The position numbers and the translations under genes were made by a program. From NCBI GenBank assembly GCA_963829055.1, contig CAWHHI010000020.1:800001-864000 (forward strand): DNA of 64,000 bases, read 5' to 3'. This DNA comes from an uncultured Gemmatimonadaceae bacterium. GTDB taxonomy: Bacteria; Gemmatimonadota; Gemmatimonadetes; Gemmatimonadales; Gemmatimonadaceae. The notes under the pieces were generated by a model. It saw only the letters and a list, made by a program, of their open reading frames with translations. It was not told the origin of the DNA and made no database searches. This document shows, in pieces, positions 1 through 64,000 of the stretch (its first letter is position 1; every line of letters begins with the position of its first letter).

Positions 1-1801
1 CCACGACCGTGAGCACGAGCGTGCCGCCGCCCGTATCGACACGCACGACGCGCCCGACGGCCGCGCCGTCCGACCACCAGCGACGCGCCGCCCACTCGTT
101 GACCATCGCCACGGGGACGGTCTCGTTGCGATCGCGCTCCGTGAACGCGCGACCACTCACCACCGGCACGCCTACCGTCGTGAAGTACGCGGGACTCACG
201 GACAACGCCGCCGGCGGCACGAGCGCGGCCGGTAACGGCTCCGCACTCCCATCGAGCGTCAGCATCGCGCGCCCGTCACGCTTCGGCAGCGGCACGTTCG
301 CGCGAATCGCGGCCGACGCCACGCCGGGCAATTGACCCAACTCGAGCAGAATGCGTTCGGTGACGGGCAGATACTTCTCCGGAACGCGCCACGAATGCGG
401 AAAGCTCGGTGCACCTGTGACGAGGCGGCCCGACTGAAACCCCAGGTTCACCTGCGCGAAGTGCAGAACGGTCCGCGCCATCAGTCCCGCACCGCTGAGC
501 AGCACCGTCGCGCAGGCGACCTGGCCGACGACGAAGAATCGCTGGGCTCGTCGCGCACGGTCGCCGCTGCCACCCGATGACGCGACGCGCAGGAGATGAT
601 GCACGTCTCTCCCGACGATGAGTCGCGCCGGGATGATGCTCACGACCGCTGCCGCGACGACCGCGAGCAGTGTCGCGAAGCCGAGGACGCGCGCGTCGAT
701 GCGGTAATCCATGCCGTCCGGCCGGAGCGACGAGAGCGCCGGCAGCGCGCTGAGCACGCCCAGTGCGGACCACGCGAGCGCGACGCCCAGGATGGCCGCC
801 GCCGCGACAATGATCGCGTTCTGGGTGAGCAGCACGCGCGTCAGGCGTCCGGCCCCGGCGCCTAACGCCGCGCGGATGGCGAACTCGCGCTGCCGGTTGA
901 GCGTCCGCGCCAGCACCAGGTTCGCGAGATTGGCGCAGGCGATGAGCAGGAGACAGCCGACGATCGCCCCGAAGATGAGGTCGTGCGATTGCGTGGATGA
1001 TGCGTACCGTTCCCGCAGCGGGTCGGCGACGAGCTTCGTTTTCTGCCCACGTGACGGCCCTGGTACGACCGCCGGCTCCACCGTCGCGAGCTCTGCGCGC
1101 ACGTCCGCGATCGTGCGGCCCGGCGCGAGCCGCGCGAACACCGAGACCGTGCGGATCGATGGACGAGTGCTCGGGTCGAGCGTCGGCACGGCGGAGAGCC
1201 AGAACTGCGATCCGCTCTCGAACCGGAAACCCGGCGGCATGATACCGACGACCGTGTAATGCGAATCGCTGAGCTTGACGTCCGTGCCGATGACGCCCGG
1301 ATCGCTGCCGAACTGCGACGTCCAGAGCTCGTGACTCAGCACCGTCGTGAGTGGAACGCCCAGCCGATCATCCTCGACGCTGAGCCCGCGTCCGATCAGC
1401 GGACGGACGCCGAGGAGCGGGAAGACGTTAGGCGACACGACGCCGCCGGTGACGAGGACCGCCTCGCCGTTGCGCATGAGCGACTTCGCGCCGCTCGTGT
1501 AGGCAGCTACGGCGTCGATGGAGCGGAACCGGCGCGTCGCGAGCACCTGCGCGTACGTCTCGTACGAGACGTTGCACGCCCCCCGGCACGGCGGTGCGGC
1601 CTCCGCGCCAGGGCCGGTGGGCGTCTCACCGAGAACGACGAGGCGATCCGCGTCGCGGAACGGGAGTGCGCGGAGTCGAACGGCGTCGATGACGCTGAAC
1701 GCGGCGACGCTCGCGCCAATGGCGATGGCGAGCGAGCCGACCGCGGTCGTGAGAAAACCGGGGCTCCGGAGGAGCGATCTGAGCGCGATGCGGAATGACA
1801 C
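1..1801 (-). CDS. ABC transporter permease, ADOP/MacB-FtsX type (3' end runs off the window)
   Basis: Not in the ORF track; read by hand from GTG 1801: VSFRIALRSLLRSPGFLTTAVGSLAIAIGASVAAFSVIDAV...LLLIACANLANLVLAR...REFAIRAALGAG...FVVGQVACATVLLSGAGL; frame stays open to base 1. Confidence 0.9.
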   Translation of the reverse strand, partial: MSFRIALRSLLRSPGFLTTAVGSLAIAIGASVAAFSVIDAVRLRALPFRDADRLVVLGETPTGPGAEAAPPCRGACNVSYETYAQVLATRRFRSIDAVAAYTSGAKSLMRNGEAVLVTGGVVSPNVFPLLGVRPLIGRGLSVEDDRLGVPLTTVLSHELWTSQFGSDPGVIGTDVKLSDSHYTVVGIMPPGFRFESGSQFWLSAVPTLDPSTRPSIRTVSVFARLAPGRTIADVRAELATVEPAVVPGPSRGQKTKLVADPLRERYASSTQSHDLIFGAIVGCLLLIACANLANLVLARTLNRQREFAIRAALGAGAGRLTRVLLTQNAIIVAAAAILGVALAWSALGVLSALPALSSLRPDGMDYRIDARVLGFATLLAVVAAAVVSIIPARLIVGRDVHHLLRVASSGGSGDRARRAQRFFVVGQVACATVLLSGAGLMARTVLHFAQVNLGFQSGRLVTGAPSFPHSWRVPEKYLPVTERILLELGQLPGVASAAIRANVPLPKRDGRAMLTLDGSAEPLPAALVPPAALSVSPAYFTTVGVPVVSGRAFTERDRNETVPVAMVNEWAARRWWSDGAAVGRVVRVDTGGGTLVLTVV

Positions 1802-1868
1802 GGGTTCTTCCTTCTACGTTCCCTGATGCCAGATTTTGCGACCGACCACCACTCTATGAGGGCACGAC

Positions 1869-2510
1869 ATGGCTTCGTCCGGAAGGGGCAAGCGGACCGC
1901 CGGGAAGACGGCGACCGGTACGACGAAACAAGCGGCGGCGAAGAAGACACCGGCGAAGCCGGCAGCCACCAAGCGGCCGGCGGTGAAGAAGGCCGCGAAG
2001 ACCGAAGGCGGCGCCTGGGCAGCCGTGTTCGCACCCCGTGCGCCCGGCGAGCGCAGGTACTGGCTCGTCAAGTCGGAGCCGAGCGTGTTCTCGTTCGACG
2101 ACCTGCTGGCGGCGAAGAACCGCACCACGCAGTGGGATGGCGTGCGAAACTTCGCCGCCCGCAACTTCATGCGCGACGGCATGAAGCTCGGCGACCAGGT
2201 CTTCTACTACCACTCGAGCGTGGACCCGCAGGTGATCGTCGGCGTGTGCGAGGTCGCGCGCGAGGCGTACCCCGACACCACCGCGTTCGACTCGAAGCAT
2301 CACGGCTACGACGAAGGCTCGGACCCTAACGAGCCGACGTGGGTCATGGTGGATCTGCGCGCCGTGGAGCCACTCGCGCGACCGGTGACGCTGTCCGAGA
2401 TCAAGGCGAAGCCCGAGCTCGCGGGGATGGCGCTCCTTCGCATCGGCCGGCTGTCGGTCACGCCCGTGACCGCGGACGAATGGAAGGTCATTCGCGCGAT
2501 GGGCGGGTAG
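1869..2510 (+). CDS. EVE domain protein with Lys/Ala/Thr-rich N-terminal extension
   Basis: YWLVKSEPSVFSFDDL...WDGVRNFAARNFMRDGMKLGDQVFYYHS...RLSVTPVT is the EVE (DUF55) signature. Confidence 0.92.
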   Translation: MASSGRGKRTAGKTATGTTKQAAAKKTPAKPAATKRPAVKKAAKTEGGAWAAVFAPRAPGERRYWLVKSEPSVFSFDDLLAAKNRTTQWDGVRNFAARNFMRDGMKLGDQVFYYHSSVDPQVIVGVCEVAREAYPDTTAFDSKHHGYDEGSDPNEPTWVMVDLRAVEPLARPVTLSEIKAKPELAGMALLRIGRLSVTPVTADEWKVIRAMGG

Positions 2511-2540
2511 CGGCGGCACCTTGTGACCTGCGCGCGGTAG

Positions 2541-3098
2541 TCAGCTCGCCACGGCTCGCTCCCAAAACTCGACAAGCTGCCGTTGCTCGAGCAGCCCGCG
2601 AAGGGCCTCATCATTGATCGTCGCGCGGCTGACGCGAACGATTCCAGCGATGTCACGAAGATGGCGATCGGAACCCGATTCCCGGTAATACTCGAGCTTC
2701 CGGACAATCACGTACTCCACTGGGGCAAACCAGACCGTGCTCCCAGCGATGTTTTCTGAGCGGCGTCGGTCGAATGCCCATGCGTGCAGCACGTCGGATG
2801 CGACGTAGAAATCGGCGCGCAGCGCCGTGTCGCGGTGAATGATGTTGAAATGGCCGAACTGAGGTCGCTGCCTTTCCTCGTCGATCACCTCGCGGGGCGG
2901 CACATAGTAGGACTCCTCCGGAAAGGCTCGTTCGAGGAGTACCGCGGCCTTCAGATCGAGGCGCACGACGAGATCAACATCATTCGTCATCCGGGGCTCG
3001 CCATACGCAATGGCTGCCACGGACCCCGTGATCATGTACTCGATGCCCGTCGAGTGTAGCGGCTGCAGGAGCAGCCGATATAGATCAGGTGCCGCCAT
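2541..3098 (-). CDS. Nucleotidyltransferase, MenT/DUF1814(AbiEii)-like putative toxin
   Basis: YMITGSVAAIAYGEPRMTNDVDLVV (GS...DxD motif) and C-terminal IVRKL...RHLRDI motif. Confidence 0.8.
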   Translation of the reverse strand: MAAPDLYRLLLQPLHSTGIEYMITGSVAAIAYGEPRMTNDVDLVVRLDLKAAVLLERAFPEESYYVPPREVIDEERQRPQFGHFNIIHRDTALRADFYVASDVLHAWAFDRRRSENIAGSTVWFAPVEYVIVRKLEYYRESGSDRHLRDIAGIVRVSRATINDEALRGLLEQRQLVEFWERAVAS

Positions 3099-3282
3099 GC
3101 GTGAACGCCGCTCTCACCCGTTCAAGGACCTCGTCGTGAGACAACGTCGGGAACTGGCGGCTGATGGTGGCGCGCTTGACGTCCCAGGCGAACGCGCGGA
3201 GCGATTCCGCGACGCGGATTTTCTGCTCGACGCTCATGGCGCGAATCGCCTCGGTCTGCACTACCAACGCGTCTGGACGCAT
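3085..3282 (-). CDS. Small helical protein, putative antitoxin partner of the downstream nucleotidyltransferase
   Basis: 65 aa, overlaps the NTase start by 14 nt; MSVEQKIRVAESL...RQFPTLSHDEV pattern. Confidence 0.7.
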   Translation of the reverse strand: MRPDALVVQTEAIRAMSVEQKIRVAESLRAFAWDVKRATISRQFPTLSHDEVLERVRAAFTHGGT

Positions 3283-3429
3283 GCTGAAAGGTGCCGCAGC
3301 GCGTTCGCGCAGACAAGCGCGTCATCCACACGCACGCAGCGGTCCCTTCGGCCACAAGGCTCGATCAGGGTGGTATGATCGCATCCTGGCCCGCGTGATT
3401 CACCGCCCTCTCCCGAGCCGCGCTCACGA

Positions 3430-6400
3430 ATGAAGCTGTCTGCCGCCCACCGTACGATATCCCGCGTCGTCGCCACGATTGCCGCGAGCGCGACGATCGC
3501 AACCGCACACGCTACTGCGCATGCGCAACGTCCGCGCGACCGGCGCGCGGATAGCGTCGCGACAACGGCCACACCGCACCTCACGTGGCCCGACAGCACG
3601 AGCTGGCGCCACTTGGGCCCCGCCGCGTTCGGCGGACGCATCGACGACATCGAAGCGGTCGCGGACGACCCGCGCATCATCTTCGTGGCCGCGGCGTCCG
3701 GCGGCGTGTTCCGCAGCGTGAACAACGGCGTGACGTGGGAGCCCGTGCTGGACCGCTACGCGAACACGCTCTCCGTCGGCGACATCGCGATTGCGCCGAG
3801 CGACCGGAATGTCGTGTGGGCCGGGATGGGTGAACCGAACAGCCGGCAGAGCTCCACCTGGGGCGACGGGGTGTATCGCTCGCTCGACGGCGGCACGACG
3901 TGGCAGCACATGGGGCTGCGCGAGACGCAGACCATCGGGCGCATCGTGATCGACCCGCGCGACCCGAACACGGTGTTCGTCGCCGCACTCGGGCACCTCT
4001 GGGGACCTAACGAGCAGCGCGGCCTGTACCGCACGAAGGACGGCGGCAAGACGTGGCAGAAGGTACTCGGCGTCGACGACCACACGGGCGCCGTGGACGT
4101 CGCCATCGATCGCGACGGCCGAACGCTGTTTGCGGCGACCTATCAACGCCGTCGCCGCGCATTCGGCTTCGCGGGCAGCGGTCCGGGCAGTGGGCTCTGG
4201 CGCTCGCTCGACGGCGGTGACACGTGGGAACGCCTCGGCAGCGCGAACGGCATTCCGACAGGGGACCTCGGCCGCATAGGCATCGCGCTCGCACCGAGTG
4301 AGCCCGACGTCGCGTACGCAGTGATCGAGAGCAGGAACGGCGGCGTCTTTCGCTCGAGCGATCGCGGACGAAGCTGGACGCGTCAGAGCAACACGAACCA
4401 GCGCGCCAGCTACTACAGTCAGATCCGTGTCGACCCTAACGATGCCAATCGTGTCTGGCTGCTCGCGACGAACATCTTCTCGTCCGTCGACGGTGGGAAG
4501 ACGTTCGTCGTGGACTCCGCGTCCGAGCGACACGTGCATCCCGATCACCACGCCCTGTGGATCGACCCGCGCGACTCCCGGCACATGTTGTTAGGCAACG
4601 ATGGGGGATTCTACGCGACGTACGACCGCGCCCTGCACTGGCAGTTCATCGACAACCTGCCGATCTCGCAGTTCTACGACATCGCCGTCGACAAGCGTGA
4701 TCCGTACTGGATCTACGGCGGCGCACAGGACAACGGACAGTGGGGGTTCCCGAGCCGGACGTTCTCGCGTGGCGGGATGACGAATGCCGACGTGATGAAC
4801 ACGGGCTATGCGGACGGATTCCAGGTGGCGGTCGATCAACGCGATCCTCAGCTCGTCTACACGGAGTCGCAGAACGGACGGCTCTATCTCGTGGACACGC
4901 GCACGCGGGAAGAACGCTGGCTCACGCCCTACCCTGCCGACGCGAAGGAGCGCTATCGCTTCAACTGGAACACGCCGCTGCTCGCGGTACCTAACGATTC
5001 GAGTCTCGTCTACTACGGCGCCCATCGCCTGCTGCAGACGCGAGACCGCGGCAACACGTGGCAGGCGGCGAGCCCCGACCTCACTACGAATCCCACCGAC
5101 TGGCGCCGGACGCCGCTCGGCCCCGGATTCCCGAACCGCGAGTCGCAATCGCGCGACGACGGCATCACCAACTTCGGGACGATCACGACTATCGGCACGA
5201 CGCCCAAAGCGCCGGGCACGGTGTACATCGGCACGGACGACGGTCAGGTGCAGATGTCGACCGACGCCGGAGCGCGCTGGACGAATATCACGAGCCGGTT
5301 CCGCCTGCCGGCTCCGCGGTGGGTCGGGAAAGTTCTCCCGTCGAGGGTGGACGGGCGCGTGGCGTACGTGACGTTCGACGGGCACAACGACGACGATCTC
5401 GCGCCGTACGTCTTCCGCTCGGGCGACGGCGGCGCGACGTGGACGTCGATCGCGGGCGACCTGCCTAACGGCCTAGTCGTTCGAACGATCGAGGAGCATC
5501 CGCGCAACCCGAAGCTGCTCTTCGTTGGCACTGAATTCGGGCTGTACTGGACGTTCGATGGCGGCCGCCACTGGACGCGCGCGTCGGGCAACATGCCGCC
5601 CGTGCGCGTCGACCGCATCATCCTGAACGACGACACGAACGACCTCATCGTCGCGACGCACGGGCGCGGCATTATCGTGCTCGATGACGTGAGCGCGCTC
5701 GAGGCTGGCGGCTCGCCCATAGCGCGCGGGGATGTCCGGCTGCTGCCGCCACGTTCCGCCACGGCGGTTTACGAGTGGCGCGACCTGCCGTGGGCCGCCA
5801 ACAACGCGTTCGTCGCGCCGAATCCGCCGGTAGGCACGTACATCACGTATGTCGTCGGCGAACCCCTAACGCCAACGACCACAGCGTCCGACGCCGACAC
5901 AGCACGACGCGGCGCGCCGGCTGTCGCGAAGATCCAGATCGTCGGACCGGACGGCCGAGTGGTGCGGGAGCTGGCTGGTCCAGGGACGGAGGGAGCACAT
6001 CGCGTGCTCTGGGACCTGCGGTCGGCAATGCCGTTCCTGCCAGCCGTGTCGGACTCTGGCTACTACGGCACGTACCGGGGACCGTTCGTGCTCCCCGGTC
6101 GCTACACGGCCAAGCTCACGCTCGGCGGAAAGGACCAATCGCAGCAGTTCGACGTCCGTCCCGACACCCGTGCGAATGCAACGACGACGGCGCTCGCCGC
6201 CCGCCACGCAATGTCCGCGCGCATCGCAGAGCTGAGCGGAACGTACGCGGCTGCGGCGAAGGCGTTCGCCGCGGTGGAGGGCGAGATGGGCCGGCTCAGC
6301 GCTGCCGTCAAGGCGACGCCTAACGCGGCTGGCAGCACGGATAGCGTCGTGGCGGACGCGGTCAGGAAGGTGGCCGAGCTCAAGCCGCGGTTCTCGCCGA

Positions 6401-6621
6401 CCTACGGGACGCCAATCGGGCGCGCGTTCGACCTGCTCGGCGCGCTGCAGTCGTCATCGGGCGCACCGACGGAAGCGGAGGGTCGAATTCTCGATTCGGC
6501 GACGGGCGAGTTGCGAGAGGCGATCACGAAGCTGAACGACATGATTTCAACGACGCTGCCTGCTGTCAGAGCTCGGGTCGGTGCGGCCGGTGCCGCGGTG
6601 GCTCCGGTGAAGCTGCCGTAG
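3430..6621 (+). CDS. Secreted VPS10/sortilin-like BNR (Asp-box) beta-propeller protein
   Basis: 1063 aa, signal-like N-terminus, WRHLGPAAFGGRI, many SxDGGxTW Asp-boxes, YRFNWNTP, ATHGRG. Confidence 0.9.
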   Translation: MKLSAAHRTISRVVATIAASATIATAHATAHAQRPRDRRADSVATTATPHLTWPDSTSWRHLGPAAFGGRIDDIEAVADDPRIIFVAAASGGVFRSVNNGVTWEPVLDRYANTLSVGDIAIAPSDRNVVWAGMGEPNSRQSSTWGDGVYRSLDGGTTWQHMGLRETQTIGRIVIDPRDPNTVFVAALGHLWGPNEQRGLYRTKDGGKTWQKVLGVDDHTGAVDVAIDRDGRTLFAATYQRRRRAFGFAGSGPGSGLWRSLDGGDTWERLGSANGIPTGDLGRIGIALAPSEPDVAYAVIESRNGGVFRSSDRGRSWTRQSNTNQRASYYSQIRVDPNDANRVWLLATNIFSSVDGGKTFVVDSASERHVHPDHHALWIDPRDSRHMLLGNDGGFYATYDRALHWQFIDNLPISQFYDIAVDKRDPYWIYGGAQDNGQWGFPSRTFSRGGMTNADVMNTGYADGFQVAVDQRDPQLVYTESQNGRLYLVDTRTREERWLTPYPADAKERYRFNWNTPLLAVPNDSSLVYYGAHRLLQTRDRGNTWQAASPDLTTNPTDWRRTPLGPGFPNRESQSRDDGITNFGTITTIGTTPKAPGTVYIGTDDGQVQMSTDAGARWTNITSRFRLPAPRWVGKVLPSRVDGRVAYVTFDGHNDDDLAPYVFRSGDGGATWTSIAGDLPNGLVVRTIEEHPRNPKLLFVGTEFGLYWTFDGGRHWTRASGNMPPVRVDRIILNDDTNDLIVATHGRGIIVLDDVSALEAGGSPIARGDVRLLPPRSATAVYEWRDLPWAANNAFVAPNPPVGTYITYVVGEPLTPTTTASDADTARRGAPAVAKIQIVGPDGRVVRELAGPGTEGAHRVLWDLRSAMPFLPAVSDSGYYGTYRGPFVLPGRYTAKLTLGGKDQSQQFDVRPDTRANATTTALAARHAMSARIAELSGTYAAAAKAFAAVEGEMGRLSAAVKATPNAAGSTDSVVADAVRKVAELKPRFSPTYGTPIGRAFDLLGALQSSSGAPTEAEGRILDSATGELREAITKLNDMISTTLPAVRARVGAAGAAVAPVKLP

Positions 6622-6650
6622 GACCCGATCCGTGCTGCACGTCGCAGCGT

Positions 6651-7043
6651 AACTGCGGAACAGCGAGACAGGATTGCCAGGATTTGCAGGATTGACGGGA
6701 TAACTACTCTGCAGTCACGCTTGCTGTCGCCGCGAGCGGTGACGAGAGGAACGGCCGCTCGGGACGCTACTCCCGCTGAGGCCTGCTTCAGAAGACGTTA
6801 AGCCGATAACGAACGGCAACGGCAGGACAGGATGGCCAGGATGGACAGGATTGAACAGAGGCTCCGTGTCGCATTCAGGGCCCCTCCCGCAACGAGCCCG
6901 GAATGAGGGGAACCGCCGCTCGGGACGCCACTCTCCCTGAGATGTGTTCCTTCATTCGTTAGGCCCTGGCGCGACACGCTCCCGACGCCGAGGCGGTCAT
7001 CTTCTCAATCCTGCCAATCCTGGCAATCCTGTCCTGCAGTTGC
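6651..7043. mobile_element. MITE-like element family A (CAGGAT-triplet terminal inverted repeats); full copy ~6816-7043 preceded by an extra left arm
   Basis: Left arm gcaacggcaggacaggatggccaggatggacaggattga and right arm tcaatcctgccaatcctggcaatcctgtcctgcagttgc are imperfect inverted repeats; near-identical copy at 38766-38993. Confidence 0.75.
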
Positions 7044-7072
7044 TATTGTGCGCCGGTGAAGATGCCGTGGCT

Positions 7073-7230
7073 TGTCATTCCGAGCGGGGCTGTCATTCCG
7101 AGCGAACGAAGTGAGTCGAGGAATCGCGATTATCCAGGTAGAGGGCCCTCTACGCCGCAGGCCAAGGATTCCTCATGCGCCCACCTGCGGTGGGCACCCG
7201 CGCCGCTGCGCGGCTCCGCTCGGAATGACA
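7073..7230. repeat. REP-like palindrome, family B (TGTCATTCCGAGCG...CGCTCGGAATGACA)
   Basis: Terminal inverted repeat with inner gaggaatc/gattcctc stem and gtagagggccctctac hairpin. Confidence 0.85.
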
Positions 7231-7236
7231 GCTGAC

Positions 7237-8506
7237 TCACCTCCCCATCAAGGCAGCCAGCCGACGCTCGAGGAATCTCCGCTCCGGCTCCTGTCGCGTG
7301 AGGCCTAACGCGCGCTCGTAGGCAGCCATCGCGTCCTCCGTGCGCCCCAGGCGGCGACACAGGTCCGCGCGCGCCGAGTGGGCGAGGTAGTACTCCGTGA
7401 GCTCGCCGCGCGCGAGGATCGCGTCGATGAGCGCGAGGCCCGCCGCCGGTCCGTCGCGCATCGCGACCGCGACGGCGCGGTTCAACTCCACGACGGGGCC
7501 GGGATCCGTCCGGAGCAGGACGTCGTACAGTCCCACGATCTGCCGCCAGTCCGTCGCGCCGGCGTTAGGCGCATCGGCGTGCACGGCCGCGATCGCCGCC
7601 TGCAGCGTGTACGGGCCGAAACCCGGCGACGCGGCCGCCTGCTCCACGAGCCGACGACCCTCGTCGATCTGCACCCGATTCCACAGCGAGCGATCCTGCT
7701 CCTCGAGCAACAGCAGGTCGCCAGCGCTCGATGCCCGTGCCGCCCTGCGCGCGTCGTGCAGCAGCATGAGCCCGAGCAGTCCCACGGCCTCCGGCTCCGG
7801 CAGTAACTCCACCAGCAATCGCCCCAGCCGAATCGCTTCCGCGCACAGATCGTGACGCGTGAGCGACGTGCCTGACGAGGCCGAGTAGCCCTCGTTGAAC
7901 ACGAGGTAGATGACGTGCAGCACCGTGTCGAGGCGCTCGGGAAGCTCGGCACGCGCGGGGACCTGATATGGAATGCGCGCGTCGCGGATCTTCGCCTTCG
8001 CGCGCACGATGCGTTGCGCGAGCGTCGGCGCCGGGGTGAGGAACGCACGCGCGATCTCCTCCGTCGTCAGTCCGCACACCTCGCGCAGCGTCAGCGCGAT
8101 CTGCGCGTCGGCCGCGAGCGCGGGGTGACAGCAGGTGAAGATGAGGCGAAGTCGATCGTCGTCCACCTGTTCGTCGTCCACGTCAGGCGCGGGCGTGACG
8201 GCGCTCGCCAGGCGATCGGCGACCTCCGCGAGCGCGGCGTCGAACTTCGCGCGCCGACGCAACCGGTCGATCGATTTGAACCGGCCCGTGGACACGAGCC
8301 ACGCGCGCGGACTCGTCGGCACGCCTTCCAGTGGGCCACCGCTCTACGGCCGCCGCGAACGCGTCGTGCAGCGCCTCCTCCGCGAGATCGAAGTCCCCAA
8401 GCAGGCGGATGAGCGTCGCCAACACGCGACGCGACTCGGCCCGATAGACGGCGTCGATGACCGCACGCGTGTCCGCCGGCGGTCCCGGAGCAGCGGGAGT
8501 CGTCAC
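7237..8506 (-). CDS. ECF RNA polymerase sigma factor with C-terminal TPR-like extension (YciI-associated type), one frameshift near 8330
   Basis: YRAESRRVLATLIRLLGDFDLAEEALHDAF (ORF 8183-8506) continues into PRAWLVSTGR...DDRLRLIFTCCHPAL...YLVFNEGY (ORF 7237-8322). Confidence 0.9.
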
Positions 8507-8733
8507 GCGATAGCCGATCCGCCTAACGTGTCACGATGTGGTGATCCGTGCCCATTCGCGTCCATTCCACTCCCATGTATCACCGAGAAGACCACTGTCG
8601 TCGTTGCCATGCGCCAGCGGACGACGTCCACGACAGCGCAGGCTCGTCCTTGTTCCACCCGGTGTATAGGAGAAACCCGTCAGGCGCCGCCGCGGCTGGC
8701 GAGATGGGGCTGAGACACGGGCCCGGGGACGGC

Positions 8734-8892
8734 TGTCATTCCGAGCGAGCGGAGCGAGTCAAGGAATCGAGACTTTCACGGTAGAGAGCCCTCTACCTAT
8801 CCGATCACGATTCCTCGACTCGGCGTTCGGCCTCCGCTCGGAATGACAACGCTCCTCGACTGCGCGCCTCCGGCGCTCCGCTCGGAATGACA
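8734..8892. repeat. REP-like palindrome family B plus an extra right arm
   Basis: tgtcattccgagcg 8734 ... cgctcggaatgaca 8848 and again at 8892; 8853-8898 is identical to 56033-56078. Confidence 0.85.
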
Positions 8893-8896
8893 ACCG

Positions 8897-9253
8897 CTAC
8901 TGCCCCGCGAACACCATGACCGGGCGGACTTCGATAGAGCCCGTCTTCGCGCCTGGAATCCGCGCGGCCAGCTGGATGGCGTCGTTCAGGTCCTTCGCCT
9001 CCACCAGGTAGTACCCACCGAGCTGCTCCTTCGTCTCGGCGAATGGCCCATCTGTCGTGGAGACCTTGCCGTTGCGAACGCGGACCGTGGTAGCCGTGTG
9101 AGTCGGCTGGAGTGCTTCGCCCCCGACCATGTGGCCGCTCTTCTTGATGTCTTCGGTGAACGTGCCGTATTCGGCCGTCATGGCGTCACCCTGATTCTTC
9201 GTGTACTGCGACCAGTTCTGTTCGTTGTCGTAGATGAGGCAGAGGTACTTCAT
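8897..9253 (-). CDS. YciI/DGPF family protein
   Basis: MKYLCLIY...TDGPFAETKEQLGGYYLVEA...IEVRPV. Confidence 0.93.
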   Translation of the reverse strand: MKYLCLIYDNEQNWSQYTKNQGDAMTAEYGTFTEDIKKSGHMVGGEALQPTHTATTVRVRNGKVSTTDGPFAETKEQLGGYYLVEAKDLNDAIQLAARIPGAKTGSIEVRPVMVFAGQ

Positions 9254-9348
9254 GGCGTCCCTCCAGAGGGTTGGATATCGTTGGCGTCGTGCGACGTATG
9301 ATCGGTAAGTAGTCGATCAGCGAACGTCGGAATCGACAGGGAGGCTCC

Positions 9349-9741
9349 GTGGCGACGAAAAAAGTCAAACGTGGATTCCCGAAGGCGGTGACGGCCGCGA
9401 TCGCGAAGGACAAGATATTGGGCATTCAGGCGGGCGACGGCGGCCACCGCTTCATCGGCGTGTGGGCCGTGGTGGTGGACGGCCGGGTGTTCATCCGCTC
9501 GTGGGGGCTCGAGCGACGGAGCTGGTATCAGGCGTTCCGTGAAAATCCGATGGGACGGATCCAGGCGGCGGGTCGGGAGCTCCGAGTGAAGGCGATCACC
9601 AGCGTATCCGAACGCACGAAGGCGGCGGTCGATGCGGCGTATGCCGAGAAGTACGATACCCCCGGGGCGATCAAGTACGTGCGAGGCTTCAAGCGATCGA
9701 AGCGTCGGCGGGATACAACGACTGAGTTGTTGCCGGTGTAG
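9349..9741 (+). CDS. DUF2255-like protein
   Basis: IGVWAVVVDGRVFIRSW...WYQAF...VDAAYAEKY pattern; ggagg RBS upstream of GTG. Confidence 0.75.
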   Translation: MATKKVKRGFPKAVTAAIAKDKILGIQAGDGGHRFIGVWAVVVDGRVFIRSWGLERRSWYQAFRENPMGRIQAAGRELRVKAITSVSERTKAAVDAAYAEKYDTPGAIKYVRGFKRSKRRRDTTTELLPV

Positions 9742-9752
9742 GCTCGAGTTCA

Positions 9753-10157
9753 TCGCGCCGGGGCCGGTGGGAACTACGATTGGGCGGATCTGTATTGCGA
9801 AACTACCGGATACAGTTTGCATTCCCGGCCTCATCGCGCCGCGGTCGGTGGGAACTGCGATTTGGCGGATGACACGGAAGAAGCAGGATATCACTCGGTA
9901 GATCCGGCTCCTCGCGCAACGAGCCGGGATTCTTTGGGAACGGCCGCTCGGGAGACGCCTGCGTCCCGAGCGGCCGTTCCCATTCATTCAGGTCCGGCGA
10001 GAGCCAGCGTCGATGCAAAGCTGTATCCGGCCGTTTTCCGTGTCATCCGCGAAATCGTAGTTACCACCGACCGCAGCGCGATGACGTGTGAATGCATAGC
10101 CGTACCCGGTAATCTCGAGATCCGCCCAATCGTGGCTCCCATCGGTCGCCGCGCGAC
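9753..10157. mobile_element. ~400 bp foldback (MITE-like) element, family C
   Basis: Long imperfect inverted arms (ggtgggaactacgattgggcggatct...gcggatgacacggaa / ttccgtgtcatccgc...agatccgcccaatcg) around a central hairpin gggaacggccgctcggga...tcccgagcggccgttccc; related copy at 26544-26890. Confidence 0.75.
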
Positions 10158-10188
10158 ATAGCCTATCCAACAAATCGTCACACCAGCG

Positions 10189-10791
10189 ATGCCCACCAAG
10201 AAGAAGACCGCGGACAGCGCCATCGATCTCCCCATCAAGTCCTTCAAGACCGAAGACGCGTTCGCGAAGTGGCTCGAATCGAATCACACGAAGTCGCGCG
10301 GCATCTGGCTGCGCATCGCGAAGAAGGACAGCGGGCTCTCGTCGGTCACGTACGCGCAGGCGCTCGACGTCGCGTTATGCTACGGCTGGATCGATGGCCA
10401 GAAACGGCCATACGATGAGACGACGTGGCTGCAGCGGTTCACGCCACGCAGTCCGCGCAGCGTCTGGTCGAAGATCAACACCGGCAAGGTGCAGACGTTG
10501 ATCGAGAGCGGACGCATGCGACCTGCCGGGCTCGCGGCGGTCGAGTCGGCGAAAGCGGACGGTCGCTGGGAGTCTGCGTATCAGCCCTCGAAGAACGCGG
10601 AGATCCCGGCAGACCTCCAGGCGGCGCTCGACGCGAACCCGAAAGCGAGGGCGTTCTTCGAAACGCTGCGTGGCGCGAATCGTTATGCGGTGATCTACCG
10701 CGTCAGCACGGCGAAGAAACCGGAGACGCGAGCGCGCCGCATCGCGGATTTCGTGGAGAGACTCGCGCGGGGCGAGACGCTGCATGGTTAG
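10189..10791 (+). CDS. YdeI/OmpD-associated family protein
   Basis: WLESNH...ALCYGWIDGQ...RFTPR...WSKIN...AKKPETRARRI. Confidence 0.92.
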   Translation: MPTKKKTADSAIDLPIKSFKTEDAFAKWLESNHTKSRGIWLRIAKKDSGLSSVTYAQALDVALCYGWIDGQKRPYDETTWLQRFTPRSPRSVWSKINTGKVQTLIESGRMRPAGLAAVESAKADGRWESAYQPSKNAEIPADLQAALDANPKARAFFETLRGANRYAVIYRVSTAKKPETRARRIADFVERLARGETLHG

Positions 10792-10798
10792 GCATCGA

Positions 10799-10828
10799 TG
10801 TCATCCCTCGCGGCCGCTCGGGATGACA
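10799..10828. repeat. Minimal REP-like hairpin (family B), possible terminator between convergent genes
   Basis: tgtcatcc...ggatgaca inverted repeat. Confidence 0.6.
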
Positions 10829-10835
10829 CATGACC

Positions 10836-11195
10836 CTACCGCACCGTCACCTGCATGCTCGACCCCTCAGCGCCGCTGTACGTCGCGACCACCGTTGCCT
10901 GACCCACGCGCTTTCCAGTGACCCGCCCCGAGCTCGCATCCAGGCTGATGATGTTCGCGTCCGCCGCTGATGAGAGGCTCCACTGCGGCGACACGGTGTC
11001 ATAGCGGCCATCGCGGCACCACGTGGCCTTCGGCGTCAGCGACTCCCCGACCGCCACGTAGACGACCCTCGGACTGATCACGATCGTCAAGCCGCCGCCA
11101 CCGCCGCACGATGGATCGCCGATGGCGACGACACAGCGAGTGGACGAGCCGGCGATCACGGACGCGGCAGCGGAGGCAACAACAAGTCGGCGCAT
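10836..11195 (-). CDS. Small secreted protein with an Ig-like (Big_2-type) domain
   Basis: From ATG 11195: MRRLVVASAAASVIAG...ISPRVVYVAVGESL...WSLSS...SGRVTGKRVGQATVVATY. Confidence 0.65.
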   Translation of the reverse strand: MRRLVVASAAASVIAGSSTRCVVAIGDPSCGGGGGLTIVISPRVVYVAVGESLTPKATWCRDGRYDTVSPQWSLSSAADANIISLDASSGRVTGKRVGQATVVATYSGAEGSSMQVTVR

Positions 11196-11269
11196 GAGTA
11201 GCTGAGCCCCCCGTGGCGGTTCCTCCAATATTCGTGAGGAACCGCCGCGACTCAACTGTCCCCTACGGA

Positions 11270-13766
11270 CTACTCGTACCGCAGCGCCTGCATCGGGTGA
11301 ATGCGCGACGCCCGACGCGCTGGCAGATACCCGGCGGCAAGCGCGACGAGCGCGAGCACGGTACCAGCGACGACCACGACCAGCGGGTCGTGCCCCTCGA
11401 GCCCGAACAGCAACGACCGGGCGGTCTTCTCGAGCGCCAACGCGCCGACCACGCCGATCACGCCGCCGACGATCGTCATGCTGCCGACCTGCTTCAACAC
11501 CATCGACCGCACGCGCCCGGAGTCGGCGCCTAACGCCATGCGCACGCCGATCTCCCGCGTCCGCTGCGTCACGGTGTACGCCAGCACGCCGTAGAGCCCG
11601 ACCGCCGCCAGCAACGTCGCCAGCGCGGCGAACGCGGCCGACAGCGTGCTGATCATGCGGTCGAGGAAGACGTTCTCGCGGACCTGCTGCGGCAACGTCT
11701 TGATGTTCTCGACCGGCAAGTTCGGATCGAGACGCGTGATCAGCGCGGGAATCGTCCGCATGAGCTGCTTCGGATCGATCGACGTGCGGACGTAGAAGTT
11801 CAGCTGACCGATCGTCGAGTCCTGCGCCCACGGGAGGAAATACACCGGCGGGATGTCGTCCTTGACGTCGTTGTACTTCGCATCCTTCACGAGCCCGACG
11901 ATCTCCATGTCGTTGATCTTGGCGCCGGACAGCGCCATGTGCTTGCCGACCGCGTCGCGCCCGAGCTTGAACTTCTTCGCGAACGCCTCGTTCACGATTG
12001 CGACCTTCGGCGTCCCGACGCGGTCGGACGCGGTGAACTCACGTCCCGACACCATCGGGACGCCTAACGTCTTGAAGTAGCCGGCACCCACGGCGTTGAA
12101 CCGCGAGTTGCTGTTGATGTCCGGACCGGACTTCCAGCCATCTACTTCCACATCGTTCCCCCAGCTGTTCCCGCCAAGCAGGCCGACGAGCGACTCCGTC
12201 ACACCAGTCACGCCGGGAATGCCGTCGAGCGACTCCTCCACGCGCTCGAAGAACTGGTGCGACTGCGTGCGCGTGTAGCCGTTCCGCTCCGGGCGAGATC
12301 GAGAACATCACCACGTTCTCGACGTTCAGCCCCAGATTCACTCGGCTCACGTTGAGCAGGCTGCGCACGAAGAGACCGGCACCCACGAGCAACGCCATCG
12401 ACAGCGCGATCTGCACCGTCACGAGCGAGCTGCGGAAACGCGTCGCAGCACGCGTGCCGGAATGCTTTCCGGAATTCGCCCGCAGCGTCGTGACCAGATC
12501 GGGGCGCGTGCTGTGCAGCGCCGGATACATCCCGAACAGGAGCCCGGTCAAAATGGAGAGTCCGGCGGCGAACGCGACCACGGTCGGATCGAGCTCGAAG
12601 CGCAGGGTCGAGAGCGCATCGCTCGGTAGCAGCGCCGAGAGTCCGGAGAGCGTCAACCGTGCGACGAACAGGCTCACCGCGCCGCCGAGCAGCGCGAGCA
12701 CACACGACTCGGTGAGGAGCTGCGTCAGCAGCTGACCACGAGTGGCGCCGAGCGAGAGGCGCACCGCCATCTCCATTGACCGGTTCGCGGCGCGGGCGAG
12801 CAGCAGGTTCGCGATGTTCGCGCAGGCGATGATGAGGACGATCGTAGTGATGCCGATGAGCAGCAACAGCGGCGTACGGACTCGTTGATGGATCGAGCTC
12901 TGTCCGCGCGCACCGTCGACGACACCGAGCTCCTTCGCGCGGAACCGCTCGAGCGTTTTCGGGCTGATCCCTTCCTGAAGCTTCGCCTCGACGTCGTTGA
13001 TGATCGGCTTGTAGATCGCGTTCATGCCGCGCTTTGCGTCAGCGATGGACACGCCCGGCTTGAGCCGCGCAAACGCGTAGATCCAGTAGTTGTTCCGCCG
13101 TTCGTACCCCTTGAAGCCGGGCGACAACACCGCGCGCATGGTGATCGGCACGTAGATCTTCGGCCTGGTGCCGAGGGTGGTCCCCTCGAACCCCTGGGGC
13201 GCGACGCCGACGATCGTGAACGGCACCCCGTTGATGATGATCGGCTGCCCGATCACGGACGGATCGGACGCCAGCTTCGTCTCCCAGTAGCTGTAGCCGA
13301 GGACGGCGACCGGGTGAGCGCCGATGGTCTGGTCGTCGGAGGGGCTCAGCAGTCGGCCGGCCGCGGGGCGAAGCTGAAGCACGGGGAAATACGACCCGGA
13401 CACGAACATTGCGTCGCCGTTGAGCGTCTGTCGGCGGAACGAGAGGTTGGCCCCGAAAGAACGGTGGGCGGCGATGCCGGTGAACACGGTCTGGGCCTTT
13501 TCGAGGTCCCGGAACATCGGGTAGCTCAGGATCACTCGGCAGTCGCCTGCCATGGTGCACGACTGGGATCCGCCGTTCGGCTCGGAGCCTTCGAGGTTTA
13601 CGAGGCGATTGGGCTGCGGCACCGGCAGTGGCCGGAGCAGCATTTGATTGAAGAGAGAGAAGATGGCCGCGTTCGCACCGATACCGAGGGCGAGTGAGAG
13701 CACCGCCACGGCGGTGACGAACGGCGTCTTGAATAGCGTGCGAAGCGCCAGCTTGAGATTGGCCAT
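11270..13766 (-). CDS. ADOP/MacB-FtsX type ABC permease, one frameshift near 12290
   Basis: LKLALRTLFKTPFVTAVAVLSLALGIGANAAIFS...IACANIANLLLAR (12039-13766) joined to TREIGVRMALGA...PARRASRIHPMQALRYE (11270-12241). Confidence 0.92.
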
Positions 13767-14319
13767 GACTCGATCGGAAAGAGGCTACCGTAGGACAAAG
13801 CGGCGCGCCGGAACGTTTGCAGCGCGCGTACGGGCCCTGCCCTCAAACGAATTGGGCCTTTCGAAGCCGGAGCTGGGCAATCACCGAGGTGATCGAGGTA
13901 AGCTCCGGCACGACAACGCGATGTGTCGTCGCCGTCGAGGCGTCGAGCGGTCCGCGGGTGTCGCCAACCGAGGCTCCGCTCCGACCGCGCGGTGATCGCG
14001 GGAATGGCAGGCATGGCCGGTTAGGACAACGCTTAACGCGGGACGCTGCATGCGGTGTTGTGGCGTAAGCGGTTTGTTAAGCGACGTGCATCAGATTCGT
14101 GCGTGACCGGGGACGCGTGCGGGAGTCGCCGCGACGGCCGGTCGGTACCACTCGACGAGGCAAGTCCAAATGTCACGAACCATGCAGCTTCCCGTGGTCG
14201 CCCGTATCGTGGCCGACCTTGATGTTCCGGATCTTACAGTCGCTCCCCGCATCCGTCGGTCGACGTTCGCGCGGCTGATGTCATTTTTTCTCCGTTCCGT
14301 TGCACGCGGCCCTTGGTGC

Positions 14320-15555
14320 ATGCGCCCGATCGCGGCGGCGCTGGTCGCGTCAGTCCTGGCGTGCTCGGATTCCAGCGATCCGGTGACCGCGCCTCGCCCA
14401 GTCGCGAGCGCCGGCGTCACACCGAGGACTGTGGTGCTGGAGAGCGGTGAGACGCGACAGTTGACCGCCGTGGCGCTCGATGCGGCCGGGGCTGTCGTGG
14501 ACGGACGGACGGTCAGGTGGTCCACGGACCAACCCGCGGTCGCGACGGTCTCGGCGACTGGTCTCGTGCGGGCGGTGGCGCGGGGCTACGCCGTGATCAC
14601 GGCGACGGTGGACGGAAAGTCGGCGTCCTCTGTGGTGACGGTGCCGACGCCAGAGCCGGCCACGGAGTACGACCTCGTGTACGAGCGCAGGCCGTCCAAC
14701 GGAGATGCCGACATTCGCCGCCTGTCGTTGGCGACCGGTGCGATCACGTCACTGCCGTTGGTGGTGACGATTCCGGGAACGTCCGTGCGTGATGTCGCGC
14801 CGTCGCCAGACGGGACGCGGGTGGCATTCACGGTCGCGTGGTATCCCGCGGACTCGCCAACGCTCGACGGCGACATCTATGTGGCGAACATCAATGGCAG
14901 CGGCCTGCGGCGCCTAACGACGACCGAGGAGCTCGACGAGCAGCCGTCGTGGTCGCCGGACGGCACGCGCATCGCGTTCCGCAGCAACCGCTCAGGGAAC
15001 TGGGACATCTGGGTAATAAACGCGAACGGCACCGGCCAGGTGAACCTCATGCAGAACGTGCTGCCGGCGACGAGCACCGAGACGACGCCGGCGTGGTCGC
15101 CGGACGGCGCGCGCATCGTGTACTCGAGCGACATCGACAGCTTCGCGTACGGGAAGCTGTGGACGATGCGTCCCGACGGAAGCGACAAGCAGCGGCTCTT
15201 TCCGCAATCGAGCGCGGCGACAGACGTTGACCGCGACCCGAGCTGGTCGCCTGACGGGTCGAAGATCGCCTTCCGGCGTGTGAGTGCGGCGGCAACTGGT
15301 GCGGATCTCATGATCGCGACGGTCGCGACGGGCTCCGTCACGCGCATCGAGATCGCTGGCGCCCAGGCATTCCCGGCGTGGGCGCCCAATGGGTCGCGCA
15401 TCGCGTTCATGTCGAATCACGAGGGGCTGCTCTCGCACATCTACACAATGGCGCCCGACGGCAGTCAGATCAGCCGCTACACCGCGGGACCGGACGAGAA
15501 CGCGTACCCGCGATGGCTGCGGGCGGCGCCCGCGACGCGGGCGGTGGCGAGGTAA
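14320..15555 (+). CDS. Lipoprotein with Ig-like (Big_2) domain and TolB/PD40 beta-propeller; start uncertain (14170/14278/14320)
   Basis: ASVLAC lipobox, WSTDQPAVATVSATGLV, repeated PSWSPDGxRIAF. Confidence 0.85.
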   Translation: MRPIAAALVASVLACSDSSDPVTAPRPVASAGVTPRTVVLESGETRQLTAVALDAAGAVVDGRTVRWSTDQPAVATVSATGLVRAVARGYAVITATVDGKSASSVVTVPTPEPATEYDLVYERRPSNGDADIRRLSLATGAITSLPLVVTIPGTSVRDVAPSPDGTRVAFTVAWYPADSPTLDGDIYVANINGSGLRRLTTTEELDEQPSWSPDGTRIAFRSNRSGNWDIWVINANGTGQVNLMQNVLPATSTETTPAWSPDGARIVYSSDIDSFAYGKLWTMRPDGSDKQRLFPQSSAATDVDRDPSWSPDGSKIAFRRVSAAATGADLMIATVATGSVTRIEIAGAQAFPAWAPNGSRIAFMSNHEGLLSHIYTMAPDGSQISRYTAGPDENAYPRWLRAAPATRAVAR

Positions 15556-15576
15556 CAGGCGACCCATACTCTGCCG

Positions 15577-16026
15577 ATGAACCTTCGCACCGCATCGATC
15601 GCCGCCACTGTCGTGCTGGTGGCGGTGATCGTGGCGCTCTACCTCCGGCACGAGTTGTTAGGCGCGAACACCGTCGCGGTCGTCCTGCAGGTTGCCGCGG
15701 TCGCTCTCATGCTCTGGGCGCGGGTGACGTTCGGGCGTCGCAGCTTTCACGCGGCGGCCAATCCGACTGCCGGCGGGTTGGTTACCTGGGGCCCCTACCG
15801 CTACTGGCGCCATCCGATCTACTCGGCGGTTCTGCTCTTTCTGTGGAGCGGCGTCCTCAGTCACGGGCTCGATCCGCTGGCCATCACGCTCGCCGTCGTG
15901 GGCACGCTGGCGACGATCGTGCGGGTGTTGTCCGAGGAACGCCTGCTGCGAGCCGAGTTCTCGGGGAGCGACGGGTACGACGCCTACGCGCGGCGGACGA
16001 AGCGGTTCGTGCCGTTCGTGCTCTGA
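15577..16026 (+). CDS. Isoprenylcysteine carboxylmethyltransferase / PEMT family membrane protein
   Basis: LVTWGPYRYWRHPIYS...EERLL...YARRTKRFVPF. Confidence 0.9.
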   Translation: MNLRTASIAATVVLVAVIVALYLRHELLGANTVAVVLQVAAVALMLWARVTFGRRSFHAAANPTAGGLVTWGPYRYWRHPIYSAVLLFLWSGVLSHGLDPLAITLAVVGTLATIVRVLSEERLLRAEFSGSDGYDAYARRTKRFVPFVL

Positions 16027-16074
16027 GGCGTCGTTGCAGGCCGTGCGAAGCCCCTCGGCAAATGGTCGGCGTTA

Positions 16075-16399
16075 GCGGAAATGCCAGAAACGGCGCGGAA
16101 TGCCGAAGGGCGCCGAATCCCGAACGGCGCGAAATCCCAGACAGCGCGAAATCCCAGACAGCGCCAAATCCCGAAGAGCGACAAAGAGCGGAACGGCCCC
16201 GCCGTTGGGCGCCGTCTGGGATTTCGCGCTTTTCGGGATTTCGCGCTTTTCGGGATTTCGCGCTTTTCGGGATTTCGCGCCGTCTCGGGATTTCGCGCCG
16301 TTCGGCATCTGGCGCCGTCTGGCATTCTGCGCCTTTACTGCGTTGCGCCGTTCGGCATTCCGCGCTCTTACGGCTCTGCGCCGTTCACCGCCTTTTCCG
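16075..16399. repeat. Foldback minisatellite family D (17-18 bp unit CGGCGCGAAATCCCGAA; direct array followed by inverted array)
   Basis: About 6 forward units, then about 8 reverse units (ttttcgggatttcgcgc tandem); lies between convergent genes; second copy at 33376-33611. Confidence 0.85.
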
Positions 16400-17084
16400 T
16401 TATCGGATTCCTTGCCCGATTGGGAGCACGGCATTGTCCGCCACTACCCAGATGCGGTCTCCAGGCTCGACGGGAATGTCCGCCAGCCCGGTGAACTCCC
16501 CGAACGCTGGCAGGACCGCCGTCCTCGGCTGCACCCAGAAGCACGGCAGTCTCGCGTGCTCGCGGCCGGGTCCCGTTAGGCGCACGCCTGGATGCACGTG
16601 CCCGCAGAGGACGTATCCGGCGTCCGACACCGCCGGCTTGTGGGTGAACACGAACGGCGGCTCCGCGACCGGGCCGTCGACACAACGAATGTCGACCTCC
16701 GGCCCCGGGTCGCCGGCGCGCGCGTCATGGTTGCCGCGCACGATCACCATATCGACCGCGCGCATTCCGACTCCGCCATTCGTCGACCACTCGTGTGGTC
16801 TCCGCTTCACGCCCTTCGCGGGCGTGCAGAAAGTCGCCGAGGAAGATGATGCGCGTCGCGCCGGTGCGCGTGAGCGAACTGTCGAGCCGCTGGAGCGATC
16901 CGGTCGTCGTGCCGCGCGGCACCGGCACGCCCGCCGCACGAAACGCCGCTGCTTTTCCGAAATGCGGATCAGCGACGAGCAACGTCCGCGCGCGCTCCCA
17001 GTACGCGGCGCGCTCCGGCAGCAACACGAGCCGCTCGCCGGCGACGTCGGCGACGGCGTCGTGGTCAAAGCCCGCGGTGGTCAT
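16400..17084 (-). CDS. pdeM: Ligase-associated DNA damage response endonuclease (metallophosphoesterase), frameshift near 16765
   Basis: LLVADPHFGKAAAFR...LGDFLH then VRGNHD...GHVHPG...LPAFGEFTG; ATGA overlap with the helicase stop. Confidence 0.9.
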
Positions 17085-19599
17085 CCGGCAGCGCGCTCGA
17101 GCGCGAGCTGCATGCGACGAATGCGATCGGCCAAGCGACTCGGACGACACGCGCTCTCGGGTGCGATCGACGAGCAGCGGGAACCCGAGCGGCGTGACGC
17201 GGCGCGGCTGCCGTAACGACCACGGTCGCGCCGCGAGAGCCGCTGCAGCGCGATGCCGAGCCGGGTGCTCTCGAGCTGACGCTCCAGCACTTCGCGGGCG
17301 GCCTGCGACAACAGCAGGTTGCCGGGGTCGTACCGCTGCAGCACGTCGAAGAACAGTCCGCTCGACACCTGCAGCTGTCGCGCGGTCTTCCCTGATCGCG
17401 GGAACCCCGGAAACACGAGACCCGCGACGCGCGCGAGCTCGCGAAACTGGCGACTTCGCCATCTCCGTCGCGTTGAGCGCGGCCTCGATGTCCTCCAGCG
17501 AGACGGTCAGGGCTGAACAGCGCCGCATCCAGCGCGACCGCGAGCGGCGGCTCGGTGGGCGAGAGCAGCTCGAAGCCGTAGTCGTTCGACGCCATCGAGA
17601 ACGTGATCGGCGCGATGACGCGACAGCCGATACGCGCAGTAACGCGGCCAGTCCCTCGTGCACGAGCCGACCCTCGAACGGATACACGAAGAGGTGCCAG
17701 CCTTCACGCGTCTTCACCTGCTCGATCAGCAGCTCGTCCGCCCTCGGGATATGCGACCACTTTCGCTGCACCTCGAGCAGCGGCTCGAGCGTCTCCATCT
17801 CCGGCCCACGGAACACTCCTCGGCCGGCCTCGCCGATGCGCGTCGCGCAGCAGCGCCGCGAGCTCGACCCGACAGCGGCAGTCGACTGCCTGCCCATCGC
17901 GGAATCGCGCCCTTCGCCGTTCGGCGCGCGCCGCACCCACGCCTTCATGTCGCGCACGCGCACGAACTCCAGCGGCGTGCCGGCGAACACGAATCGGTCG
18001 CCGGGCTTGAGCCGAGCGACGAAGGATTCCTCCACGGACCCGAGCGAGCCGCCGCGCAGGTACGAGACGCCGATCTGCGCGTCGCCGACGATCGTGCCGA
18101 TCGACATCCGGTGCCGGCGCGCGATCTCGTCGTTCGTCGACGACGTAGCGGTCGTCCACGAGCGCGATGCGCGAGTACTCGGGATACGCGCGCAGCGCGT
18201 CGCCACCGTAGGTCGAGGAACTCGAGCACCCACGCCCACTCGACGTCGGTGAGCTCGACGTACGCGCGCGTCGTTCGCACTTCGTCCAGCAGCTGTTCCG
18301 GCTCGAAGCCGCCACCTAGCGCCACCGTCACGACGTGCTGCGCGAGCACGTCGAGCGGGCGCTCCATCGGCAGCCGCGACTCGATCGCGCCCCGCTCGAC
18401 GCCGTCGCGCGCGGCCGCGATCTCGATCAGCTCGAGCGCGTTCGTCGGCACGCACGTCACGCGGCTCATCGCGCCCGGGCCGATGTCCGCTGCGACCCGC
18501 GCGCTGCAGCAGTCGCGCGACGCCTTTCGGGCTTCCGATCTGCAGCACGCGGTCGACCGGCGAGAAGTCGACGCCGAGGTCGAGTGACGACGTCGCGACG
18601 ACGCAGCGGAGCCGCCCGGTGCGAAGTCCGTCTTCGACCCAGTCGCGCCGCTTCCGGTCGAGCGACCCGTGATGCAGCGCGATCACGCCGGCCCAGTCGG
18701 GCCGCGCCTCGAGAATCGCCTGATACCAGATCTCGGTCTGCGAGCGGGTGTTCGTGAACACGATGGCGCTCTCGCCTTCCTCGATCGCGGCGACGACCTG
18801 CGGCAGCATCTGCGTTCCGAGGTGACCGGCCCACGGAAACCGCTCGATGACGGGCGGGATGAGCGCGTCGATGACGACGTCCTTCGGGTCGACGCCGCGC
18901 ACGATCGCGCGCGCTGACGAGCGGCGCGCACGCCTAGCAACGCGCGTGACGCGTCGTCGATGTTGCCGATGGTCGCCGAGAGGCCCCACGTGCGCAGCGC
19001 GGGCTGATGGAAGCGGAGCCGTGCAAGCGCGAGCTCGACCTGCACGCCGCGCTTCGTTCCCATGAGCTCGTGCCATTCGTCGACGACGACCGAGTCGCAG
19101 ATCGGCGAAGATCTCGCGGGCGTCGTCGCGCGCGAGGAGGAGCGAAAGCGACTCTGGCGTCGTAATGAGGGTCGTCGGGAGACGGCGTGCGCTGGCGCGC
19201 GCGGATCGCCGGCAGACGTGTCGCCCGTCCGCGACTCGAGGGTCCACGGAATGCCGAGGTCGACGAGCGGCTCGCGCAGCGCCTGCTTCGGTGTCGGCGG
19301 CGAGCGCCCGCAGCGGCGTGATCCAGAGGACGCGAAGCGCCGGCGATCGGTCCCGTCGCGGGCGCGCTCGACCCGTGCGCGTCACGTTAGGTGCCGGTGA
19401 ATTCGTGGATCCGACGTCCTGCTCCGCGAGCCACTCGCTGAGCGGCCCGCCCCAGGCGGCGAGTGTCTTTCCGGTGCCCGGTTGCTGCGTGAACGAGCCC
19501 GCTCTCACCCGCTCGGTACGCGTCCCACACCTCACGCTGGAACGCGAACGGCTGCCAGCCTCGCGATGCGAACCACTCGTCGAGTCGATCGTGCGTCAT
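17081..19599 (-). CDS. Ligase-associated DNA damage response DEXH-box helicase (Lhr-like), multiple frameshifts
   Basis: [73 protein letters not shown] spread over several frames. Confidence 0.9.
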
Positions 19600-19945
19600 G
19601 GGTTCAACCGGCCGCGCATCAGATCCAGGCTGTGCTCCCTGCCAAACGGCAATTCACCGCAAAGGTCACGGAGGACGTCAAGGAGTGCTTCGGCAACCAT
19701 CTCAGACAAGGGAGCGAACGGATCCGGCGGATCGGCCGGATTGACTCCGTGTCATCGAAGGAGCAGCAGAGCCTGCCCTGAGGGGCGCAGCGACGGAGGG
19801 AGGGGTTAGCGTCGATGGGAATCGAGCCCGCACTGGCCACGATCGCGTTCGAGAAGGTCCTTCATCTGCCCGCTGCGCGGGCTCCCGCGCGCGGACTGAC
19901 ATACACCGTTCGTCCATTCGTCTGAGATGGTTGCTCGCGCGACGG

Positions 19946-21538
19946 TCATGTGCGCTCCGCCAGCAGCGTCCGGAGCGTCGCGAGACTGTCCGCGTCCTCC
20001 GGACGCTTGTCCGTGCGCCACCTGAGGATTCGCGGAAACCGAACGGCGACCCCCGACTTGTGCCTCGGCGACGGCTGAATGCCCTCGAAGCCAAGCTCGA
20101 ACACGTGTACCGGCTTCACGTGTCGCACCGGGCCGTACTTCTCCACCGTGTTCGCGCGAATCCAGCGATCCAGCTCGCGGATCTCCGCATCCGTCAGCCC
20201 CGAATACGCCTTCGCGAACGGCACGAGCACGCCGTCATCCCACACCGCGAACGTGTAATCCGTGTGCAGCGACGAGCGCCGCCCGTGACCGGCCTGCGCG
20301 TAGATCATCACCGCGTCCACCGTGTACGGCTGCACCTTCCACTTCCACCAGCCACCCTTCCGACGACCGACGCCGTACACACTGTCGGTGCGCTTGAGCA
20401 TGAGTCCCTCCGCGCACCGCTCACGCGCTTCCGCATACGCGGCGTGCGCCTCCGGCCAACTGCCGAACGTCACCACAGGCGACGGTACGAACGCGGCGCT
20501 CCGCGCGGCACCGATCGTCGCGAGCAGCATCTCACGACGACGCCCGAGCGACTCGCCACGCACGTCGCGGCCGCCCGCTTCCAGCAGGTCGTAGGCGATG
20601 AGCACAACGGGCACGTCACTCAGGATCGATCCGCCTAACGACTTGCGGCCGATGCGCCGCTGCAGCTGCGCGAACGGCAGCGGCTTGCCGTCCTTCCACG
20701 GCATGATCTCGCCGTCGAGCACGGTGCCATCTGGCAGAAAATCCGCGGCGGCTGCGAGCTCCGGATAGCGATCCGTCACGAGCTCTTCACCACGCGACCA
20801 GATGAACGTCTGCCCGTTCCGGCGGATCACCTGCGCCCGGATCCCATCCCACTTCCACTCCGCCTGCCACGCGGTCGGGTCGCCCAGCGCCTCGACATCG
20901 CTCTCGAGCGCGTACGCGAGAAAGAACGGATACGGGCGCGACACGTCCGCATCCGACGTCTCCTCCGCCAGCAACGCCGTGAACGACTCCGCGCGCGGCA
21001 GCCACGTCCCGCTCAACCGATGGGCGATCACACCTTCATCCACCCCCGTCGCGCGCGACAGCGCCCGCACCACGAGCTGCTGCGACACGCCTACGCGAAA
21101 GCCGCCGGTGATGAGCTTGTTCCAGATGAAGCGCTCGGTCCCTCCGAGCTCACGCCAGCTCTCGAGAATGCTCTCGCGCTGCTCCTCCTCGGTCTTGCTC
21201 GCGAGCGGCAGCAACCGATCCGCGATCCAGCGGTGCAGCGGAACGTCTGTCGTGCTCGGCGCGTCGGGTAGCAGCAGCGACATCGTCTCCGCGAGGTCGC
21301 CAACCGCGTCGTAACACTCGGCGAACAGCCACTCGGGGATGCCGACCTCCTCCATCGCCCACGCCGCGAGCCGCCTAACGGGAATGAGCCGCTTCGGACG
21401 CCCGCCGCTCAGGAACCAGACCGCCCACGCCGCATCCGCCGGCTCGGCCGCGCGGAAGTACTCGACCATCGCGTCGACCTTCTCGTTCGTGCGCATGGTC
21501 TCATCGATCGCCGCGAACAGTTGCGCGAACCGCCTCAC
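19946..21538 (-). CDS. ATP-dependent DNA ligase
   Basis: EWKWDGIR (motif I), LDGE, EGLMLK, WWKWK, SGVAVRFPRILRWRTDK. Confidence 0.95.
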   Translation of the reverse strand: MRRFAQLFAAIDETMRTNEKVDAMVEYFRAAEPADAAWAVWFLSGGRPKRLIPVRRLAAWAMEEVGIPEWLFAECYDAVGDLAETMSLLLPDAPSTTDVPLHRWIADRLLPLASKTEEEQRESILESWRELGGTERFIWNKLITGGFRVGVSQQLVVRALSRATGVDEGVIAHRLSGTWLPRAESFTALLAEETSDADVSRPYPFFLAYALESDVEALGDPTAWQAEWKWDGIRAQVIRRNGQTFIWSRGEELVTDRYPELAAAADFLPDGTVLDGEIMPWKDGKPLPFAQLQRRIGRKSLGGSILSDVPVVLIAYDLLEAGGRDVRGESLGRRREMLLATIGAARSAAFVPSPVVTFGSWPEAHAAYAEARERCAEGLMLKRTDSVYGVGRRKGGWWKWKVQPYTVDAVMIYAQAGHGRRSSLHTDYTFAVWDDGVLVPFAKAYSGLTDAEIRELDRWIRANTVEKYGPVRHVKPVHVFELGFEGIQPSPRHKSGVAVRFPRILRWRTDKRPEDADSLATLRTLLAERT

Positions 21539-22567
21539 GCGGAGATCTCCTCACCGGCGACTTCCACCGGGTCGGTGTCTTCCTCGCCCTTCCACTGACT
21601 CGCGACCGCCTTCGCCTCGATGCCGCGCTCGGTCAGCCATCGGACGAGCGGCTCCCGCGTCCCGTGCGTGACCCACACGCGCTGCGCACCGGTTCCTTCC
21701 ACTGCGGCGAGAATCGACGGCCAGTCCACGTGATCCGAGAGCACGAAGCCGCGATCGAGCGCGCGCCGCCGCCGATTGCCGCGTACACGCATCCACCCGG
21801 ACGCGAAGCCGGTGGAGATGTTCCCGAACCGCCGCAGCCATGTGCTTCCCGCCGCGGACGGTGGCGCGACGATGAGACTGCCGGCGAAGTCATGCCCGCG
21901 CGGCATCTCGCTCGCGTAACGCGTCTCGGCAAGCCTAACGCCGGCGCGACGGTAGTCGCCGTTGAGGCGCTCGACCGCGCCGTGCGTGTACACGGGCCCC
22001 AGGTCGGCATCCGCGAGACCGGCGAGCAGCCGCTGCGCCTTGCCGAGTGCGTAGCCGAACAGCACCGACGCGCGGCCGTGCTCGCGATTGGCACGCCCAC
22101 CAGGCGCGGATCTGGGCGAACACCTCGCTGTCCGGCGTCCATCTATAGACAGGCAGCCCGAAGGTGCTCTCGGTGATGAACGTGTGGCACCGGACGAGCT
22201 CGAACGGCGTGCACGTGGGGTCGGGCTCGGTCTTGTAGTCGCCTGACGCGACCCACACCTCGCCGCGATGCTCCACGCGGATCTGCGCCGACCCGAGGAT
22301 GTGGCCCGCGGGATGAAGCGAAACGCGGACGCCATTCACGTCCACCGGTTCGCCCCAGTCCACGGCGCGAATGGTCTGGTTCTGGCCGAGTCGCGTCCGC
22401 AGAACCGCTTCGCCTTCGCGGGAGCTCAGGTAGCGCGCCGACCCCCATCGGGCGTGGTCACCATGACCATGCGTGATGACAGCACGCTCGACCGGCTGCC
22501 ACGGGTCGATGTAGAAGTCTCCAGCCTCGCAATAGAGGCCGCGCTCGGCCAGACGGAGCAGCGTCAT
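21535..22567 (-). CDS. Ligase-associated DNA damage response exonuclease (MBL/beta-CASP-like), frameshift near 22095
   Basis: GLYCEAGDFYIDPWQPVERAVITHGHGDH...AGHILGSAQ...ESTFGLP then YALGKAQR...SGWM...LSDHVDW...VTHG. Confidence 0.92.
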
Positions 22568-22585
22568 CCCGTGTAAAATGCCCTC

Positions 22586-23251
22586 ATGAAACTGCTCGTG
22601 CTTGGCGCGTCCGGCGCTACCGGAAGTTGGCTCGTCCGAGTCGCGGCACAGGCTGGTCACCAGGTAACCGCATTGATCCGGCCATCGACGCCGTTCGATG
22701 CACCGGCCGGCGTGCGCGTCGTCCGCGGCGAGGTGTTGGACGCCGCGGTGCTGGCATCGGTCGTGGGAGGACAGGACGCCGTCGCCTCGTGCCTCGGTCA
22801 GCGGCGAAGCGGCAGGAGCCCGTGGGCCGCGCTGCGATCGCCGCCCGACCTCATGAGCCGCGTCGCATCCCTCCTGATCCCAACCATGGCAGCCGCCGGC
22901 GTGACGCGCGTGGTCGCGATCAGCGCTGGCGGTGTGGCCGAGAGCATCACGCAACTGTCGATGCCGGTGCGGTGGCTGGTGAGCGTCGGGAACGTCGGCG
23001 TAGCCTACCGCGATCTCGCGGAGATGGAGCGGAAGCTCTCCGCGAGTCGCCTCGACTGGCTGGCCGTGCGCCCGGTGACGCTCATGGATGGTCCGCCCAC
23101 GGGCCGTGCGACGCGCGTGGATCGGTATGGTCTGTTCTCCATTGTGCGACGGTCCGATGTCGCGACCTGGATGCTTGGCGCATTCTCGCGCCCGACACCC
23201 TTCATCGAGCAGACCGTTCTTCTCGGCACTCCACTCGGGACAAAGAATTGA
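22586..23251 (+). CDS. NAD(P)-binding oxidoreductase (flavin reductase/NmrA-like)
   Basis: MKLLVLGASGATG Rossmann motif; DWLAVRP; RSDVA. Confidence 0.88.
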   Translation: MKLLVLGASGATGSWLVRVAAQAGHQVTALIRPSTPFDAPAGVRVVRGEVLDAAVLASVVGGQDAVASCLGQRRSGRSPWAALRSPPDLMSRVASLLIPTMAAAGVTRVVAISAGGVAESITQLSMPVRWLVSVGNVGVAYRDLAEMERKLSASRLDWLAVRPVTLMDGPPTGRATRVDRYGLFSIVRRSDVATWMLGAFSRPTPFIEQTVLLGTPLGTKN

Positions 23252-23317
23252 TCTCGCAGGACCGAGGGGTGCGGACGGGCTCCACCGCGCCCGTATCTTG
23301 CGACACGATGTGCACTC

Positions 23318-26300
23318 ATGCCGGTTAACCAGGACCCGCCCGATCGGACGAATGTGCACCGCTCGACTCGGGCGTCGGACGCTGAGCCGACGGCCGTTCA
23401 ACTCGCGCGAGTGCTTGCGCAGTTCCCCGGCGCCGTCGCGGTGTATGCCGGCCCGCAGCACGTGTTTCGCGCGGCGAGCGCTGCCTATCGGGCGTTCATT
23501 GGGGGCCGCGAGGTGATCGGCTTACCCATTCGCGAGGCGCTGCCGGAGCTGGACGGGCAGGGGTTTTTCGAGCTGCTCGATCAGGCGTACCAGACAGGCG
23601 AATCCGTCTCGGTGTCGGGAGTCACGGCGCAGTGGGATTCGGACGGCGATGGGTCTCCCGAGTCCCGCGTCATCGACTTCACGTATCAGCCGCTGACGGC
23701 GGCGGACGGTTCGGTCGAAGGCGTCGTCGCGTTCGTGCAGGACGTGACGGAGCGTCATATGGCGCTCGCCGCTCTCGCCGCCAGTGAAGCGCGGCATCGT
23801 CTCGCCATCGACGCGACGAGACTCGGTACCTGGGCGTGGGACGTCGGCTCGGACACAGCGACGTTCGACGATCGCGTTCGTGAGCTGCTCGAGCTCCCTG
23901 ATAGGACCGGGAGGTCCCGTGTCGGCGCCATCGTAGCGCGTGTTCACCCCGATGATCGCGATCGCCTGAACGAAGCGTTCGCGCGAGTGGTCGACCCGGA
24001 GGGCGACGGACGCTTCCAGGGTGAGTACCGCATCGTCCGTGACGACGGCCGCGAGCGTTGGGTATTGGCGTTCGGACGCATGCATTTCGTGGAGGACACG
24101 AGCCCGAGGCAAGCGGCGCAACTCATTGGCACGCTAGTCGACATCACGGACCAGAAACACGCCGAGGCGAGACAGCGTGTGCTCGCGCGCCTCGGCGCCG
24201 ACCTGCTCGTGGCGGGCGACGAGCAGATCGCGCTGCAGCGTCTCGCTGACGCGGCCGTGGCGGACCTCGCGGACTGGGCGATCGTGGACGTGATCGGGCC
24301 CGATGGCCGGGCGCATCGCGCGGCGATCGCGCACGCGGATCCAGCCAAGCTCGACGTCATGCGGGAGTTGTCCGCTCGCTACCCGCCTGATCCGTCGCAC
24401 CCGACGATGGGGCGCGATGCGCTCGCGACTGGGCAGGCACAGCTCTACGCGGTCGTCGACGACGCGCTGGTTGGCGCGATGGCGCAGGACGCGGAGCAGG
24501 CACGTCTCGCGAAGGCGATGGGTCTGCGGTCGGCGATGGCCGTCCCGCTGCAGACTCGCTTCGGCCCGTTCGGTATCGCGGCGTTCGGGTCGGGGCGGCG
24601 GACGTTCACGCCAGACGATGTCGCGGTCGCCGAGGAGATCGGGCGGCGTGCGTCGCTGGCGGTGGAGAACGCTCGACTCATCGCCGAGGCGAGGCGCGCG
24701 CAGACCGACGCCGAGCGGGCGGTGCGGCGCACGGCGCGCCTGCAGATGTTGAGCGCGGCGCTGGCCGCGGCGTTGACGCCTAACGACGTCGCAACCGTGG
24801 CAGTGAACGAGGGTGTTGCCGCGGCCGGCGCCGACGCGGGGATGCTCGTGCTGCTCGACGCTGCGGGCACGGCGCTCGACGTGGTCGAGGCACGGGGTTA
24901 CGACACGCGTCATTTCGATCGTTGGCGTCACATCCCGCTCGATGTCACCGTCCCGGTCACCGAGGCAGTGCGCACCGGCGAGCTGATCGTCGTCGCGTCG
25001 GCCGAGGAGCGGAAGCGGCGCTACCCGACCATCGACGCGGCCGGCGTCCCGGTGATGTACCCGGCGACGATCTCCGTTCCGCTCATCGCCGAAGGCCGAA
25101 GCTTCGGCGCGTTAGGCCTGAGCTTTCACGACACGATCTCCGTCGGTCCCGACGACCGCGAGCTGCTGCTGGCGGTCGGGCGCCAGTGCGCGCAGGCGGT
25201 GCGTCGGGCGACGTTGTTCGACGCCGAGGCGGTGGCCCGTGCGGACGCGGAAGCGGCCAATCGGCGACTCGCGTTTCTCGCTGACGCCAGCGCGGCGCTC
25301 GCGTCACTGGACTACGAGACGACGCTGCAGCGTGTCGCGCAGCTCACGGTGCCGTCGTTCGCGGACTACGTGGTCATCGACCTGCTCGATGAGAACGGGG
25401 GAATTCGGCGCGTCGCGTCGGCGCACGCGGATCCATCGAAGGCGGAGATGCTGCGGGATACCGCACGCTTCTATCCCGCAGCCGGAGCGGACTCGCCGCT
25501 CCGGGAACCGCTCGTGAGCGGGAAGGCGTCGCTCGTGGGGCAGGTCGATGACGCGTGGCTGCGCCGCGCGGGGCGGACGCCCGAGCACCTGGCCGCGATC
25601 CGGGCGCTGAATCCACAATCGCTCATCGTGGCGCCGCTGTCGGCGCGCGATCATACGTTAGGCATCATGACGTTCGTCGCGTCCGATTCGGGGCGTCGCT
25701 ACGGCGCCGGCGACGTGCCACTCGCGGTGGAAGTGGCGCGGCGGGCCGCGGTCGCGGTCGACAACGCCGAGCTCTATCGCCATAGCGAGGCGGCGCGGCG
25801 TGAGGCGGAAGCGGCGAGTCGCGCGAAGGGACAGTTCCTCGCCGTCATGAGTCACGAGCTCCGCACGCCGCTCAACGCGATCCTCGGCTACAGTGAGCTC
25901 GTGGGCATGGGGGTGCACGGGCCGGTGACCGACGCGCAGCGCGACGCGATGTCGCGGATCAAGCGCAGCGGGCAGCATCTGCTGTCGCTCGTGAACAACG
26001 TCCTCAACCTCGAGCGGACAGAGGCCGGCGGCATCGAGACGGAGTTCGTTCCGATCTCGGTGAGGGAGTTGTTCGAGGACGCGGATTCGCTGACGCGCCC
26101 GCAGGCGGAGGCGAAGGGCATCACACTGGCGGTCGAGTTGCCGGGCGCCGACGTGGTCGCACTGGGCGAGCAGGACAAGGCAAGTCAGGTGCTGGTGAAC
26201 CTGCTGTCGAACGCGGTGAAGTTCACGGCGTCCGGTGGGACGATCAGGCTCTCGTGCGATGTGGACGCGGACAGCGTGCACCTGCGGGTCGCGGATACGG

Positions 26301-26524
26301 GCGTGGGTATTCCCGGGGAGGCGATCGACCGGGTGTTCGAGCCGTTCGTGCAACTCGATTCGGGCCTAACGCGGAGGGCCGAGGGTGCGGGGTTGGGCCT
26401 CGCGATCAGCCGTCGCCTGGCACGCCTCATGGGCGGTGATCTGACGCTGGAGAGCGAGCTGGGGAAGGGCTCGACGTTCACGTTCACACTGGTGCGTGTG
26501 CCGCCGTCATCGGCTGTTGATTGA
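23318..26524 (+). CDS. PAS/PAS/GAF x3 sensor histidine kinase
   Basis: PAS (VHPDDR), GAF repeats (RASLAVENARL), H-box FLAVMSHELRTPLNAILGY, NLLSNAVKFT, DTGVGI, GAGLGLAI. Confidence 0.95.
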   Translation: MPVNQDPPDRTNVHRSTRASDAEPTAVQLARVLAQFPGAVAVYAGPQHVFRAASAAYRAFIGGREVIGLPIREALPELDGQGFFELLDQAYQTGESVSVSGVTAQWDSDGDGSPESRVIDFTYQPLTAADGSVEGVVAFVQDVTERHMALAALAASEARHRLAIDATRLGTWAWDVGSDTATFDDRVRELLELPDRTGRSRVGAIVARVHPDDRDRLNEAFARVVDPEGDGRFQGEYRIVRDDGRERWVLAFGRMHFVEDTSPRQAAQLIGTLVDITDQKHAEARQRVLARLGADLLVAGDEQIALQRLADAAVADLADWAIVDVIGPDGRAHRAAIAHADPAKLDVMRELSARYPPDPSHPTMGRDALATGQAQLYAVVDDALVGAMAQDAEQARLAKAMGLRSAMAVPLQTRFGPFGIAAFGSGRRTFTPDDVAVAEEIGRRASLAVENARLIAEARRAQTDAERAVRRTARLQMLSAALAAALTPNDVATVAVNEGVAAAGADAGMLVLLDAAGTALDVVEARGYDTRHFDRWRHIPLDVTVPVTEAVRTGELIVVASAEERKRRYPTIDAAGVPVMYPATISVPLIAEGRSFGALGLSFHDTISVGPDDRELLLAVGRQCAQAVRRATLFDAEAVARADAEAANRRLAFLADASAALASLDYETTLQRVAQLTVPSFADYVVIDLLDENGGIRRVASAHADPSKAEMLRDTARFYPAAGADSPLREPLVSGKASLVGQVDDAWLRRAGRTPEHLAAIRALNPQSLIVAPLSARDHTLGIMTFVASDSGRRYGAGDVPLAVEVARRAAVAVDNAELYRHSEAARREAEAASRAKGQFLAVMSHELRTPLNAILGYSELVGMGVHGPVTDAQRDAMSRIKRSGQHLLSLVNNVLNLERTEAGGIETEFVPISVRELFEDADSLTRPQAEAKGITLAVELPGADVVALGEQDKASQVLVNLLSNAVKFTASGGTIRLSCDVDADSVHLRVADTGVGIPGEAIDRVFEPFVQLDSGLTRRAEGAGLGLAISRRLARLMGGDLTLESELGKGSTFTFTLVRVPPSSAVD

Positions 26525-26543
26525 TTGTCTGGATGTCTGGATT

Positions 26544-26890
26544 GTCGCGCCGGAGCCGGTGGGAACGACGATTGGGCGGATCTGTACGGCGAAACTGCCG
26601 GATACAGCTTTGCATTCAGGCATCGTTGCGCCGGGGCCGGTGTGAACTGCGATTTCGCGGATGACACGGAAAACGGCCGGATACGGCTTTGCATCGACGC
26701 TGGCTCACGCCGGACCATGAATGAATGGGAACGGCCGCTCGGGAGACTCCTGCGTCCCGAGCGGCCGTTCCCAAGAATCCCGGCTCGTTGCGTGAGGAGC
26801 CGTCCCTAACGCGGTCGATCCTGCTTCTTCCGCGTCATCCGCGAGATCGCCGTTCCCCCAGGCCGCGGCGCAAGGATGCGTGAATGCAGA
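26544..26890. mobile_element. Foldback element family C, core inverted relative to 9753-10157, right arm truncated
   Basis: Shares ggtgggaacgacgattgggcggatct, gcggatgacacggaaaacggccggatac and the central gggaacggccgctcggga hairpin. Confidence 0.75.
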
Positions 26891-26897
26891 GCCGGCC

Positions 26898-26985
26898 TGT
26901 CATTCCGAGCGAGGCCGTCGCGAGTCGAGGAATCGCGATCGTCCCGATCGAGGGCCACTCTGCCAGTACCCTCACGATTCCTCGG
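26898..26985. repeat. Partial REP-like family B
   Basis: tgtcattccgagcg...gagtcgaggaatcg...cgattcctcg. Confidence 0.7.
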
Positions 26986-27110
26986 CCGCGGCGCGATCCT
27001 CGGCACCGAAGCCCGACGGATACGGGGACTGACACCTGATCGACTCGTTTTGCAGTCGACTGGCACACTTCGTACTGGCCACGCCGCCGCCGGATGCACG
27101 ACACCAGTCG

Positions 27111-27627
27111 TTAGGCGTCCCCCGAACCCGTATCCGGATCGTGCGTGAATCGGGTCTACCCAGTAGACCGTTTCCGGTTTCTCGACCACCGGGATATCGA
27201 GGTTCACGACCACCGCGTCCTGCCCGCTTCGCACCAGCACGCACTCCAGCGGCTCGTCAGGCGCCGCGTTGATCTCCTGGTGCGGCACGTACGGCGGGAC
27301 GTAGATGAAATCGCCCGGCCCCGCCTCGGCAACGAACTCCAATCGGTCACCCCAGCGCATGCGGGCGCGGCCGCGCACCACGTAGATCACGCTCTCGAGC
27401 GCGCCGTGATGATGCGCGCCCGTCTTCGCGTTGGGGCGAATCATCACCGTCCCCGCCCACAGCTTGCTCGCCCCCGTGCGCGCGTGTGTGATCGCCGCCG
27501 CGCGACTCATGCCCTCCGTCTGCGGCGTGTTCATATCGAGCTCCCCGCTATGCACGATGCGAACGCCGTGCATGCGCCAGTCAGGCGCGGAGGAAGCGGT
27601 GGTCTCGTCAGCGGGAGGCGTCGACAT
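27111..27627 (-). CDS. Cupin domain protein; 3' end uncertain (the called ORF reads on into repeats; TAA at 27111-27113 is the likely stop after a 1-bp error)
   Basis: TGAHHHGALESVIYVVRGRARMRWG...GDFIYVPPYVPHQEIN...WVDPIH. Confidence 0.85.
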
Positions 27628-27657
27628 GATCACTCGGGATGAATGGAGAAAGGGAAG

Positions 27658-28602
27658 TCAGCCACTGGTGGAGCGAAACTGTCGACACGTCGGCCGCCAC
27701 GACGGCGCGCCGCGCGTCGCCCAACAGCGGTAGGTCGTCGTGGTGGTCGGGTGCGTGACGTCGACCTGAATGAGAAGGACGTCCGTGCTCCAGGCCATCA
27801 CGCGCGGCACTTCCATGATATACGGGTCAATGTAGCCCGGCGGCCGGCGACGCGTGTCGTACATGAGCATCTCGTATGTCACCGGACAGTCGCGCGGGAT
27901 GACCATGTGGCGCCCCGGAATCTCGAGCGCGGCGAGCGTCGTCGAATCGGCGGCGAAGTCCTGTCCGCCGCGGTTGATCGTTAGGCACACCGTCACGCGA
28001 GGTCTGCCGAGCGAATCCTGGATGGGCGGTGGCACGAGTTGCGCCAGGATATTGCGCTGCGCGTCGAGCAGTTCGCCATTCGTGAACTGCACGATCGCGC
28101 TTGGTTCACGGTCACGGAGACCGACCACCAGGCGCGGCAGTCCGTCAGGCGACGTGTCTCGCGCAATCACCACCGGCTCGAACGGCGGCAGTTCCGAGTC
28201 GCGCGGTACCGAGAACGTGATGATCTGCTCCCAGCGGACTGGTACTGCGCGGCCTTCTCGCAGACCCGGCTCGAAGCTCCACGTCTCGAGCGCGGTCTTC
28301 GTCGCCGTGATGAACAACGCATGCGCCGAATCCATCACTGTAAACGATGTCGGGTCCACGCGACCGGACATGTTCACGACGAACGACACGCGAAGCGTGC
28401 CGCGGACCGCCGCCTGCAGCAGCGTTGCCGGATACGACGGCGCCACATTGATCGAGTCCGGCCGCGGCGGTCGATCCAGCTGGCACACGAGGTACGGCGC
28501 GCGCGTCGCCGGTGGTGGGCACGGTCGCGTCGGCTGTGCGGGCAGCGACGCGGCAGCCACCGGAGAGATCGCGACCATCAGTGCCGCGACGCACCACCTC
28601 AT
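27658..28602 (-). CDS. Secreted TonB C-terminal domain protein
   Basis: Signal peptide; PSYP...GTLRVSFVVNMSGRVD...WSFEPGLREGRAVPV. Confidence 0.75.
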   Translation of the reverse strand: MRWCVAALMVAISPVAAASLPAQPTRPCPPPATRAPYLVCQLDRPPRPDSINVAPSYPATLLQAAVRGTLRVSFVVNMSGRVDPTSFTVMDSAHALFITATKTALETWSFEPGLREGRAVPVRWEQIITFSVPRDSELPPFEPVVIARDTSPDGLPRLVVGLRDREPSAIVQFTNGELLDAQRNILAQLVPPPIQDSLGRPRVTVCLTINRGGQDFAADSTTLAALEIPGRHMVIPRDCPVTYEMLMYDTRRRPPGYIDPYIMEVPRVMAWSTDVLLIQVDVTHPTTTTTYRCWATRGAPSWRPTCRQFRSTSG

Positions 28603-28620
28603 TTCTCGCTCATCTCCGGC

Positions 28621-29913
28621 TCATTTCTGCTTGTACACGACGCCGCCCTTCATCACGAAGCTCACGCGCTCGAGCTCGTGAATGTCCGCGAGCGGATCGC
28701 CGCTCACCGCGACCAGGTCCGCGAACCGGCCCGGCTGCACCGACCCCACCTTGTCAGACCATCCGAGAAGATCCGCCGCGTTCACGGTCGCGGTCTGGAT
28801 CGCCTGCATCGGCGTTAGGCCAAACTCCACTTCCTTCGCGAACTGTTTGCCGTTCCAGCCATGCGGGTACACGCCGGCGTCGGTGCCGAATGCGAGCTTG
28901 ACGCCGGCCTGCACCGCGCGCCGGAAGCTCTCGCGTTGAAGTCGTCCGACGCGCGCCTCCTTGTCCAGAATCTTCTGCGGAAAGCCGAGTCGCTTGTATT
29001 CGGCCATGATGTAATCGTCGTTGTAGATGTCCATCACGAGATACGTGCCGCGCTCCTTCGCGAGGCGGATGCCCTCGTCGTCGATGAGGCTCGCGTGCTC
29101 CACCGACGCGACGCCCGCCTTGATCGCGCGCTTGATCGCCTCGGCGCCGTGCGCGTGCGCGGCGACCTTGCGTCCCCACATCGCCGCTTCCTCGACGACG
29201 GCGTTCATCTCTTCCTGCGAGTACTGCGGCGCACCGACGGATTCTTCCTCGGAGAGCACGCCGGCCGAGGCGATCATCTTGATGACGTCGGCGCCGTTCT
29301 TCACCTCGAAGCGCACGAGCTTGCGGATGTCGTCCACGCCGTCGGCGACGCCGGAGAACGTGCCGAACTTGAGGTAGGGCGAGAAGCCGCTCAGGTCGCC
29401 GTGTCCGCCAGTGGATCCGACGGTGAGCGTCGCCGCCTGGATGCGCGGACCGGGGATGTCGCCGCGGTTGATCGCGTTGCGGAGCGCGATGTCGATGAAC
29501 TCCGCTGAGCCGACGTCGCGAATCGTGGTGAAGCCCGCCTCGAGCGTCCGCTTCGCGTAGACGTGCGCGGTGATGGCGACGTCGATCGGACTCTTCCGGA
29601 AGATGTCCTCGTAGTAATCCCTCGGCTGCGAGGTCACGTGCGTGTGCGCGTCGATGAAGCCGGGGAGGACTGTGAAGCGGCTCAGGTCGATCACGCGCGC
29701 GTTCGCGGGAATGGCGAGTCCGGGGCCGACGGCGGTGATCTTGTCGCCATCGATGAGGATGACGGCGTTGGCGACGGGCGGGCCGCCACGCCCGTCGATC
29801 AGTCGGCCGGCGCGGATGGCGGTGCGAGTGGGTGTGCTGTCGGCTTGCTGAGCCGAGACGTGGTCCACGGCGATGACGAGTGCGAGTGCGGCGACTGCGA
29901 AGCGTGTTCGCAT
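28621..29913 (-). CDS. Secreted amidohydrolase (Xaa-Pro dipeptidase-like)
   Basis: LPGFIDAHTH, GFTTIRDVG, TGGHGD, VAAHAHG, VEHA, FGTDAGV; likely ATG 29913 with signal peptide. Confidence 0.92.
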   Translation of the reverse strand: MRTRFAVAALALVIAVDHVSAQQADSTPTRTAIRAGRLIDGRGGPPVANAVILIDGDKITAVGPGLAIPANARVIDLSRFTVLPGFIDAHTHVTSQPRDYYEDIFRKSPIDVAITAHVYAKRTLEAGFTTIRDVGSAEFIDIALRNAINRGDIPGPRIQAATLTVGSTGGHGDLSGFSPYLKFGTFSGVADGVDDIRKLVRFEVKNGADVIKMIASAGVLSEEESVGAPQYSQEEMNAVVEEAAMWGRKVAAHAHGAEAIKRAIKAGVASVEHASLIDDEGIRLAKERGTYLVMDIYNDDYIMAEYKRLGFPQKILDKEARVGRLQRESFRRAVQAGVKLAFGTDAGVYPHGWNGKQFAKEVEFGLTPMQAIQTATVNAADLLGWSDKVGSVQPGRFADLVAVSGDPLADIHELERVSFVMKGGVVYKQK

Positions 29914-30068
29914 GGTTGGTGCAATGTGAACGAGGGCGTGACGGCGAGGCGCGCCCGAAGGTGCGACAGGCCGGTCAGGTGTGCAACGATTCGGTGCCAA
30001 CGATCGGACGGATCCGGGCGATGTTCGCTCGTGATCGCTTGCCTCTGTTCTTCGCCGCCGAGCACATT

Positions 30069-30656
30069 ATGGCCATGCCTGCGCAACGAGCGCCGAACCG
30101 TCGGTGGACGGAAGAGGAGTTCTACGCCGCGCGAGACGCCGCGCCCTTTGGCGAGCGGTGGGAGCTGGTGGAGGGCGAGGTCCTCGTGACTCCGTCACCT
30201 CACTGGATGCATCAGCGCATCATCGGCCGACTGTTCGAGCTCGTTGCGCCGTATGTTCGCACGCATAGGCTTGGTGAAACGTTCCTGTCGCCACTCGACG
30301 TCAAGCTCGAGCCCGGGTTGGTGCTCCAGCCGGACTTGCTCGTCGTTCCGGCTGGAGAGCTTCGGCGGCGGTCGGATATCGTGGGTCGCTTGCTCCTCGC
30401 GCTCGAGATCATCTCGCCCAGCTCCGCCCGCCACGATCGCGTGACGAAGCGCCCTCGCTATCAGCGCAACCGCGTGCCCGAGTACTGGATCGTCGACGAC
30501 ATCTCGCAAACGATCGAGCGGTGGCGGCCCGATGACGAACGACCCGAGCTCATTTCTGAGCAACTCGTGTGGCACCCGGATGGTGCGGCCGAGCCGTTCG
30601 CACTCGACCTCGTTCGATTCTTCGCGGAGGTCGCGGTGGCGGACGGGTCTGTTTGA
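30069..30656 (+). CDS. Uma2 family (PD-(D/E)xK) endonuclease
   Basis: RWELVEGEVLVTPSP..HQ, QPDLLV, LEIISPSSARHDRVTK..Y...VPEYWIVD. Confidence 0.92.
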   Translation: MAMPAQRAPNRRWTEEEFYAARDAAPFGERWELVEGEVLVTPSPHWMHQRIIGRLFELVAPYVRTHRLGETFLSPLDVKLEPGLVLQPDLLVVPAGELRRRSDIVGRLLLALEIISPSSARHDRVTKRPRYQRNRVPEYWIVDDISQTIERWRPDDERPELISEQLVWHPDGAAEPFALDLVRFFAEVAVADGSV

Positions 30657-30683
30657 CAGGCGCCGTCGGGAAGGCGCCTGTCA
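30654..30683. terminator. Hairpin between convergent genes, probable bidirectional terminator
   Basis: tgacaggcgcc-N8-ggcgcctgtca, 11-bp perfect stem. Confidence 0.55.
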
Positions 30684-30708
30684 GGGGCCTTCCCGAGAGT
30701 CGGCTTCG

Positions 30709-31134
30709 TTAGGCGTTCAACGGCCGCCAGACGCCGAGTCGGTAACCGTCCGGATCGGCGACCCGCAGCATGCGGACGCCCCACGGCATGTCGGCCGGTT
30801 CCATCGCCAGCGGCGCTCCTTGCGCCTTGATGCGTGCCGCGATGGCGTCGACGTCCTGCGCGGTATCGAACGTGATGGAGAAACCCTCGCCCTTCACGCG
30901 ATCCCAACCGCGACCGCCGTCGTCCTGGTTGAGATGGATCGTCGAGCAGCCTGACCGGATCGCGGCGGAAGCCGGCTTCCCATCCTGGTCCCGTTGATAG
31001 TCCACGGTGAACCCGAGGACGTCGCGATACCACGCGATGCTCTTCGACAGATCCTTCGCGGTCAGCGACAACACGACAGCGCGTACAGTGAGCGCGTCCT
31101 GGGTAGCAACGGATTCGGCCGCTTCGGTAGACAT
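30709..31134 (-). CDS. VOC/glyoxalase family protein
   Basis: DLSKSIAWYRDVLGF...DMPWGVRMLRVADPDGYRL. Confidence 0.9.
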   Translation of the reverse strand: MSTEAAESVATQDALTVRAVVLSLTAKDLSKSIAWYRDVLGFTVDYQRDQDGKPASAAIRSGCSTIHLNQDDGGRGWDRVKGEGFSITFDTAQDVDAIAARIKAQGAPLAMEPADMPWGVRMLRVADPDGYRLGVWRPLNA

Positions 31135-31264
31135 CCTCGAAATGGGTGATCCCAAAGCTGGCTGATCACCAGTTCACCGCCGGAAGCCGAATCGGCGATG
31201 CGAGCGAATGGACACCGCGTTCCATCTCCCATACAATCACCCTTCGTCCTTTTCCGGAGCTCGT

Positions 31265-33352
31265 ATGCCCCGTCTCCGCCAGTCGGTTTGTGCGGCTGCC
31301 CTACTGTTCGCAGCGGTTGGCGCCACGCCGATCGCCGCCCAGGAGAAGCGCGCCGACAGTCTCCTCACCGTCGAGAAGTACCTCGACTTCGAGCAGGTCG
31401 GTGAGCCTCGGGTGTCGCCCGATGGCTCGCAGATCATCTACACGCGCCGGTGGGTGAACAAGCTCGAGGACAAGTTCGAGTCCGCGATGTGGATCATGAA
31501 CGTCGACGGCTCGAAGAATCGCTTGCTCGCGACCGGCGGCGGCGCGGTCTGGTCGCCCGACGGGACGCGCATCGCGTATCTCGCCGAGGGCAAGCCGTCG
31601 GGCACGCAGATCTTCGTGCGATACATGGACGCCGAGGGCGCGACGTCGCAGGTGACGACGCTGCCGGAGGCGCCGGCGGACGTTCGCTGGTCGCCCGATG
31701 GCAAATCGATCGGCTTCAGCGCCATCGTCCCGAAGTCGGTGAACTGGAAGATCGACATGCCGGAGGCGCCCAAAGGCGCGAAGTGGACGGGAACGCCGCG
31801 CATCGTCCAGTCGCTCCACTTCCGGCAGGATCGGCGCGGGTACACGGATCCCGGCTACCGTCATCTCTTCCTCGTCCCCGCCGACGGCGGCACGCCGCGC
31901 CAGGTCACGAAGGGCGAGTTCAACCTCGGCGCTCGATTCGACGGCCTCGACGGCGCGGTGGGCTGGGACTGGATGCCCGACGGCAAGACGATGATCGCCG
32001 ACGGGCTCGCCGATTCCACGGGCGACATGAACTACCGCAACTCCAACATCTACGCGATCGACGTCGACCACGGGCGCCATGCAGCGCCTCAATTCGGCGG
32101 ACGGTGCCTGGTCGATCGCCGGTCGTCTCGCCCGACGGACAGCGCATCGCGTACACCGGCTACACGCAGGTGAAGGACAGCTACCACACGGCCGAGCTGT
32201 ACGTGATGAACGCCGACGGCAGCGGCGCGAAGAAGATGTCGGGCGATCTCGATCGCGACGTCGGCGACGTCACGTGGGCGACCGACGGCAGCGGCGTCTA
32301 CTTCACGGTGGCGGACAGCGGGACGTCGAACGTGTACTTCTCGCCTAACGCCGGCGGCGCGCGACCGGTCACGACGGGGACGCACGCGATCTCAGCGTTC
32401 TCGATGTCGAAGAGCGGCAAGATGGCGGCGCTCCGCAGCAGCTACACGACGCCGCCCGACGTCGTGCGCATCGGCCTAACGCGCACCGGCTCGGCCGAGA
32501 TCACGCAGCTCACGCACGTGAACGACGACGTGCTCGCGCGCGTGAAGCTCGGCGCAGGTGGAGCGCGTGCGCTATACGTCGACGGGCAACACGACGGTGG
32601 ACGGCTGGGTGGTCAAGCCGCCGAACTTCGACCCGTCGAAGAAGTATCCGCTCCTCATGGAGATTCACGGCGGACCGCACGGCGCGTACGGCGTCGGCTT
32701 CAGCTATCAGTTCCAGAACTTCGCCGCGAACGACTACGTGGTGCTGTACACGAACCCGCGCGGCTCGACGGGCTACGGCAGCGCGTTCGGCAACGCGATC
32801 ATGCACGCGTACCCGAGCGTGGACTACGACGACCTCATGGCCGGCGTGAACGCGGTCGTGAACAAGGGCTACGTGGACACGACGCGCATGTACGTCGGCG
32901 GATGCTCGGGCGGCGGCGTGCTCTCGAGCTGGGTGATCGGCCACACGAACCGCTTCGCCGGCGCGGCGGTGCGCTGCCCGGTCATCGACTGGCTGAGCTT
33001 CGCCGGCCAGACGGACATCCCGTTCTTCACGTACAACTTCTTCGACGCGCCGTTCTGGGAGAAGCCGGAGCAGTGGCTCAAGCAGTCGCCGCTCATGTAC
33101 GTGGGCAACGTGACGACGCCGACGGTGGTGATGACGGGCGTGCTCGACATGCGCACGCCAATGCCGCAGAGCGAGGAGTTCTACGCGGCGCTGAAAATGC
33201 GTGGGATCCCGTCGGCGCTGATTCGCTTCGAGGGAGAATTCCACGGCACCGGATCGAAGCCGTCGAACTTCATGCGGACACAGCTCTACATGATGAGCTG
33301 GTACAACAAGTGGCGACGAACTGGCACATCGGTGACCACAGCAATGGAGTAG
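31265..33352 (+). CDS. S9 family (acylaminoacyl/prolyl oligo) peptidase with PD40 propeller; frameshifts at ~32070-32120 and ~32555
   Basis: Signal peptide, WSPDG repeats; catalytic domain IHGGPH, NPRGSTGYG, GCSGGG nucleophile, D-R and FHG. Confidence 0.92.
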
Positions 33353-33375
33353 GAAACGGCGTGACAGCTGAAAGG

Positions 33376-33611
33376 GCGCGAAATGCCGAACGGCGCGAAA
33401 TCCCGAACGGCGCGAAATCCCGAACAGCGCCAAATGCCAGACGGCGCGGAATCCCAGACGGCGACAAAATGCGGAACGGCGAGAAGCGGCGGACGTGGGA
33501 ACGGCATTCCGCCTTTTGTCGCCGTTCGGGATCTCGCGCCCTTCGGCATTTCGCGCCGTCTGGGATTCAGCGCCGTTCGGGATTTCGCGCCGTTCGGGAT
33601 TTCGCGCCGTT
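33376..33611. repeat. Foldback minisatellite family D, second copy
   Basis: ggcgcgaaatcccgaac units, then inverted ttcgggatttcgcgccg units; between convergent genes. Confidence 0.85.
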
Positions 33612-33636
33612 AGTGCCCTGCGCCGTTCAGTCGTGC

Positions 33637-35106
33637 CTAACGCGGTAGCGTCGTCGGGAATCCTGTTCGCCGTATCTTCGACACGCAGCTCGTGTCGAGC
33701 CCGACCACGCTGCCTCGCTCGATCACGTCGTGCTGCAGCCGGTCGATGCAGGACAGGCCTTCGAGCCCGTCCAGCCCGTGCCCGCCCGACGGCACGACGA
33801 CCTTCACGCTGTTAGGCAGCGTCCGCGCGACTTCGTCCGCGTTGCGCGGCGGCGTCACCGGGTCCAGGGCTCCCGTCACCAGCAGCACCGCCGCCTTCGA
33901 CCGCACCGGCGTCACGAAATCCGCTGGCACCGGCGAGCGGCCCCATACCTCGCACGCCGCCCGCTGATTCCGCATCCGATAGTCGCCGAGGAACGTCCCC
34001 TTCGCCTCGGCCGACTCGAGGGCCGCGTCCGTCATCGGCACATCCTCCGCGCACGTGATCGCGGCGTAGAGACCATCGAACGTGCCTTTGCCATCCGCCC
34101 ACCGGGCGCGCAACGATCGACGCGCCAGCCACGTGAAGTCACCCGTGGCTGCCTGATGCATCGCCGCCGGCACCAGCGACGCACTCCCGCTCTGATACAG
34201 CATGTAGCGCAGCGTCTCCGCGACCATGTCGCGGGAGAGCGAGACCGTCACCGGCTGGTTCGTACGCGGGTGCTCCACCGTCACCCGCGCCGGCGATCGC
34301 GTCAACCCGTCGAACACCTTTCGAATGTCGTCGCCAAGCCGGGGGAACGCGCCACGACACGCGGCGTCCGCGGCGCACTCGGCCACGATGGCATCGAGCG
34401 AGCTCTGGGCATCGCGCGCGAAATGCTGCGGGATGCGCTCCGATGGCGGAACGAGCCCGAACAGCGTCGCCGAGCGCACGCGGTCGGGATGCCGGCGCAT
34501 GTACTCCTGCGCCGCGCGCGTACCGTATGACCCGCCGGACAGGTTGACCTGCGTGGCGCCTAACGCTGCGCGGACGTCGTCCAGGTCATCGACCGCGATC
34601 GTCGTCGTGTACTGCGTGAGATCGGTGTCCTTCGCGTACGTCTCGCGACAGCGGCGCACCGCCGCCGGCGGCATGAAGTCGCCGAGGAAGGATTGCAGCG
34701 AATCCGGCGGGCCGTAGAACACGCAATCGATCGGGTGCGACCCGCCGGTCCCGCGCTGGTCGACGAGCACGAGGTCGCGACGCGCGCGGAGCCCGGCCGG
34801 ATCGCGCGCAAGGAACGCCGCCTCGTCGTTGACGACCGATGAGCCCGGGCCGCCGGCAATGAAGAAGATCGGATCGGGCGCGCGCGTCGGTCCGGTGGCG
34901 CGGAACACCACGACGCGAAGCCCGATCGTGCGGCCGCTGCGCGCCGCCCGATTCTCGTACACCGTGAGCGTGCCGCACGTGGGCTTGGCGGCGGCATCGA
35001 CGCCCGGGAGCGTGCACGGTTTGAGATCGAGCCGGGGCGGTTGCGCCGCGGCCGACGCCGTGAGGAATACCAAGGTCCCAATGGTAGTGATCAGGCTACG
35101 CGACAT
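33637..35106 (-). CDS. Secreted alpha/beta hydrolase with TAP-like C-terminal domain
   Basis: GGPG, DQRGTG, GGSYGT nucleophile, DPVTP, GHG. Confidence 0.9.
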   Translation of the reverse strand: MSRSLITTIGTLVFLTASAAAQPPRLDLKPCTLPGVDAAAKPTCGTLTVYENRAARSGRTIGLRVVVFRATGPTRAPDPIFFIAGGPGSSVVNDEAAFLARDPAGLRARRDLVLVDQRGTGGSHPIDCVFYGPPDSLQSFLGDFMPPAAVRRCRETYAKDTDLTQYTTTIAVDDLDDVRAALGATQVNLSGGSYGTRAAQEYMRRHPDRVRSATLFGLVPPSERIPQHFARDAQSSLDAIVAECAADAACRGAFPRLGDDIRKVFDGLTRSPARVTVEHPRTNQPVTVSLSRDMVAETLRYMLYQSGSASLVPAAMHQAATGDFTWLARRSLRARWADGKGTFDGLYAAITCAEDVPMTDAALESAEAKGTFLGDYRMRNQRAACEVWGRSPVPADFVTPVRSKAAVLLVTGALDPVTPPRNADEVARTLPNSVKVVVPSGGHGLDGLEGLSCIDRLQHDVIERGSVVGLDTSCVSKIRRTGFPTTLPR

Positions 35107-35278
35107 CCTCGCTCCCAAGGTCGATGGTGCCAAGGGACCTCACCACGTCTGAACGCATTCGAGGCCGCGGCTTCCTGTCGTCGGCCTCGGGCAATGTACC
35201 GCCGAGTGCACTGGTCGGCACAACCTGCTGCGAGGGGATGAATGGCGTGGCCGACGGGTAGGCCCCATCTTCATCGTC

Positions 35279-35536
35279 ATGGCGCACGAACCGAAATCAG
35301 TGACGTGGCACGAGGCCGAGGAGCTTTACGGGGAGGAATGGGCAGAATGGTATCGACTCACGCCGCAGGAACGTTGGCTCGAGAGCGAGCGGTTGTGGGC
35401 GACGTTCCTCGCGTTAGGTGGGTCGCTTGACCCCGAGCCCGATCCGCAAAGTCCTTTCGACGTTGCGTTCTCACGAGGTCAGCACCCTCTTGATGGGCGG
35501 GCAGGCGTGCGTGTTGTACGGCGCGGCGGAGTTTAG
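35279..35536 (+). CDS. Small protein preceding and overlapping a nucleotidyltransferase (putative antitoxin)
   Basis: 85 aa, EWAEWYRLTPQERWLESERLW...[14 protein letters not shown]. Confidence 0.65.
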   Translation: MAHEPKSVTWHEAEELYGEEWAEWYRLTPQERWLESERLWATFLALGGSLDPEPDPQSPFDVAFSRGQHPLDGRAGVRVVRRGGV

Positions 35537-36187
35537 CCGCGACACCGACGTCGCGATTCTCCTCACGGACGACAATCTCGAGCGGTTACGCGGAGCGTTA
35601 GCGGAGCTCCGCGCTGAGGTCATTGCGGTTCCGCCGTTCGAGCCACAGTACCTGGCGCGCGGACACGCCGTGCATTTCCGATCGCATCATCCCGACGCGG
35701 CCGGAATGCGCCTCGACGTGATGGCTCGTATGCGGGGTGTCGACAGGTTCGAGGCGTTGTGGGACGCGGCGAACGACGTTCACGCTTCCCGAGCTCGGCG
35801 ATCTCGACGTGCTTGCCCTCCCTGACCTCGTCCTTGCGAAGAAGACACAACGCGACAAGGACTGGCCAATGCTCCGCCGGTTGGTGGACGCGAGCTACCT
35901 GCAACAACGGTCGGACCCTAACGAGGAGCGAGTTCGGTTCTGGCTTTCCGAGCTGCGAACGCCGGTTCTCCTCGTGGAATGTGCCGCGCGGTTTCCGGAG
36001 GCGGCGCGCGACCTTGGCGCCCGCCGGCCGGCAGTCGCGGCAGCGCGCTCGTCGGACCTGGCAGGAATGGAGGCCAGCCTCGCCGAGGAAGAGGCGGCGG
36101 AGAAGGCGGCCGATCCGCGCATACTGGGCGCCCCTCCGGGCCGAGCTCGAAGAACCTCACGGCGACTGCGCGACGGCTCGTAGGTAA
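35427..36187 (+). CDS. Nucleotidyltransferase-like protein (MenT/DUF1814-like), frameshifts near 35765 and 36110
   Basis: [21 protein letters not shown] (GG...DxD) then [19 protein letters not shown] at 36185-36187. Confidence 0.7.
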
Positions 36188-36863
36188 GCTCTACGTCGCC
36201 GTCGGGTCCAACAGCAACGCGGGCGAGAACGGCATCGAGAAGGAGGAAGGACGTGCGGCCGTCTGGGAAATCGATCCATCGACGGGCAGGCACCGTGTCT
36301 TCGCGAGCGGACTGCGCAACCCCGTCGGGCTCGCGTGGGAGCCCGACGCAGGCGCGTTGTGGGTCGCGGTGAACGAACGCGATGAGCTGGGCAGCGACCT
36401 CGTGCCCGACTACATGACGGCGGTGCGCGACGGCGCGTTCTACGGCTTCCCGTACAGCTACTATGGACAGCACGTCGACGCTCGCGTCAAGCCACAGCGC
36501 CCCGACCTGGTCGCGAAAGCCATCGCGCCCGACTACGCGCTCGGCCCACATACGGCATCGTTAGGCCTCGCGTGGTCGGGGGCCACGACATTACCGGCGC
36601 CATTCACTCACGGGATGTTCGTCGGGCAGCACGGCTCGTGGAACCGCAATCCGCGAAGCGGCTACAAGGTCATCTTCGTGCCGTTCGCGGAGGGCGCGCC
36701 ATCGGGCAAGCCGATCGACGTGCTGACTGGATTCGTGAACGCCAGGGGCGAGGCGATGGGTCGACCAGTTGGCGTCGCGATCGCCAGGGACGGCGCCTTA
36801 CTCGTGGCTGACGACGTTGGCAACACCGTCTGGCGAGTCACGGAGTCTGCAGCTCACCGGTGA
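36150..36863 (+). pseudogene. C-terminal half only of an L-sorbosone/PQQ sugar dehydrogenase family protein
   Basis: [60 protein letters not shown]; no N-terminal half or start codon. Confidence 0.8.
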
Positions 36864-36890
36864 CCCGTCGTGCTGCCAATGGATCTCGTC

Positions 36891-38437
36891 TCACGCGTCC
36901 TTTTCCGCGCCGGGATCCGCGAGGTCGCTGATGGCCGGCCCGTTCACGACTTTGCCGTACGCGATCGAAGCGCGAGCCGTGACACGGGCAGTCCCACGTC
37001 TTCTCCACCGAATTCCAGTCCACGATGCAGTAGAGATGCGTGCACACCGCGGAGCGGATGTGCGGCGTACCGTCCTCGTCCCGGTAGACCGCGAACTTCT
37101 TCGTGCCCTGCCGCATCACCGCGCCTGATCCCGGCGCGATCTCGTCAGGCGATGACACCTCGCCCGGCGTCACCCAATCCACGTACTGCGCCGCGACGTT
37201 GACGTTCTCGCGCACGAACTCGGGCGCCGAGCGCACCGTCACGCGCGACGGGTCGTAGAGCTTCTCCCATCGGCTCGGATTGCCGAGGATGAGATCCGGA
37301 ATGAGGATGCCGGCGATCGTGCCGTGCGTCATGCCCTGCCCCGAGTCACCGGTCGCGATGTAGACGTTCTCCGAGCCTGGGTTGCGGCCGATGAACCCCA
37401 TGTAGTCGTTAGGCTCGATCACCTGACCCGACCAGCGGTACACGATGTCGCCGGCCATCGGGAAGCGCTGTCGTGTCCATTCCAACAGGGCACCGAAGCG
37501 GCTCTCGGACTCGTCCGCCTGGCCGGTCTTGTGATCCTCGCCGCCGACGATGAGTAACGGCTCGCCGTCGGCATCGGTCGTCAGGCGGACGTAGTGATAG
37601 GGTTCGAGCGTATCCCAGTAGAGACCCGGCGCCACCGAGTTCGGCGGAATGCGAACGGCGATGACGTACGTTCGATAGGCAGCCTGCTTCGTATGCATTG
37701 CCACCCAGTCGTTCACCGGCGAGTTGGTCGCGAACACGACGGCGTCGGCGGTCACCGTGTGCTTGTCCGACGTCGTCACCCGCGGGCGCCGCGGCTTGTT
37801 CTCGAACTCGGCCACATGGGATCCGGCGTGAATGCGGCCGCCGAGCCTAACGATGGCGCGCGCGAGACCCGCGAGATACTTGAGCGGGTGGAATTGGCCC
37901 TGGTTCGCGAAGCGCAGCGCCGTCGCCGCCAGCGGGACGCCCGGGATCACGGTGACGCGCTCGACGGTCCCTGCCCCGGCGCGACGTGCCGCCGCGGCTT
38001 CGGCATCCAGGAGCTCGATCGTCGTCGGGCTTCGCCGCAAACCAGTAGCCATCCACGCGCGTGAACTCGCAGTCGATGTTCTCCTCGCGCGCGATCTCCT
38101 CGATGCGATCCACGGCCGTCCGATGACTCTCGGCCGCGACGCGCGCGCCGTCACGCCCGTGCACCTTCTCGATTTCGACGTAGTAGTCGTCCATCGCCCA
38201 CGTCAGATGCGCCGTCGTGCGCCCGGTCTCGCCGCCACCGATGGGCCCGTCATCGAGCACGATCACGTGTTTGCCCGCGCGCGCCAGCGTGTAGGCGACT
38301 GATAGCCCCGCCATGCCGCCGCCGACGATGCACACGTCGCATTCGGCGTCGGCGTCGAGCGGCGGGAACGTCGGTACCTGGGCAGTGGCCATCCACGCCG
38401 ACGTGGTGGTGCCGGAGTCGGTCTTCGGTTGGGTCAT
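36891..38437 (-). CDS. FAD-dependent oxidoreductase with C-terminal Rieske [2Fe-2S] domain (YhfW-like), frameshifts near 38020 and 36960
   Basis: DVCIVGGGMAG, GETGRTTAHL, QFHPLKY, WSGQV, CTHLYC...WDCPCHGSRF. Confidence 0.92.
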
Positions 38438-38516
38438 TGGTCGAGCGCTGAGGGTGTCCCGCTCGACTTTGCAACTCAGGGGCCTCTGGCGGCGCGAATC
38501 CCGGATTCGCGTATCG

Positions 38517-38656
38517 TGTCATTCCGAGCGAAGCCGAGGACGGTTGTCATTCCGAGCGAGCCCCTCGACTTCGCTCGGGGCAGGCTCCGCGCGTCGAGGA
38601 ATCCTTGGCGTCTCGGTAGACAGCCCTCTACTCCACAGGCCGAGGATTCCTCGACT
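38517..38656. repeat. REP-like family B cluster (two left arms plus inner stem)
   Basis: tgtcattccgagcg at 38517 and 38545; gaggaatcc...gtagacagccctctac...ggattcctc. Confidence 0.8.
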
Positions 38657-38765
38657 GCGGGCCCGAGCGGCGATCCAGTGATACGGGACACAGAATCGCG
38701 CCGGGGTCGGTAGATTCGCATCCCGAACGCACGTCGCAGTCACCTAGCGCATCGCCAACTGCAAC

Positions 38766-38993
38766 TGCAACTACAAGACAGGATGGCCAGGATGGACAGG
38801 ATTGAACAGAGGCTCCGTGTCGCATCAAGGGCCCCTCCCGCAACGAGCCCGGGATGAGGGGAACGGCCGCTCGGGACGCCACTCACGCTGAGATGTGTTC
38901 CTATATTCGTTAGGCCCCGGCGACGCGCTCCCCGACGCCGAGGCGGTCATCTTCTCAATCCTGCCCATCCTGGCCATCCTGTCCTGCTGTTGC
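38766..38993. mobile_element. MITE-like element family A, full copy
   Basis: Nearly identical to 6816-7043, including terminal caggatggccaggatggacaggattga / tcaatcctgcccatcctggccatcctg. Confidence 0.8.
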
Positions 38994-39043
38994 CGTTGCT
39001 GTTTTCTTTTTTGTCCATGTGTCGAAGAGGAGATGCTCAGCGC

Positions 39044-39502
39044 ATGTCGATTCACCGCTGGTGGCTCGTTCCCGCCCTGGTCCTGTCGGCGTGTGTTCCA
39101 CCGCCGCCACCGCAGATCGAACCGGTCGCGGTCAGATCGAATCGCGCCAAGCCAGATGTCCTTCGGATCGCGACGCGCGAGTTGACGTCGGCCGGCTTCG
39201 AGGTTTCGGCGTCGGACACCGTCGCCGGAACGCTCACGGCGACGCGCGTGGGCGAGCAGCGCGGCAACTTCGACTACATCACCTGCTCGTTCGCCAAGAG
39301 CTCGCTCGCTGAGATGTATCTGGTGTCGACGATGACCGTCACCGTGGCCGCCTCCGGGTTCGACGTGGCGATCAAGTCGTCAGTGCTGTCAGCGTACCCG
39401 GCGCTCGCGAGCTCGCCACTCCCGCGGCCTGAGAGCCAGACCGATTGCGCGTCGAACGGCGTGATCGAGAAGAAGCTCGCCGCGGCACTCGGCCCATCCT
39501 GA
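39044..39502 (+). CDS. Hypothetical lipoprotein
   Basis: MSIHRWWLVPALVLSAC lipobox; gaggag upstream. Confidence 0.7.
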   Translation: MSIHRWWLVPALVLSACVPPPPPQIEPVAVRSNRAKPDVLRIATRELTSAGFEVSASDTVAGTLTATRVGEQRGNFDYITCSFAKSSLAEMYLVSTMTVTVAASGFDVAIKSSVLSAYPALASSPLPRPESQTDCASNGVIEKKLAAALGPS

Positions 39503-39530
39503 TCCGGCACCCACTCCTCGGCGAACCTGC

Positions 39531-40040
39531 CTAACGTATGACGTTGAACGCCAGGCTGTCAGTCCCGCTGCTCGACGCGATCTCGAGCTTGACGTTCCAC
39601 CACCCGCGTCGATCGAAACGGAGCCCCTCGACGCGGTAGCGGCCCTGGCCCAGATAACCCGTCACCCGCGGGTGCGTGAGCACTCCTCCCGCGTCGTCGG
39701 GCATCCAGCCTTCGAGTCTGAGCGCAGCGCCTTCGACCGGCACGCCCGACGCGGTCCGGACAGCCACGGTCCAGGCCATCGGGTCGAGCGAGTCGCCGCG
39801 TTCGCGTGAGGCGATCAGGGAGGCCTGGTACGTCGCGTTATGCGATGGGATGTCCGAGAGCCTCGACCATGCCGTCGCCGCCCCCGAGTCGGTGCGGGCG
39901 CGACTGTGCGCGCCCACACCAGTGATCGCCCACGCAACGACGACGGCAGCGCTCATCGCCATTGCCACGACCAAGGCTTCTGTCATCCAGTGAGTCGTAC
40001 GAGCGCGCGCGGGCTGCGCTGCTGTCAGTTGCCGAGCCAT
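39531..40040 (-). CDS. YtkA/FixH-like membrane-anchored protein (His motif absent)
   Basis: WTVAVRTASGVPVEGA..LEGWMP...PRVT..LGQGRYRVEGLRF...GWW; paralog of 43406-43873. Confidence 0.7.
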   Translation of the reverse strand: MARQLTAAQPARARTTHWMTEALVVAMAMSAAVVVAWAITGVGAHSRARTDSGAATAWSRLSDIPSHNATYQASLIASRERGDSLDPMAWTVAVRTASGVPVEGAALRLEGWMPDDAGGVLTHPRVTGYLGQGRYRVEGLRFDRRGWWNVKLEIASSSGTDSLAFNVIR

Positions 40041-40077
40041 ATGGACCTCACGATATGAATCGTTATGCAGGATTGCG

Positions 40078-41523
40078 TTAGGCAGCGGAGGGTCGGACCA
40101 CCGCGAAGTGTGCCATCATGCCGGCCGCGTGATGCTCCAGAATGTGGCAGTGGTACATCCACTCGCCCGGGCGATCATCCGGCACCCAGGCGATGCGGAC
40201 GCGCCCACCGGCCGGAACGTTCACGGTGTCCTCCCACGAACGCAGCGCCGTCGGCACACCGTTCCGCTCGATCACCTGAAAGAAGAAACCGTGGAGGTGA
40301 AACGGGTGATCGACGGCCGACGCGTTGACGATGTCCCAGATCTGCAACTCGCCCACGGTCACCGGGTCCGCTCGATGATGCCGCTCGCCGTTGACCAGGA
40401 ATTCCACCTCGCCTTCGACCGTGACTTCTTCGGTGAACGACACTTCGCGTGAGGCGGTAGTAGGACCGTCGACTAACGGCGTGATCGCACGCAGCACGTC
40501 GCGAACACTGGCGGCCGAAGGCGCTGCCGGACCGACACGCAGTGTCGCGAACGGCTCAGCACGCCCCTGACCGACTCCCCGGTCGTACGGCTCCGCGACG
40601 ACAGACAGGAGCTCACCCGGCTCGAACGGTCCGACGGCGAGGTCGACGCGTTCGCCAGGCGCGAGCAGCACGTCTCGCGCGACCACCGGCGCCTCGAGGA
40701 GACCACCGCCAGTGCCAAGGATCCGGAACGGCCGACGGCCGATCGCGAGTCGCACATAACGCGCACCGGCCGCGTTGATGATCCGCCAGCGCTCGACCTG
40801 TCCGCCCCAGATCATGAGCTCCGGCTCCGACGTGCCGTTCAGCAGGCGGACGTTGCCCTCCCGACCGCCGCGTCGCTCGGCTCCGTCGTGGGGCGCGACC
40901 TGCCCGTCCGCGTCGAGCATCACGTCGCTCAGCACGAACACGCGCTCGCGGTCCAGCAACGGCTCGTCGGCCGCGCGCACGATGATCGCCCCATACAAGC
41001 CGCGCTCCAACTGAACGGGCTCGTTGCTGTGCGTGTGATACCAGAACGTGCCCGCGTCGAGCAGCGTGAAGCGATACGTGAACGTGTCGCCGGGCGGGAT
41101 CGGGTGCTGCACCATGTCGGTGCCGTCCATCGCGGCCGGCAGCCGCAGACCGTGCCAGTGAAGCGTGGTCGGTTCCGGAAGATGATTCGTTAGGCGGACC
41201 TCGAGCACGTCGCCCACACGCGCCTCGATGCACGGGCCCGGCACCTGACCGTTGAACGTCCACGCGCGTGTCGGCCGACGACTCGTGAACTCCCAGTCAG
41301 ATTCGCGGGCCTCGAGGTCCACGCGCACGACCATACCGCCGGGCTCCGGCTGTGCCTCGCGGTACGCTCGCTGGTACGCGGCGGGCGTGTCGCCGGACGG
41401 CGCGTGAATCATCGCGCCATGGCTGCCATGATCGTGCGCGACGTGCGCGTGCGCGGCATGCGCGGCATGGCCGTGACTATGATCGTCAGTCGAGTGCTGA
41501 TGGTGTTCTGAGTGTTGTGGCAT
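40078..41523 (-). CDS. Multicopper oxidase with His-rich N-terminus
   Basis: All four Cu motifs present: HWHG, WYHTH, HPFHLHG, HCHILEHHAAGMM. Confidence 0.95.
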   Translation of the reverse strand: MPQHSEHHQHSTDDHSHGHAAHAAHAHVAHDHGSHGAMIHAPSGDTPAAYQRAYREAQPEPGGMVVRVDLEARESDWEFTSRRPTRAWTFNGQVPGPCIEARVGDVLEVRLTNHLPEPTTLHWHGLRLPAAMDGTDMVQHPIPPGDTFTYRFTLLDAGTFWYHTHSNEPVQLERGLYGAIIVRAADEPLLDRERVFVLSDVMLDADGQVAPHDGAERRGGREGNVRLLNGTSEPELMIWGGQVERWRIINAAGARYVRLAIGRRPFRILGTGGGLLEAPVVARDVLLAPGERVDLAVGPFEPGELLSVVAEPYDRGVGQGRAEPFATLRVGPAAPSAASVRDVLRAITPLVDGPTTASREVSFTEEVTVEGEVEFLVNGERHHRADPVTVGELQIWDIVNASAVDHPFHLHGFFFQVIERNGVPTALRSWEDTVNVPAGGRVRIAWVPDDRPGEWMYHCHILEHHAAGMMAHFAVVRPSAA

Positions 41524-41592
41524 TGGACGCACCAGGTCTGGAGTGAAGGCTCGTAAGGAAGTCAGGTTCTCGGGCTTCGTTGCTACGGGTTG

Positions 41593-42085
41593 TTACGGGA
41601 GTGCGCGCCACCGTTCCTTCGGAGACCATGCGCCGATCAGCGCGCCGGACGCACCAGCCCACGCGGCGGCCGACACCGCCATCTCCGGCGGGACTCGGGT
41701 CACCTTCCTTGTGATGGATGGCCGCCCCCGCAGCACTCAACGCCCCCGTGATGAGCGCCGGCAGCAGCGCGCCGTCCAACGCGGCCCGCCAACGCGGCGG
41801 ATGTCCGCCACTCACGTACATCCGACTCACGGACGTGCGGGGGACGCGGAGGGCAGCGGCGCCGGGCCTAACGACGATCAGCAGCGTGTCGGAACGAACT
41901 TCCTCCAGCGTACCGACCACCGATTGTGCGCGTGCCCTATGAAACCGCTGCCGATCTACCGGCAGGTCCACGCGGATGCGGGCATTCGCGGGAATGGTGG
42001 TCAGCGACTGAGCATTGACTATCCCGGCTGCCGTGAGCAGGCCGAGCGCGACGAGAGGAGCGAGGTAGAGGGTGGAGCCTGACAT
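41593..42085 (-). CDS. Hypothetical secreted/membrane protein, probable frameshift near 41685
   Basis: Signal peptide, VGTLEEVRSDTLLI; alternative-frame C-terminus GALIGAWSPKERWRALP*. Confidence 0.6.
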
Positions 42086-42111
42086 TTGCGATTATCCTCG
42101 TGACAGTTGGT

Positions 42112-43392
42112 TCAGCGGCGCGATGCCGGAGCTTCGAGATAGGTGGCGGGCGCGACCAGCGGCCCGCTGAGCGTGTGCAGAAACGCCACGAGCTGGCGCT
42201 GATCGTTAGGCGAGAGTCGGACGGGCTTGAGCTCGCTCTGTCCGAACGGCGCCGCGGGAGCAGTCGCGTAGTGCGCGACCACGTCCGCCAGTGTCGCCAA
42301 CTGGCCGGCGTGCATGTACGGCGCTCGGCCCGCCACGTTGCGCAGCGACGGCGTCTTGTAGGCGCGGACGAGCTCGGGGCCGTCCGTGACCGCGAAGCGC
42401 AGCTCCTCGCAATCCTCCGGCTTCGCGTCGCTGTACCGGCTCGTGCAGTTGAACTCACCGGCGACGACCTGACGCACGCCGACGGCACGACCGCTGTCGG
42501 GCGGCAGCGACACGCGCAGGCAGCGGCACGCCGGTGTTGTGGAAGTGGTCGTCGGTGAATTGCGGCCCGTTATGACACGTCACACAGCGAGCGCGTCCGA
42601 CGAAGAGCCGCAGCCCGGCTTCCTCGTCACGTCGTCAGGGTGCTCTCGGGCGTGTGACCTCCGCCCGCCAGCTCCGCGTCGACGTAGCGATCGAAGCGCG
42701 ATGCGCCGAACTCGATGCGTCGCTCGTAGGCGGCGATCGCCTTGCCAATGTTCGCGTACACGCGGGAGACGTCGTCGCGACGAGCCTCGGGCATACGCTC
42801 CCACGAGGCGCGCCAGGCGGTGTCAGACACCGGACCGGCTCGACTCGGCAGCCCGGACATGTCAGGCAGCAACCCGAACACCGCTTCGTACTGATCGCGG
42901 TACTGCTCTGCGATGACGTGCGCGTACTGCGTGCGGCTGCCCCCGTGCTCCACCGCGCTCTCGAGTGGGCCGAGCGCCTGCGCCCACTGACTGTCGGTGC
43001 GGCCATCCCAGAACAGCCACGGGCTGTGCGCCGTCCCCGCGATCGGCATCGTGCGACGCGCCGTCGTGCCGACGCCGTGGGCGAGTGGCGTCCCGTCCTG
43101 GAAATCCTGCGCGGCGACGTGGCACGTGGCGCACGCCACCTTCCCGTTCCCGCTGAGCCGCGTGTCGAAGAAGAGCTCGCGGCCGAGCGCCGCCGCGCGC
43201 GGGTCGTTGGCATAGCGGTTGGACGGGTCGGCTGCCGAGCGGCGCGAGGCTGCTGAGCGACAGCGAGCGCAGGAGGGTGAGCTCCTCGCGCGTCCATTTC
43301 ACGGACCGCTGCCTAACGTTCCCGATGGTGACGGCGACGATGCCGACGAGTCCGAGACCAACGAGGACAGACACGAGGCGTGAGCGAGGCAT
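42112..43392 (-). CDS. Di-heme cytochrome c peroxidase (CCP/MauG family), several frameshifts
   Basis: [24 protein letters not shown], second CVTCH (~42572-42587), [17 protein letters not shown]. Confidence 0.9.
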
Positions 43393-43405
43393 GGGACCGT
43401 CCTCC

Positions 43406-43873
43406 TCAGAGTCCGAGGTTGAAGGTGACGGTATCGGTGCCGGCGCTGCTCGTGATCGCGAACCGCACGACCCACCAGCCGCCCATGTTGAACTTCACGC
43501 CTTCGACGAGGTGGTCGCCGTTGCCGAGCGCGCGCGTGACGCGCGGCTTCGTCGGAAGACCGTGGCCGTGCTGCGGCATCCCGCCGTTCATCGTGATCGT
43601 CGCGGCGTCGACCGGGCTGCCTTCCGCGGTCTCGACGTGCAGCGTCCAGACCTGGAGGCTGCGTACCGGAATGGGCACCGCACTCGGACGGACCGCCGCC
43701 CGGTATAGCTGGTGCGCCGACAGCTTCGCCATCCCGATATCGGGGCTTGGCACGCTGCCACGGTAGTGGCTGCAGGCCGCCAGAAGGAGGAGCACGCCTG
43801 CGGTCGCCAAGGCCGTCCGCTGGACGGAGCGGCGCAGGCGTAACGTTGTGGGGAGAGGGGACAGCGAGGACAT
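43406..43873 (-). CDS. YtkA/FixH-like lipoprotein
   Basis: LLLAAC lipobox; GGMPQHGHGLPTKPRVT...VEGVKFNMGGWW. Confidence 0.8.
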   Translation of the reverse strand: MSSLSPLPTTLRLRRSVQRTALATAGVLLLLAACSHYRGSVPSPDIGMAKLSAHQLYRAAVRPSAVPIPVRSLQVWTLHVETAEGSPVDAATITMNGGMPQHGHGLPTKPRVTRALGNGDHLVEGVKFNMGGWWVVRFAITSSAGTDTVTFNLGL

Positions 43874-44103
43874 AGAGGTAGCGATCCTTGGGTCGCGAGT
43901 TCAGAGTGGTGACGCACCCCGAACGTCGTGAAATCGCCCCTCGCGCTATAGCACGAGACCCACCTTTTGGTACAATCCGCCTCGCGAAGTCGTCGCCCCG
44001 CGGCGCCGATGCCACGTTCGTCTTGCGCCCGCTCCAGGCGGACCCGATCGTGTCGCGTGAGCTCGGCCCGCGAGCTCAGATCCCAGCCATCGCTGGAGGG
44101 CAC

Positions 44104-44922
44104 ATGCCAGCTCCCGTCACGCTGGAACGCTACGTCGGCCCAGCCCTCTACGTGCATGGGCAGGGCGAGGTCATCGTATACGAGGGGAGCTTCACGGCTG
44201 GGCAGGTCATCCCGTGCCACGTGCATGCGGAGCCGGTGATCAGCCTCGTGCTGGAAGGCGACGGCGTCGAGGAGGTCGGCGGCCGTACCCGCCTCCTCAC
44301 CGCTCACGATCTATTGATGACGCCGGCCTACGCGCTGCATGGCTACCGGTTCGGCCACACCGGGCGGTGGTTCAACATGCAGCTCACCGACTCGTGGTTG
44401 GCGCGCGTCGCCGAAGGCACCCCGGCGCTGCCGACCGCGGCGCAGATCGTTCACAGCCACGCGGCGGCCGCGTGGGCGACGCGCGTCCGAACGGAGGTCC
44501 GGCACCGCGACACCGTCTCGAGCCTGGCGATCGACGGCGCGATGATCCTGATGGTCGCGGACCTCGCGCGCGTCCGTGTGGACGCGGCTCTCAGGCGGCC
44601 GCGCTGGCTCGCGGCAGTGGAGGACGCCATCGAGTCCGCGCCGGCCTCACCGCCCTCGATAGCGGATCTCGCGCTGATCGCCGGGGTGCATCCCACGCAT
44701 CTGCTGCGCACGTTCCGACGGCATCATGGCGTCACGATATCGAATTACGTTAGGCAGCGTCGCATCCAGCGCGCTCGCGTCCAGGTCGCGAACGGCGATC
44801 GACCGCTCTCCATGATCGCGCTCGACGCTGGGTTCTCGGACCAGTCCCACTTCACGCGCGTGTTCCGGCAGGCGTTCGGCGAGACGCCGGGGCAGTACGC
44901 GCGCTCGCTGCGCGGTCACTGA
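44104..44922 (+). CDS. AraC family transcriptional regulator
   Basis: Cupin-like HVH..., HPTHLLRTFR, IALDAGFSDQSHFTRVFRQAFGETPGQY. Confidence 0.93.
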   Translation: MPAPVTLERYVGPALYVHGQGEVIVYEGSFTAGQVIPCHVHAEPVISLVLEGDGVEEVGGRTRLLTAHDLLMTPAYALHGYRFGHTGRWFNMQLTDSWLARVAEGTPALPTAAQIVHSHAAAAWATRVRTEVRHRDTVSSLAIDGAMILMVADLARVRVDAALRRPRWLAAVEDAIESAPASPPSIADLALIAGVHPTHLLRTFRRHHGVTISNYVRQRRIQRARVQVANGDRPLSMIALDAGFSDQSHFTRVFRQAFGETPGQYARSLRGH

Positions 44923-45009
44923 GAGACGACCGCGTCCGGATTGGCCACGGCGACCGCGATACGGCCGCCTTCCGGCCGTGCACGTCCACTACAGGACAAT
45001 ATCAGGCCA

Positions 45010-46580
45010 ATGAGAATGTCGATGCGTCAACGAATCGCCGTGATCGCCGTCCTCGCGTTCAACGCAACGGCCCTCGGAGCACAGGCAGACCCGCCGTTGA
45101 TCTCGCGAGAATTCCGAGGCGCCTGGGTCGCGAGCGTCGCGAACATCGACTGGCCGTCGCGTCCTGGACTGTCGTCGTTCGAGCAACAGGCGGAGCTCAT
45201 CGCCATCCTCAATCGCTCCGTCGCGCTCAACCTGAACGCCGTCATTCTGCAGGTACGACCCGCGGCCGATGCACTCTACGACTCGCCGTACGAGCCGTGG
45301 TCCGCATACCTGACCGGCGTGGAGGGCCGAGCACCGGAGCCGTACTACGATCCGCTCACGTTCGCGGTGGACGAGGCGCACAAGCGCGGCCTCGAGCTCC
45401 ACGCCTGGTTCAACCCGTACCGCGCTCGGCACGCCAGCGCCCGCGGTCCACAGGCGCGCACGCACATCAACGCCACGCACGCGGACCTCGTGCGCACGTA
45501 CGGGCGCTATCAGTGGATGGACCCGGGCGAGCCGGCGGTACGGGCGCAGACCCTTCGCGTCATGCTCGATGTCGTCAAGCGTTATGACGTCGACGGCATC
45601 CATCTCGACGACTACTTCTATCCGTATCCGGAGATCGGGCCCGACAGCGCCGCGATCCCCTTCCCCGACTCCGCGAGCTACGCGCGTTATGTGCGCGGCG
45701 GCGGCACGCTCGAGCGCAACGATTGGCGGCGCGAGAACGTGAATCTGCTCATCCGCGACATCTACCGCCGCACGAAGGCGCTCAAGCCGTGGGTGAAGGT
45801 CGGCGTCAGTCCGTTCGGCATCTGGCGGCCCGGGTCGCCACCGACGATCGCCGGCTTCGATTCCTATGACAAGCTGTACGCCGACTCGCGGAAGTGGCTG
45901 CGCGAGGGATGGATCGACTATTTCACCCCGCAGCTCTACTGGCCGATCGCGCAGGCCGCGCAGAGCTATCCCACGCTGCTGAACTGGTGGATGGCCGAGA
46001 ACGTGAAGCATCGCCACATGTGGCCTGGCCATAACGCGAGTCGTGCGGCAGGGACCGTGTGGGCGCCTGACGAGTTGCTCGAACAGATACGCCTGACGCG
46101 GGCGGCGAACGCCGGCGGCGACATCCACTTCAGCATGCGTGCGCTGATGCCCGCGAACGGTGTGCGCCGCGACTCCGTGCTCGTGGGGGTCGCGACGCAG
46201 CCGCCAGCGCAGGCGAACGCCGCCGCGCTCGCGGACCGCGTGCGCGCGCAGCTGTACGCCGAGCCGGCGCTCGTGCCGGCGTCGCCGTGGCTGAGCACTG
46301 CACGACCCGCTCGACCCTCCGCGCAGACGTCCGCGCCGACTCGGCCACAACGGAACGGGTCGTGCGCCTAACGCCTGGCGACGGCAAGCGCGTCGCGTGG
46401 TGGACGGTCCGCGTGCTGGAGGGCGGCGCGTGGCGGTCGTGGGTGCTTCCAGGCGCGCAACGCAGGCTGGTCGTCTCTGGAGTCGGCGAGACAGGACCGA
46501 TTCGAGTTCTCGTCACCGCCGTCGATCGCTACGGGACGGAAAGTGTCGTTGTCACTGCAAGACAGGTTGGCCAGGACTGA
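45010..46580 (+). CDS. Glycosyl hydrolase-like family 10 (GHL10/DUF187, YddW-like), frameshift near 46320
   Basis: EFRGAWVASVANIDWPS, QVRPAADALY, HAWFNPYR, YDVDGIHLDDYFYPY, DYFTPQLYW; C-terminal VTAVDRYGTES in the next frame. Confidence 0.9.
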
Positions 46581-46790
46581 CAGGATCGGCGAGGATGACG
46601 GGCTTGCGGACGTCAGGCCGGCAACGGCAACGTGCAACTGCAAGACAGGATTGGCAGGATGGACAGGATTGAACAGAGGCTCCGAGATCGTGTTCCCTCC
46701 AGTCGTTAGGCCCCCGGCGACACGACTCTCCGACGCCGAGGCAGTCATCTTCTCAATCCTGCCAATCCTGGCCATCCTGTCTTGCTGTTC
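46554..46790. mobile_element. Family A element, internally deleted copy with an extra left arm
   Basis: caagacaggattggcaggatggacaggattgaacagaggctccg...cgacgccgaggcagtcatcttctcaatcctgccaatcctggccatcctgtcttg. Confidence 0.75.
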
Positions 46791-46805
46791 CCGCAGTTCA
46801 GTAGT

Positions 46806-46929
46806 TGTCATCCCGAGCGCCACCGCAAGCATCAGCGAGGGATCTTCGTGCGAACGTGATTGTGGCTGGATCTGGCTACGAGGTACATCAGAGAAGATCC
46901 CTCGCTCGCTATCGCTCCTCGGGATGACA
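46806..46929. repeat. REP-like family B variant (GTCATCCCGAG...CTCGGGATGAC with gagggatctt/aagatccctc inner stem)
   Basis: Terminal and inner inverted repeats; similar to 62985-63089. Confidence 0.8.
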
Positions 46930-46935
46930 CGAGAG

Positions 46936-48171
46936 CTACGGCCTCGAGAACACCGACCCGTGCGGCACCGCATTGCCCGTAGCGCCGTGCGGCCAGCGGT
47001 CCCGCGTGAAGCTCACGCCCGGAACCGTCGCGCCTTCGTCGCGGAAGGAGTCGTCGATGCGGAGCGCGCCGGTGCGCTGGTCCAGCGCGACGAGGTACAC
47101 ACGAGACTTCCCGTCGTTCACCACCAGACGGGACCCGCCCTCGTCGAACGCCATCCAGTGCGGGCCGAACGTCGAGTCGAACGTCACACGACCGATCTCG
47201 CGAGGATGCGCCGAGTCGCTGACGTCGAGCGAGACGAGCGCATGCTCATCCGGAATGGTCTGGATCCACGTCGATCCGACGAGCACAGGAACCGCACAGT
47301 TCTCACCCCCGAACGCGCGCAGGAACTCCACTCGCGGGGCCGCACCGTCGATGTCCGTCACACGATAGAAGCCGCACGTGAACGTCGCGAGCAACACCGT
47401 ACGCCCGTCGGCGAGCACGCGCGGCTCGCCGGGAAAGAGGTGGTGGTCTTCTACCCTGGATTTCGCCATCGCGGCGTGCGAGTGCCCGTCACTCTTCGTG
47501 GTCGCGGGCAACTCGATCGTCTGCAGCAGCGTCAGGTCGGACAGACGCCAGATCTGCAGGTGCGCGCCGAAGTCGGCGATCATGTCGGTGCTCGTCGACA
47601 CCACGCGATCGATCCCCGGCAATACCGCCAGACTGTACGGCCGCATCTGCGCGCTATCGAACGCCGGCGCGCGCGCACTGCTCGCGCGCACGAGATGTCC
47701 CTGACGGTCCAGCTCCACGAGACCGCCGGGCGGGATGTTCTTCGCGCCGCGCCCCTGGAATGTCGCCAGCACGTTGCCGTTAGGCAGCTTCACGAACGAA
47801 TGCGGGAAGCCGAACTCGCCGAGCTCCGTGAACGAGCCGAGGAGGCGCGGTTGGCCTGGCCGTGAGAGGTCGAAGCGGAACGTGCGGCCGGCGCCGAATC
47901 CGTTCGCGAACAACACGCCGTCGCGCTCGAGTTGATGCTCGGTGTGGTGCGGCGTCGTTGCTCGTACTCCAACCGGGAGTGTGGAGAGCACTCGCGCGTA
48001 CGTCGGCGAGCCCGGTCGCGTGTCGATGACCGCGAGGAAATCACTCTGGAGCGTGTCGGCGTCGCCGGTCCACACGTACAGGTAGGGCGCTGGCCGAGGT
48101 GCCTGACTGAGCGCAGCGGTCGCGCGGATGGCGAGCAGTGCAACAGTGAACCAGCGTGCGCTTGGATGCAC
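46936..48171 (-). CDS. Secreted SBP56 (selenium-binding/methanethiol oxidase)-like beta-propeller protein
   Basis: SDFLAVIDTRPGSPTYARV...PHH, FPHSF, GGLVELD, GPHWM, PHGSVF; signal peptide. Confidence 0.7.
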   Translation of the reverse strand: MHPSARWFTVALLAIRATAALSQAPRPAPYLYVWTGDADTLQSDFLAVIDTRPGSPTYARVLSTLPVGVRATTPHHTEHQLERDGVLFANGFGAGRTFRFDLSRPGQPRLLGSFTELGEFGFPHSFVKLPNGNVLATFQGRGAKNIPPGGLVELDRQGHLVRASSARAPAFDSAQMRPYSLAVLPGIDRVVSTSTDMIADFGAHLQIWRLSDLTLLQTIELPATTKSDGHSHAAMAKSRVEDHHLFPGEPRVLADGRTVLLATFTCGFYRVTDIDGAAPRVEFLRAFGGENCAVPVLVGSTWIQTIPDEHALVSLDVSDSAHPREIGRVTFDSTFGPHWMAFDEGGSRLVVNDGKSRVYLVALDQRTGALRIDDSFRDEGATVPGVSFTRDRWPHGATGNAVPHGSVFSRP

Positions 48172-48692
48172 TAGCGATCACGGAACGGGAGTTTGTCGCT
48201 GACCGCAGCAACGATCGGCAGCGCGACGAATGGAATGTGCCCGAAGAACTGAATCCACCAGCGGTAGTTGAAGGTGGGCGGCCGATGCGTGAATCGCGGG
48301 ACGATGACGATCGACATCATCATCCAGATGAATGGTCCGTACACGGCCGCCACCTTCGCCACGCCGTATCGCGTTGCAAGCACCCGACGGACCAGCGGCA
48401 GCCGCATCACCACGAACAGGAACACGGCCGCCCATCCGAACGCGACTCCGAAGTGCATCACGAGGCCGATGAGCGCGGTGTGCGCACCGCCTTCGAACGC
48501 TACGGCTCCGATCAGAACGGAGGCGACTCCCTGCCAGAGGCGCGTGACAGTCGAGCCATAGAAAAACGCGGCAAGAACACTCGAGAAAAGACCGTCGGTG
48601 ACGGCGGTCAGGAGCCACGCGCGCACGAGCCGGGATCCGGCGCCGCGGTAGATCGAGTCTTCTGAGTCCAGCACGACGGCATCAACCGACAT
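48171..48692 (-). CDS. Hypothetical four-TM membrane protein
   Basis: Hydrophobic helices; WQGVAS, GLVMHFGVAFGW, GHIPFVALPI. Confidence 0.7.
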   Translation of the reverse strand: MSVDAVVLDSEDSIYRGAGSRLVRAWLLTAVTDGLFSSVLAAFFYGSTVTRLWQGVASVLIGAVAFEGGAHTALIGLVMHFGVAFGWAAVFLFVVMRLPLVRRVLATRYGVAKVAAVYGPFIWMMMSIVIVPRFTHRPPTFNYRWWIQFFGHIPFVALPIVAAVSDKLPFRDR

Positions 48693-48752
48693 GGCGCTCC
48701 GGATCGGCGGCAGGCGAGTCAAGTAACGACGCCGGAGTCGCTTCCGCAACGC

Positions 48753-48825
48753 TGTCATCCCGAGGCCAGCCGGTGTCATCCCGACGGCGCGAGCTGTAGC
48801 AACGACGAGATCTTCTCGAAGGTCT
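48753..48825. repeat. Degenerate REP-like family B arms
   Basis: tgtcatcccgagg at 48753, tgtcatcccgacgg at 48774 and gatcttctcgaa. Confidence 0.55.
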
Positions 48826-48849
48826 TTGTGGCCAGTACGTAATCACGGC

Positions 48850-49602
48850 CTCAACGTCGGTACTACGCAACGCAGAGGGCTCACGAGCGCGCAGACCACG
48901 CGGATTCGGCCGCCCACCCCACGCACGATCGATCAGCGGCGACCACTCGGCGCCAAACGTCCGCTTCGCCCACGCCGCGCCCGCGCGCTTCGAGCCGGGA
49001 CGGCCCTCGACGACGTCATGCAGCATGCGACAGTAGCTCAGCACGATGAACCCTTGATAGAACCGATTCCGATACTCGTCAGGCTGATCGAGAATCTGTT
49101 GGCCCCAGCCCTGAATCGTGTCGAGCATCTCGCGACGCAGCACGTCGACGGGGATCGGATCGATCAGCGTCAGGGGATCTGGTCCGGACAGCGCGATCCC
49201 GTGCTCGCGCACGACCCACCTAACGACGATCGTGTTGCAGTGATCCGATCGCACGAGCGACCGACTGCCGTGATCGAGATACCAGAGCGGCGTCCCGCAC
49301 TCACGAACGTCGCGGAGTGTCGCCACGGGGAAGTACGACCCCTCGAGGTGCTTCGCCCACTCTGACTCGAGCGCGTACACGCGAGCGTGCACGGTCTGCA
49401 GCGCGGCGACCTGCGCCTCCGTCAGCTCATCCCGCGTGACGACGATGAAGTCGACATCGCTATCGCCGTCGAAGTCGCCGAGCGCGAACGAACCCTGCAG
49501 GTAGACGCCAGTGAGCGACTCACCCAGCGCGACTCGAATGTTCGAGAGCAACTCGTGCAGCACCGAGTTGAGCTCACCATAGGGCGTCGGGTCGCTCGTC
49601 AT
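48850..49602 (-). CDS. Aminoglycoside adenylyltransferase-like nucleotidyltransferase (AadA/DUF4111 type); 3' end uncertain
   Basis: GVYLQGSFALGDFDGDSDVDFIVV, HLEGSY, VLSYCRMLH, SKRAGAAW. Confidence 0.75.
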
Positions 49603-49885
49603 GGCCGCTCTCGCAGACTCACACGCCTTCCCCCCGAACATGTTCCGGCCCATGACGGTCCGAAGCGCAGCTTCGACACTCGGCCTCCAAGCTCATGCGT
49701 AATTGCCCGGCTCGTCGTTCATCGCCTAACGTGTATCGAGTGTCAGGCTGCACGGCCGACGCGATATCGATGCTTACCAGCGAAGTCGGAACAGAAGTTG
49801 AGATCGTGCCCTTCCCGCCCCGCGAGCTCGTACGATCCTCGCGGGCGCGTGACAACGCTTCCGCACAACTCAGCATCCCAACCGT

Positions 49886-50995
49886 ATGTCACCCAGAGCA
49901 CGCGACAAATCCACACGCGGCGACGCTCCGCCTGACGAGAGCCGCCGCCAGAAGGCCGCGTCCGGCACGGCCAACGGCTCCCGCTCGCGCAGCAGCACGC
50001 GGAGCACCTCGCGCAGCCGCACCGACCAGACCACGCAGCAGTACCGCAAGATCCAGCGTGACATGGATCAGGCCGACAAGAAGCAACAGGGCGGCCAGGA
50101 GAGCAAGAAGAAGCAGGCGGTGCAGACCGGCGCGCGCGCGCAGCCCGCGAATCCGCTCCCGCAACAACACCTCGACAAGCCGGGCCTCGAGGCCGACCTC
50201 GAGCTACGTCCCAACTACCTCGCGCCCGACTACCGCGGGTCGGGCAAGCTGCAGGACATGGCCGCGATCATCACCGGCGGCGACTCCGGCATCGGGCGCT
50301 CCGTCGCCGTGCTGTTCGCGCGCGAGGGCGCGGACGTCGCGATCATCTATCTCCCGTCCGAGCAGGTGGACGCCGAGGAGACGCGTGACGCCATCGAGCG
50401 CGAGGGGCGTCGCTGCCTGCTCATGCCGGGCGACGTCACCGACTACGCATTCTGCGAGCAGGCCGTCGAAGCCACCACGCGCGAGTTCGGCCGGCTGGAT
50501 GTGCTCGTCAACAACGCGGCCTTCCAGGAACACACGCACTCGCTCGAAGAGCTCTCGCTCGAGCACTTCGACCGCACCATCAAGACGAATCTGTACGGCT
50601 ACTTCCACATGGCGAAGGCCGCGGTACCGCACCTGGGACGCGGCGGCTCCATCATCAACACCGGGTCCGTCACCGGACTACTCGGCAGCAAGGAGCTGCT
50701 CGACTACTCGATGACCAAGGGCGGCATTCACGCCTTCACGCGCTCGCTGTCATCCAGCCTCATCGAGAAGGGCATCCGCGTGAACGCCGTCGCGCCGGGT
50801 CCGGTGTGGACGCCGCTCAACCCAGCGGACAAGGACGCCGAGAAGGTCGCGGAGTTCGGCGCTGACGTTCCCATGCAGCGCCCGGCACAGCCCGAAGAGC
50901 TCTCGCCGCTCTACGTCTTCCTCGCGTCACCGGTGTGCTCCAGCTACATCACGGGCGAGATCTACCCGGTCGTCGGAGGCTACAGCGGTTCCTGA
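49886..50995 (+). CDS. SDR oxidoreductase (YhdF/general stress protein 39-like)
   Basis: GSGKL..AIITGGDSGIG, NNAA, YSMTK, VNAVAPGPVWTPL. Confidence 0.93.
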   Translation: MSPRARDKSTRGDAPPDESRRQKAASGTANGSRSRSSTRSTSRSRTDQTTQQYRKIQRDMDQADKKQQGGQESKKKQAVQTGARAQPANPLPQQHLDKPGLEADLELRPNYLAPDYRGSGKLQDMAAIITGGDSGIGRSVAVLFAREGADVAIIYLPSEQVDAEETRDAIEREGRRCLLMPGDVTDYAFCEQAVEATTREFGRLDVLVNNAAFQEHTHSLEELSLEHFDRTIKTNLYGYFHMAKAAVPHLGRGGSIINTGSVTGLLGSKELLDYSMTKGGIHAFTRSLSSSLIEKGIRVNAVAPGPVWTPLNPADKDAEKVAEFGADVPMQRPAQPEELSPLYVFLASPVCSSYITGEIYPVVGGYSGS

Positions 50996-51025
50996 GTACG
51001 CTCGCGGTCTCGCCATCGTCCATCG

Positions 51026-51068
51026 CGCGTCAACACGCCGCCCTGACAGGCGTGTTGACGCGTCGTTT
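51026..51068. terminator. Hairpin terminator between convergent genes
   Basis: cgcgtcaacacgcc-N9-ggcgtgttgacgcg 14-bp stem followed by tcgttttc. Confidence 0.65.
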
Positions 51069-51073
51069 TCACA

Positions 51074-52690
51074 TCACTTCAAGCGAAATGGCGGTCCAAC
51101 GACCATTCGCTCCGGAAGCCCACGCTTGATCTGCTCACGGGTGATTCCCGCGCTCAGTGACTCACGAGCACTTTGCACCACTCCCACGAAGGACTTCACG
51201 CGTGGTGTGAAGGCATCCGGAAACATGGCAGAGATGTTTTCAACGCGCGTGATTATTTCGCTCAGCCGCGCGAAGAGCCCGATCGGAGCCCTCGAATCGG
51301 GCAACGTGGTGAAGGCAAGCAAGGCATTGCGCACTGCGGCGTCGATGGCAGCCTCCAGCGACGGGAATGGGTCGCGCTGACACACAGCCTGCGCGAACAC
51401 CGCTCGGACGAATGCCCTACTCTCACTCTCCGCCGGCGATCCGGCCCCGTTCACGAACGCCGACACGTCGTCGCGACAACTGCTGGCGTTCCAGCCGTCT
51501 TCATTCCAGAAGTTGGTGATGGCCGCGACCCGTGTTGCATCCGGGCTCACGACGCCGAGCGATCCCAGCAGACGAATGGTGGCGACGTCCGCCGACCGTA
51601 GGCCTTCGTTCACCGCTGGCCGCGAAAAAGCGTAGGCCGTGAGCTCGTCGACGTGCAGGCGTTGTACGCCGGCCGAGTGCACGTCGAACGTCGATCTGGT
51701 GTCGCTATCGACCGCGAACGGATTCGACAGCGGAGATCGAAGCGTCGGCGTGGCGCGCGCGAACCACCGGGCGATGGAGTTGTGAATCATCGTTGTCGGC
51801 CCGGTCGCGGTGGCCGGTCGTGGCAGGTCGCGCAATCGGAGACCCAATGCCAACGCCTCGGTCGCCATCCAGTCGAGCGCGACGTCGGACCAGCTCGACT
51901 CCGCGTACCCGCCGCCAACGTCCGAGTGAGCGCCCGGGAACCACATCTGCTGCAGACGCGGTCGTTGGCCGTCGCCGCGCTGGCCATTCCAGAGCAGCGC
52001 CGGAAACTTCGCCCGCAGTTCGTGGGTCGCGAGCGCGTGTCGAGCGTAGGCGACGTTCGACGGAAGCTCGGTCGCATGGAACTCGGTGAACGGTGCCGAG
52101 AACCGCGCGAGCCGTCCGGTCAGGCCTAACGCGGCAACGGTATCCCAGACGCCGAGCAAGTAAATGGGGAGCACGGTCCCATCATCAGCCGACGGCCGCT
52201 CGGCGAAGCCAAGCTCGCGCAAGTACTGTCGCAGCGCCGAGTGTTGCGCGTCCTCACTGTTCTCGTACTTCGCGTACGCCTGCTCGATCAGATTCTCGTC
52301 GTGTGCGACCTTTGCCAGGAGCAACCCCACTGCATCGACGAAGCCGGCCACCGACCGCGCCGCGAACGCGCCGCGGCTGAAGCCGAACAGATAGACGTTG
52401 TCGCCGTTGACGTAGTTCGCGCTGAGGAACTGGTATGCGTCCTTGATGCGATCCGACAGTCCGACGCCGAACAGTCCCCCGACGATGTTCCGCGGCACGT
52501 TGGGCAGCCTGCGTACCCAGCGACCGAGTCGGTCGGTGCCGATCCCGTTCAGATGTCGGCACACCTGGTCGGGATGGCCGTCCGCGGCGACGAACAGTTT
52601 GTGAACGTTCGTGTTCTCGCCCGAGGCCTTGTCAGCGGCTTCGTTCCACGTCCCGTCGATGAAGAGAACGACGTTCTTGGGCGTTGCCAT
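51074..52690 (-). CDS. DUF2235 (Tle1-like alpha/beta hydrolase) domain protein
   Basis: FIDGTWN, TNV, FGFSRGAFAAR, GVWDTV, HALA..E.R..F, WFPGAHSDVGGG. Confidence 0.9.
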   Translation of the reverse strand: MATPKNVVLFIDGTWNEAADKASGENTNVHKLFVAADGHPDQVCRHLNGIGTDRLGRWVRRLPNVPRNIVGGLFGVGLSDRIKDAYQFLSANYVNGDNVYLFGFSRGAFAARSVAGFVDAVGLLLAKVAHDENLIEQAYAKYENSEDAQHSALRQYLRELGFAERPSADDGTVLPIYLLGVWDTVAALGLTGRLARFSAPFTEFHATELPSNVAYARHALATHELRAKFPALLWNGQRGDGQRPRLQQMWFPGAHSDVGGGYAESSWSDVALDWMATEALALGLRLRDLPRPATATGPTTMIHNSIARWFARATPTLRSPLSNPFAVDSDTRSTFDVHSAGVQRLHVDELTAYAFSRPAVNEGLRSADVATIRLLGSLGVVSPDATRVAAITNFWNEDGWNASSCRDDVSAFVNGAGSPAESESRAFVRAVFAQAVCQRDPFPSLEAAIDAAVRNALLAFTTLPDSRAPIGLFARLSEIITRVENISAMFPDAFTPRVKSFVGVVQSARESLSAGITREQIKRGLPERMVVGPPFRLK

Positions 52691-52844
52691 GGATCTCGCA
52701 GTGACGCCAGGATGGCGATTGCCCTGGAGACGATACGGCCGGGCGCCCCCACCCACAACTCGCGCCGGAAATGAAGCGCACGAGCGTACCCAGCCGGCGT
52801 GCTGCCATTGACTCGCCGGTCACGCTCGTACAGCGTGTCTGGTT

Positions 52845-55800
52845 ATGCACCTCGAGCACGATGTCGTCTGTCCTACCGTCATCGGTCGCGAGTCTGCAAC
52901 TCACCGGTCCATGCGCGGGTGCTCGCGCGTGCCGGGAAGGGAACGGGCGCGTCGCCCTGATCGTCGGCGAAGCGGGCGTCGGCAAGTCGCGGCTCCTCCG
53001 CGCGATGACCGACGAAGCCCGCGACGGCGGGCTTCTTCGTCCTGCAGCGGCGCGTGCTTCGAGGCCGAACGGTCGATCCCGTACGCGCCGCTGCTCGACC
53101 TCGTGCGGCTCTTCGCGGGCTGCGGCATCGCCCGGCGCTCGTCGCGCACGTGCTGGCGCCGGCGGCGTCCGAGCTCGTCGACGATCTTTCCCGAGCTGCG
53201 GCCGCTCCTGCCCGACGCGATCCCGAATCCCACGATCGATCCGGAGTCCGACAGAGCGACGGCTGTTTCACGCGCTCGCGCAGGTCGTCACGCTCCTCGC
53301 TCGCACGCAGCCGGTGTTCCTCGCGTTCGAGGACGTGCACTGGAGCGACGACGCCACCCTCGAGCTGGTGTTCCATCTCGCGCGGAGCCACAGCGCACAG
53401 CCGCGTCGTCATCGCGCTCACGTATCGCGGCGAGGAAGCGGGGCCGCGGCTCGCGCGTCTCGTGGCCGACCTCGAGCGGGCGCGCGTCGTCGACGAGCTG
53501 CCCGTCGAGCGACTTGGTCGCGAGCGACGTCGGCGCGATGCTGCAGGCGATCTTCGGCCCGCGCGAGAACCTCGGCGACCGGAGTTCGTGCATCTGCTGC
53601 ACGGGCTCACGGAGGGCAACCCGTTCTTCGTCGAGGAGACGCTCAAGGCCCTGATCGTCGCCGGCGACCTCACGCCGACGGGCGGTGGCGGTGGCGTGCG
53701 CGACCGCTCGAGCGCGTGCGCGTGCCGCAGACCGCCGTCGAAGCCGTGCGCCGGCGACTCGCCGCGCTCACCGCGTCGGCGCGCGATGTCGCGTCCACGG
53801 CGGCCGTCGCCGGCCGACGATTCGACTTCGGGCTGCTGCAGACGCTCACGAACCACGACGAGAAGGAGATGCTCGCGCTCGTGAAGGAGCTGATCGCGGC
53901 GCAGCTCGTCGTCGAGGAATCGGCCGAACGGTTCGCGTTCCGCCACGCGCTCACGCGCGAGGCCATCTACGCCGAGCTGCTGACGCGCGAGCGGGTCGCG
54001 CTGCATCGGGAGGTCGCGGCCGCGCTCGAGCGGCAGCACGCGCAGTCGCTCGATGCCGTCGTCGAGGCGCTCGCGTACCACGCGTGGGAGGCCGGCGACT
54101 GGGAGCGCGCCGCCACGTACGCCGCGCGCGCTGGCAGCGCACGCACGTCGCGCTGTCCGCGCCGCGACGAGGCCGTGGCCCATCTCGACCGCGCGTTCTC
54201 GGCGTCGGAGCGCGCGGGCAGTCGAACCGGCCATCGAGCTGTATCTCGCCCGCGGGCAGCGCGAACGAGACGCTCGGCGAGTTCCAGCGCGCCAACGACG
54301 ACTTCAACGCGGCGCTCGACGCGCGCGCGCGCCGCGTCGGATCGCCGCGCGGAGTGGGAAGCGCTGTACGCGTTAGGCAAGCTGTGGGCGGCGCGCGACT
54401 ACGCGCGCGCCGGCGAGTACCGGCGTGACGCGCTGGACGTCGCGCGCTCGCTCGGCGACGAGTCGCTCGTCGCGCGAAGCCTCAATCGCGTCGGGAACTG
54501 GTACGTGAACCTCGAGGAGCCGCAGGCCGGGCTGCCGCACCACGAGGAGGCGCTCGCGATCTTCGAGCGGCTCGGCGACGACACCGGCGTGGCGGAGACG
54601 GTCGACCTGATCGCGATGGCGCATCACGTGGGCGGCGAGCAGCGCGCCGCCGCGTCGTACTACGAGCGCTCGCGTGACGCTGTTCACGCGGCATGGATGA
54701 CCGCCGCGGTCTGGCGAACGCACTCGCGACTACTCGCGTTATGCGGACCGTCGTACCAGTCGTCTCGACGACGCCGTTCATGAGCTCCGGTCGGCGGCGA
54801 AGAGCTCTCGCGCTCATGCGCTCGATGCGCCTTGCTCGCGAGATCGGGTGGCGTGCCGGCGAGGCGTTCCTGCGGTTCATCATCGCCGACTGTCTCGTCT
54901 GCGCGCGGCGAGTACGACCGCGCGATCCCGCTGGCTCGCGAAGCGCTCTCGCAGGCCGAGGAGATCGAGCACCTGCAGTGGACGGCCGGCACGCTCCGAA
55001 TTCTCGGCGCCTGTCGCTCGACCTGCTCGCGCCTGACGTGGCGCGCGAGCACCTCGAGGCGGCGTACGGGATCGCGCAGCGGCTCGGATCCCGGCGTGTG
55101 GATTCGATGGACGGCGGCGCCGCTCGCGATCGCGCGCGCGCGGACGTCGACCTGCCTGAAGCGCATCGACGTGCTGGATCGCGCGGCCCGCGTGGCCGAG
55201 GTCCGCGAGGACGGATCGGGACGCACCGCCCGGCCCGTGGAAGCCGCTCTCACGCTTGGTGAGCGTCAGCTCTGTGGCCGCGCGGCCGAGCTCGCGCTGA
55301 TCGAGCAGCGGCCGGACACGGCGCTGCAGATCGTCGACGCGCGACTCGACGTCGGAGCGTGCCGGGAATCCCGGGAGCGTCCTGGGCGTTCCGCGACTCT
55401 CGCTCGTTCGCGGCGAGGCGCTCTCGACGCTCGGCCGGTACGAGGAGGCCGAGCGGACGCTCGAGACGGCGCGTGCCGAGGCGACGGCGCAGGGCGCGCG
55501 CCCGATGCTGTGGAGGATCGAGGCGGCGCTCGGCCACGTGCATCGCGCGCAGCGAAAGCGTCTCGAGGCGCGTCGCGCGTTCGACACGGCGCGCGCCATG
55601 GCGGACGAGCTGGCGGCGAAGGTGCCGGACGACGACGCTGCGCGCGCGCTTTCTCGATGGGCTGGACGCGGTCATCCCCGCGGCGCCGCCGCCGTCGGCC
55701 GGCCGCGTCGCGAAGGAGGCGTTAGGCGGGCTGACCCAGCGCGAGCGCGACGTCGCGGAGCTGGTCGCGCAGGGGAAGGCGAATCGGGCGATCGGTCGCG

Positions 55801-55942
55801 ATCTCGGGATCGGCGAGCGGACCGTCGAGGGCTACGTCGCGAGCGCGCTCGGGAAGCTCGGCTTCACGTCGCGGACGCAGCTGGCGGCATGGGCGGTGGA
55901 GATGGGAATAAGTCGTCCGACGCCCTCGCGGTCACCCGCTGA
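52845..55942 (+). CDS. Large ATP-binding LuxR-family regulator (AAA + TPR + LuxR HTH), many frameshifts
   Basis: [61 protein letters not shown]...[18 protein letters not shown]. Confidence 0.88.
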
Positions 55943-55949
55943 TCGGGTC

Positions 55950-56072
55950 GTCATTCCGAGCGAGCGTCAGCGAGTCGAGCGAATGCGCGATCGTCCCGAT
56001 AGAGGGCCCCTCCTGCTCGCGGGCAGCTCGATTCCTCGACTGCGCGCCTCCGGCGCTCCGCTCGGAATGACA
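55950..56072. repeat. REP-like palindrome family B
   Basis: gtcattccgagcg...cgctcggaatgac. Confidence 0.85.
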
Positions 56073-56228
56073 ACCGCTCGTACCAGCACCGAATTTCCCC
56101 GTACCGCATCTGAAAGTCCGCGTGGTTTCCACGCTGTAGCGCTCAGGCCGTCTCCGGTATTCTGCCGCCACATCAACGCCCGACACGAATGTCGGGCGCA
56201 GGCAATGACCCGATCCGGAGACATTCTC

Positions 56229-56821
56229 ATGCGCACCACCAGCAGCATCCGCACTCCACTCGTCGCGTCCGCCATTACCACCGTCGTGCTCGTCGCGATC
56301 GCGGCGTGCTCCAAGACCTCGGCCAGCAGCGATAGCACGGCTCACCGAATCCCACCGCGCCAGCCGTTACCGCGCAGTCGCGCAGTCTGCACAGTCCGCC
56401 GCGGCACAGCACGGCCGCAGCGCGACCTCCAGTGGGGCCCGGCTCCGGCGGTTCTTCCGCCGGGAGCCGAGATCGCGGTCCTGCAGGGTGACCCGAGCAA
56501 GGCCGAGGACGTTCACGCGTGCGCCTGCGAGCTTCCGAACGGCTACAAGATCCCGCCGCACACCCATCCCGACGGTCGAGAACGTGACCGTACTCGACCG
56601 GGACGTTTCTCGCCGGGATGGGCACCGACGTTCGACGAGTCGAAGCTGCAGCCGTTCGGTCGCGACGGCTTCCTCAGCGTCCCGGCCGAGCATGCGCACT
56701 ACGCCATGGCGCGCGGCGAGACGGTCGTGCAGGTCCACGGCCTCGGTCCGTTCGCGCTCACGTACGTGAATCCCGCCGACAATCCCGCAGCAGTGGCCGA
56801 TGATGCCGCGTCTGCGCCTAA
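56229..56821 (+). CDS. Cupin-domain lipoprotein (DUF4437-like), frameshifted; end approximate
   Basis: IAAC lipobox; [51 protein letters not shown]. Confidence 0.8.
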
Positions 56822-56884
56822 CGATACGAACCGTTTCAACCGACCGATTTCTAACAATGACTACTGACACCTACTACGATCCAT

Positions 56885-57737
56885 ATGACTGCACGTACTC
56901 GACGTGAGCGTCAGCCGCGAGCATCGAGCCCGATCCGATCAGCGAGCGCGTACGGGCGACGTGGACCTGCCGGCGATTTCGGCCGCATCGCGACGGGGAT
57001 ACGTGCTGCGGCGCCGGTGAGTTCATCGCCCGACTCGGCCTCGAGCCCGGCGAGCCCGTGCTCGACGTGGCCTGTGGCACCGGGAACCTCTCGATCCCGG
57101 CGGCGCGCACCGGCGCGTCGGTGACCGGGATCGACATCGCGCCGAACCTCGTTGGCGCAGGCGCAGAAGCGCGCGCGGCGATCGAAGCGCGTGGCAATCG
57201 CCTTCGACGTCGGCGATGCCGAGCGAGCTGCCTTACGCGAACGGTGCGTTCGAGACCGTCGTCACGATGTTCGGCGCCATGTTCGCCGCACGTCCCGAGC
57301 GCGCCGCGGCCGAGTTGCTGCGCGTCACGCGATCGGGCGGGCGGATCGCGATGGCCAACTGGACGCCGACCGGCTTCATCGGCGACATGCTGAGGACGAC
57401 GGTCACGTACGTGCCTGCACCCGCCGGCGTTCCGTCGCCGCTGCTCTGGGGCACCGAGGACGCCGTGCGTGAGCGTCTCGGCGCCGGGGTCGACGTCGCT
57501 GACCCTGACGCGACGACTGATCACGTTCGAGTACCCGTTCGGGCCGGAGCAGGTCGGTGAACGAATTCCGTCTCTGGTACGGCCCGACGCTGCGCGCGTT
57601 CGCGGCGCTGGATGAGGACGAACCGCACGCATTGCGTCGCGACCTGGAGCGCGCTCTGGACGGACCACAATCGCGCGACGGATGGGACGACGCGCGTGCA
57701 GTCGGAGTACCTCGAAGTCGTCGCTGTCGTGAAGTGA
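56885..57737 (+). CDS. Class I SAM-dependent methyltransferase, frameshifted
   Basis: [50 protein letters not shown]. Confidence 0.85.
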
Positions 57738-57786
57738 CCTGACCTGCCTAACATGGAGCACCAACAATGTTTCTGGAGATGTCCCC

Positions 57787-58496
57787 ATGTCGACCACCCG
57801 CACCATCGCCCGCCGCTTCGCGATGATCCGGCGATCTGCCGATCGTCGCGATCGCCACCGTCGCCACCGCCCGCGTCGCATCGCCGCCTACGGCAAGCCC
57901 GCGACGAGGCACGAGCACGACCACGAGCACGTCCACGCTCCGATCGAGCCGAGCAACCGCTGGCTCGACGGTCTCAAGGCGAAGCACGCGCCAGTTCTTC
58001 GATGCCCCGACGCCTAACGGCGGGATCGCGCTCGTGCACGTGATGAACTACTACGACACGTACAACAAGGCGTTCAACGTGAAGGACGCGGACATCGATG
58101 CCGTGCTCACGTTCTACGGCAGCACGACGTTCTACGGACTCAACGACGCCGCGTGGGCGAAGTACAAGCTCGGCGAGTTCCTCGAGATCGAACGATCCGA
58201 CCACCGGTAAGCCGGCGACGGCGAACCCGTGGCGCACCGCTCCGGTCGTCCTCGGCATGACGTTGCCGACGGCGAGCCTCGAGTCGCTGCACAAGCGCGG
58301 CGCGACGCTCATCCTGTGCAACAACGCGCTGACAGATCTTCTCCAGCCTGCTGGCCGCAGAAGCGCGGCCTGGACGCGAAGGCCGTGTACGCAGGATCTC
58401 AAGGCGAACATCCTGCCGGAAGTCGAGCTGGTGCCGGGGATGGTCGTGGCCGTCGAGCAGGCGCAGCGCGCCGGGCTGACGTATCACCGGCAGTAG
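57787..58496 (+). CDS. Exported DsrE-like fold hypothetical protein, frameshifted
   Basis: Fragments WLDGLK, VHVMNYYDTYNKAF, GLNDAAWAKYKLGE, NPWR, RGATLILCNNAL, VPGMVVAVEQAQRAG. Confidence 0.6.
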
Positions 58497-58540
58497 AAGT
58501 TCTGGCACTACCTCGGCCTGAGGAAGGAGGCCGAAGGAAG

Positions 58541-58586
58541 GAGGGTGTCATCCCGAGGAGCGCGAGCGACGAGGGATGACACCCTC
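58541..58586. repeat. Short REP-like hairpin (family B)
   Basis: gagggtgtcatccc...gggatgacaccctc, 14-bp inverted repeat. Confidence 0.7.
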
Positions 58587-58659
58587 ATGATGCAGGCGAG
58601 CGTCCCATTGCCTATGTTGGTCTGCCACGCCATTCACCGCTCCCCGCAGACCGACGACG

Positions 58660-60444
58660 ATGAGACGCCTCCGACGCATCTGCTCGACGCTCCTATGGCT
58701 CGCCTGCCTAACGCCCGCTGTCCATCTCGGCGCCCAGGGCACTCGCGTCGACAGTCTGGACGCCTTCATCAAAACCCAGATGGCCCGTCACCAGATCCGA
58801 GGCCTGTCACTCGCGATCATCAACGGCGGCAAGATCGAAGTCACGCGCGCGTATGGTGTGGTCGACGAGACGTCCCACGCTCCCGTCACGCCCACCACGC
58901 TCTTCCAGGCCGGCTCGATCAGCAAACCCGTCTCGGCACTCGGCGCGCTGCATCTCGTGGAAGCCGGCAAGCTGTCGCTCGACGAGGATGTGAACGGCAA
59001 GCTCACGTCGTGGAAAGTTCCGGAGAACCGATTCACCGCCACGGAGAAGGTGACACTGCGGCGGCTGCTTTCGCATAACGCGGGCGTCACGGTCCACGGG
59101 TTCCCGGGTTACGACGTCTCCGTCGGCATGCCGACGTTGGTGCAAGTCCTCAATGGGACGCCGCCCGCGAACACACCGCCGATTCGTGTGGACACCACGC
59201 CGGGCGCGATCTGGCGCTACTCCGGCGGCGGCTTCACGATCATGCAGCAGATGATGATCGACCTGACGGGCCAGCCGTTTCCGCGCTACATGCAGCAGAC
59301 CGTGCTCGCTCCGATCGGGATGACGAACAGTTCCTTCGAGCAGCCGCAACCTCCCGCGCGCGCGGCGCTCACCGCTGCAGGCTTCTACGCGAACCGCACG
59401 CCGGTGAGTGGACGCTGGCATTTGTATCCCGAGATGGCCGCGGCGGGGCTGTGGACCACGCCAACCGACCTCGCGAAGTTCGCGATCGAGATCCAGGAGA
59501 CCCTCGCGGGGCGAGGGCACGGCGTGATCTCGCCGGCAATGGCGCGCCAGTACGTCACGGAACAGAAAGGCGGCAGTGGTCTCGGCATCGGCGTGGGCCC
59601 TGCAAAGCGCGGCACTCGATTCAGTCACGGTGGCCGCGACGAGGGATTTGACGCCTTGCTGACAGCGTTCTCCGAAACGGGCCAGGGCCTGGCCGTGATG
59701 ATCAACGCCAACGACAACTCCCGACTCATGGGAAGCATCGAGGCGTTCGTCGCGAAACTCTGGGAATGGCCGATCGAGATGGGTCCGGCGGCGACTCCCG
59801 CTGCGACCAGCGCTGTACCGATCGCGCCTACGCAGCTCGCGCGTTACGGCGGCTACTACGAGGCCGCGGAGAACAGCATGATGGCGCTGGTGCCTAACCC
59901 GAACGGCTCGGGAGTCCAGGTGCTCGTCGATGGACTCCCTGACGAGGATCTGCTGGCGATGGACAGCACGCATTTCGGCTCGAGCGCGCGGGCGTTCGAC
60001 GTCAGGTTCGCCGTGGATGCTCGCGGTGAAGTGAGCGCGGTGACGCTGCGTCCCGGCAATCCGCGCGAGCGTCGAGCCCCGCGTGTGGCGCCACTTCCGA
60101 GCTCACTCGAGCCAACGGCAGACCCCGACGCGGCGCTCACCACGCGAATCAAGTCGGCGATCGCGGCGTTGGGGCAAGGTGGAGCGGCGCTGTCCGCGGC
60201 GCGCGACATCACGCCGGGCGCGAAGAGCGACTTTGGTGGAGGGGCCGCCGTTGACCTGGCGCCGGCGGCGACGATGACGTACGTGGGCCAGGAAGACGTG
60301 GCGGGCCGCGGCATTCAACGCCACGGCAGCGAGGTCGCGCGCGTGCGGCTCTACCGAGTACAGACGCCCGCCGGTCCGCGTTACTTGCTGGTGCACCTCA
60401 CGTCCGACGGGAGCGTGACGGATATCGATATGGTGGAGAGGTAG
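58660..60444 (+). CDS. Secreted serine hydrolase, beta-lactamase (class C-like) family, with C-terminal extension
   Basis: FQAGSISK (SxxK), LLSHNAG, YSGGG, HGG. Confidence 0.9.
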   Translation: MRRLRRICSTLLWLACLTPAVHLGAQGTRVDSLDAFIKTQMARHQIRGLSLAIINGGKIEVTRAYGVVDETSHAPVTPTTLFQAGSISKPVSALGALHLVEAGKLSLDEDVNGKLTSWKVPENRFTATEKVTLRRLLSHNAGVTVHGFPGYDVSVGMPTLVQVLNGTPPANTPPIRVDTTPGAIWRYSGGGFTIMQQMMIDLTGQPFPRYMQQTVLAPIGMTNSSFEQPQPPARAALTAAGFYANRTPVSGRWHLYPEMAAAGLWTTPTDLAKFAIEIQETLAGRGHGVISPAMARQYVTEQKGGSGLGIGVGPAKRGTRFSHGGRDEGFDALLTAFSETGQGLAVMINANDNSRLMGSIEAFVAKLWEWPIEMGPAATPAATSAVPIAPTQLARYGGYYEAAENSMMALVPNPNGSGVQVLVDGLPDEDLLAMDSTHFGSSARAFDVRFAVDARGEVSAVTLRPGNPRERRAPRVAPLPSSLEPTADPDAALTTRIKSAIAALGQGGAALSAARDITPGAKSDFGGGAAVDLAPAATMTYVGQEDVAGRGIQRHGSEVARVRLYRVQTPAGPRYLLVHLTSDGSVTDIDMVER

Positions 60445-60530
60445 CGGGCCTTCCAGCGACTCTTTCGTCGGTATCCAACCCTGGACTGGGTCGAGAGTGT
60501 CCTAGAAGGATCAGCTCCGCTCATTCCAGC

Positions 60531-62981
60531 GTGTCTTCCCGTACCGCGGTGAAGGCCTTGGCCGACATCCACAACTTTCGCGAAGACCTCCGCTACGCGC
60601 TGCGGCGCATTCGCCGCGAGCCCGCATTCGCGACGTTCGCCGTCCTCATCATGGCGCTCGGGGTCGCCGCCGTGACGTCCGTGTTCAGCGTGATGAGCCC
60701 GCTCATGCTGCGGCCGTTGCCGTTCGCCAAGCAGGAGCGACTCGTCTGGATCGCAGGCTCGGCGTCAGGAGGAATGTCCTCCGTCACGTCGCGCACGTCC
60801 AACCTGCGGGACTTCCGGCTCTACACGCGGTCGTTCGACGCGTTGACGGCGTATAACGCGTTCTTCGATTACGACAGCTACAACCTCGTCGGCGATGGGC
60901 CGCCGGAACGCCTGATCGGCGTCGGCGTCGCGCAGAACTTCCTGAGCGTGCTCGGCGTGCAGCCGCGGCTCGGGCGCAACTTCACGGACGAGGAAAGCGT
61001 GTGGGGTGGGCGCCGAGCGGTGATCCTCACGCACGGGTTCTGGACGCGGCGGTACGCGGCGGACCCGAAGATCGTCGGGAAGGCGATCACGCTGAACGGC
61101 GCGCCTAACGAGGTCGTCGGCGTCCTCCCGGCGTCGTTCGACTTCGCGTCCGCCTTCGCGCCGGCGTCACGCGTCGATTTTCTGATGCCGTACCCCATCA
61201 GCGACGAGACCGACCGATGGGGGAACACGATCTCGATGATCGGAGTCCTCAAGCCGGGCGTGAGCGTCGCCAGCGCGCAGGCCGATCTCGACCGCGTCAT
61301 CGCGCAGCTCAAACAGGCGGATCCGAATCGCTGGGGGCTGAATGCGGTCGTCGTCGGGCTCCGCGACCACCTCGCGGGAGGATTCCGCGCGCCACTGCTG
61401 GTGTTGGCCGTCGCGGCTGCGTTGGTGCTGGCCGTCGCGTGCGCGAATCTGTCGAACCTGCTGCTGGTCCGCGCGCAACAGCGCACGCGGGAGATGAGCG
61501 TCCGCAGCGCGTTAGGCGCGACGCGCGGCCGGCTCATCGCCCAGCTGTTGACCGAGAGCGTGATTCTCGCGGCGTGCGGCGGTGCCGTCGGTACCGTGCT
61601 CGCGTTCTGGATCACGAGGACGCTTGCCGGAACGTCGGCGGTGAGCATCCCGATGCTGCGGACGATCTCCGTGGACGCATCGGCGTTAGGCTTCACGCTC
61701 GCGATCACGCTGCTCACGGGACTGGTCGTGGGCATCGCGCCGGCGCTGCAGGTGTCCCAGGGGCGCGAGTCGGCGACACTGAACGACGCCAGCCGCGGCT
61801 CGAGTGACGGTCCGCGCAGCGCCGCGGTGCGCGAGGTGCTGGTCGTCGGTGAAGTCGCGCTCGCGTTCGTGCTGCTCGTGGGTGGAGGACTGCTCCTGCG
61901 GAGCTTCGTCCGCCTGCTCGACGTCGACCTCGGCTTCCAGCCCGCGGGCACGGTCATGTGGCAGCTGGACGCCGGACGTTCCTTCCCTAACGACACGGTG
62001 CGCATCGCGTACTACGAGGGCATGCTCGCCCGCGTTCGCGAGGTGCCGGGCGTCGATATCGCTGGCGTGTCCGACACGCCACCACTCGGCAGGAATCGCG
62101 AGTGGGTCATTCGCGCGAAAGGCGCTGCCTACGAGAAGGACAAGATGCAGAACGTCTTTCCGCGTCTCATCGACAGTGAGTACCTCCGGGCGATGCGAAT
62201 CCCGCTGCTCGCTGGCCGGCAGTTCGGTCCGAGCGACAAGATGACGTCCACGAAGGTCGTCATCATCAACAAGACCGCGGCCGAGAAACTCTTCCGCGGG
62301 GCGAATGCCGTCGGCCGAACAGTCACCAATGGCTCCTGGGAGTACGAGGTCGTCGGCGTCGTCGGCGACGTGCGGCACCAGGCGCTCGATCAGGAGTCGG
62401 GGATGGAGATGTACCTCCTGTACTCGCAGGTGACCGACTTCAGCACGCTGGCGATGGTCGTGCGTTCGCGCGTTCCGGCAACGGCCCTCGCGGGGAGCGT
62501 CGCGGCGGCGCTGCGTGCCGCGGATCCGACGCTGCCGGTCAACGATTACCGGACGCTCGATGCCGTGGTCGACCGCGCGGTCTCGCCGCGTCGGTTCATC
62601 CTGCTCATCCTCGGCGCGTTCGCCGGGACGGCGTTGCTGCTGGCCGCGCTCGGGATCTACGCGGTGCTGTCGTACTCGGTGAGCCAGCGGCTCCGCGAGA
62701 TCGGCATCCGCATGGCACTGGGCGAGTCGGCGTCGCGCGTTAGGCAGCGCGTGGTACGGCGGACGGTTCTACTCGCAGGTACCGGAGTCGCGATAGGAGG
62801 GATAGTGTCGTTCGTCGCGTCGGGTCTGCTGCGCTCACTGCTCTACGGCATCGGCCCGACGGACGCGATCTCGTTCGTCGGCACCGCGATCGTGCTGGTG
62901 GTGGTCTCGGCGTTCGTCGGCTACCTGCCGGCGCGCCGCGCGTCGAAGACGGATCCGATCGTGGCGCTGCGCTCGACGTGA
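60531..62981 (+). CDS. ADOP/MacB-FtsX type ABC permease
   Basis: DLRYALRR, ACANLSNLLL, REIGIRMALG, PARRASKTDPIVALR. Confidence 0.93.
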   Translation: MSSRTAVKALADIHNFREDLRYALRRIRREPAFATFAVLIMALGVAAVTSVFSVMSPLMLRPLPFAKQERLVWIAGSASGGMSSVTSRTSNLRDFRLYTRSFDALTAYNAFFDYDSYNLVGDGPPERLIGVGVAQNFLSVLGVQPRLGRNFTDEESVWGGRRAVILTHGFWTRRYAADPKIVGKAITLNGAPNEVVGVLPASFDFASAFAPASRVDFLMPYPISDETDRWGNTISMIGVLKPGVSVASAQADLDRVIAQLKQADPNRWGLNAVVVGLRDHLAGGFRAPLLVLAVAAALVLAVACANLSNLLLVRAQQRTREMSVRSALGATRGRLIAQLLTESVILAACGGAVGTVLAFWITRTLAGTSAVSIPMLRTISVDASALGFTLAITLLTGLVVGIAPALQVSQGRESATLNDASRGSSDGPRSAAVREVLVVGEVALAFVLLVGGGLLLRSFVRLLDVDLGFQPAGTVMWQLDAGRSFPNDTVRIAYYEGMLARVREVPGVDIAGVSDTPPLGRNREWVIRAKGAAYEKDKMQNVFPRLIDSEYLRAMRIPLLAGRQFGPSDKMTSTKVVIINKTAAEKLFRGANAVGRTVTNGSWEYEVVGVVGDVRHQALDQESGMEMYLLYSQVTDFSTLAMVVRSRVPATALAGSVAAALRAADPTLPVNDYRTLDAVVDRAVSPRRFILLILGAFAGTALLLAALGIYAVLSYSVSQRLREIGIRMALGESASRVRQRVVRRTVLLAGTGVAIGGIVSFVASGLLRSLLYGIGPTDAISFVGTAIVLVVVSAFVGYLPARRASKTDPIVALRST

Positions 62982-62984
62982 CGA

Positions 62985-63089
62985 TGTCATCCGAGGAGCG
63001 CCAGCGACGAGGGACCTTCTGTGACGTCATCGTGGCCCGACCGGTTACAATCACGTTCGAGAAGATCCCTCGCTGCCGCTCGGGATGAC
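62985..63089. repeat. REP-like family B variant
   Basis: tgtcatccgagg...gagggacctt...aagatccctc...ctcgggatgac. Confidence 0.75.
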
Positions 63090-63130
63090 CCGGCCTCCTT
63101 CCTACGGCCTCGTTAAACTCAGTCGGAACA

Positions 63131-64000
63131 ATGCTCGCACCTCTTGCAGTGGTTATTCAACTGGCAGCGCTGGGCCACTCGCTGGCGCCAGTGCATTGTC
63201 GCTTCCATGAAGCGAACCAGCTCGTGCATCAATGGGAGGGCTCCTGCGGTCGCCTGTTCGGCCAGGAGCCGAAAATCAAGCTCAAGCCGGCGAAGGCCAT
63301 CGTCAGCGGCCAATGGCGGAAGGATGCCGAGCCCACTGCGGTATGGGCCGGTAGCCTGATTTACGACGACTCGAGCACGGAGATCGAGCTCGAGCTGTAC
63401 GCTGGAGGATCGGGGGTGTTGCGGACCGAGGACGGCTGGTACGCGGTAAGCGCGTTCAAGGAGGCCGGGAGCCAGCTGACGTTCGAGCTCGATACGGCGC
63501 GGGAGATCGCGCCTAACGAACGTCGATCGCGAGATCGTCAGGCGAGCCGACGCCCTCCTCTCATCCACAGCCGTGTGGAATCGCGCGGACAACCGGCAGT
63601 GCCCGGCATCGGCCACCACCTGGAGCATTTACTGTGCAATGGAGCAGGGCGCCATCGAGGCCACGTGCGGAGCGCACCACCGGCGGCCAGCGATGCAGGT
63701 CGTTCGCGGCAATCATCGACGAACGCACCGCGAGCCGCGACTACGCGCATCGATTGATGGATTACAACAACGATTCCACCACGACGCTCGCGGACGTGCA
63801 CCGGCTCTTCCGCGAGGCGTTGGCGCGCATGAATGGCTCTACCGATCAGCCCATGCCTAACGCCCCACTGTGCCCGTCGGTTTCGTCGCCGGCAATTACG
63901 GCGGCCGACATCAGCATCGTCGAGCGCGCGCGCGAGATGCTCGGGTCGCCCGATCAGTGGAACCGGAATGACACGCAGAAGTGTCCGAGCGGGGCGAAAA
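63131..64000 (+). CDS. Secreted hypothetical protein with a tandemly repeated Cys-containing domain (possibly DUF6197-like); frameshifted, runs off the window
   Basis: WNRADNRQCP..ATTWSIYCA...HHRRPAMQVVR...RLMDYNND, then a second unit IVERAREMLGSPDQWNRNDTQKCP. Confidence 0.6.

What the first reader, a model, noticed from the sequence alone, without database searches (positions are those of the whole stretch)
861..63862. Highly iterated non-palindromic motif (G)CCTAACG / CGTTAGG(C), about 1 per kb, written into coding sequence in several frames
Seen: a hand count gives 65 exact CCTAACG/CGTTAGG copies (39 on +, 26 on -), e.g. 861, 1426, 2325, 4006, 7304, 11529, 14913, 20634, 25110, 28813, 32344, 37407, 44748, 49219, 54371, 61510, 63856. 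54 of them extend to the octamer GCCTAACG and T never occupies that position. A zero-order estimate at ~69% GC gives about 7 heptamers and 2-3 octamers. Most copies are inside genes and force AT-rich codons this genome otherwise avoids: GCG-TTA-GGC (A-L-G, in the ALGA motif of all three ADOP permeases at 861, 11529, 61510), CCT-AAC (P-N), CTA-ACG (L-T), GTT-AGG (V-R). Frame independence points to a DNA-level rather than protein-level cause. Established: comparable signals are HIP1 in cyanobacteria, DUS/USS uptake sequences, Chi, KOPS and nucleoid-protein sites; this motif matches none that I know. Inference: a lineage-specific genome-wide signal, such as a DNA-uptake tag, a binding site for a chromosome-organising protein, or a methylation/repair-driven motif. 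No cognate protein is identifiable in the window.
Basis: partly seen in the sequence, partly recalled or inferred. Interest (0 to 1): 0.93.

Follow-up and report, generated by a model that had tools for sequence, protein, structure and literature searches.

The report
Genome-wide eight-letter DNA word in Gemmatimonadaceae
This soil bacterium and many of its relatives have written the eight-letter DNA word GCCTAACG thousands of times across their genomes, against their own codon habits, in a pattern most like the uptake tags some bacteria use to recognise their own DNA; the word is also the core of the recombination sites of their integrons.

Summary
The window holds 65 CCTAACG (39+/26-; 54 with 5' G, T never) against 2.95 expected. 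Genome-wide, GCCTAACG is the most over-represented octamer: 5,004 copies in 7.78 Mb, 49x an order-2 Markov and 20x an amino-acid-preserving codon-shuffle expectation. It fills all four stop-free frames and intergenic DNA, has no strand or replication polarity, shows a ~300-bp self-exclusion zone, and is absent from rRNA and from three foreign blocks. It is retained between congeners 2.5x better than random octamers, yet turns over, partly by synonymous changes. By hand tally it is enriched in about 31 of 77 Gemmatimonadaceae genera, up to 1.3/kb, with one genus split on/off, and almost nowhere outside the family. The profile matches DNA uptake sequences (DUS/USS), my best reading at about 0.45. 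Uptake itself is untested, no receptor was found, and competence genes do not co-distribute with the word. The word equals the R-box (RYYYAAC/GTTRRRY) of the integron attC sites of this lineage. Two earlier reports of this scan found the same on other genomes.

The parts
861..867 (+). GCCTAACG; antisense in permease, GCG-TTA-GGC (A-L-G)
1426..1432 (-). GCCTAACG; sense TCG-CCT-AAC-GTC (SPNV)
2325..2331 (+). heptamer only (5' C); sense CCT-AAC (PN)
4006..4012 (+). heptamer only (5' A); sense CCT-AAC (PN), BNR/sortilin-like gene
4435..4441 (+). heptamer only (5' C); sense CCT-AAC (PN), same gene
4990..4996 (+). heptamer only (5' A); sense CCT-AAC (PN), same gene
5464..5470 (+). GCCTAACG; sense CTG-CCT-AAC-GGC (LPNG), same gene
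5865..5871 (+). heptamer only (5' C); sense CTA-ACG (LT), same gene
6319..6325 (+). GCCTAACG; sense CCT-AAC (PN), same gene
6957..6963 (-). GCCTAACG; intergenic
7304..7310 (+). GCCTAACG; antisense GCG-TTA-GGC (ALG)
7563..7569 (-). GCCTAACG; sense CCT-AAC (PN)
8522..8528 (+). GCCTAACG; intergenic
11529..11535 (+). GCCTAACG; on the permease strand reads GCG-TTA-GGC (A-L-G); my ORF caller mis-assigned the strand here
12063..12069 (+). GCCTAACG; antisense GTT-AGG (VR)
14913..14919 (+). GCCTAACG; sense CTA-ACG (LT); also in G002
16574..16580 (-). GCCTAACG; sense CTA-ACG (LT); kept in G002-G004, GCCTGATG in G001
19385..19391 (-). heptamer only (5' A); sense CCT-AAC; full octamer in G003/G004
20634..20640 (+). 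GCCTAACG; antisense TCG-TTA-GGC (SLG), ATP-ligase gene; absent in G003/G004
21374..21380 (+). GCCTAACG; antisense GTT-AGG (VR); kept in 5 of 6 genomes
21934..21940 (+). GCCTAACG; antisense GTT-AGG (VR); lost (TAA>TGA etc.) in G001, G002, G005
24779..24785 (+). GCCTAACG; sense CCT-AAC (PN); kept in all 6 genomes
25110..25116 (-). GCCTAACG; antisense GCG-TTA-GGC (ALG); absent in G003/G004
25656..25662 (-). GCCTAACG; antisense ACG-TTA-GGC (TLG); kept in all 6 genomes
26365..26371 (+). GCCTAACG; sense CTA-ACG (LT); kept in all 6 genomes
26805..26811 (+). heptamer only (5' C); gene edge
27109..27115 (-). GCCTAACG; sense CTA-ACG (LT)
27979..27985 (-). GCCTAACG; sense CTA-ACG (LT)
28813..28819 (-). 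GCCTAACG; sense CTA-ACG (LT); GCCTGACG in G002, G005
30707..30713 (-). GCCTAACG; gene edge
32344..32350 (+). GCCTAACG; intergenic by my calls; kept in 5 of 6 genomes
32475..32481 (+). GCCTAACG; G000-specific gain (congeners GCCTGGCG, CGCTGGCA ...)
33636..33642 (+). GCCTAACG; gene edge
34559..34565 (+). GCCTAACG; antisense GCG-TTA-GGC (ALG); also in G003/G004
35412..35418 (-). heptamer only (5' A); intergenic
35917..35923 (+). heptamer only (5' C); intergenic
36559..36565 (-). GCCTAACG; antisense TCG-TTA-GGC (SLG)
37407..37413 (-). GCCTAACG; sense CCT-AAC (PN)
37846..37852 (+). GCCTAACG; antisense GTT-AGG (VR)
38908..38914 (-). GCCTAACG; intergenic
39530..39536 (+). GCCTAACG; gene edge
40076..40082 (-). 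GCCTAACG; gene edge
41188..41194 (-). GCCTAACG; sense CTA-ACG (LT)
41867..41873 (+). GCCTAACG; sense CCT-AAC (PN)
42204..42210 (-). GCCTAACG; sense CCT-AAC (PN)
43312..43318 (+). GCCTAACG; intergenic
44748..44754 (-). GCCTAACG; antisense GTT-AGG (VR)
46367..46373 (+). GCCTAACG; gene edge
46704..46710 (-). GCCTAACG; sense CTA-ACG (LT)
47778..47784 (-). GCCTAACG; sense CCT-AAC (PN)
49219..49225 (+). heptamer only (5' A); antisense GTT-AGG (VR)
49725..49731 (+). GCCTAACG; intergenic
52125..52131 (+). GCCTAACG; antisense GCG-TTA-GGC (ALG)
54371..54377 (-). GCCTAACG; antisense GCG-TTA-GGC (ALG)
55720..55726 (-). GCCTAACG; antisense GCG-TTA-GGC (ALG)
56817..56823 (+). GCCTAACG; sense CCT-AAC (PN)
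58013..58019 (+). GCCTAACG; gene edge
58707..58713 (+). GCCTAACG; sense CTA-ACG (LT)
61104..61110 (+). GCCTAACG; sense CCT-AAC (PN), permease gene
61510..61516 (-). GCCTAACG; antisense GCG-TTA-GGC (A-L-G), permease gene
61684..61690 (-). GCCTAACG; antisense GCG-TTA-GGC (ALG), permease gene
61986..61992 (+). heptamer only (5' C); sense CCT-AAC (PN), permease gene
62738..62744 (-). GCCTAACG; antisense GTT-AGG (VR), permease gene
63512..63518 (+). GCCTAACG; intergenic
63856..63862 (+). GCCTAACG; sense CCT-AAC (PN)

Best explanation
GCCTAACG is a DNA-level 'self' word that accumulates by molecular drive linked to DNA exchange, and it works like the uptake sequences of Neisseriaceae (DUS) and Pasteurellaceae (USS). 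The proposed mechanism is inferred, not shown. A component of the type IV pilus/competence apparatus binds DNA carrying the word preferentially. Fragments carrying it are therefore taken up and recombined more often, so new copies arising by point mutation, often synonymous, spread and old ones are kept. Copies pile up everywhere that coding or RNA function tolerates them, until mutation pressure towards GC and functional constraint balance the drive. What is shown is the pattern: extreme enrichment, frame and strand neutrality, short-range redundancy, absence from foreign DNA and rRNA, excess retention with turnover, and lineage restriction. What is inferred is the uptake bias itself and the receptor. 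The word is identical to the R-box of the lineage's integron attC sites. That suggests the binding specificity is tied to integron cassettes, but how is open.
For: (1) Scale: 5,004 octamers in 7.78 Mb (0.64/kb), the top 8-mer under Markov orders 0-3, 49x the order-2 and 19x the order-3 expectation. One-base variants are 3-500x rarer and the flanks carry almost no information. (2) DNA-level: it is present in all four stop-free frames (1298/980/657/538) and in intergenic DNA (1165 of 5004); the two frames that would give TAA/TAG hold 12 and 0. CDS hold 3,504 copies against 176 after codon shuffling, and 1,308 of 3,064 TTA codons lie inside the word. (3) No polarity: 2457+/2547-; Spearman rho with GC skew is -0.15 over 145 windows, while gene orientation tracks skew at rho 0.44. 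(4) Redundancy at short range: pair density is 0.22 of expectation below 100 bp, 0.45 at 100-200, 0.77 at 200-300 and ~1 beyond 500 bp. In Haemophilus two USS within 100 bp add no uptake, and even spacing is the expected outcome of drive (PMC7811141 passages). (5) Three blocks of 31-50 kb are free of the word. The one tested carries housekeeping genes but matches congeners only at 67-71% in scattered pieces, against 79-87% syntenic elsewhere. rRNA (6.2 kb) has 0 copies where ~5 are expected. DUS/USS are likewise lacking in recent acquisitions and rRNA (PMC2397512 and PMC7811141 passages). (6) Retention and turnover: a copy is kept in a congener in 102 of 209 site views (49%) against 19.4% for random octamers in the same alignments. 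Non-motif alleles are GC-rich near-matches differing mainly in the central TAA. 23 of 37 G000-specific copies leave the protein unchanged. (7) Gain, not relic: in the split genus g56, two rich genomes share 6 of 7 sites, and four poor genomes show 0 of 24 motif cells and 1 of 24 one-mismatch ghosts. (8) Machinery: PilM, PilT, ComEC and a pilT-linked ComEA-like gene were each found in 31 of 31 relatives; DprA, pilins and a PilQ secretin are in G000.
Against: No uptake or transformation experiment exists for this family. In my literature search the listed papers on natural transformation or uptake sequences held no mention of Gemmatimonadetes, and the one listed paper naming the phylum was an unrelated forestry study. 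Competence and pilus genes are as present in word-poor as in word-rich genomes, so unlike cyanobacterial HIP1 (bioRxiv 10.64898/2026.06.24.733823, abstract and section 20 read) there is no co-distribution signal. The pilin-pilM locus has the same architecture in rich and poor genomes, and no receptor candidate emerged. G000's own comEA-like gene is truncated, 60-81 aa against 170-260 aa in relatives; this may be an assembly indel. There are no dialects: the same word tops the ranking in all six other genomes sampled where it is enriched (five rich, one intermediate), whereas DUS has dialects. The ~300-bp exclusion zone is shorter than typical uptake fragments. There are no flanking AT tracts as in USS and no terminator-type inverted pairs as in DUS. 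The exact identity with the attC R-box is not predicted by a plain uptake model.
Confidence: 0.45

Rival explanations
1. Integron-linked word. The sites are recognised by the integron integrase, or by another protein with the same R-box specificity, and their spread is a consequence of integron biology and not of uptake bias. For example, they could be landing or synapsis half-sites, or the drive could act on single-stranded DNA that IntI also handles.
For: GCCTAAC/GTTAGGC is a perfect RYYYAAC/GTTRRRY (PMC3053210 passages). In word-poor relatives the few copies cluster in co-oriented cassette arrays with full attC anatomy: R''-L''..L'-R', 95-108 nt. G000 has an integrase (C20:208041-208958, 265.7 bits) and an adjacent array whose attC sites carry CCTAACG...CGTTAGG. 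The absence of dialects among the six other genomes sampled where the word is enriched fits a specificity pinned by a conserved recombination site.
Against: Solo copies have no L-box, no flanking conservation and no inverted partner at attC distance. An integrase over the family cut-off is found in 4 of 9 word-rich and 14 of 22 other relatives; G014, at 1.25 copies/kb, has only a three-piece broken one. Integrase cleavage of a chromosomal site would, if anything, favour loss of the site. No known integron process writes an octamer into genes.
Confidence: 0.13
2. Binding site of a chromosome-organising or nucleoid protein, kept by selection at thousands of places.
For: Sharp 8-bp definition, uniform density with variance/mean 1.01 per 10 kb, a ~300-bp exclusion zone that could be a footprint or spacing rule, and retention above background.
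Against: Selection on each of 5,000 sites would be very weak. The on/off split within one genus, and the density range from 0.05 to 1.3/kb among genera, are odd for an essential organiser. There is no polarity towards ori/ter. No candidate protein is known.
Confidence: 0.15
3. Repair- or methylation-coupled conversion. A sequence-specific methyltransferase or mismatch nuclease corrects near-matches towards the word, in the manner of very-short-patch repair or as once proposed for HIP1.
For: Gains are point changes from near-matches (GCCGAGCG, GCCTGACG, GCCGAACG) concentrated in the central three bases. The on/off distribution would fit gain or loss of a single enzyme gene.
Against: Vsr (PF03852) was not found in any of the 9 word-rich genomes searched; 3 of 31 had it, all word-poor, and completeness of the rich ones is 77-93%. 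Known repair drives give only modest enrichment (recalled, not from a call). An intragenomic mechanism does not predict the exclusion zone. Methyltransferases were not surveyed.
Confidence: 0.12
4. Chi-like or other nuclease-protecting self marker that spares own DNA from a helicase-nuclease.
For: High density in own DNA and absence from foreign blocks. Such a marker would also bias which incoming fragments survive and so act as a drive.
Against: Known Chi and KOPS words are skewed with replication, and this word is not. Enrichment is far above what I recall for Chi (recalled, not from a call). RecC was not found in G000, which is 86% complete; AddAB/AdnAB were not searched.
Confidence: 0.07

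Closest known systems
DNA uptake sequences: DUS of Neisseriaceae, USS of Pasteurellaceae
   Same: A short non-palindromic word at about 1 per kb and tens of times above expectation; both orientations; inside genes in every permissible frame; lacking in recently acquired DNA and rRNA; no benefit from close pairs; conserved above background with lineage-specific gains; restricted to one family (literature passages).
   Different: Uptake bias is untested and no receptor is known. The word is 8 bp without informative flanks, against 9-12 bp plus AT tracts in USS. There are no terminator-type inverted pairs and no dialects in the sampled genera. Density ranges continuously from 0.05 to 1.3/kb, with on/off states inside a genus. 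It occurs in a soil phylum with no record of competence that I could find. The word equals the integron attC R-box.
Integron attC recombination sites (inverse core RYYYAAC, core GTTRRRY)
   Same: Identical seven bases, GCCTAAC/GTTAGGC, and in this lineage also the eighth, G. Genuine attC arrays with this R-box exist in G000 and in word-poor relatives.
   Different: The roughly 5,000 dispersed copies are bare octamers. They have no L-boxes, no palindrome and no co-orientation, and they are not next to an integrase. Integrase presence does not track word density.
HIP1 (GCGATCGC) of cyanobacteria
   Same: A hyper-abundant octamer written through genes, conserved across a large clade, and recently proposed as an uptake recognition sequence (bioRxiv 10.64898/2026.06.24.733823, abstract and section 20 read).
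   Different: HIP1 is palindromic and is a methyltransferase site, and its abundance co-distributes with type IV pilus and competence genes. Here the word is asymmetric and those genes are universal in rich and poor genomes alike.
Chi and KOPS/AIMS polar motifs
   Same: Over-represented oligomers of 5-8 bp read by DNA-processing machines.
   Different: Those are skewed to the leading strand and only modestly enriched (recalled). This word has no skew and is enriched 20-50x.

Membership tests
DNA uptake sequence (DUS/USS type) | Short word at hundreds to thousands of copies, far above compositional expectation | tested here: met
   5,004 copies against 102-297 expected; 3,504 against 176 after codon shuffling
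DNA uptake sequence (DUS/USS type) | Both orientations, no replication polarity, all permissible reading frames plus intergenic DNA | tested here: met
   2457+/2547-, rho -0.15 with GC skew; four frames and intergenic DNA populated, stop frames empty
DNA uptake sequence (DUS/USS type) | Under-represented in recently acquired DNA and in rRNA | tested here: met
   Three 31-50 kb blocks with 0 copies, the one tested foreign to the genus; 0 copies in 6.2 kb of rRNA
DNA uptake sequence (DUS/USS type) | Shared by related species, conserved above background, with turnover | tested here: met
   49% retention against 19.4% for random octamers; gains and losses in the site matrix; 31 of 77 genera enriched by hand tally
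DNA uptake sequence (DUS/USS type) | Cells preferentially take up DNA that carries the word | not testable with these tools
   Needs uptake or transformation assays; no report found
DNA uptake sequence (DUS/USS type) | Cognate sequence-specific receptor (ComP in Neisseria) | tested here: inconclusive
   Pilins are present, but the pilin-pilM locus looks the same in rich and poor genomes; no candidate
DNA uptake sequence (DUS/USS type) | Competence machinery encoded | tested here: met
   ComEC, PilM, PilT and a ComEA-like gene each in 31 of 31 relatives; DprA and PilQ in G000; G000's comEA copy is truncated
Integron attC site | Sequence fits RYYYAAC / GTTRRRY | tested here: met
   GCCTAAC / GTTAGGC; consensus from PMC3053210 passages
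Integron attC site | Imperfect palindrome R''-L''...L'-R' of 57-141 bp, co-oriented arrays beside an integrase | tested here: not met
   Met only by about a dozen copies at G000 C20:190.5-207.2 kb. The dispersed copies have no flank conservation and no inverted partner
Chi / KOPS polar motif | Strand skew co-oriented with replication | tested here: not met
   919+/975- in skew>0 windows and 1382+/1387- in skew<0 windows
HIP1-type iterated palindrome | Palindromic methyltransferase site | tested here: not met
   The word is not a palindrome (read from the sequence); methylation not testable here
VSP-repair-driven word | Vsr endonuclease present in genomes that carry the word | tested here: not met
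   PF03852 found in 0 of 9 word-rich genomes searched and in 3 of 31 overall

The most novel reading that the evidence does not exclude
The uptake (or other DNA-exchange) apparatus of these Gemmatimonadaceae is tuned to the R-box of integron attC sites. Gene cassettes, which carry one co-oriented copy every ~600 bp, would then be naturally tagged for capture. The chromosome-wide spread of the same word in about 30 genera would be the by-product of that specificity, driven by recombination among kin. This would be a mechanistic coupling of natural transformation and integrons, written into whole genomes.
Probability: 0.15. Interest if true: 0.92.

Novelty: new variant of a known kind. Interest (0 to 1): 0.82.

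Why it matters
From the abstracts listed, sequence-biased DNA uptake is established for two families of host-associated Proteobacteria, and it has recently been proposed for cyanobacterial HIP1 (bioRxiv preprint read). A third or fourth independent case would make the origin of uptake specificity a comparative question. This one sits in a widespread soil and rhizosphere family; the stretch is held in 18 runs of 17 studies. Densities run from none to 1.3 per kb, and there is an on/off split inside one genus. The split genus and the density gradient supply natural contrasts for finding the responsible gene. The identity with the attC core offers a concrete, testable link between two major routes of gene acquisition, transformation and integrons. 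On the practical side, the word is a sharp marker of own versus foreign or mis-binned DNA in these genomes, and it distorts codon usage: 43% of all TTA codons lie inside it.

Tried and rejected
Replication or transcription polarity: none. Inverted pairing of solo copies as hairpins or terminators: none. Tandem repeats as the cause of co-oriented copies in G021: none; they are attC arrays. Extended attC-like flank in G000's dispersed copies: the L-box words of the G021 arrays occur 0-1 times in G000. Dialects or alternative hyper-abundant words in relatives: none at comparable scale in 40-80 kb samples of G008, G017, G018, G029 and G030. Integrase co-distribution: none. Vsr: not found in rich genomes. 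ComEC, PilM, PilT and ComEA-like co-distribution: universal, so uninformative. Pilin-locus comparison across the g56 split plus G000, G014, G008 and G017: no presence/absence difference. Canonical ComEA model TIGR00426 in G000: no hit; the Pfam HHH_3 model finds a truncated copy. RecC: not found. Import of new copies on divergent recombination tracts: flank identity 0.774 at unique sites against 0.785 at random, p=0.10, so no support; the shift to 4-5 differences (21.5% against 12.2%) is modest. Literal search for the octamer in papers: 478 papers hold the string, and the 20 listed were primer or oligonucleotide coincidences. Searches for Gemmatimonas with over-represented octamers, and for uptake sequences beyond the two known families, listed no paper on this word. 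Max-order Markov ranking is blind to the word because its sub-words are equally inflated; lower orders were used instead. My first ORF caller was too strict, with 53% coverage, and was replaced (79.5%). It remains crude: it mis-assigns the strand at 11529, and its frames at relative-only sites are biased, some containing stops. Unbiased gene-content comparison of rich and poor genomes could not be done, because only G000 can be laid whole. Complex prediction, structure prediction and protein database searches were not used.

Full report
OBSERVATION. The window is G000:C20:800001-864000 of a 7,784,024-bp, 20-contig genome, 85.9% complete with 3.95% contamination. CCTAACG/CGTTAGG occurs exactly 65 times, at the coordinates given, 39 on + and 26 on -. 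Dinucleotide-preserving shuffles give a mean of 2.95 and a maximum of 9. The 5' neighbour is G in 54, C in 6, A in 5 and T in 0 of 65. The three permease sites read A-L-G as GCG-TTA-GGC.

GENOME-WIDE STATISTICS. The heptamer occurs on every contig. There are 6,391 heptamers and 5,004 octamers, and GCCTAACG is the top-ranked 8-mer under Markov orders 0 to 3: 297, 131, 102 and 258 expected. A maximal-order model does not see it, because all its sub-words are inflated too. The word is sharply defined. The seven core bases were fixed by the search, G precedes in 78%, the flanks carry at most 0.17 bit per position, and single-base variants are 3- to 500-fold rarer.

I called genes with a crude GC3-based ORF caller (7,229 ORFs, 79.5% of the genome). 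On those calls the octamer sits in all four frames that do not create a stop:
- xCG-TTA-GGC: 1,298
- xxG-CCT-AAC-G: 980
- xGC-CTA-ACG: 657
- C-GTT-AGG-C: 538
The two stop-creating frames hold 12 and 0. A further 1,165 copies are intergenic, 348 lie at ORF edges and 6 lie in overlaps.

Shuffling synonymous codons within each gene, with protein and codon usage kept, leaves a mean of 176 of the 3,504 CDS copies over 20 replicates (maxima 150 and 72 for the two orientations). 1,308 of the genome's 3,064 TTA codons lie inside the word.

ANATOMY OF THE DISTRIBUTION. Orientation is balanced (2457/2547) and is unrelated to GC skew (rho -0.15 over 145 windows of 50 kb) or to gene orientation (rho -0.10). 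Gene orientation itself follows GC skew (rho 0.44), so the skew does carry a replication signal. Adjacent copies share orientation in 2,589 of 4,984 cases, and there is no excess of inverted pairs at any short distance. Counts per 10 kb have variance/mean 1.01.

Copies avoid one another at short range. Pair density is 0.22 of expectation below 100 bp, 0.45 at 100-200 bp, 0.77 at 200-300 bp, about 0.9 up to 500 bp and 1 beyond, with no periodicity.

Three blocks have no copy at all: C6:5440-55038, C11:1-44055 and C6:591808-623330. They encode ordinary housekeeping proteins such as FtsK, tryptophan synthase, DAHP synthase and glutamine synthetase. The one I tested matches congeners only in scattered pieces at 67-71% identity, whereas true genus DNA is syntenic at 79-87%. 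These blocks are therefore foreign to the genus: chimeric or mis-binned joins, or large recent acquisitions.

The rRNA genes carry no copy in 6.2 kb, where about 5 are expected. They comprise an operon at C16:606491-611677 and a lone 16S at C12:102893-104443.

EVOLUTION. I mapped 176 kb of congener DNA (G001-G005) onto G000. That gave 51 shared sites and 107 sites present in one genome only. A copy is thus retained in 102 of 209 site views (49%), against 19.4% for random octamers in the same alignments. Flanks are no more divergent than average, 0.774 against 0.785.

Where one genome lacks the word, it has a GC-rich near-match such as GCCGAGCG, GCCTGACG, GCCGAACG or GTCTCACG. The outer bases agree in 72-95% of cases and the central TAA in only 45-58%. 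Many changes are synonymous, for example Leu CTC/TTA, Val GTC/GTT and Arg CGG/AGG. 23 of 37 G000-specific copies leave the local peptide unchanged, against 40% and 17.5% for random windows with two and three differences. The reverse class gave 6 of 32, but my frames are biased there. The P-N frame usually costs an amino-acid change.

A site matrix over window 14-34 kb in six genomes shows three copies kept in all six (24779, 25656, 26365), a G000-specific gain (32475), a G003/G004-specific copy, and losses by TAA>TGA.

In genus g56 the rich genomes G066 and G166 share 6 of 7 comparable copies. Four poor genomes have the word in 0 of 24 covered cells and a one-mismatch form in 1 of 24, and their alleles agree with each other. 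This points to gain in the rich subclade, not decay in the poor one.

PHYLOGENETIC RANGE. Record titles of the nearest Lhr-helicase loci place the genome in Gemmatimonadaceae. Nine of those 80 named loci have 0.23-1.1 copies/kb, and the others have 0 or at most 1-3 copies (up to 0.42/kb on very short loci).

Among 31 relatives, all 7 genomes of the window's genus hold 2,501-5,112 copies, G014 holds 6,360 in 5.1 Mb, and G010 holds 605. Most others hold 4-65, below the reversed-word control.

I searched 401 family genomes in 77 genera and read the table by eye, not by script. The word exceeds the control in most sampled members of 31 genera, and 76 genomes have at least 1,000 copies. Density forms a continuum from about 0.05 to 1.34/kb; g9 is at 1.15-1.34 and G205 has 7,821 copies in 6.1 Mb. 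Genus g56 is split, with six genomes at 0.87-0.97/kb and eight with 4-66 copies. In g55, ten genomes are rich and one (G300, 64% complete) has 86 copies.

Outside the family, 3 of 175 genomes exceed the control, all in genus g110 of the sister family. None of the 70 genomes of other orders and classes has more than 70 copies. G030 of a third family has 345 against a control of 147.

The tool included unpublished genomes in these tallies (G013, G051, G052, G150, G264, G282, G309, G453, G480, G549). The listing of genus g42 as enriched rests on G052 alone; no other claim depends on them individually.

No dialects were seen. The same word tops the ranking in sampled DNA of G001, G003, G004, G005, G014 and G010, and the poor genomes sampled have no comparable word of their own.

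THE INTEGRON IDENTITY. In word-poor relatives the few copies cluster, co-oriented, about 500-650 bp apart. Each heads a 95-108-nt element of the form GCCTAAC-G...L''...loop...L'...GTTAGGC, which is a classical attC site, so these are integron cassette arrays. attC sites are bounded by the inverse core RYYYAAC and the core GTTRRRY (PMC3053210, passages read).

G000 itself has an integron integrase at C20:208041-208958 (TIGR02249, 265.7 bits against a cut-off of 265). Next to it is an array at about C20:190.5-207.2 kb whose sites carry CCTAACG ... CGTTAGG. The genome-wide word is therefore the R-box of the lineage's own recombination sites.

The dispersed copies are not attC sites. They have no flanking conservation, no partner and no L-box words. 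The integrase also does not track the word: it is over the cut-off in 4 of 9 rich and 14 of 22 other relatives, and it is broken in G014. A chance coincidence of eight bases with a site used by elements of the same clade seems unlikely to me, but I cannot name the link.

MECHANISM. The profile matches point by point what is described for DUS and USS. It has similar density, strand neutrality and use of all tolerated frames, and it is lacking in new DNA and rRNA. Close pairs give no gain. Conservation comes with lineage-specific gains, some too different from the homologous site for single point mutations. These comparisons rest on the abstract and passages of PMC2397512 and on passages of PMC7811141.

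Population-genetic reasoning from established knowledge (Maughan et al. 2010, as cited in PMC7811141; not read by me) favours drive over selection for thousands of weakly effective sites. I therefore commit to biased DNA uptake with recombination as the most likely cause, at about 0.45.

The apparatus is encoded. ComEC, PilM, PilT and a pilT-linked ComEA-like gene were each found in 31 of 31 relatives, and DprA, a pilin cluster and PilQ are in G000. It is equally present in poor genomes, and the pilin locus looks alike in both. So nothing here identifies the specificity factor. G000's own comEA-like ORF is truncated. Several ORFs in this assembly end in what looks like out-of-frame text, so indel errors are likely.

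The rivals are an integrase-linked process, a nucleoid-protein site, a repair or methylation drive (Vsr not found in 0 of 9 rich genomes) and a Chi-like marker (no skew; no RecC). They are set out with their tests in the Rival explanations section.

NOT AN ARTEFACT. The stretch window:20001-30000 is held at half or more of its sampled words in 18 runs of 17 studies, from rhizosphere, soil and freshwater sediment. Contig pieces with zero differences from other studies cover the copies at 20633 (X5), 21933, 24778 and 25110 (X2). None of the 40 best-supported differences listed, of 351, falls in any of the 11 copies. These are assembled contigs, not raw reads.

PRIOR WORK. The following searches listed no paper describing this word as a genomic signal: the octamer string (478 papers hold the string, only the 20 listed seen), Gemmatimonadetes with natural transformation or uptake sequence, Gemmatimonas with over-represented octamers, and uptake sequences beyond the two known families. 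Subscription journals and supplements are outside what I could see.

Two earlier AI reports of this scan (e1-7736871 and e1-7736539) found the same word in other Gemmatimonadaceae genomes, at lower density, and read it the same way, including the attC identity. I reached both points on this genome before reading them. They are not independent evidence.

New here:
- the highest-density genus-level case studied in detail;
- the exclusion zone;
- the matched retention control;
- the family- and phylum-wide map, with the split genus;
- the gain polarity in that genus;
- the negative co-distribution results.

VERDICT. This is a real, strong, lineage-restricted DNA-level signal. It works most like an uptake sequence, but membership of that class is unproven because uptake bias and a receptor are untested. 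It is a new variant of a known kind, with an unexplained identity to the integron core site.

Noticed in passing
G000 C20:190500-208958 (outside the window; locus L009 covers 198000-216000): Chromosomal integron: an integrase on the minus strand at 208041-208958, with its 3' end facing a cassette array of at least 8 attC-like sites. An inverted GTTAGGCGGC...GCCGCCTAAC pair lies at 207951-207979 next to the integrase.
   Followed up: partly
L001 (G021:C95:1-20000), L002 (G019:C3:1-9000), L003 (G021:C80:1-6500): Large co-oriented cassette arrays (23, 8 and 7 attC sites) in word-poor relatives. The L003 array abuts a partial integrase at G021:C80:6419-7300.
   Followed up: partly
G000 C6:5440-55038, C11:1-44055, C6:591808-623330: Three word-free blocks at or near contig ends carrying housekeeping genes. 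The first matches congeners only at 67-71% in fragments. They are likely chimeric or mis-binned DNA, or large acquisitions. A D5_N primase-like gene sits at C6:7509-8513 near one boundary.
   Followed up: partly
window 16089-16352 and 33372-33630: A ~200-260-bp element matching in both orientations at dozens of places in congener G001, at 72-85% identity. It looks like a MITE or palindromic repeat family.
   Followed up: no
L156 (G066:C2) 15590-15713: A pair of ~46-bp inverted repeats with dozens of copies at ~90% identity in G166; a small dispersed repeat family of the rich g56 subclade.
   Followed up: no
window 3430-6621: A BNR/sortilin-like gene holds six co-oriented copies 400-550 bp apart, five of them as x-P-N-x and four without the 5' G. 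A repeated protein motif may contribute some heptamer-only copies.
   Followed up: no
G000 C12:102893-104443 and C16:606491-611677: A lone 16S rRNA gene without adjacent 23S, in addition to a complete 16S-23S-5S operon. This could be an unlinked rRNA gene or an assembly/binning issue.
   Followed up: no
G000 C12:494245-494424; C8:360651-361147; C16:947580-948092: The comEA-like ORF is truncated, a second secretin is split over three frames, and a pilin has an out-of-frame-looking tail. These are probable indel errors or pseudogenes, so gene-integrity calls in this assembly are unsafe.
   Followed up: partly
window 16728-21538: An Lhr-type helicase followed by an ATP-dependent DNA ligase, forming a repair operon. 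It is conserved in synteny in all five congeners examined.
   Followed up: partly
L147-L149 (G029): Moderately over-represented words CCCAGTCC/CCCCAGTC/ACTGGGGA (19-27 copies against 2-4 expected in 60 kb) and CTCTTACC (10 against 0.3) in a word-poor relative; nature unknown.
   Followed up: no
G000 genome-wide: Other mildly over-represented words under a maximal-order model: TGTCATCC (660 against 326) and CTCGGAAT/TCGGAATGA (909 against 542; 767 against 483). They possibly come from a dispersed repeat.
   Followed up: no
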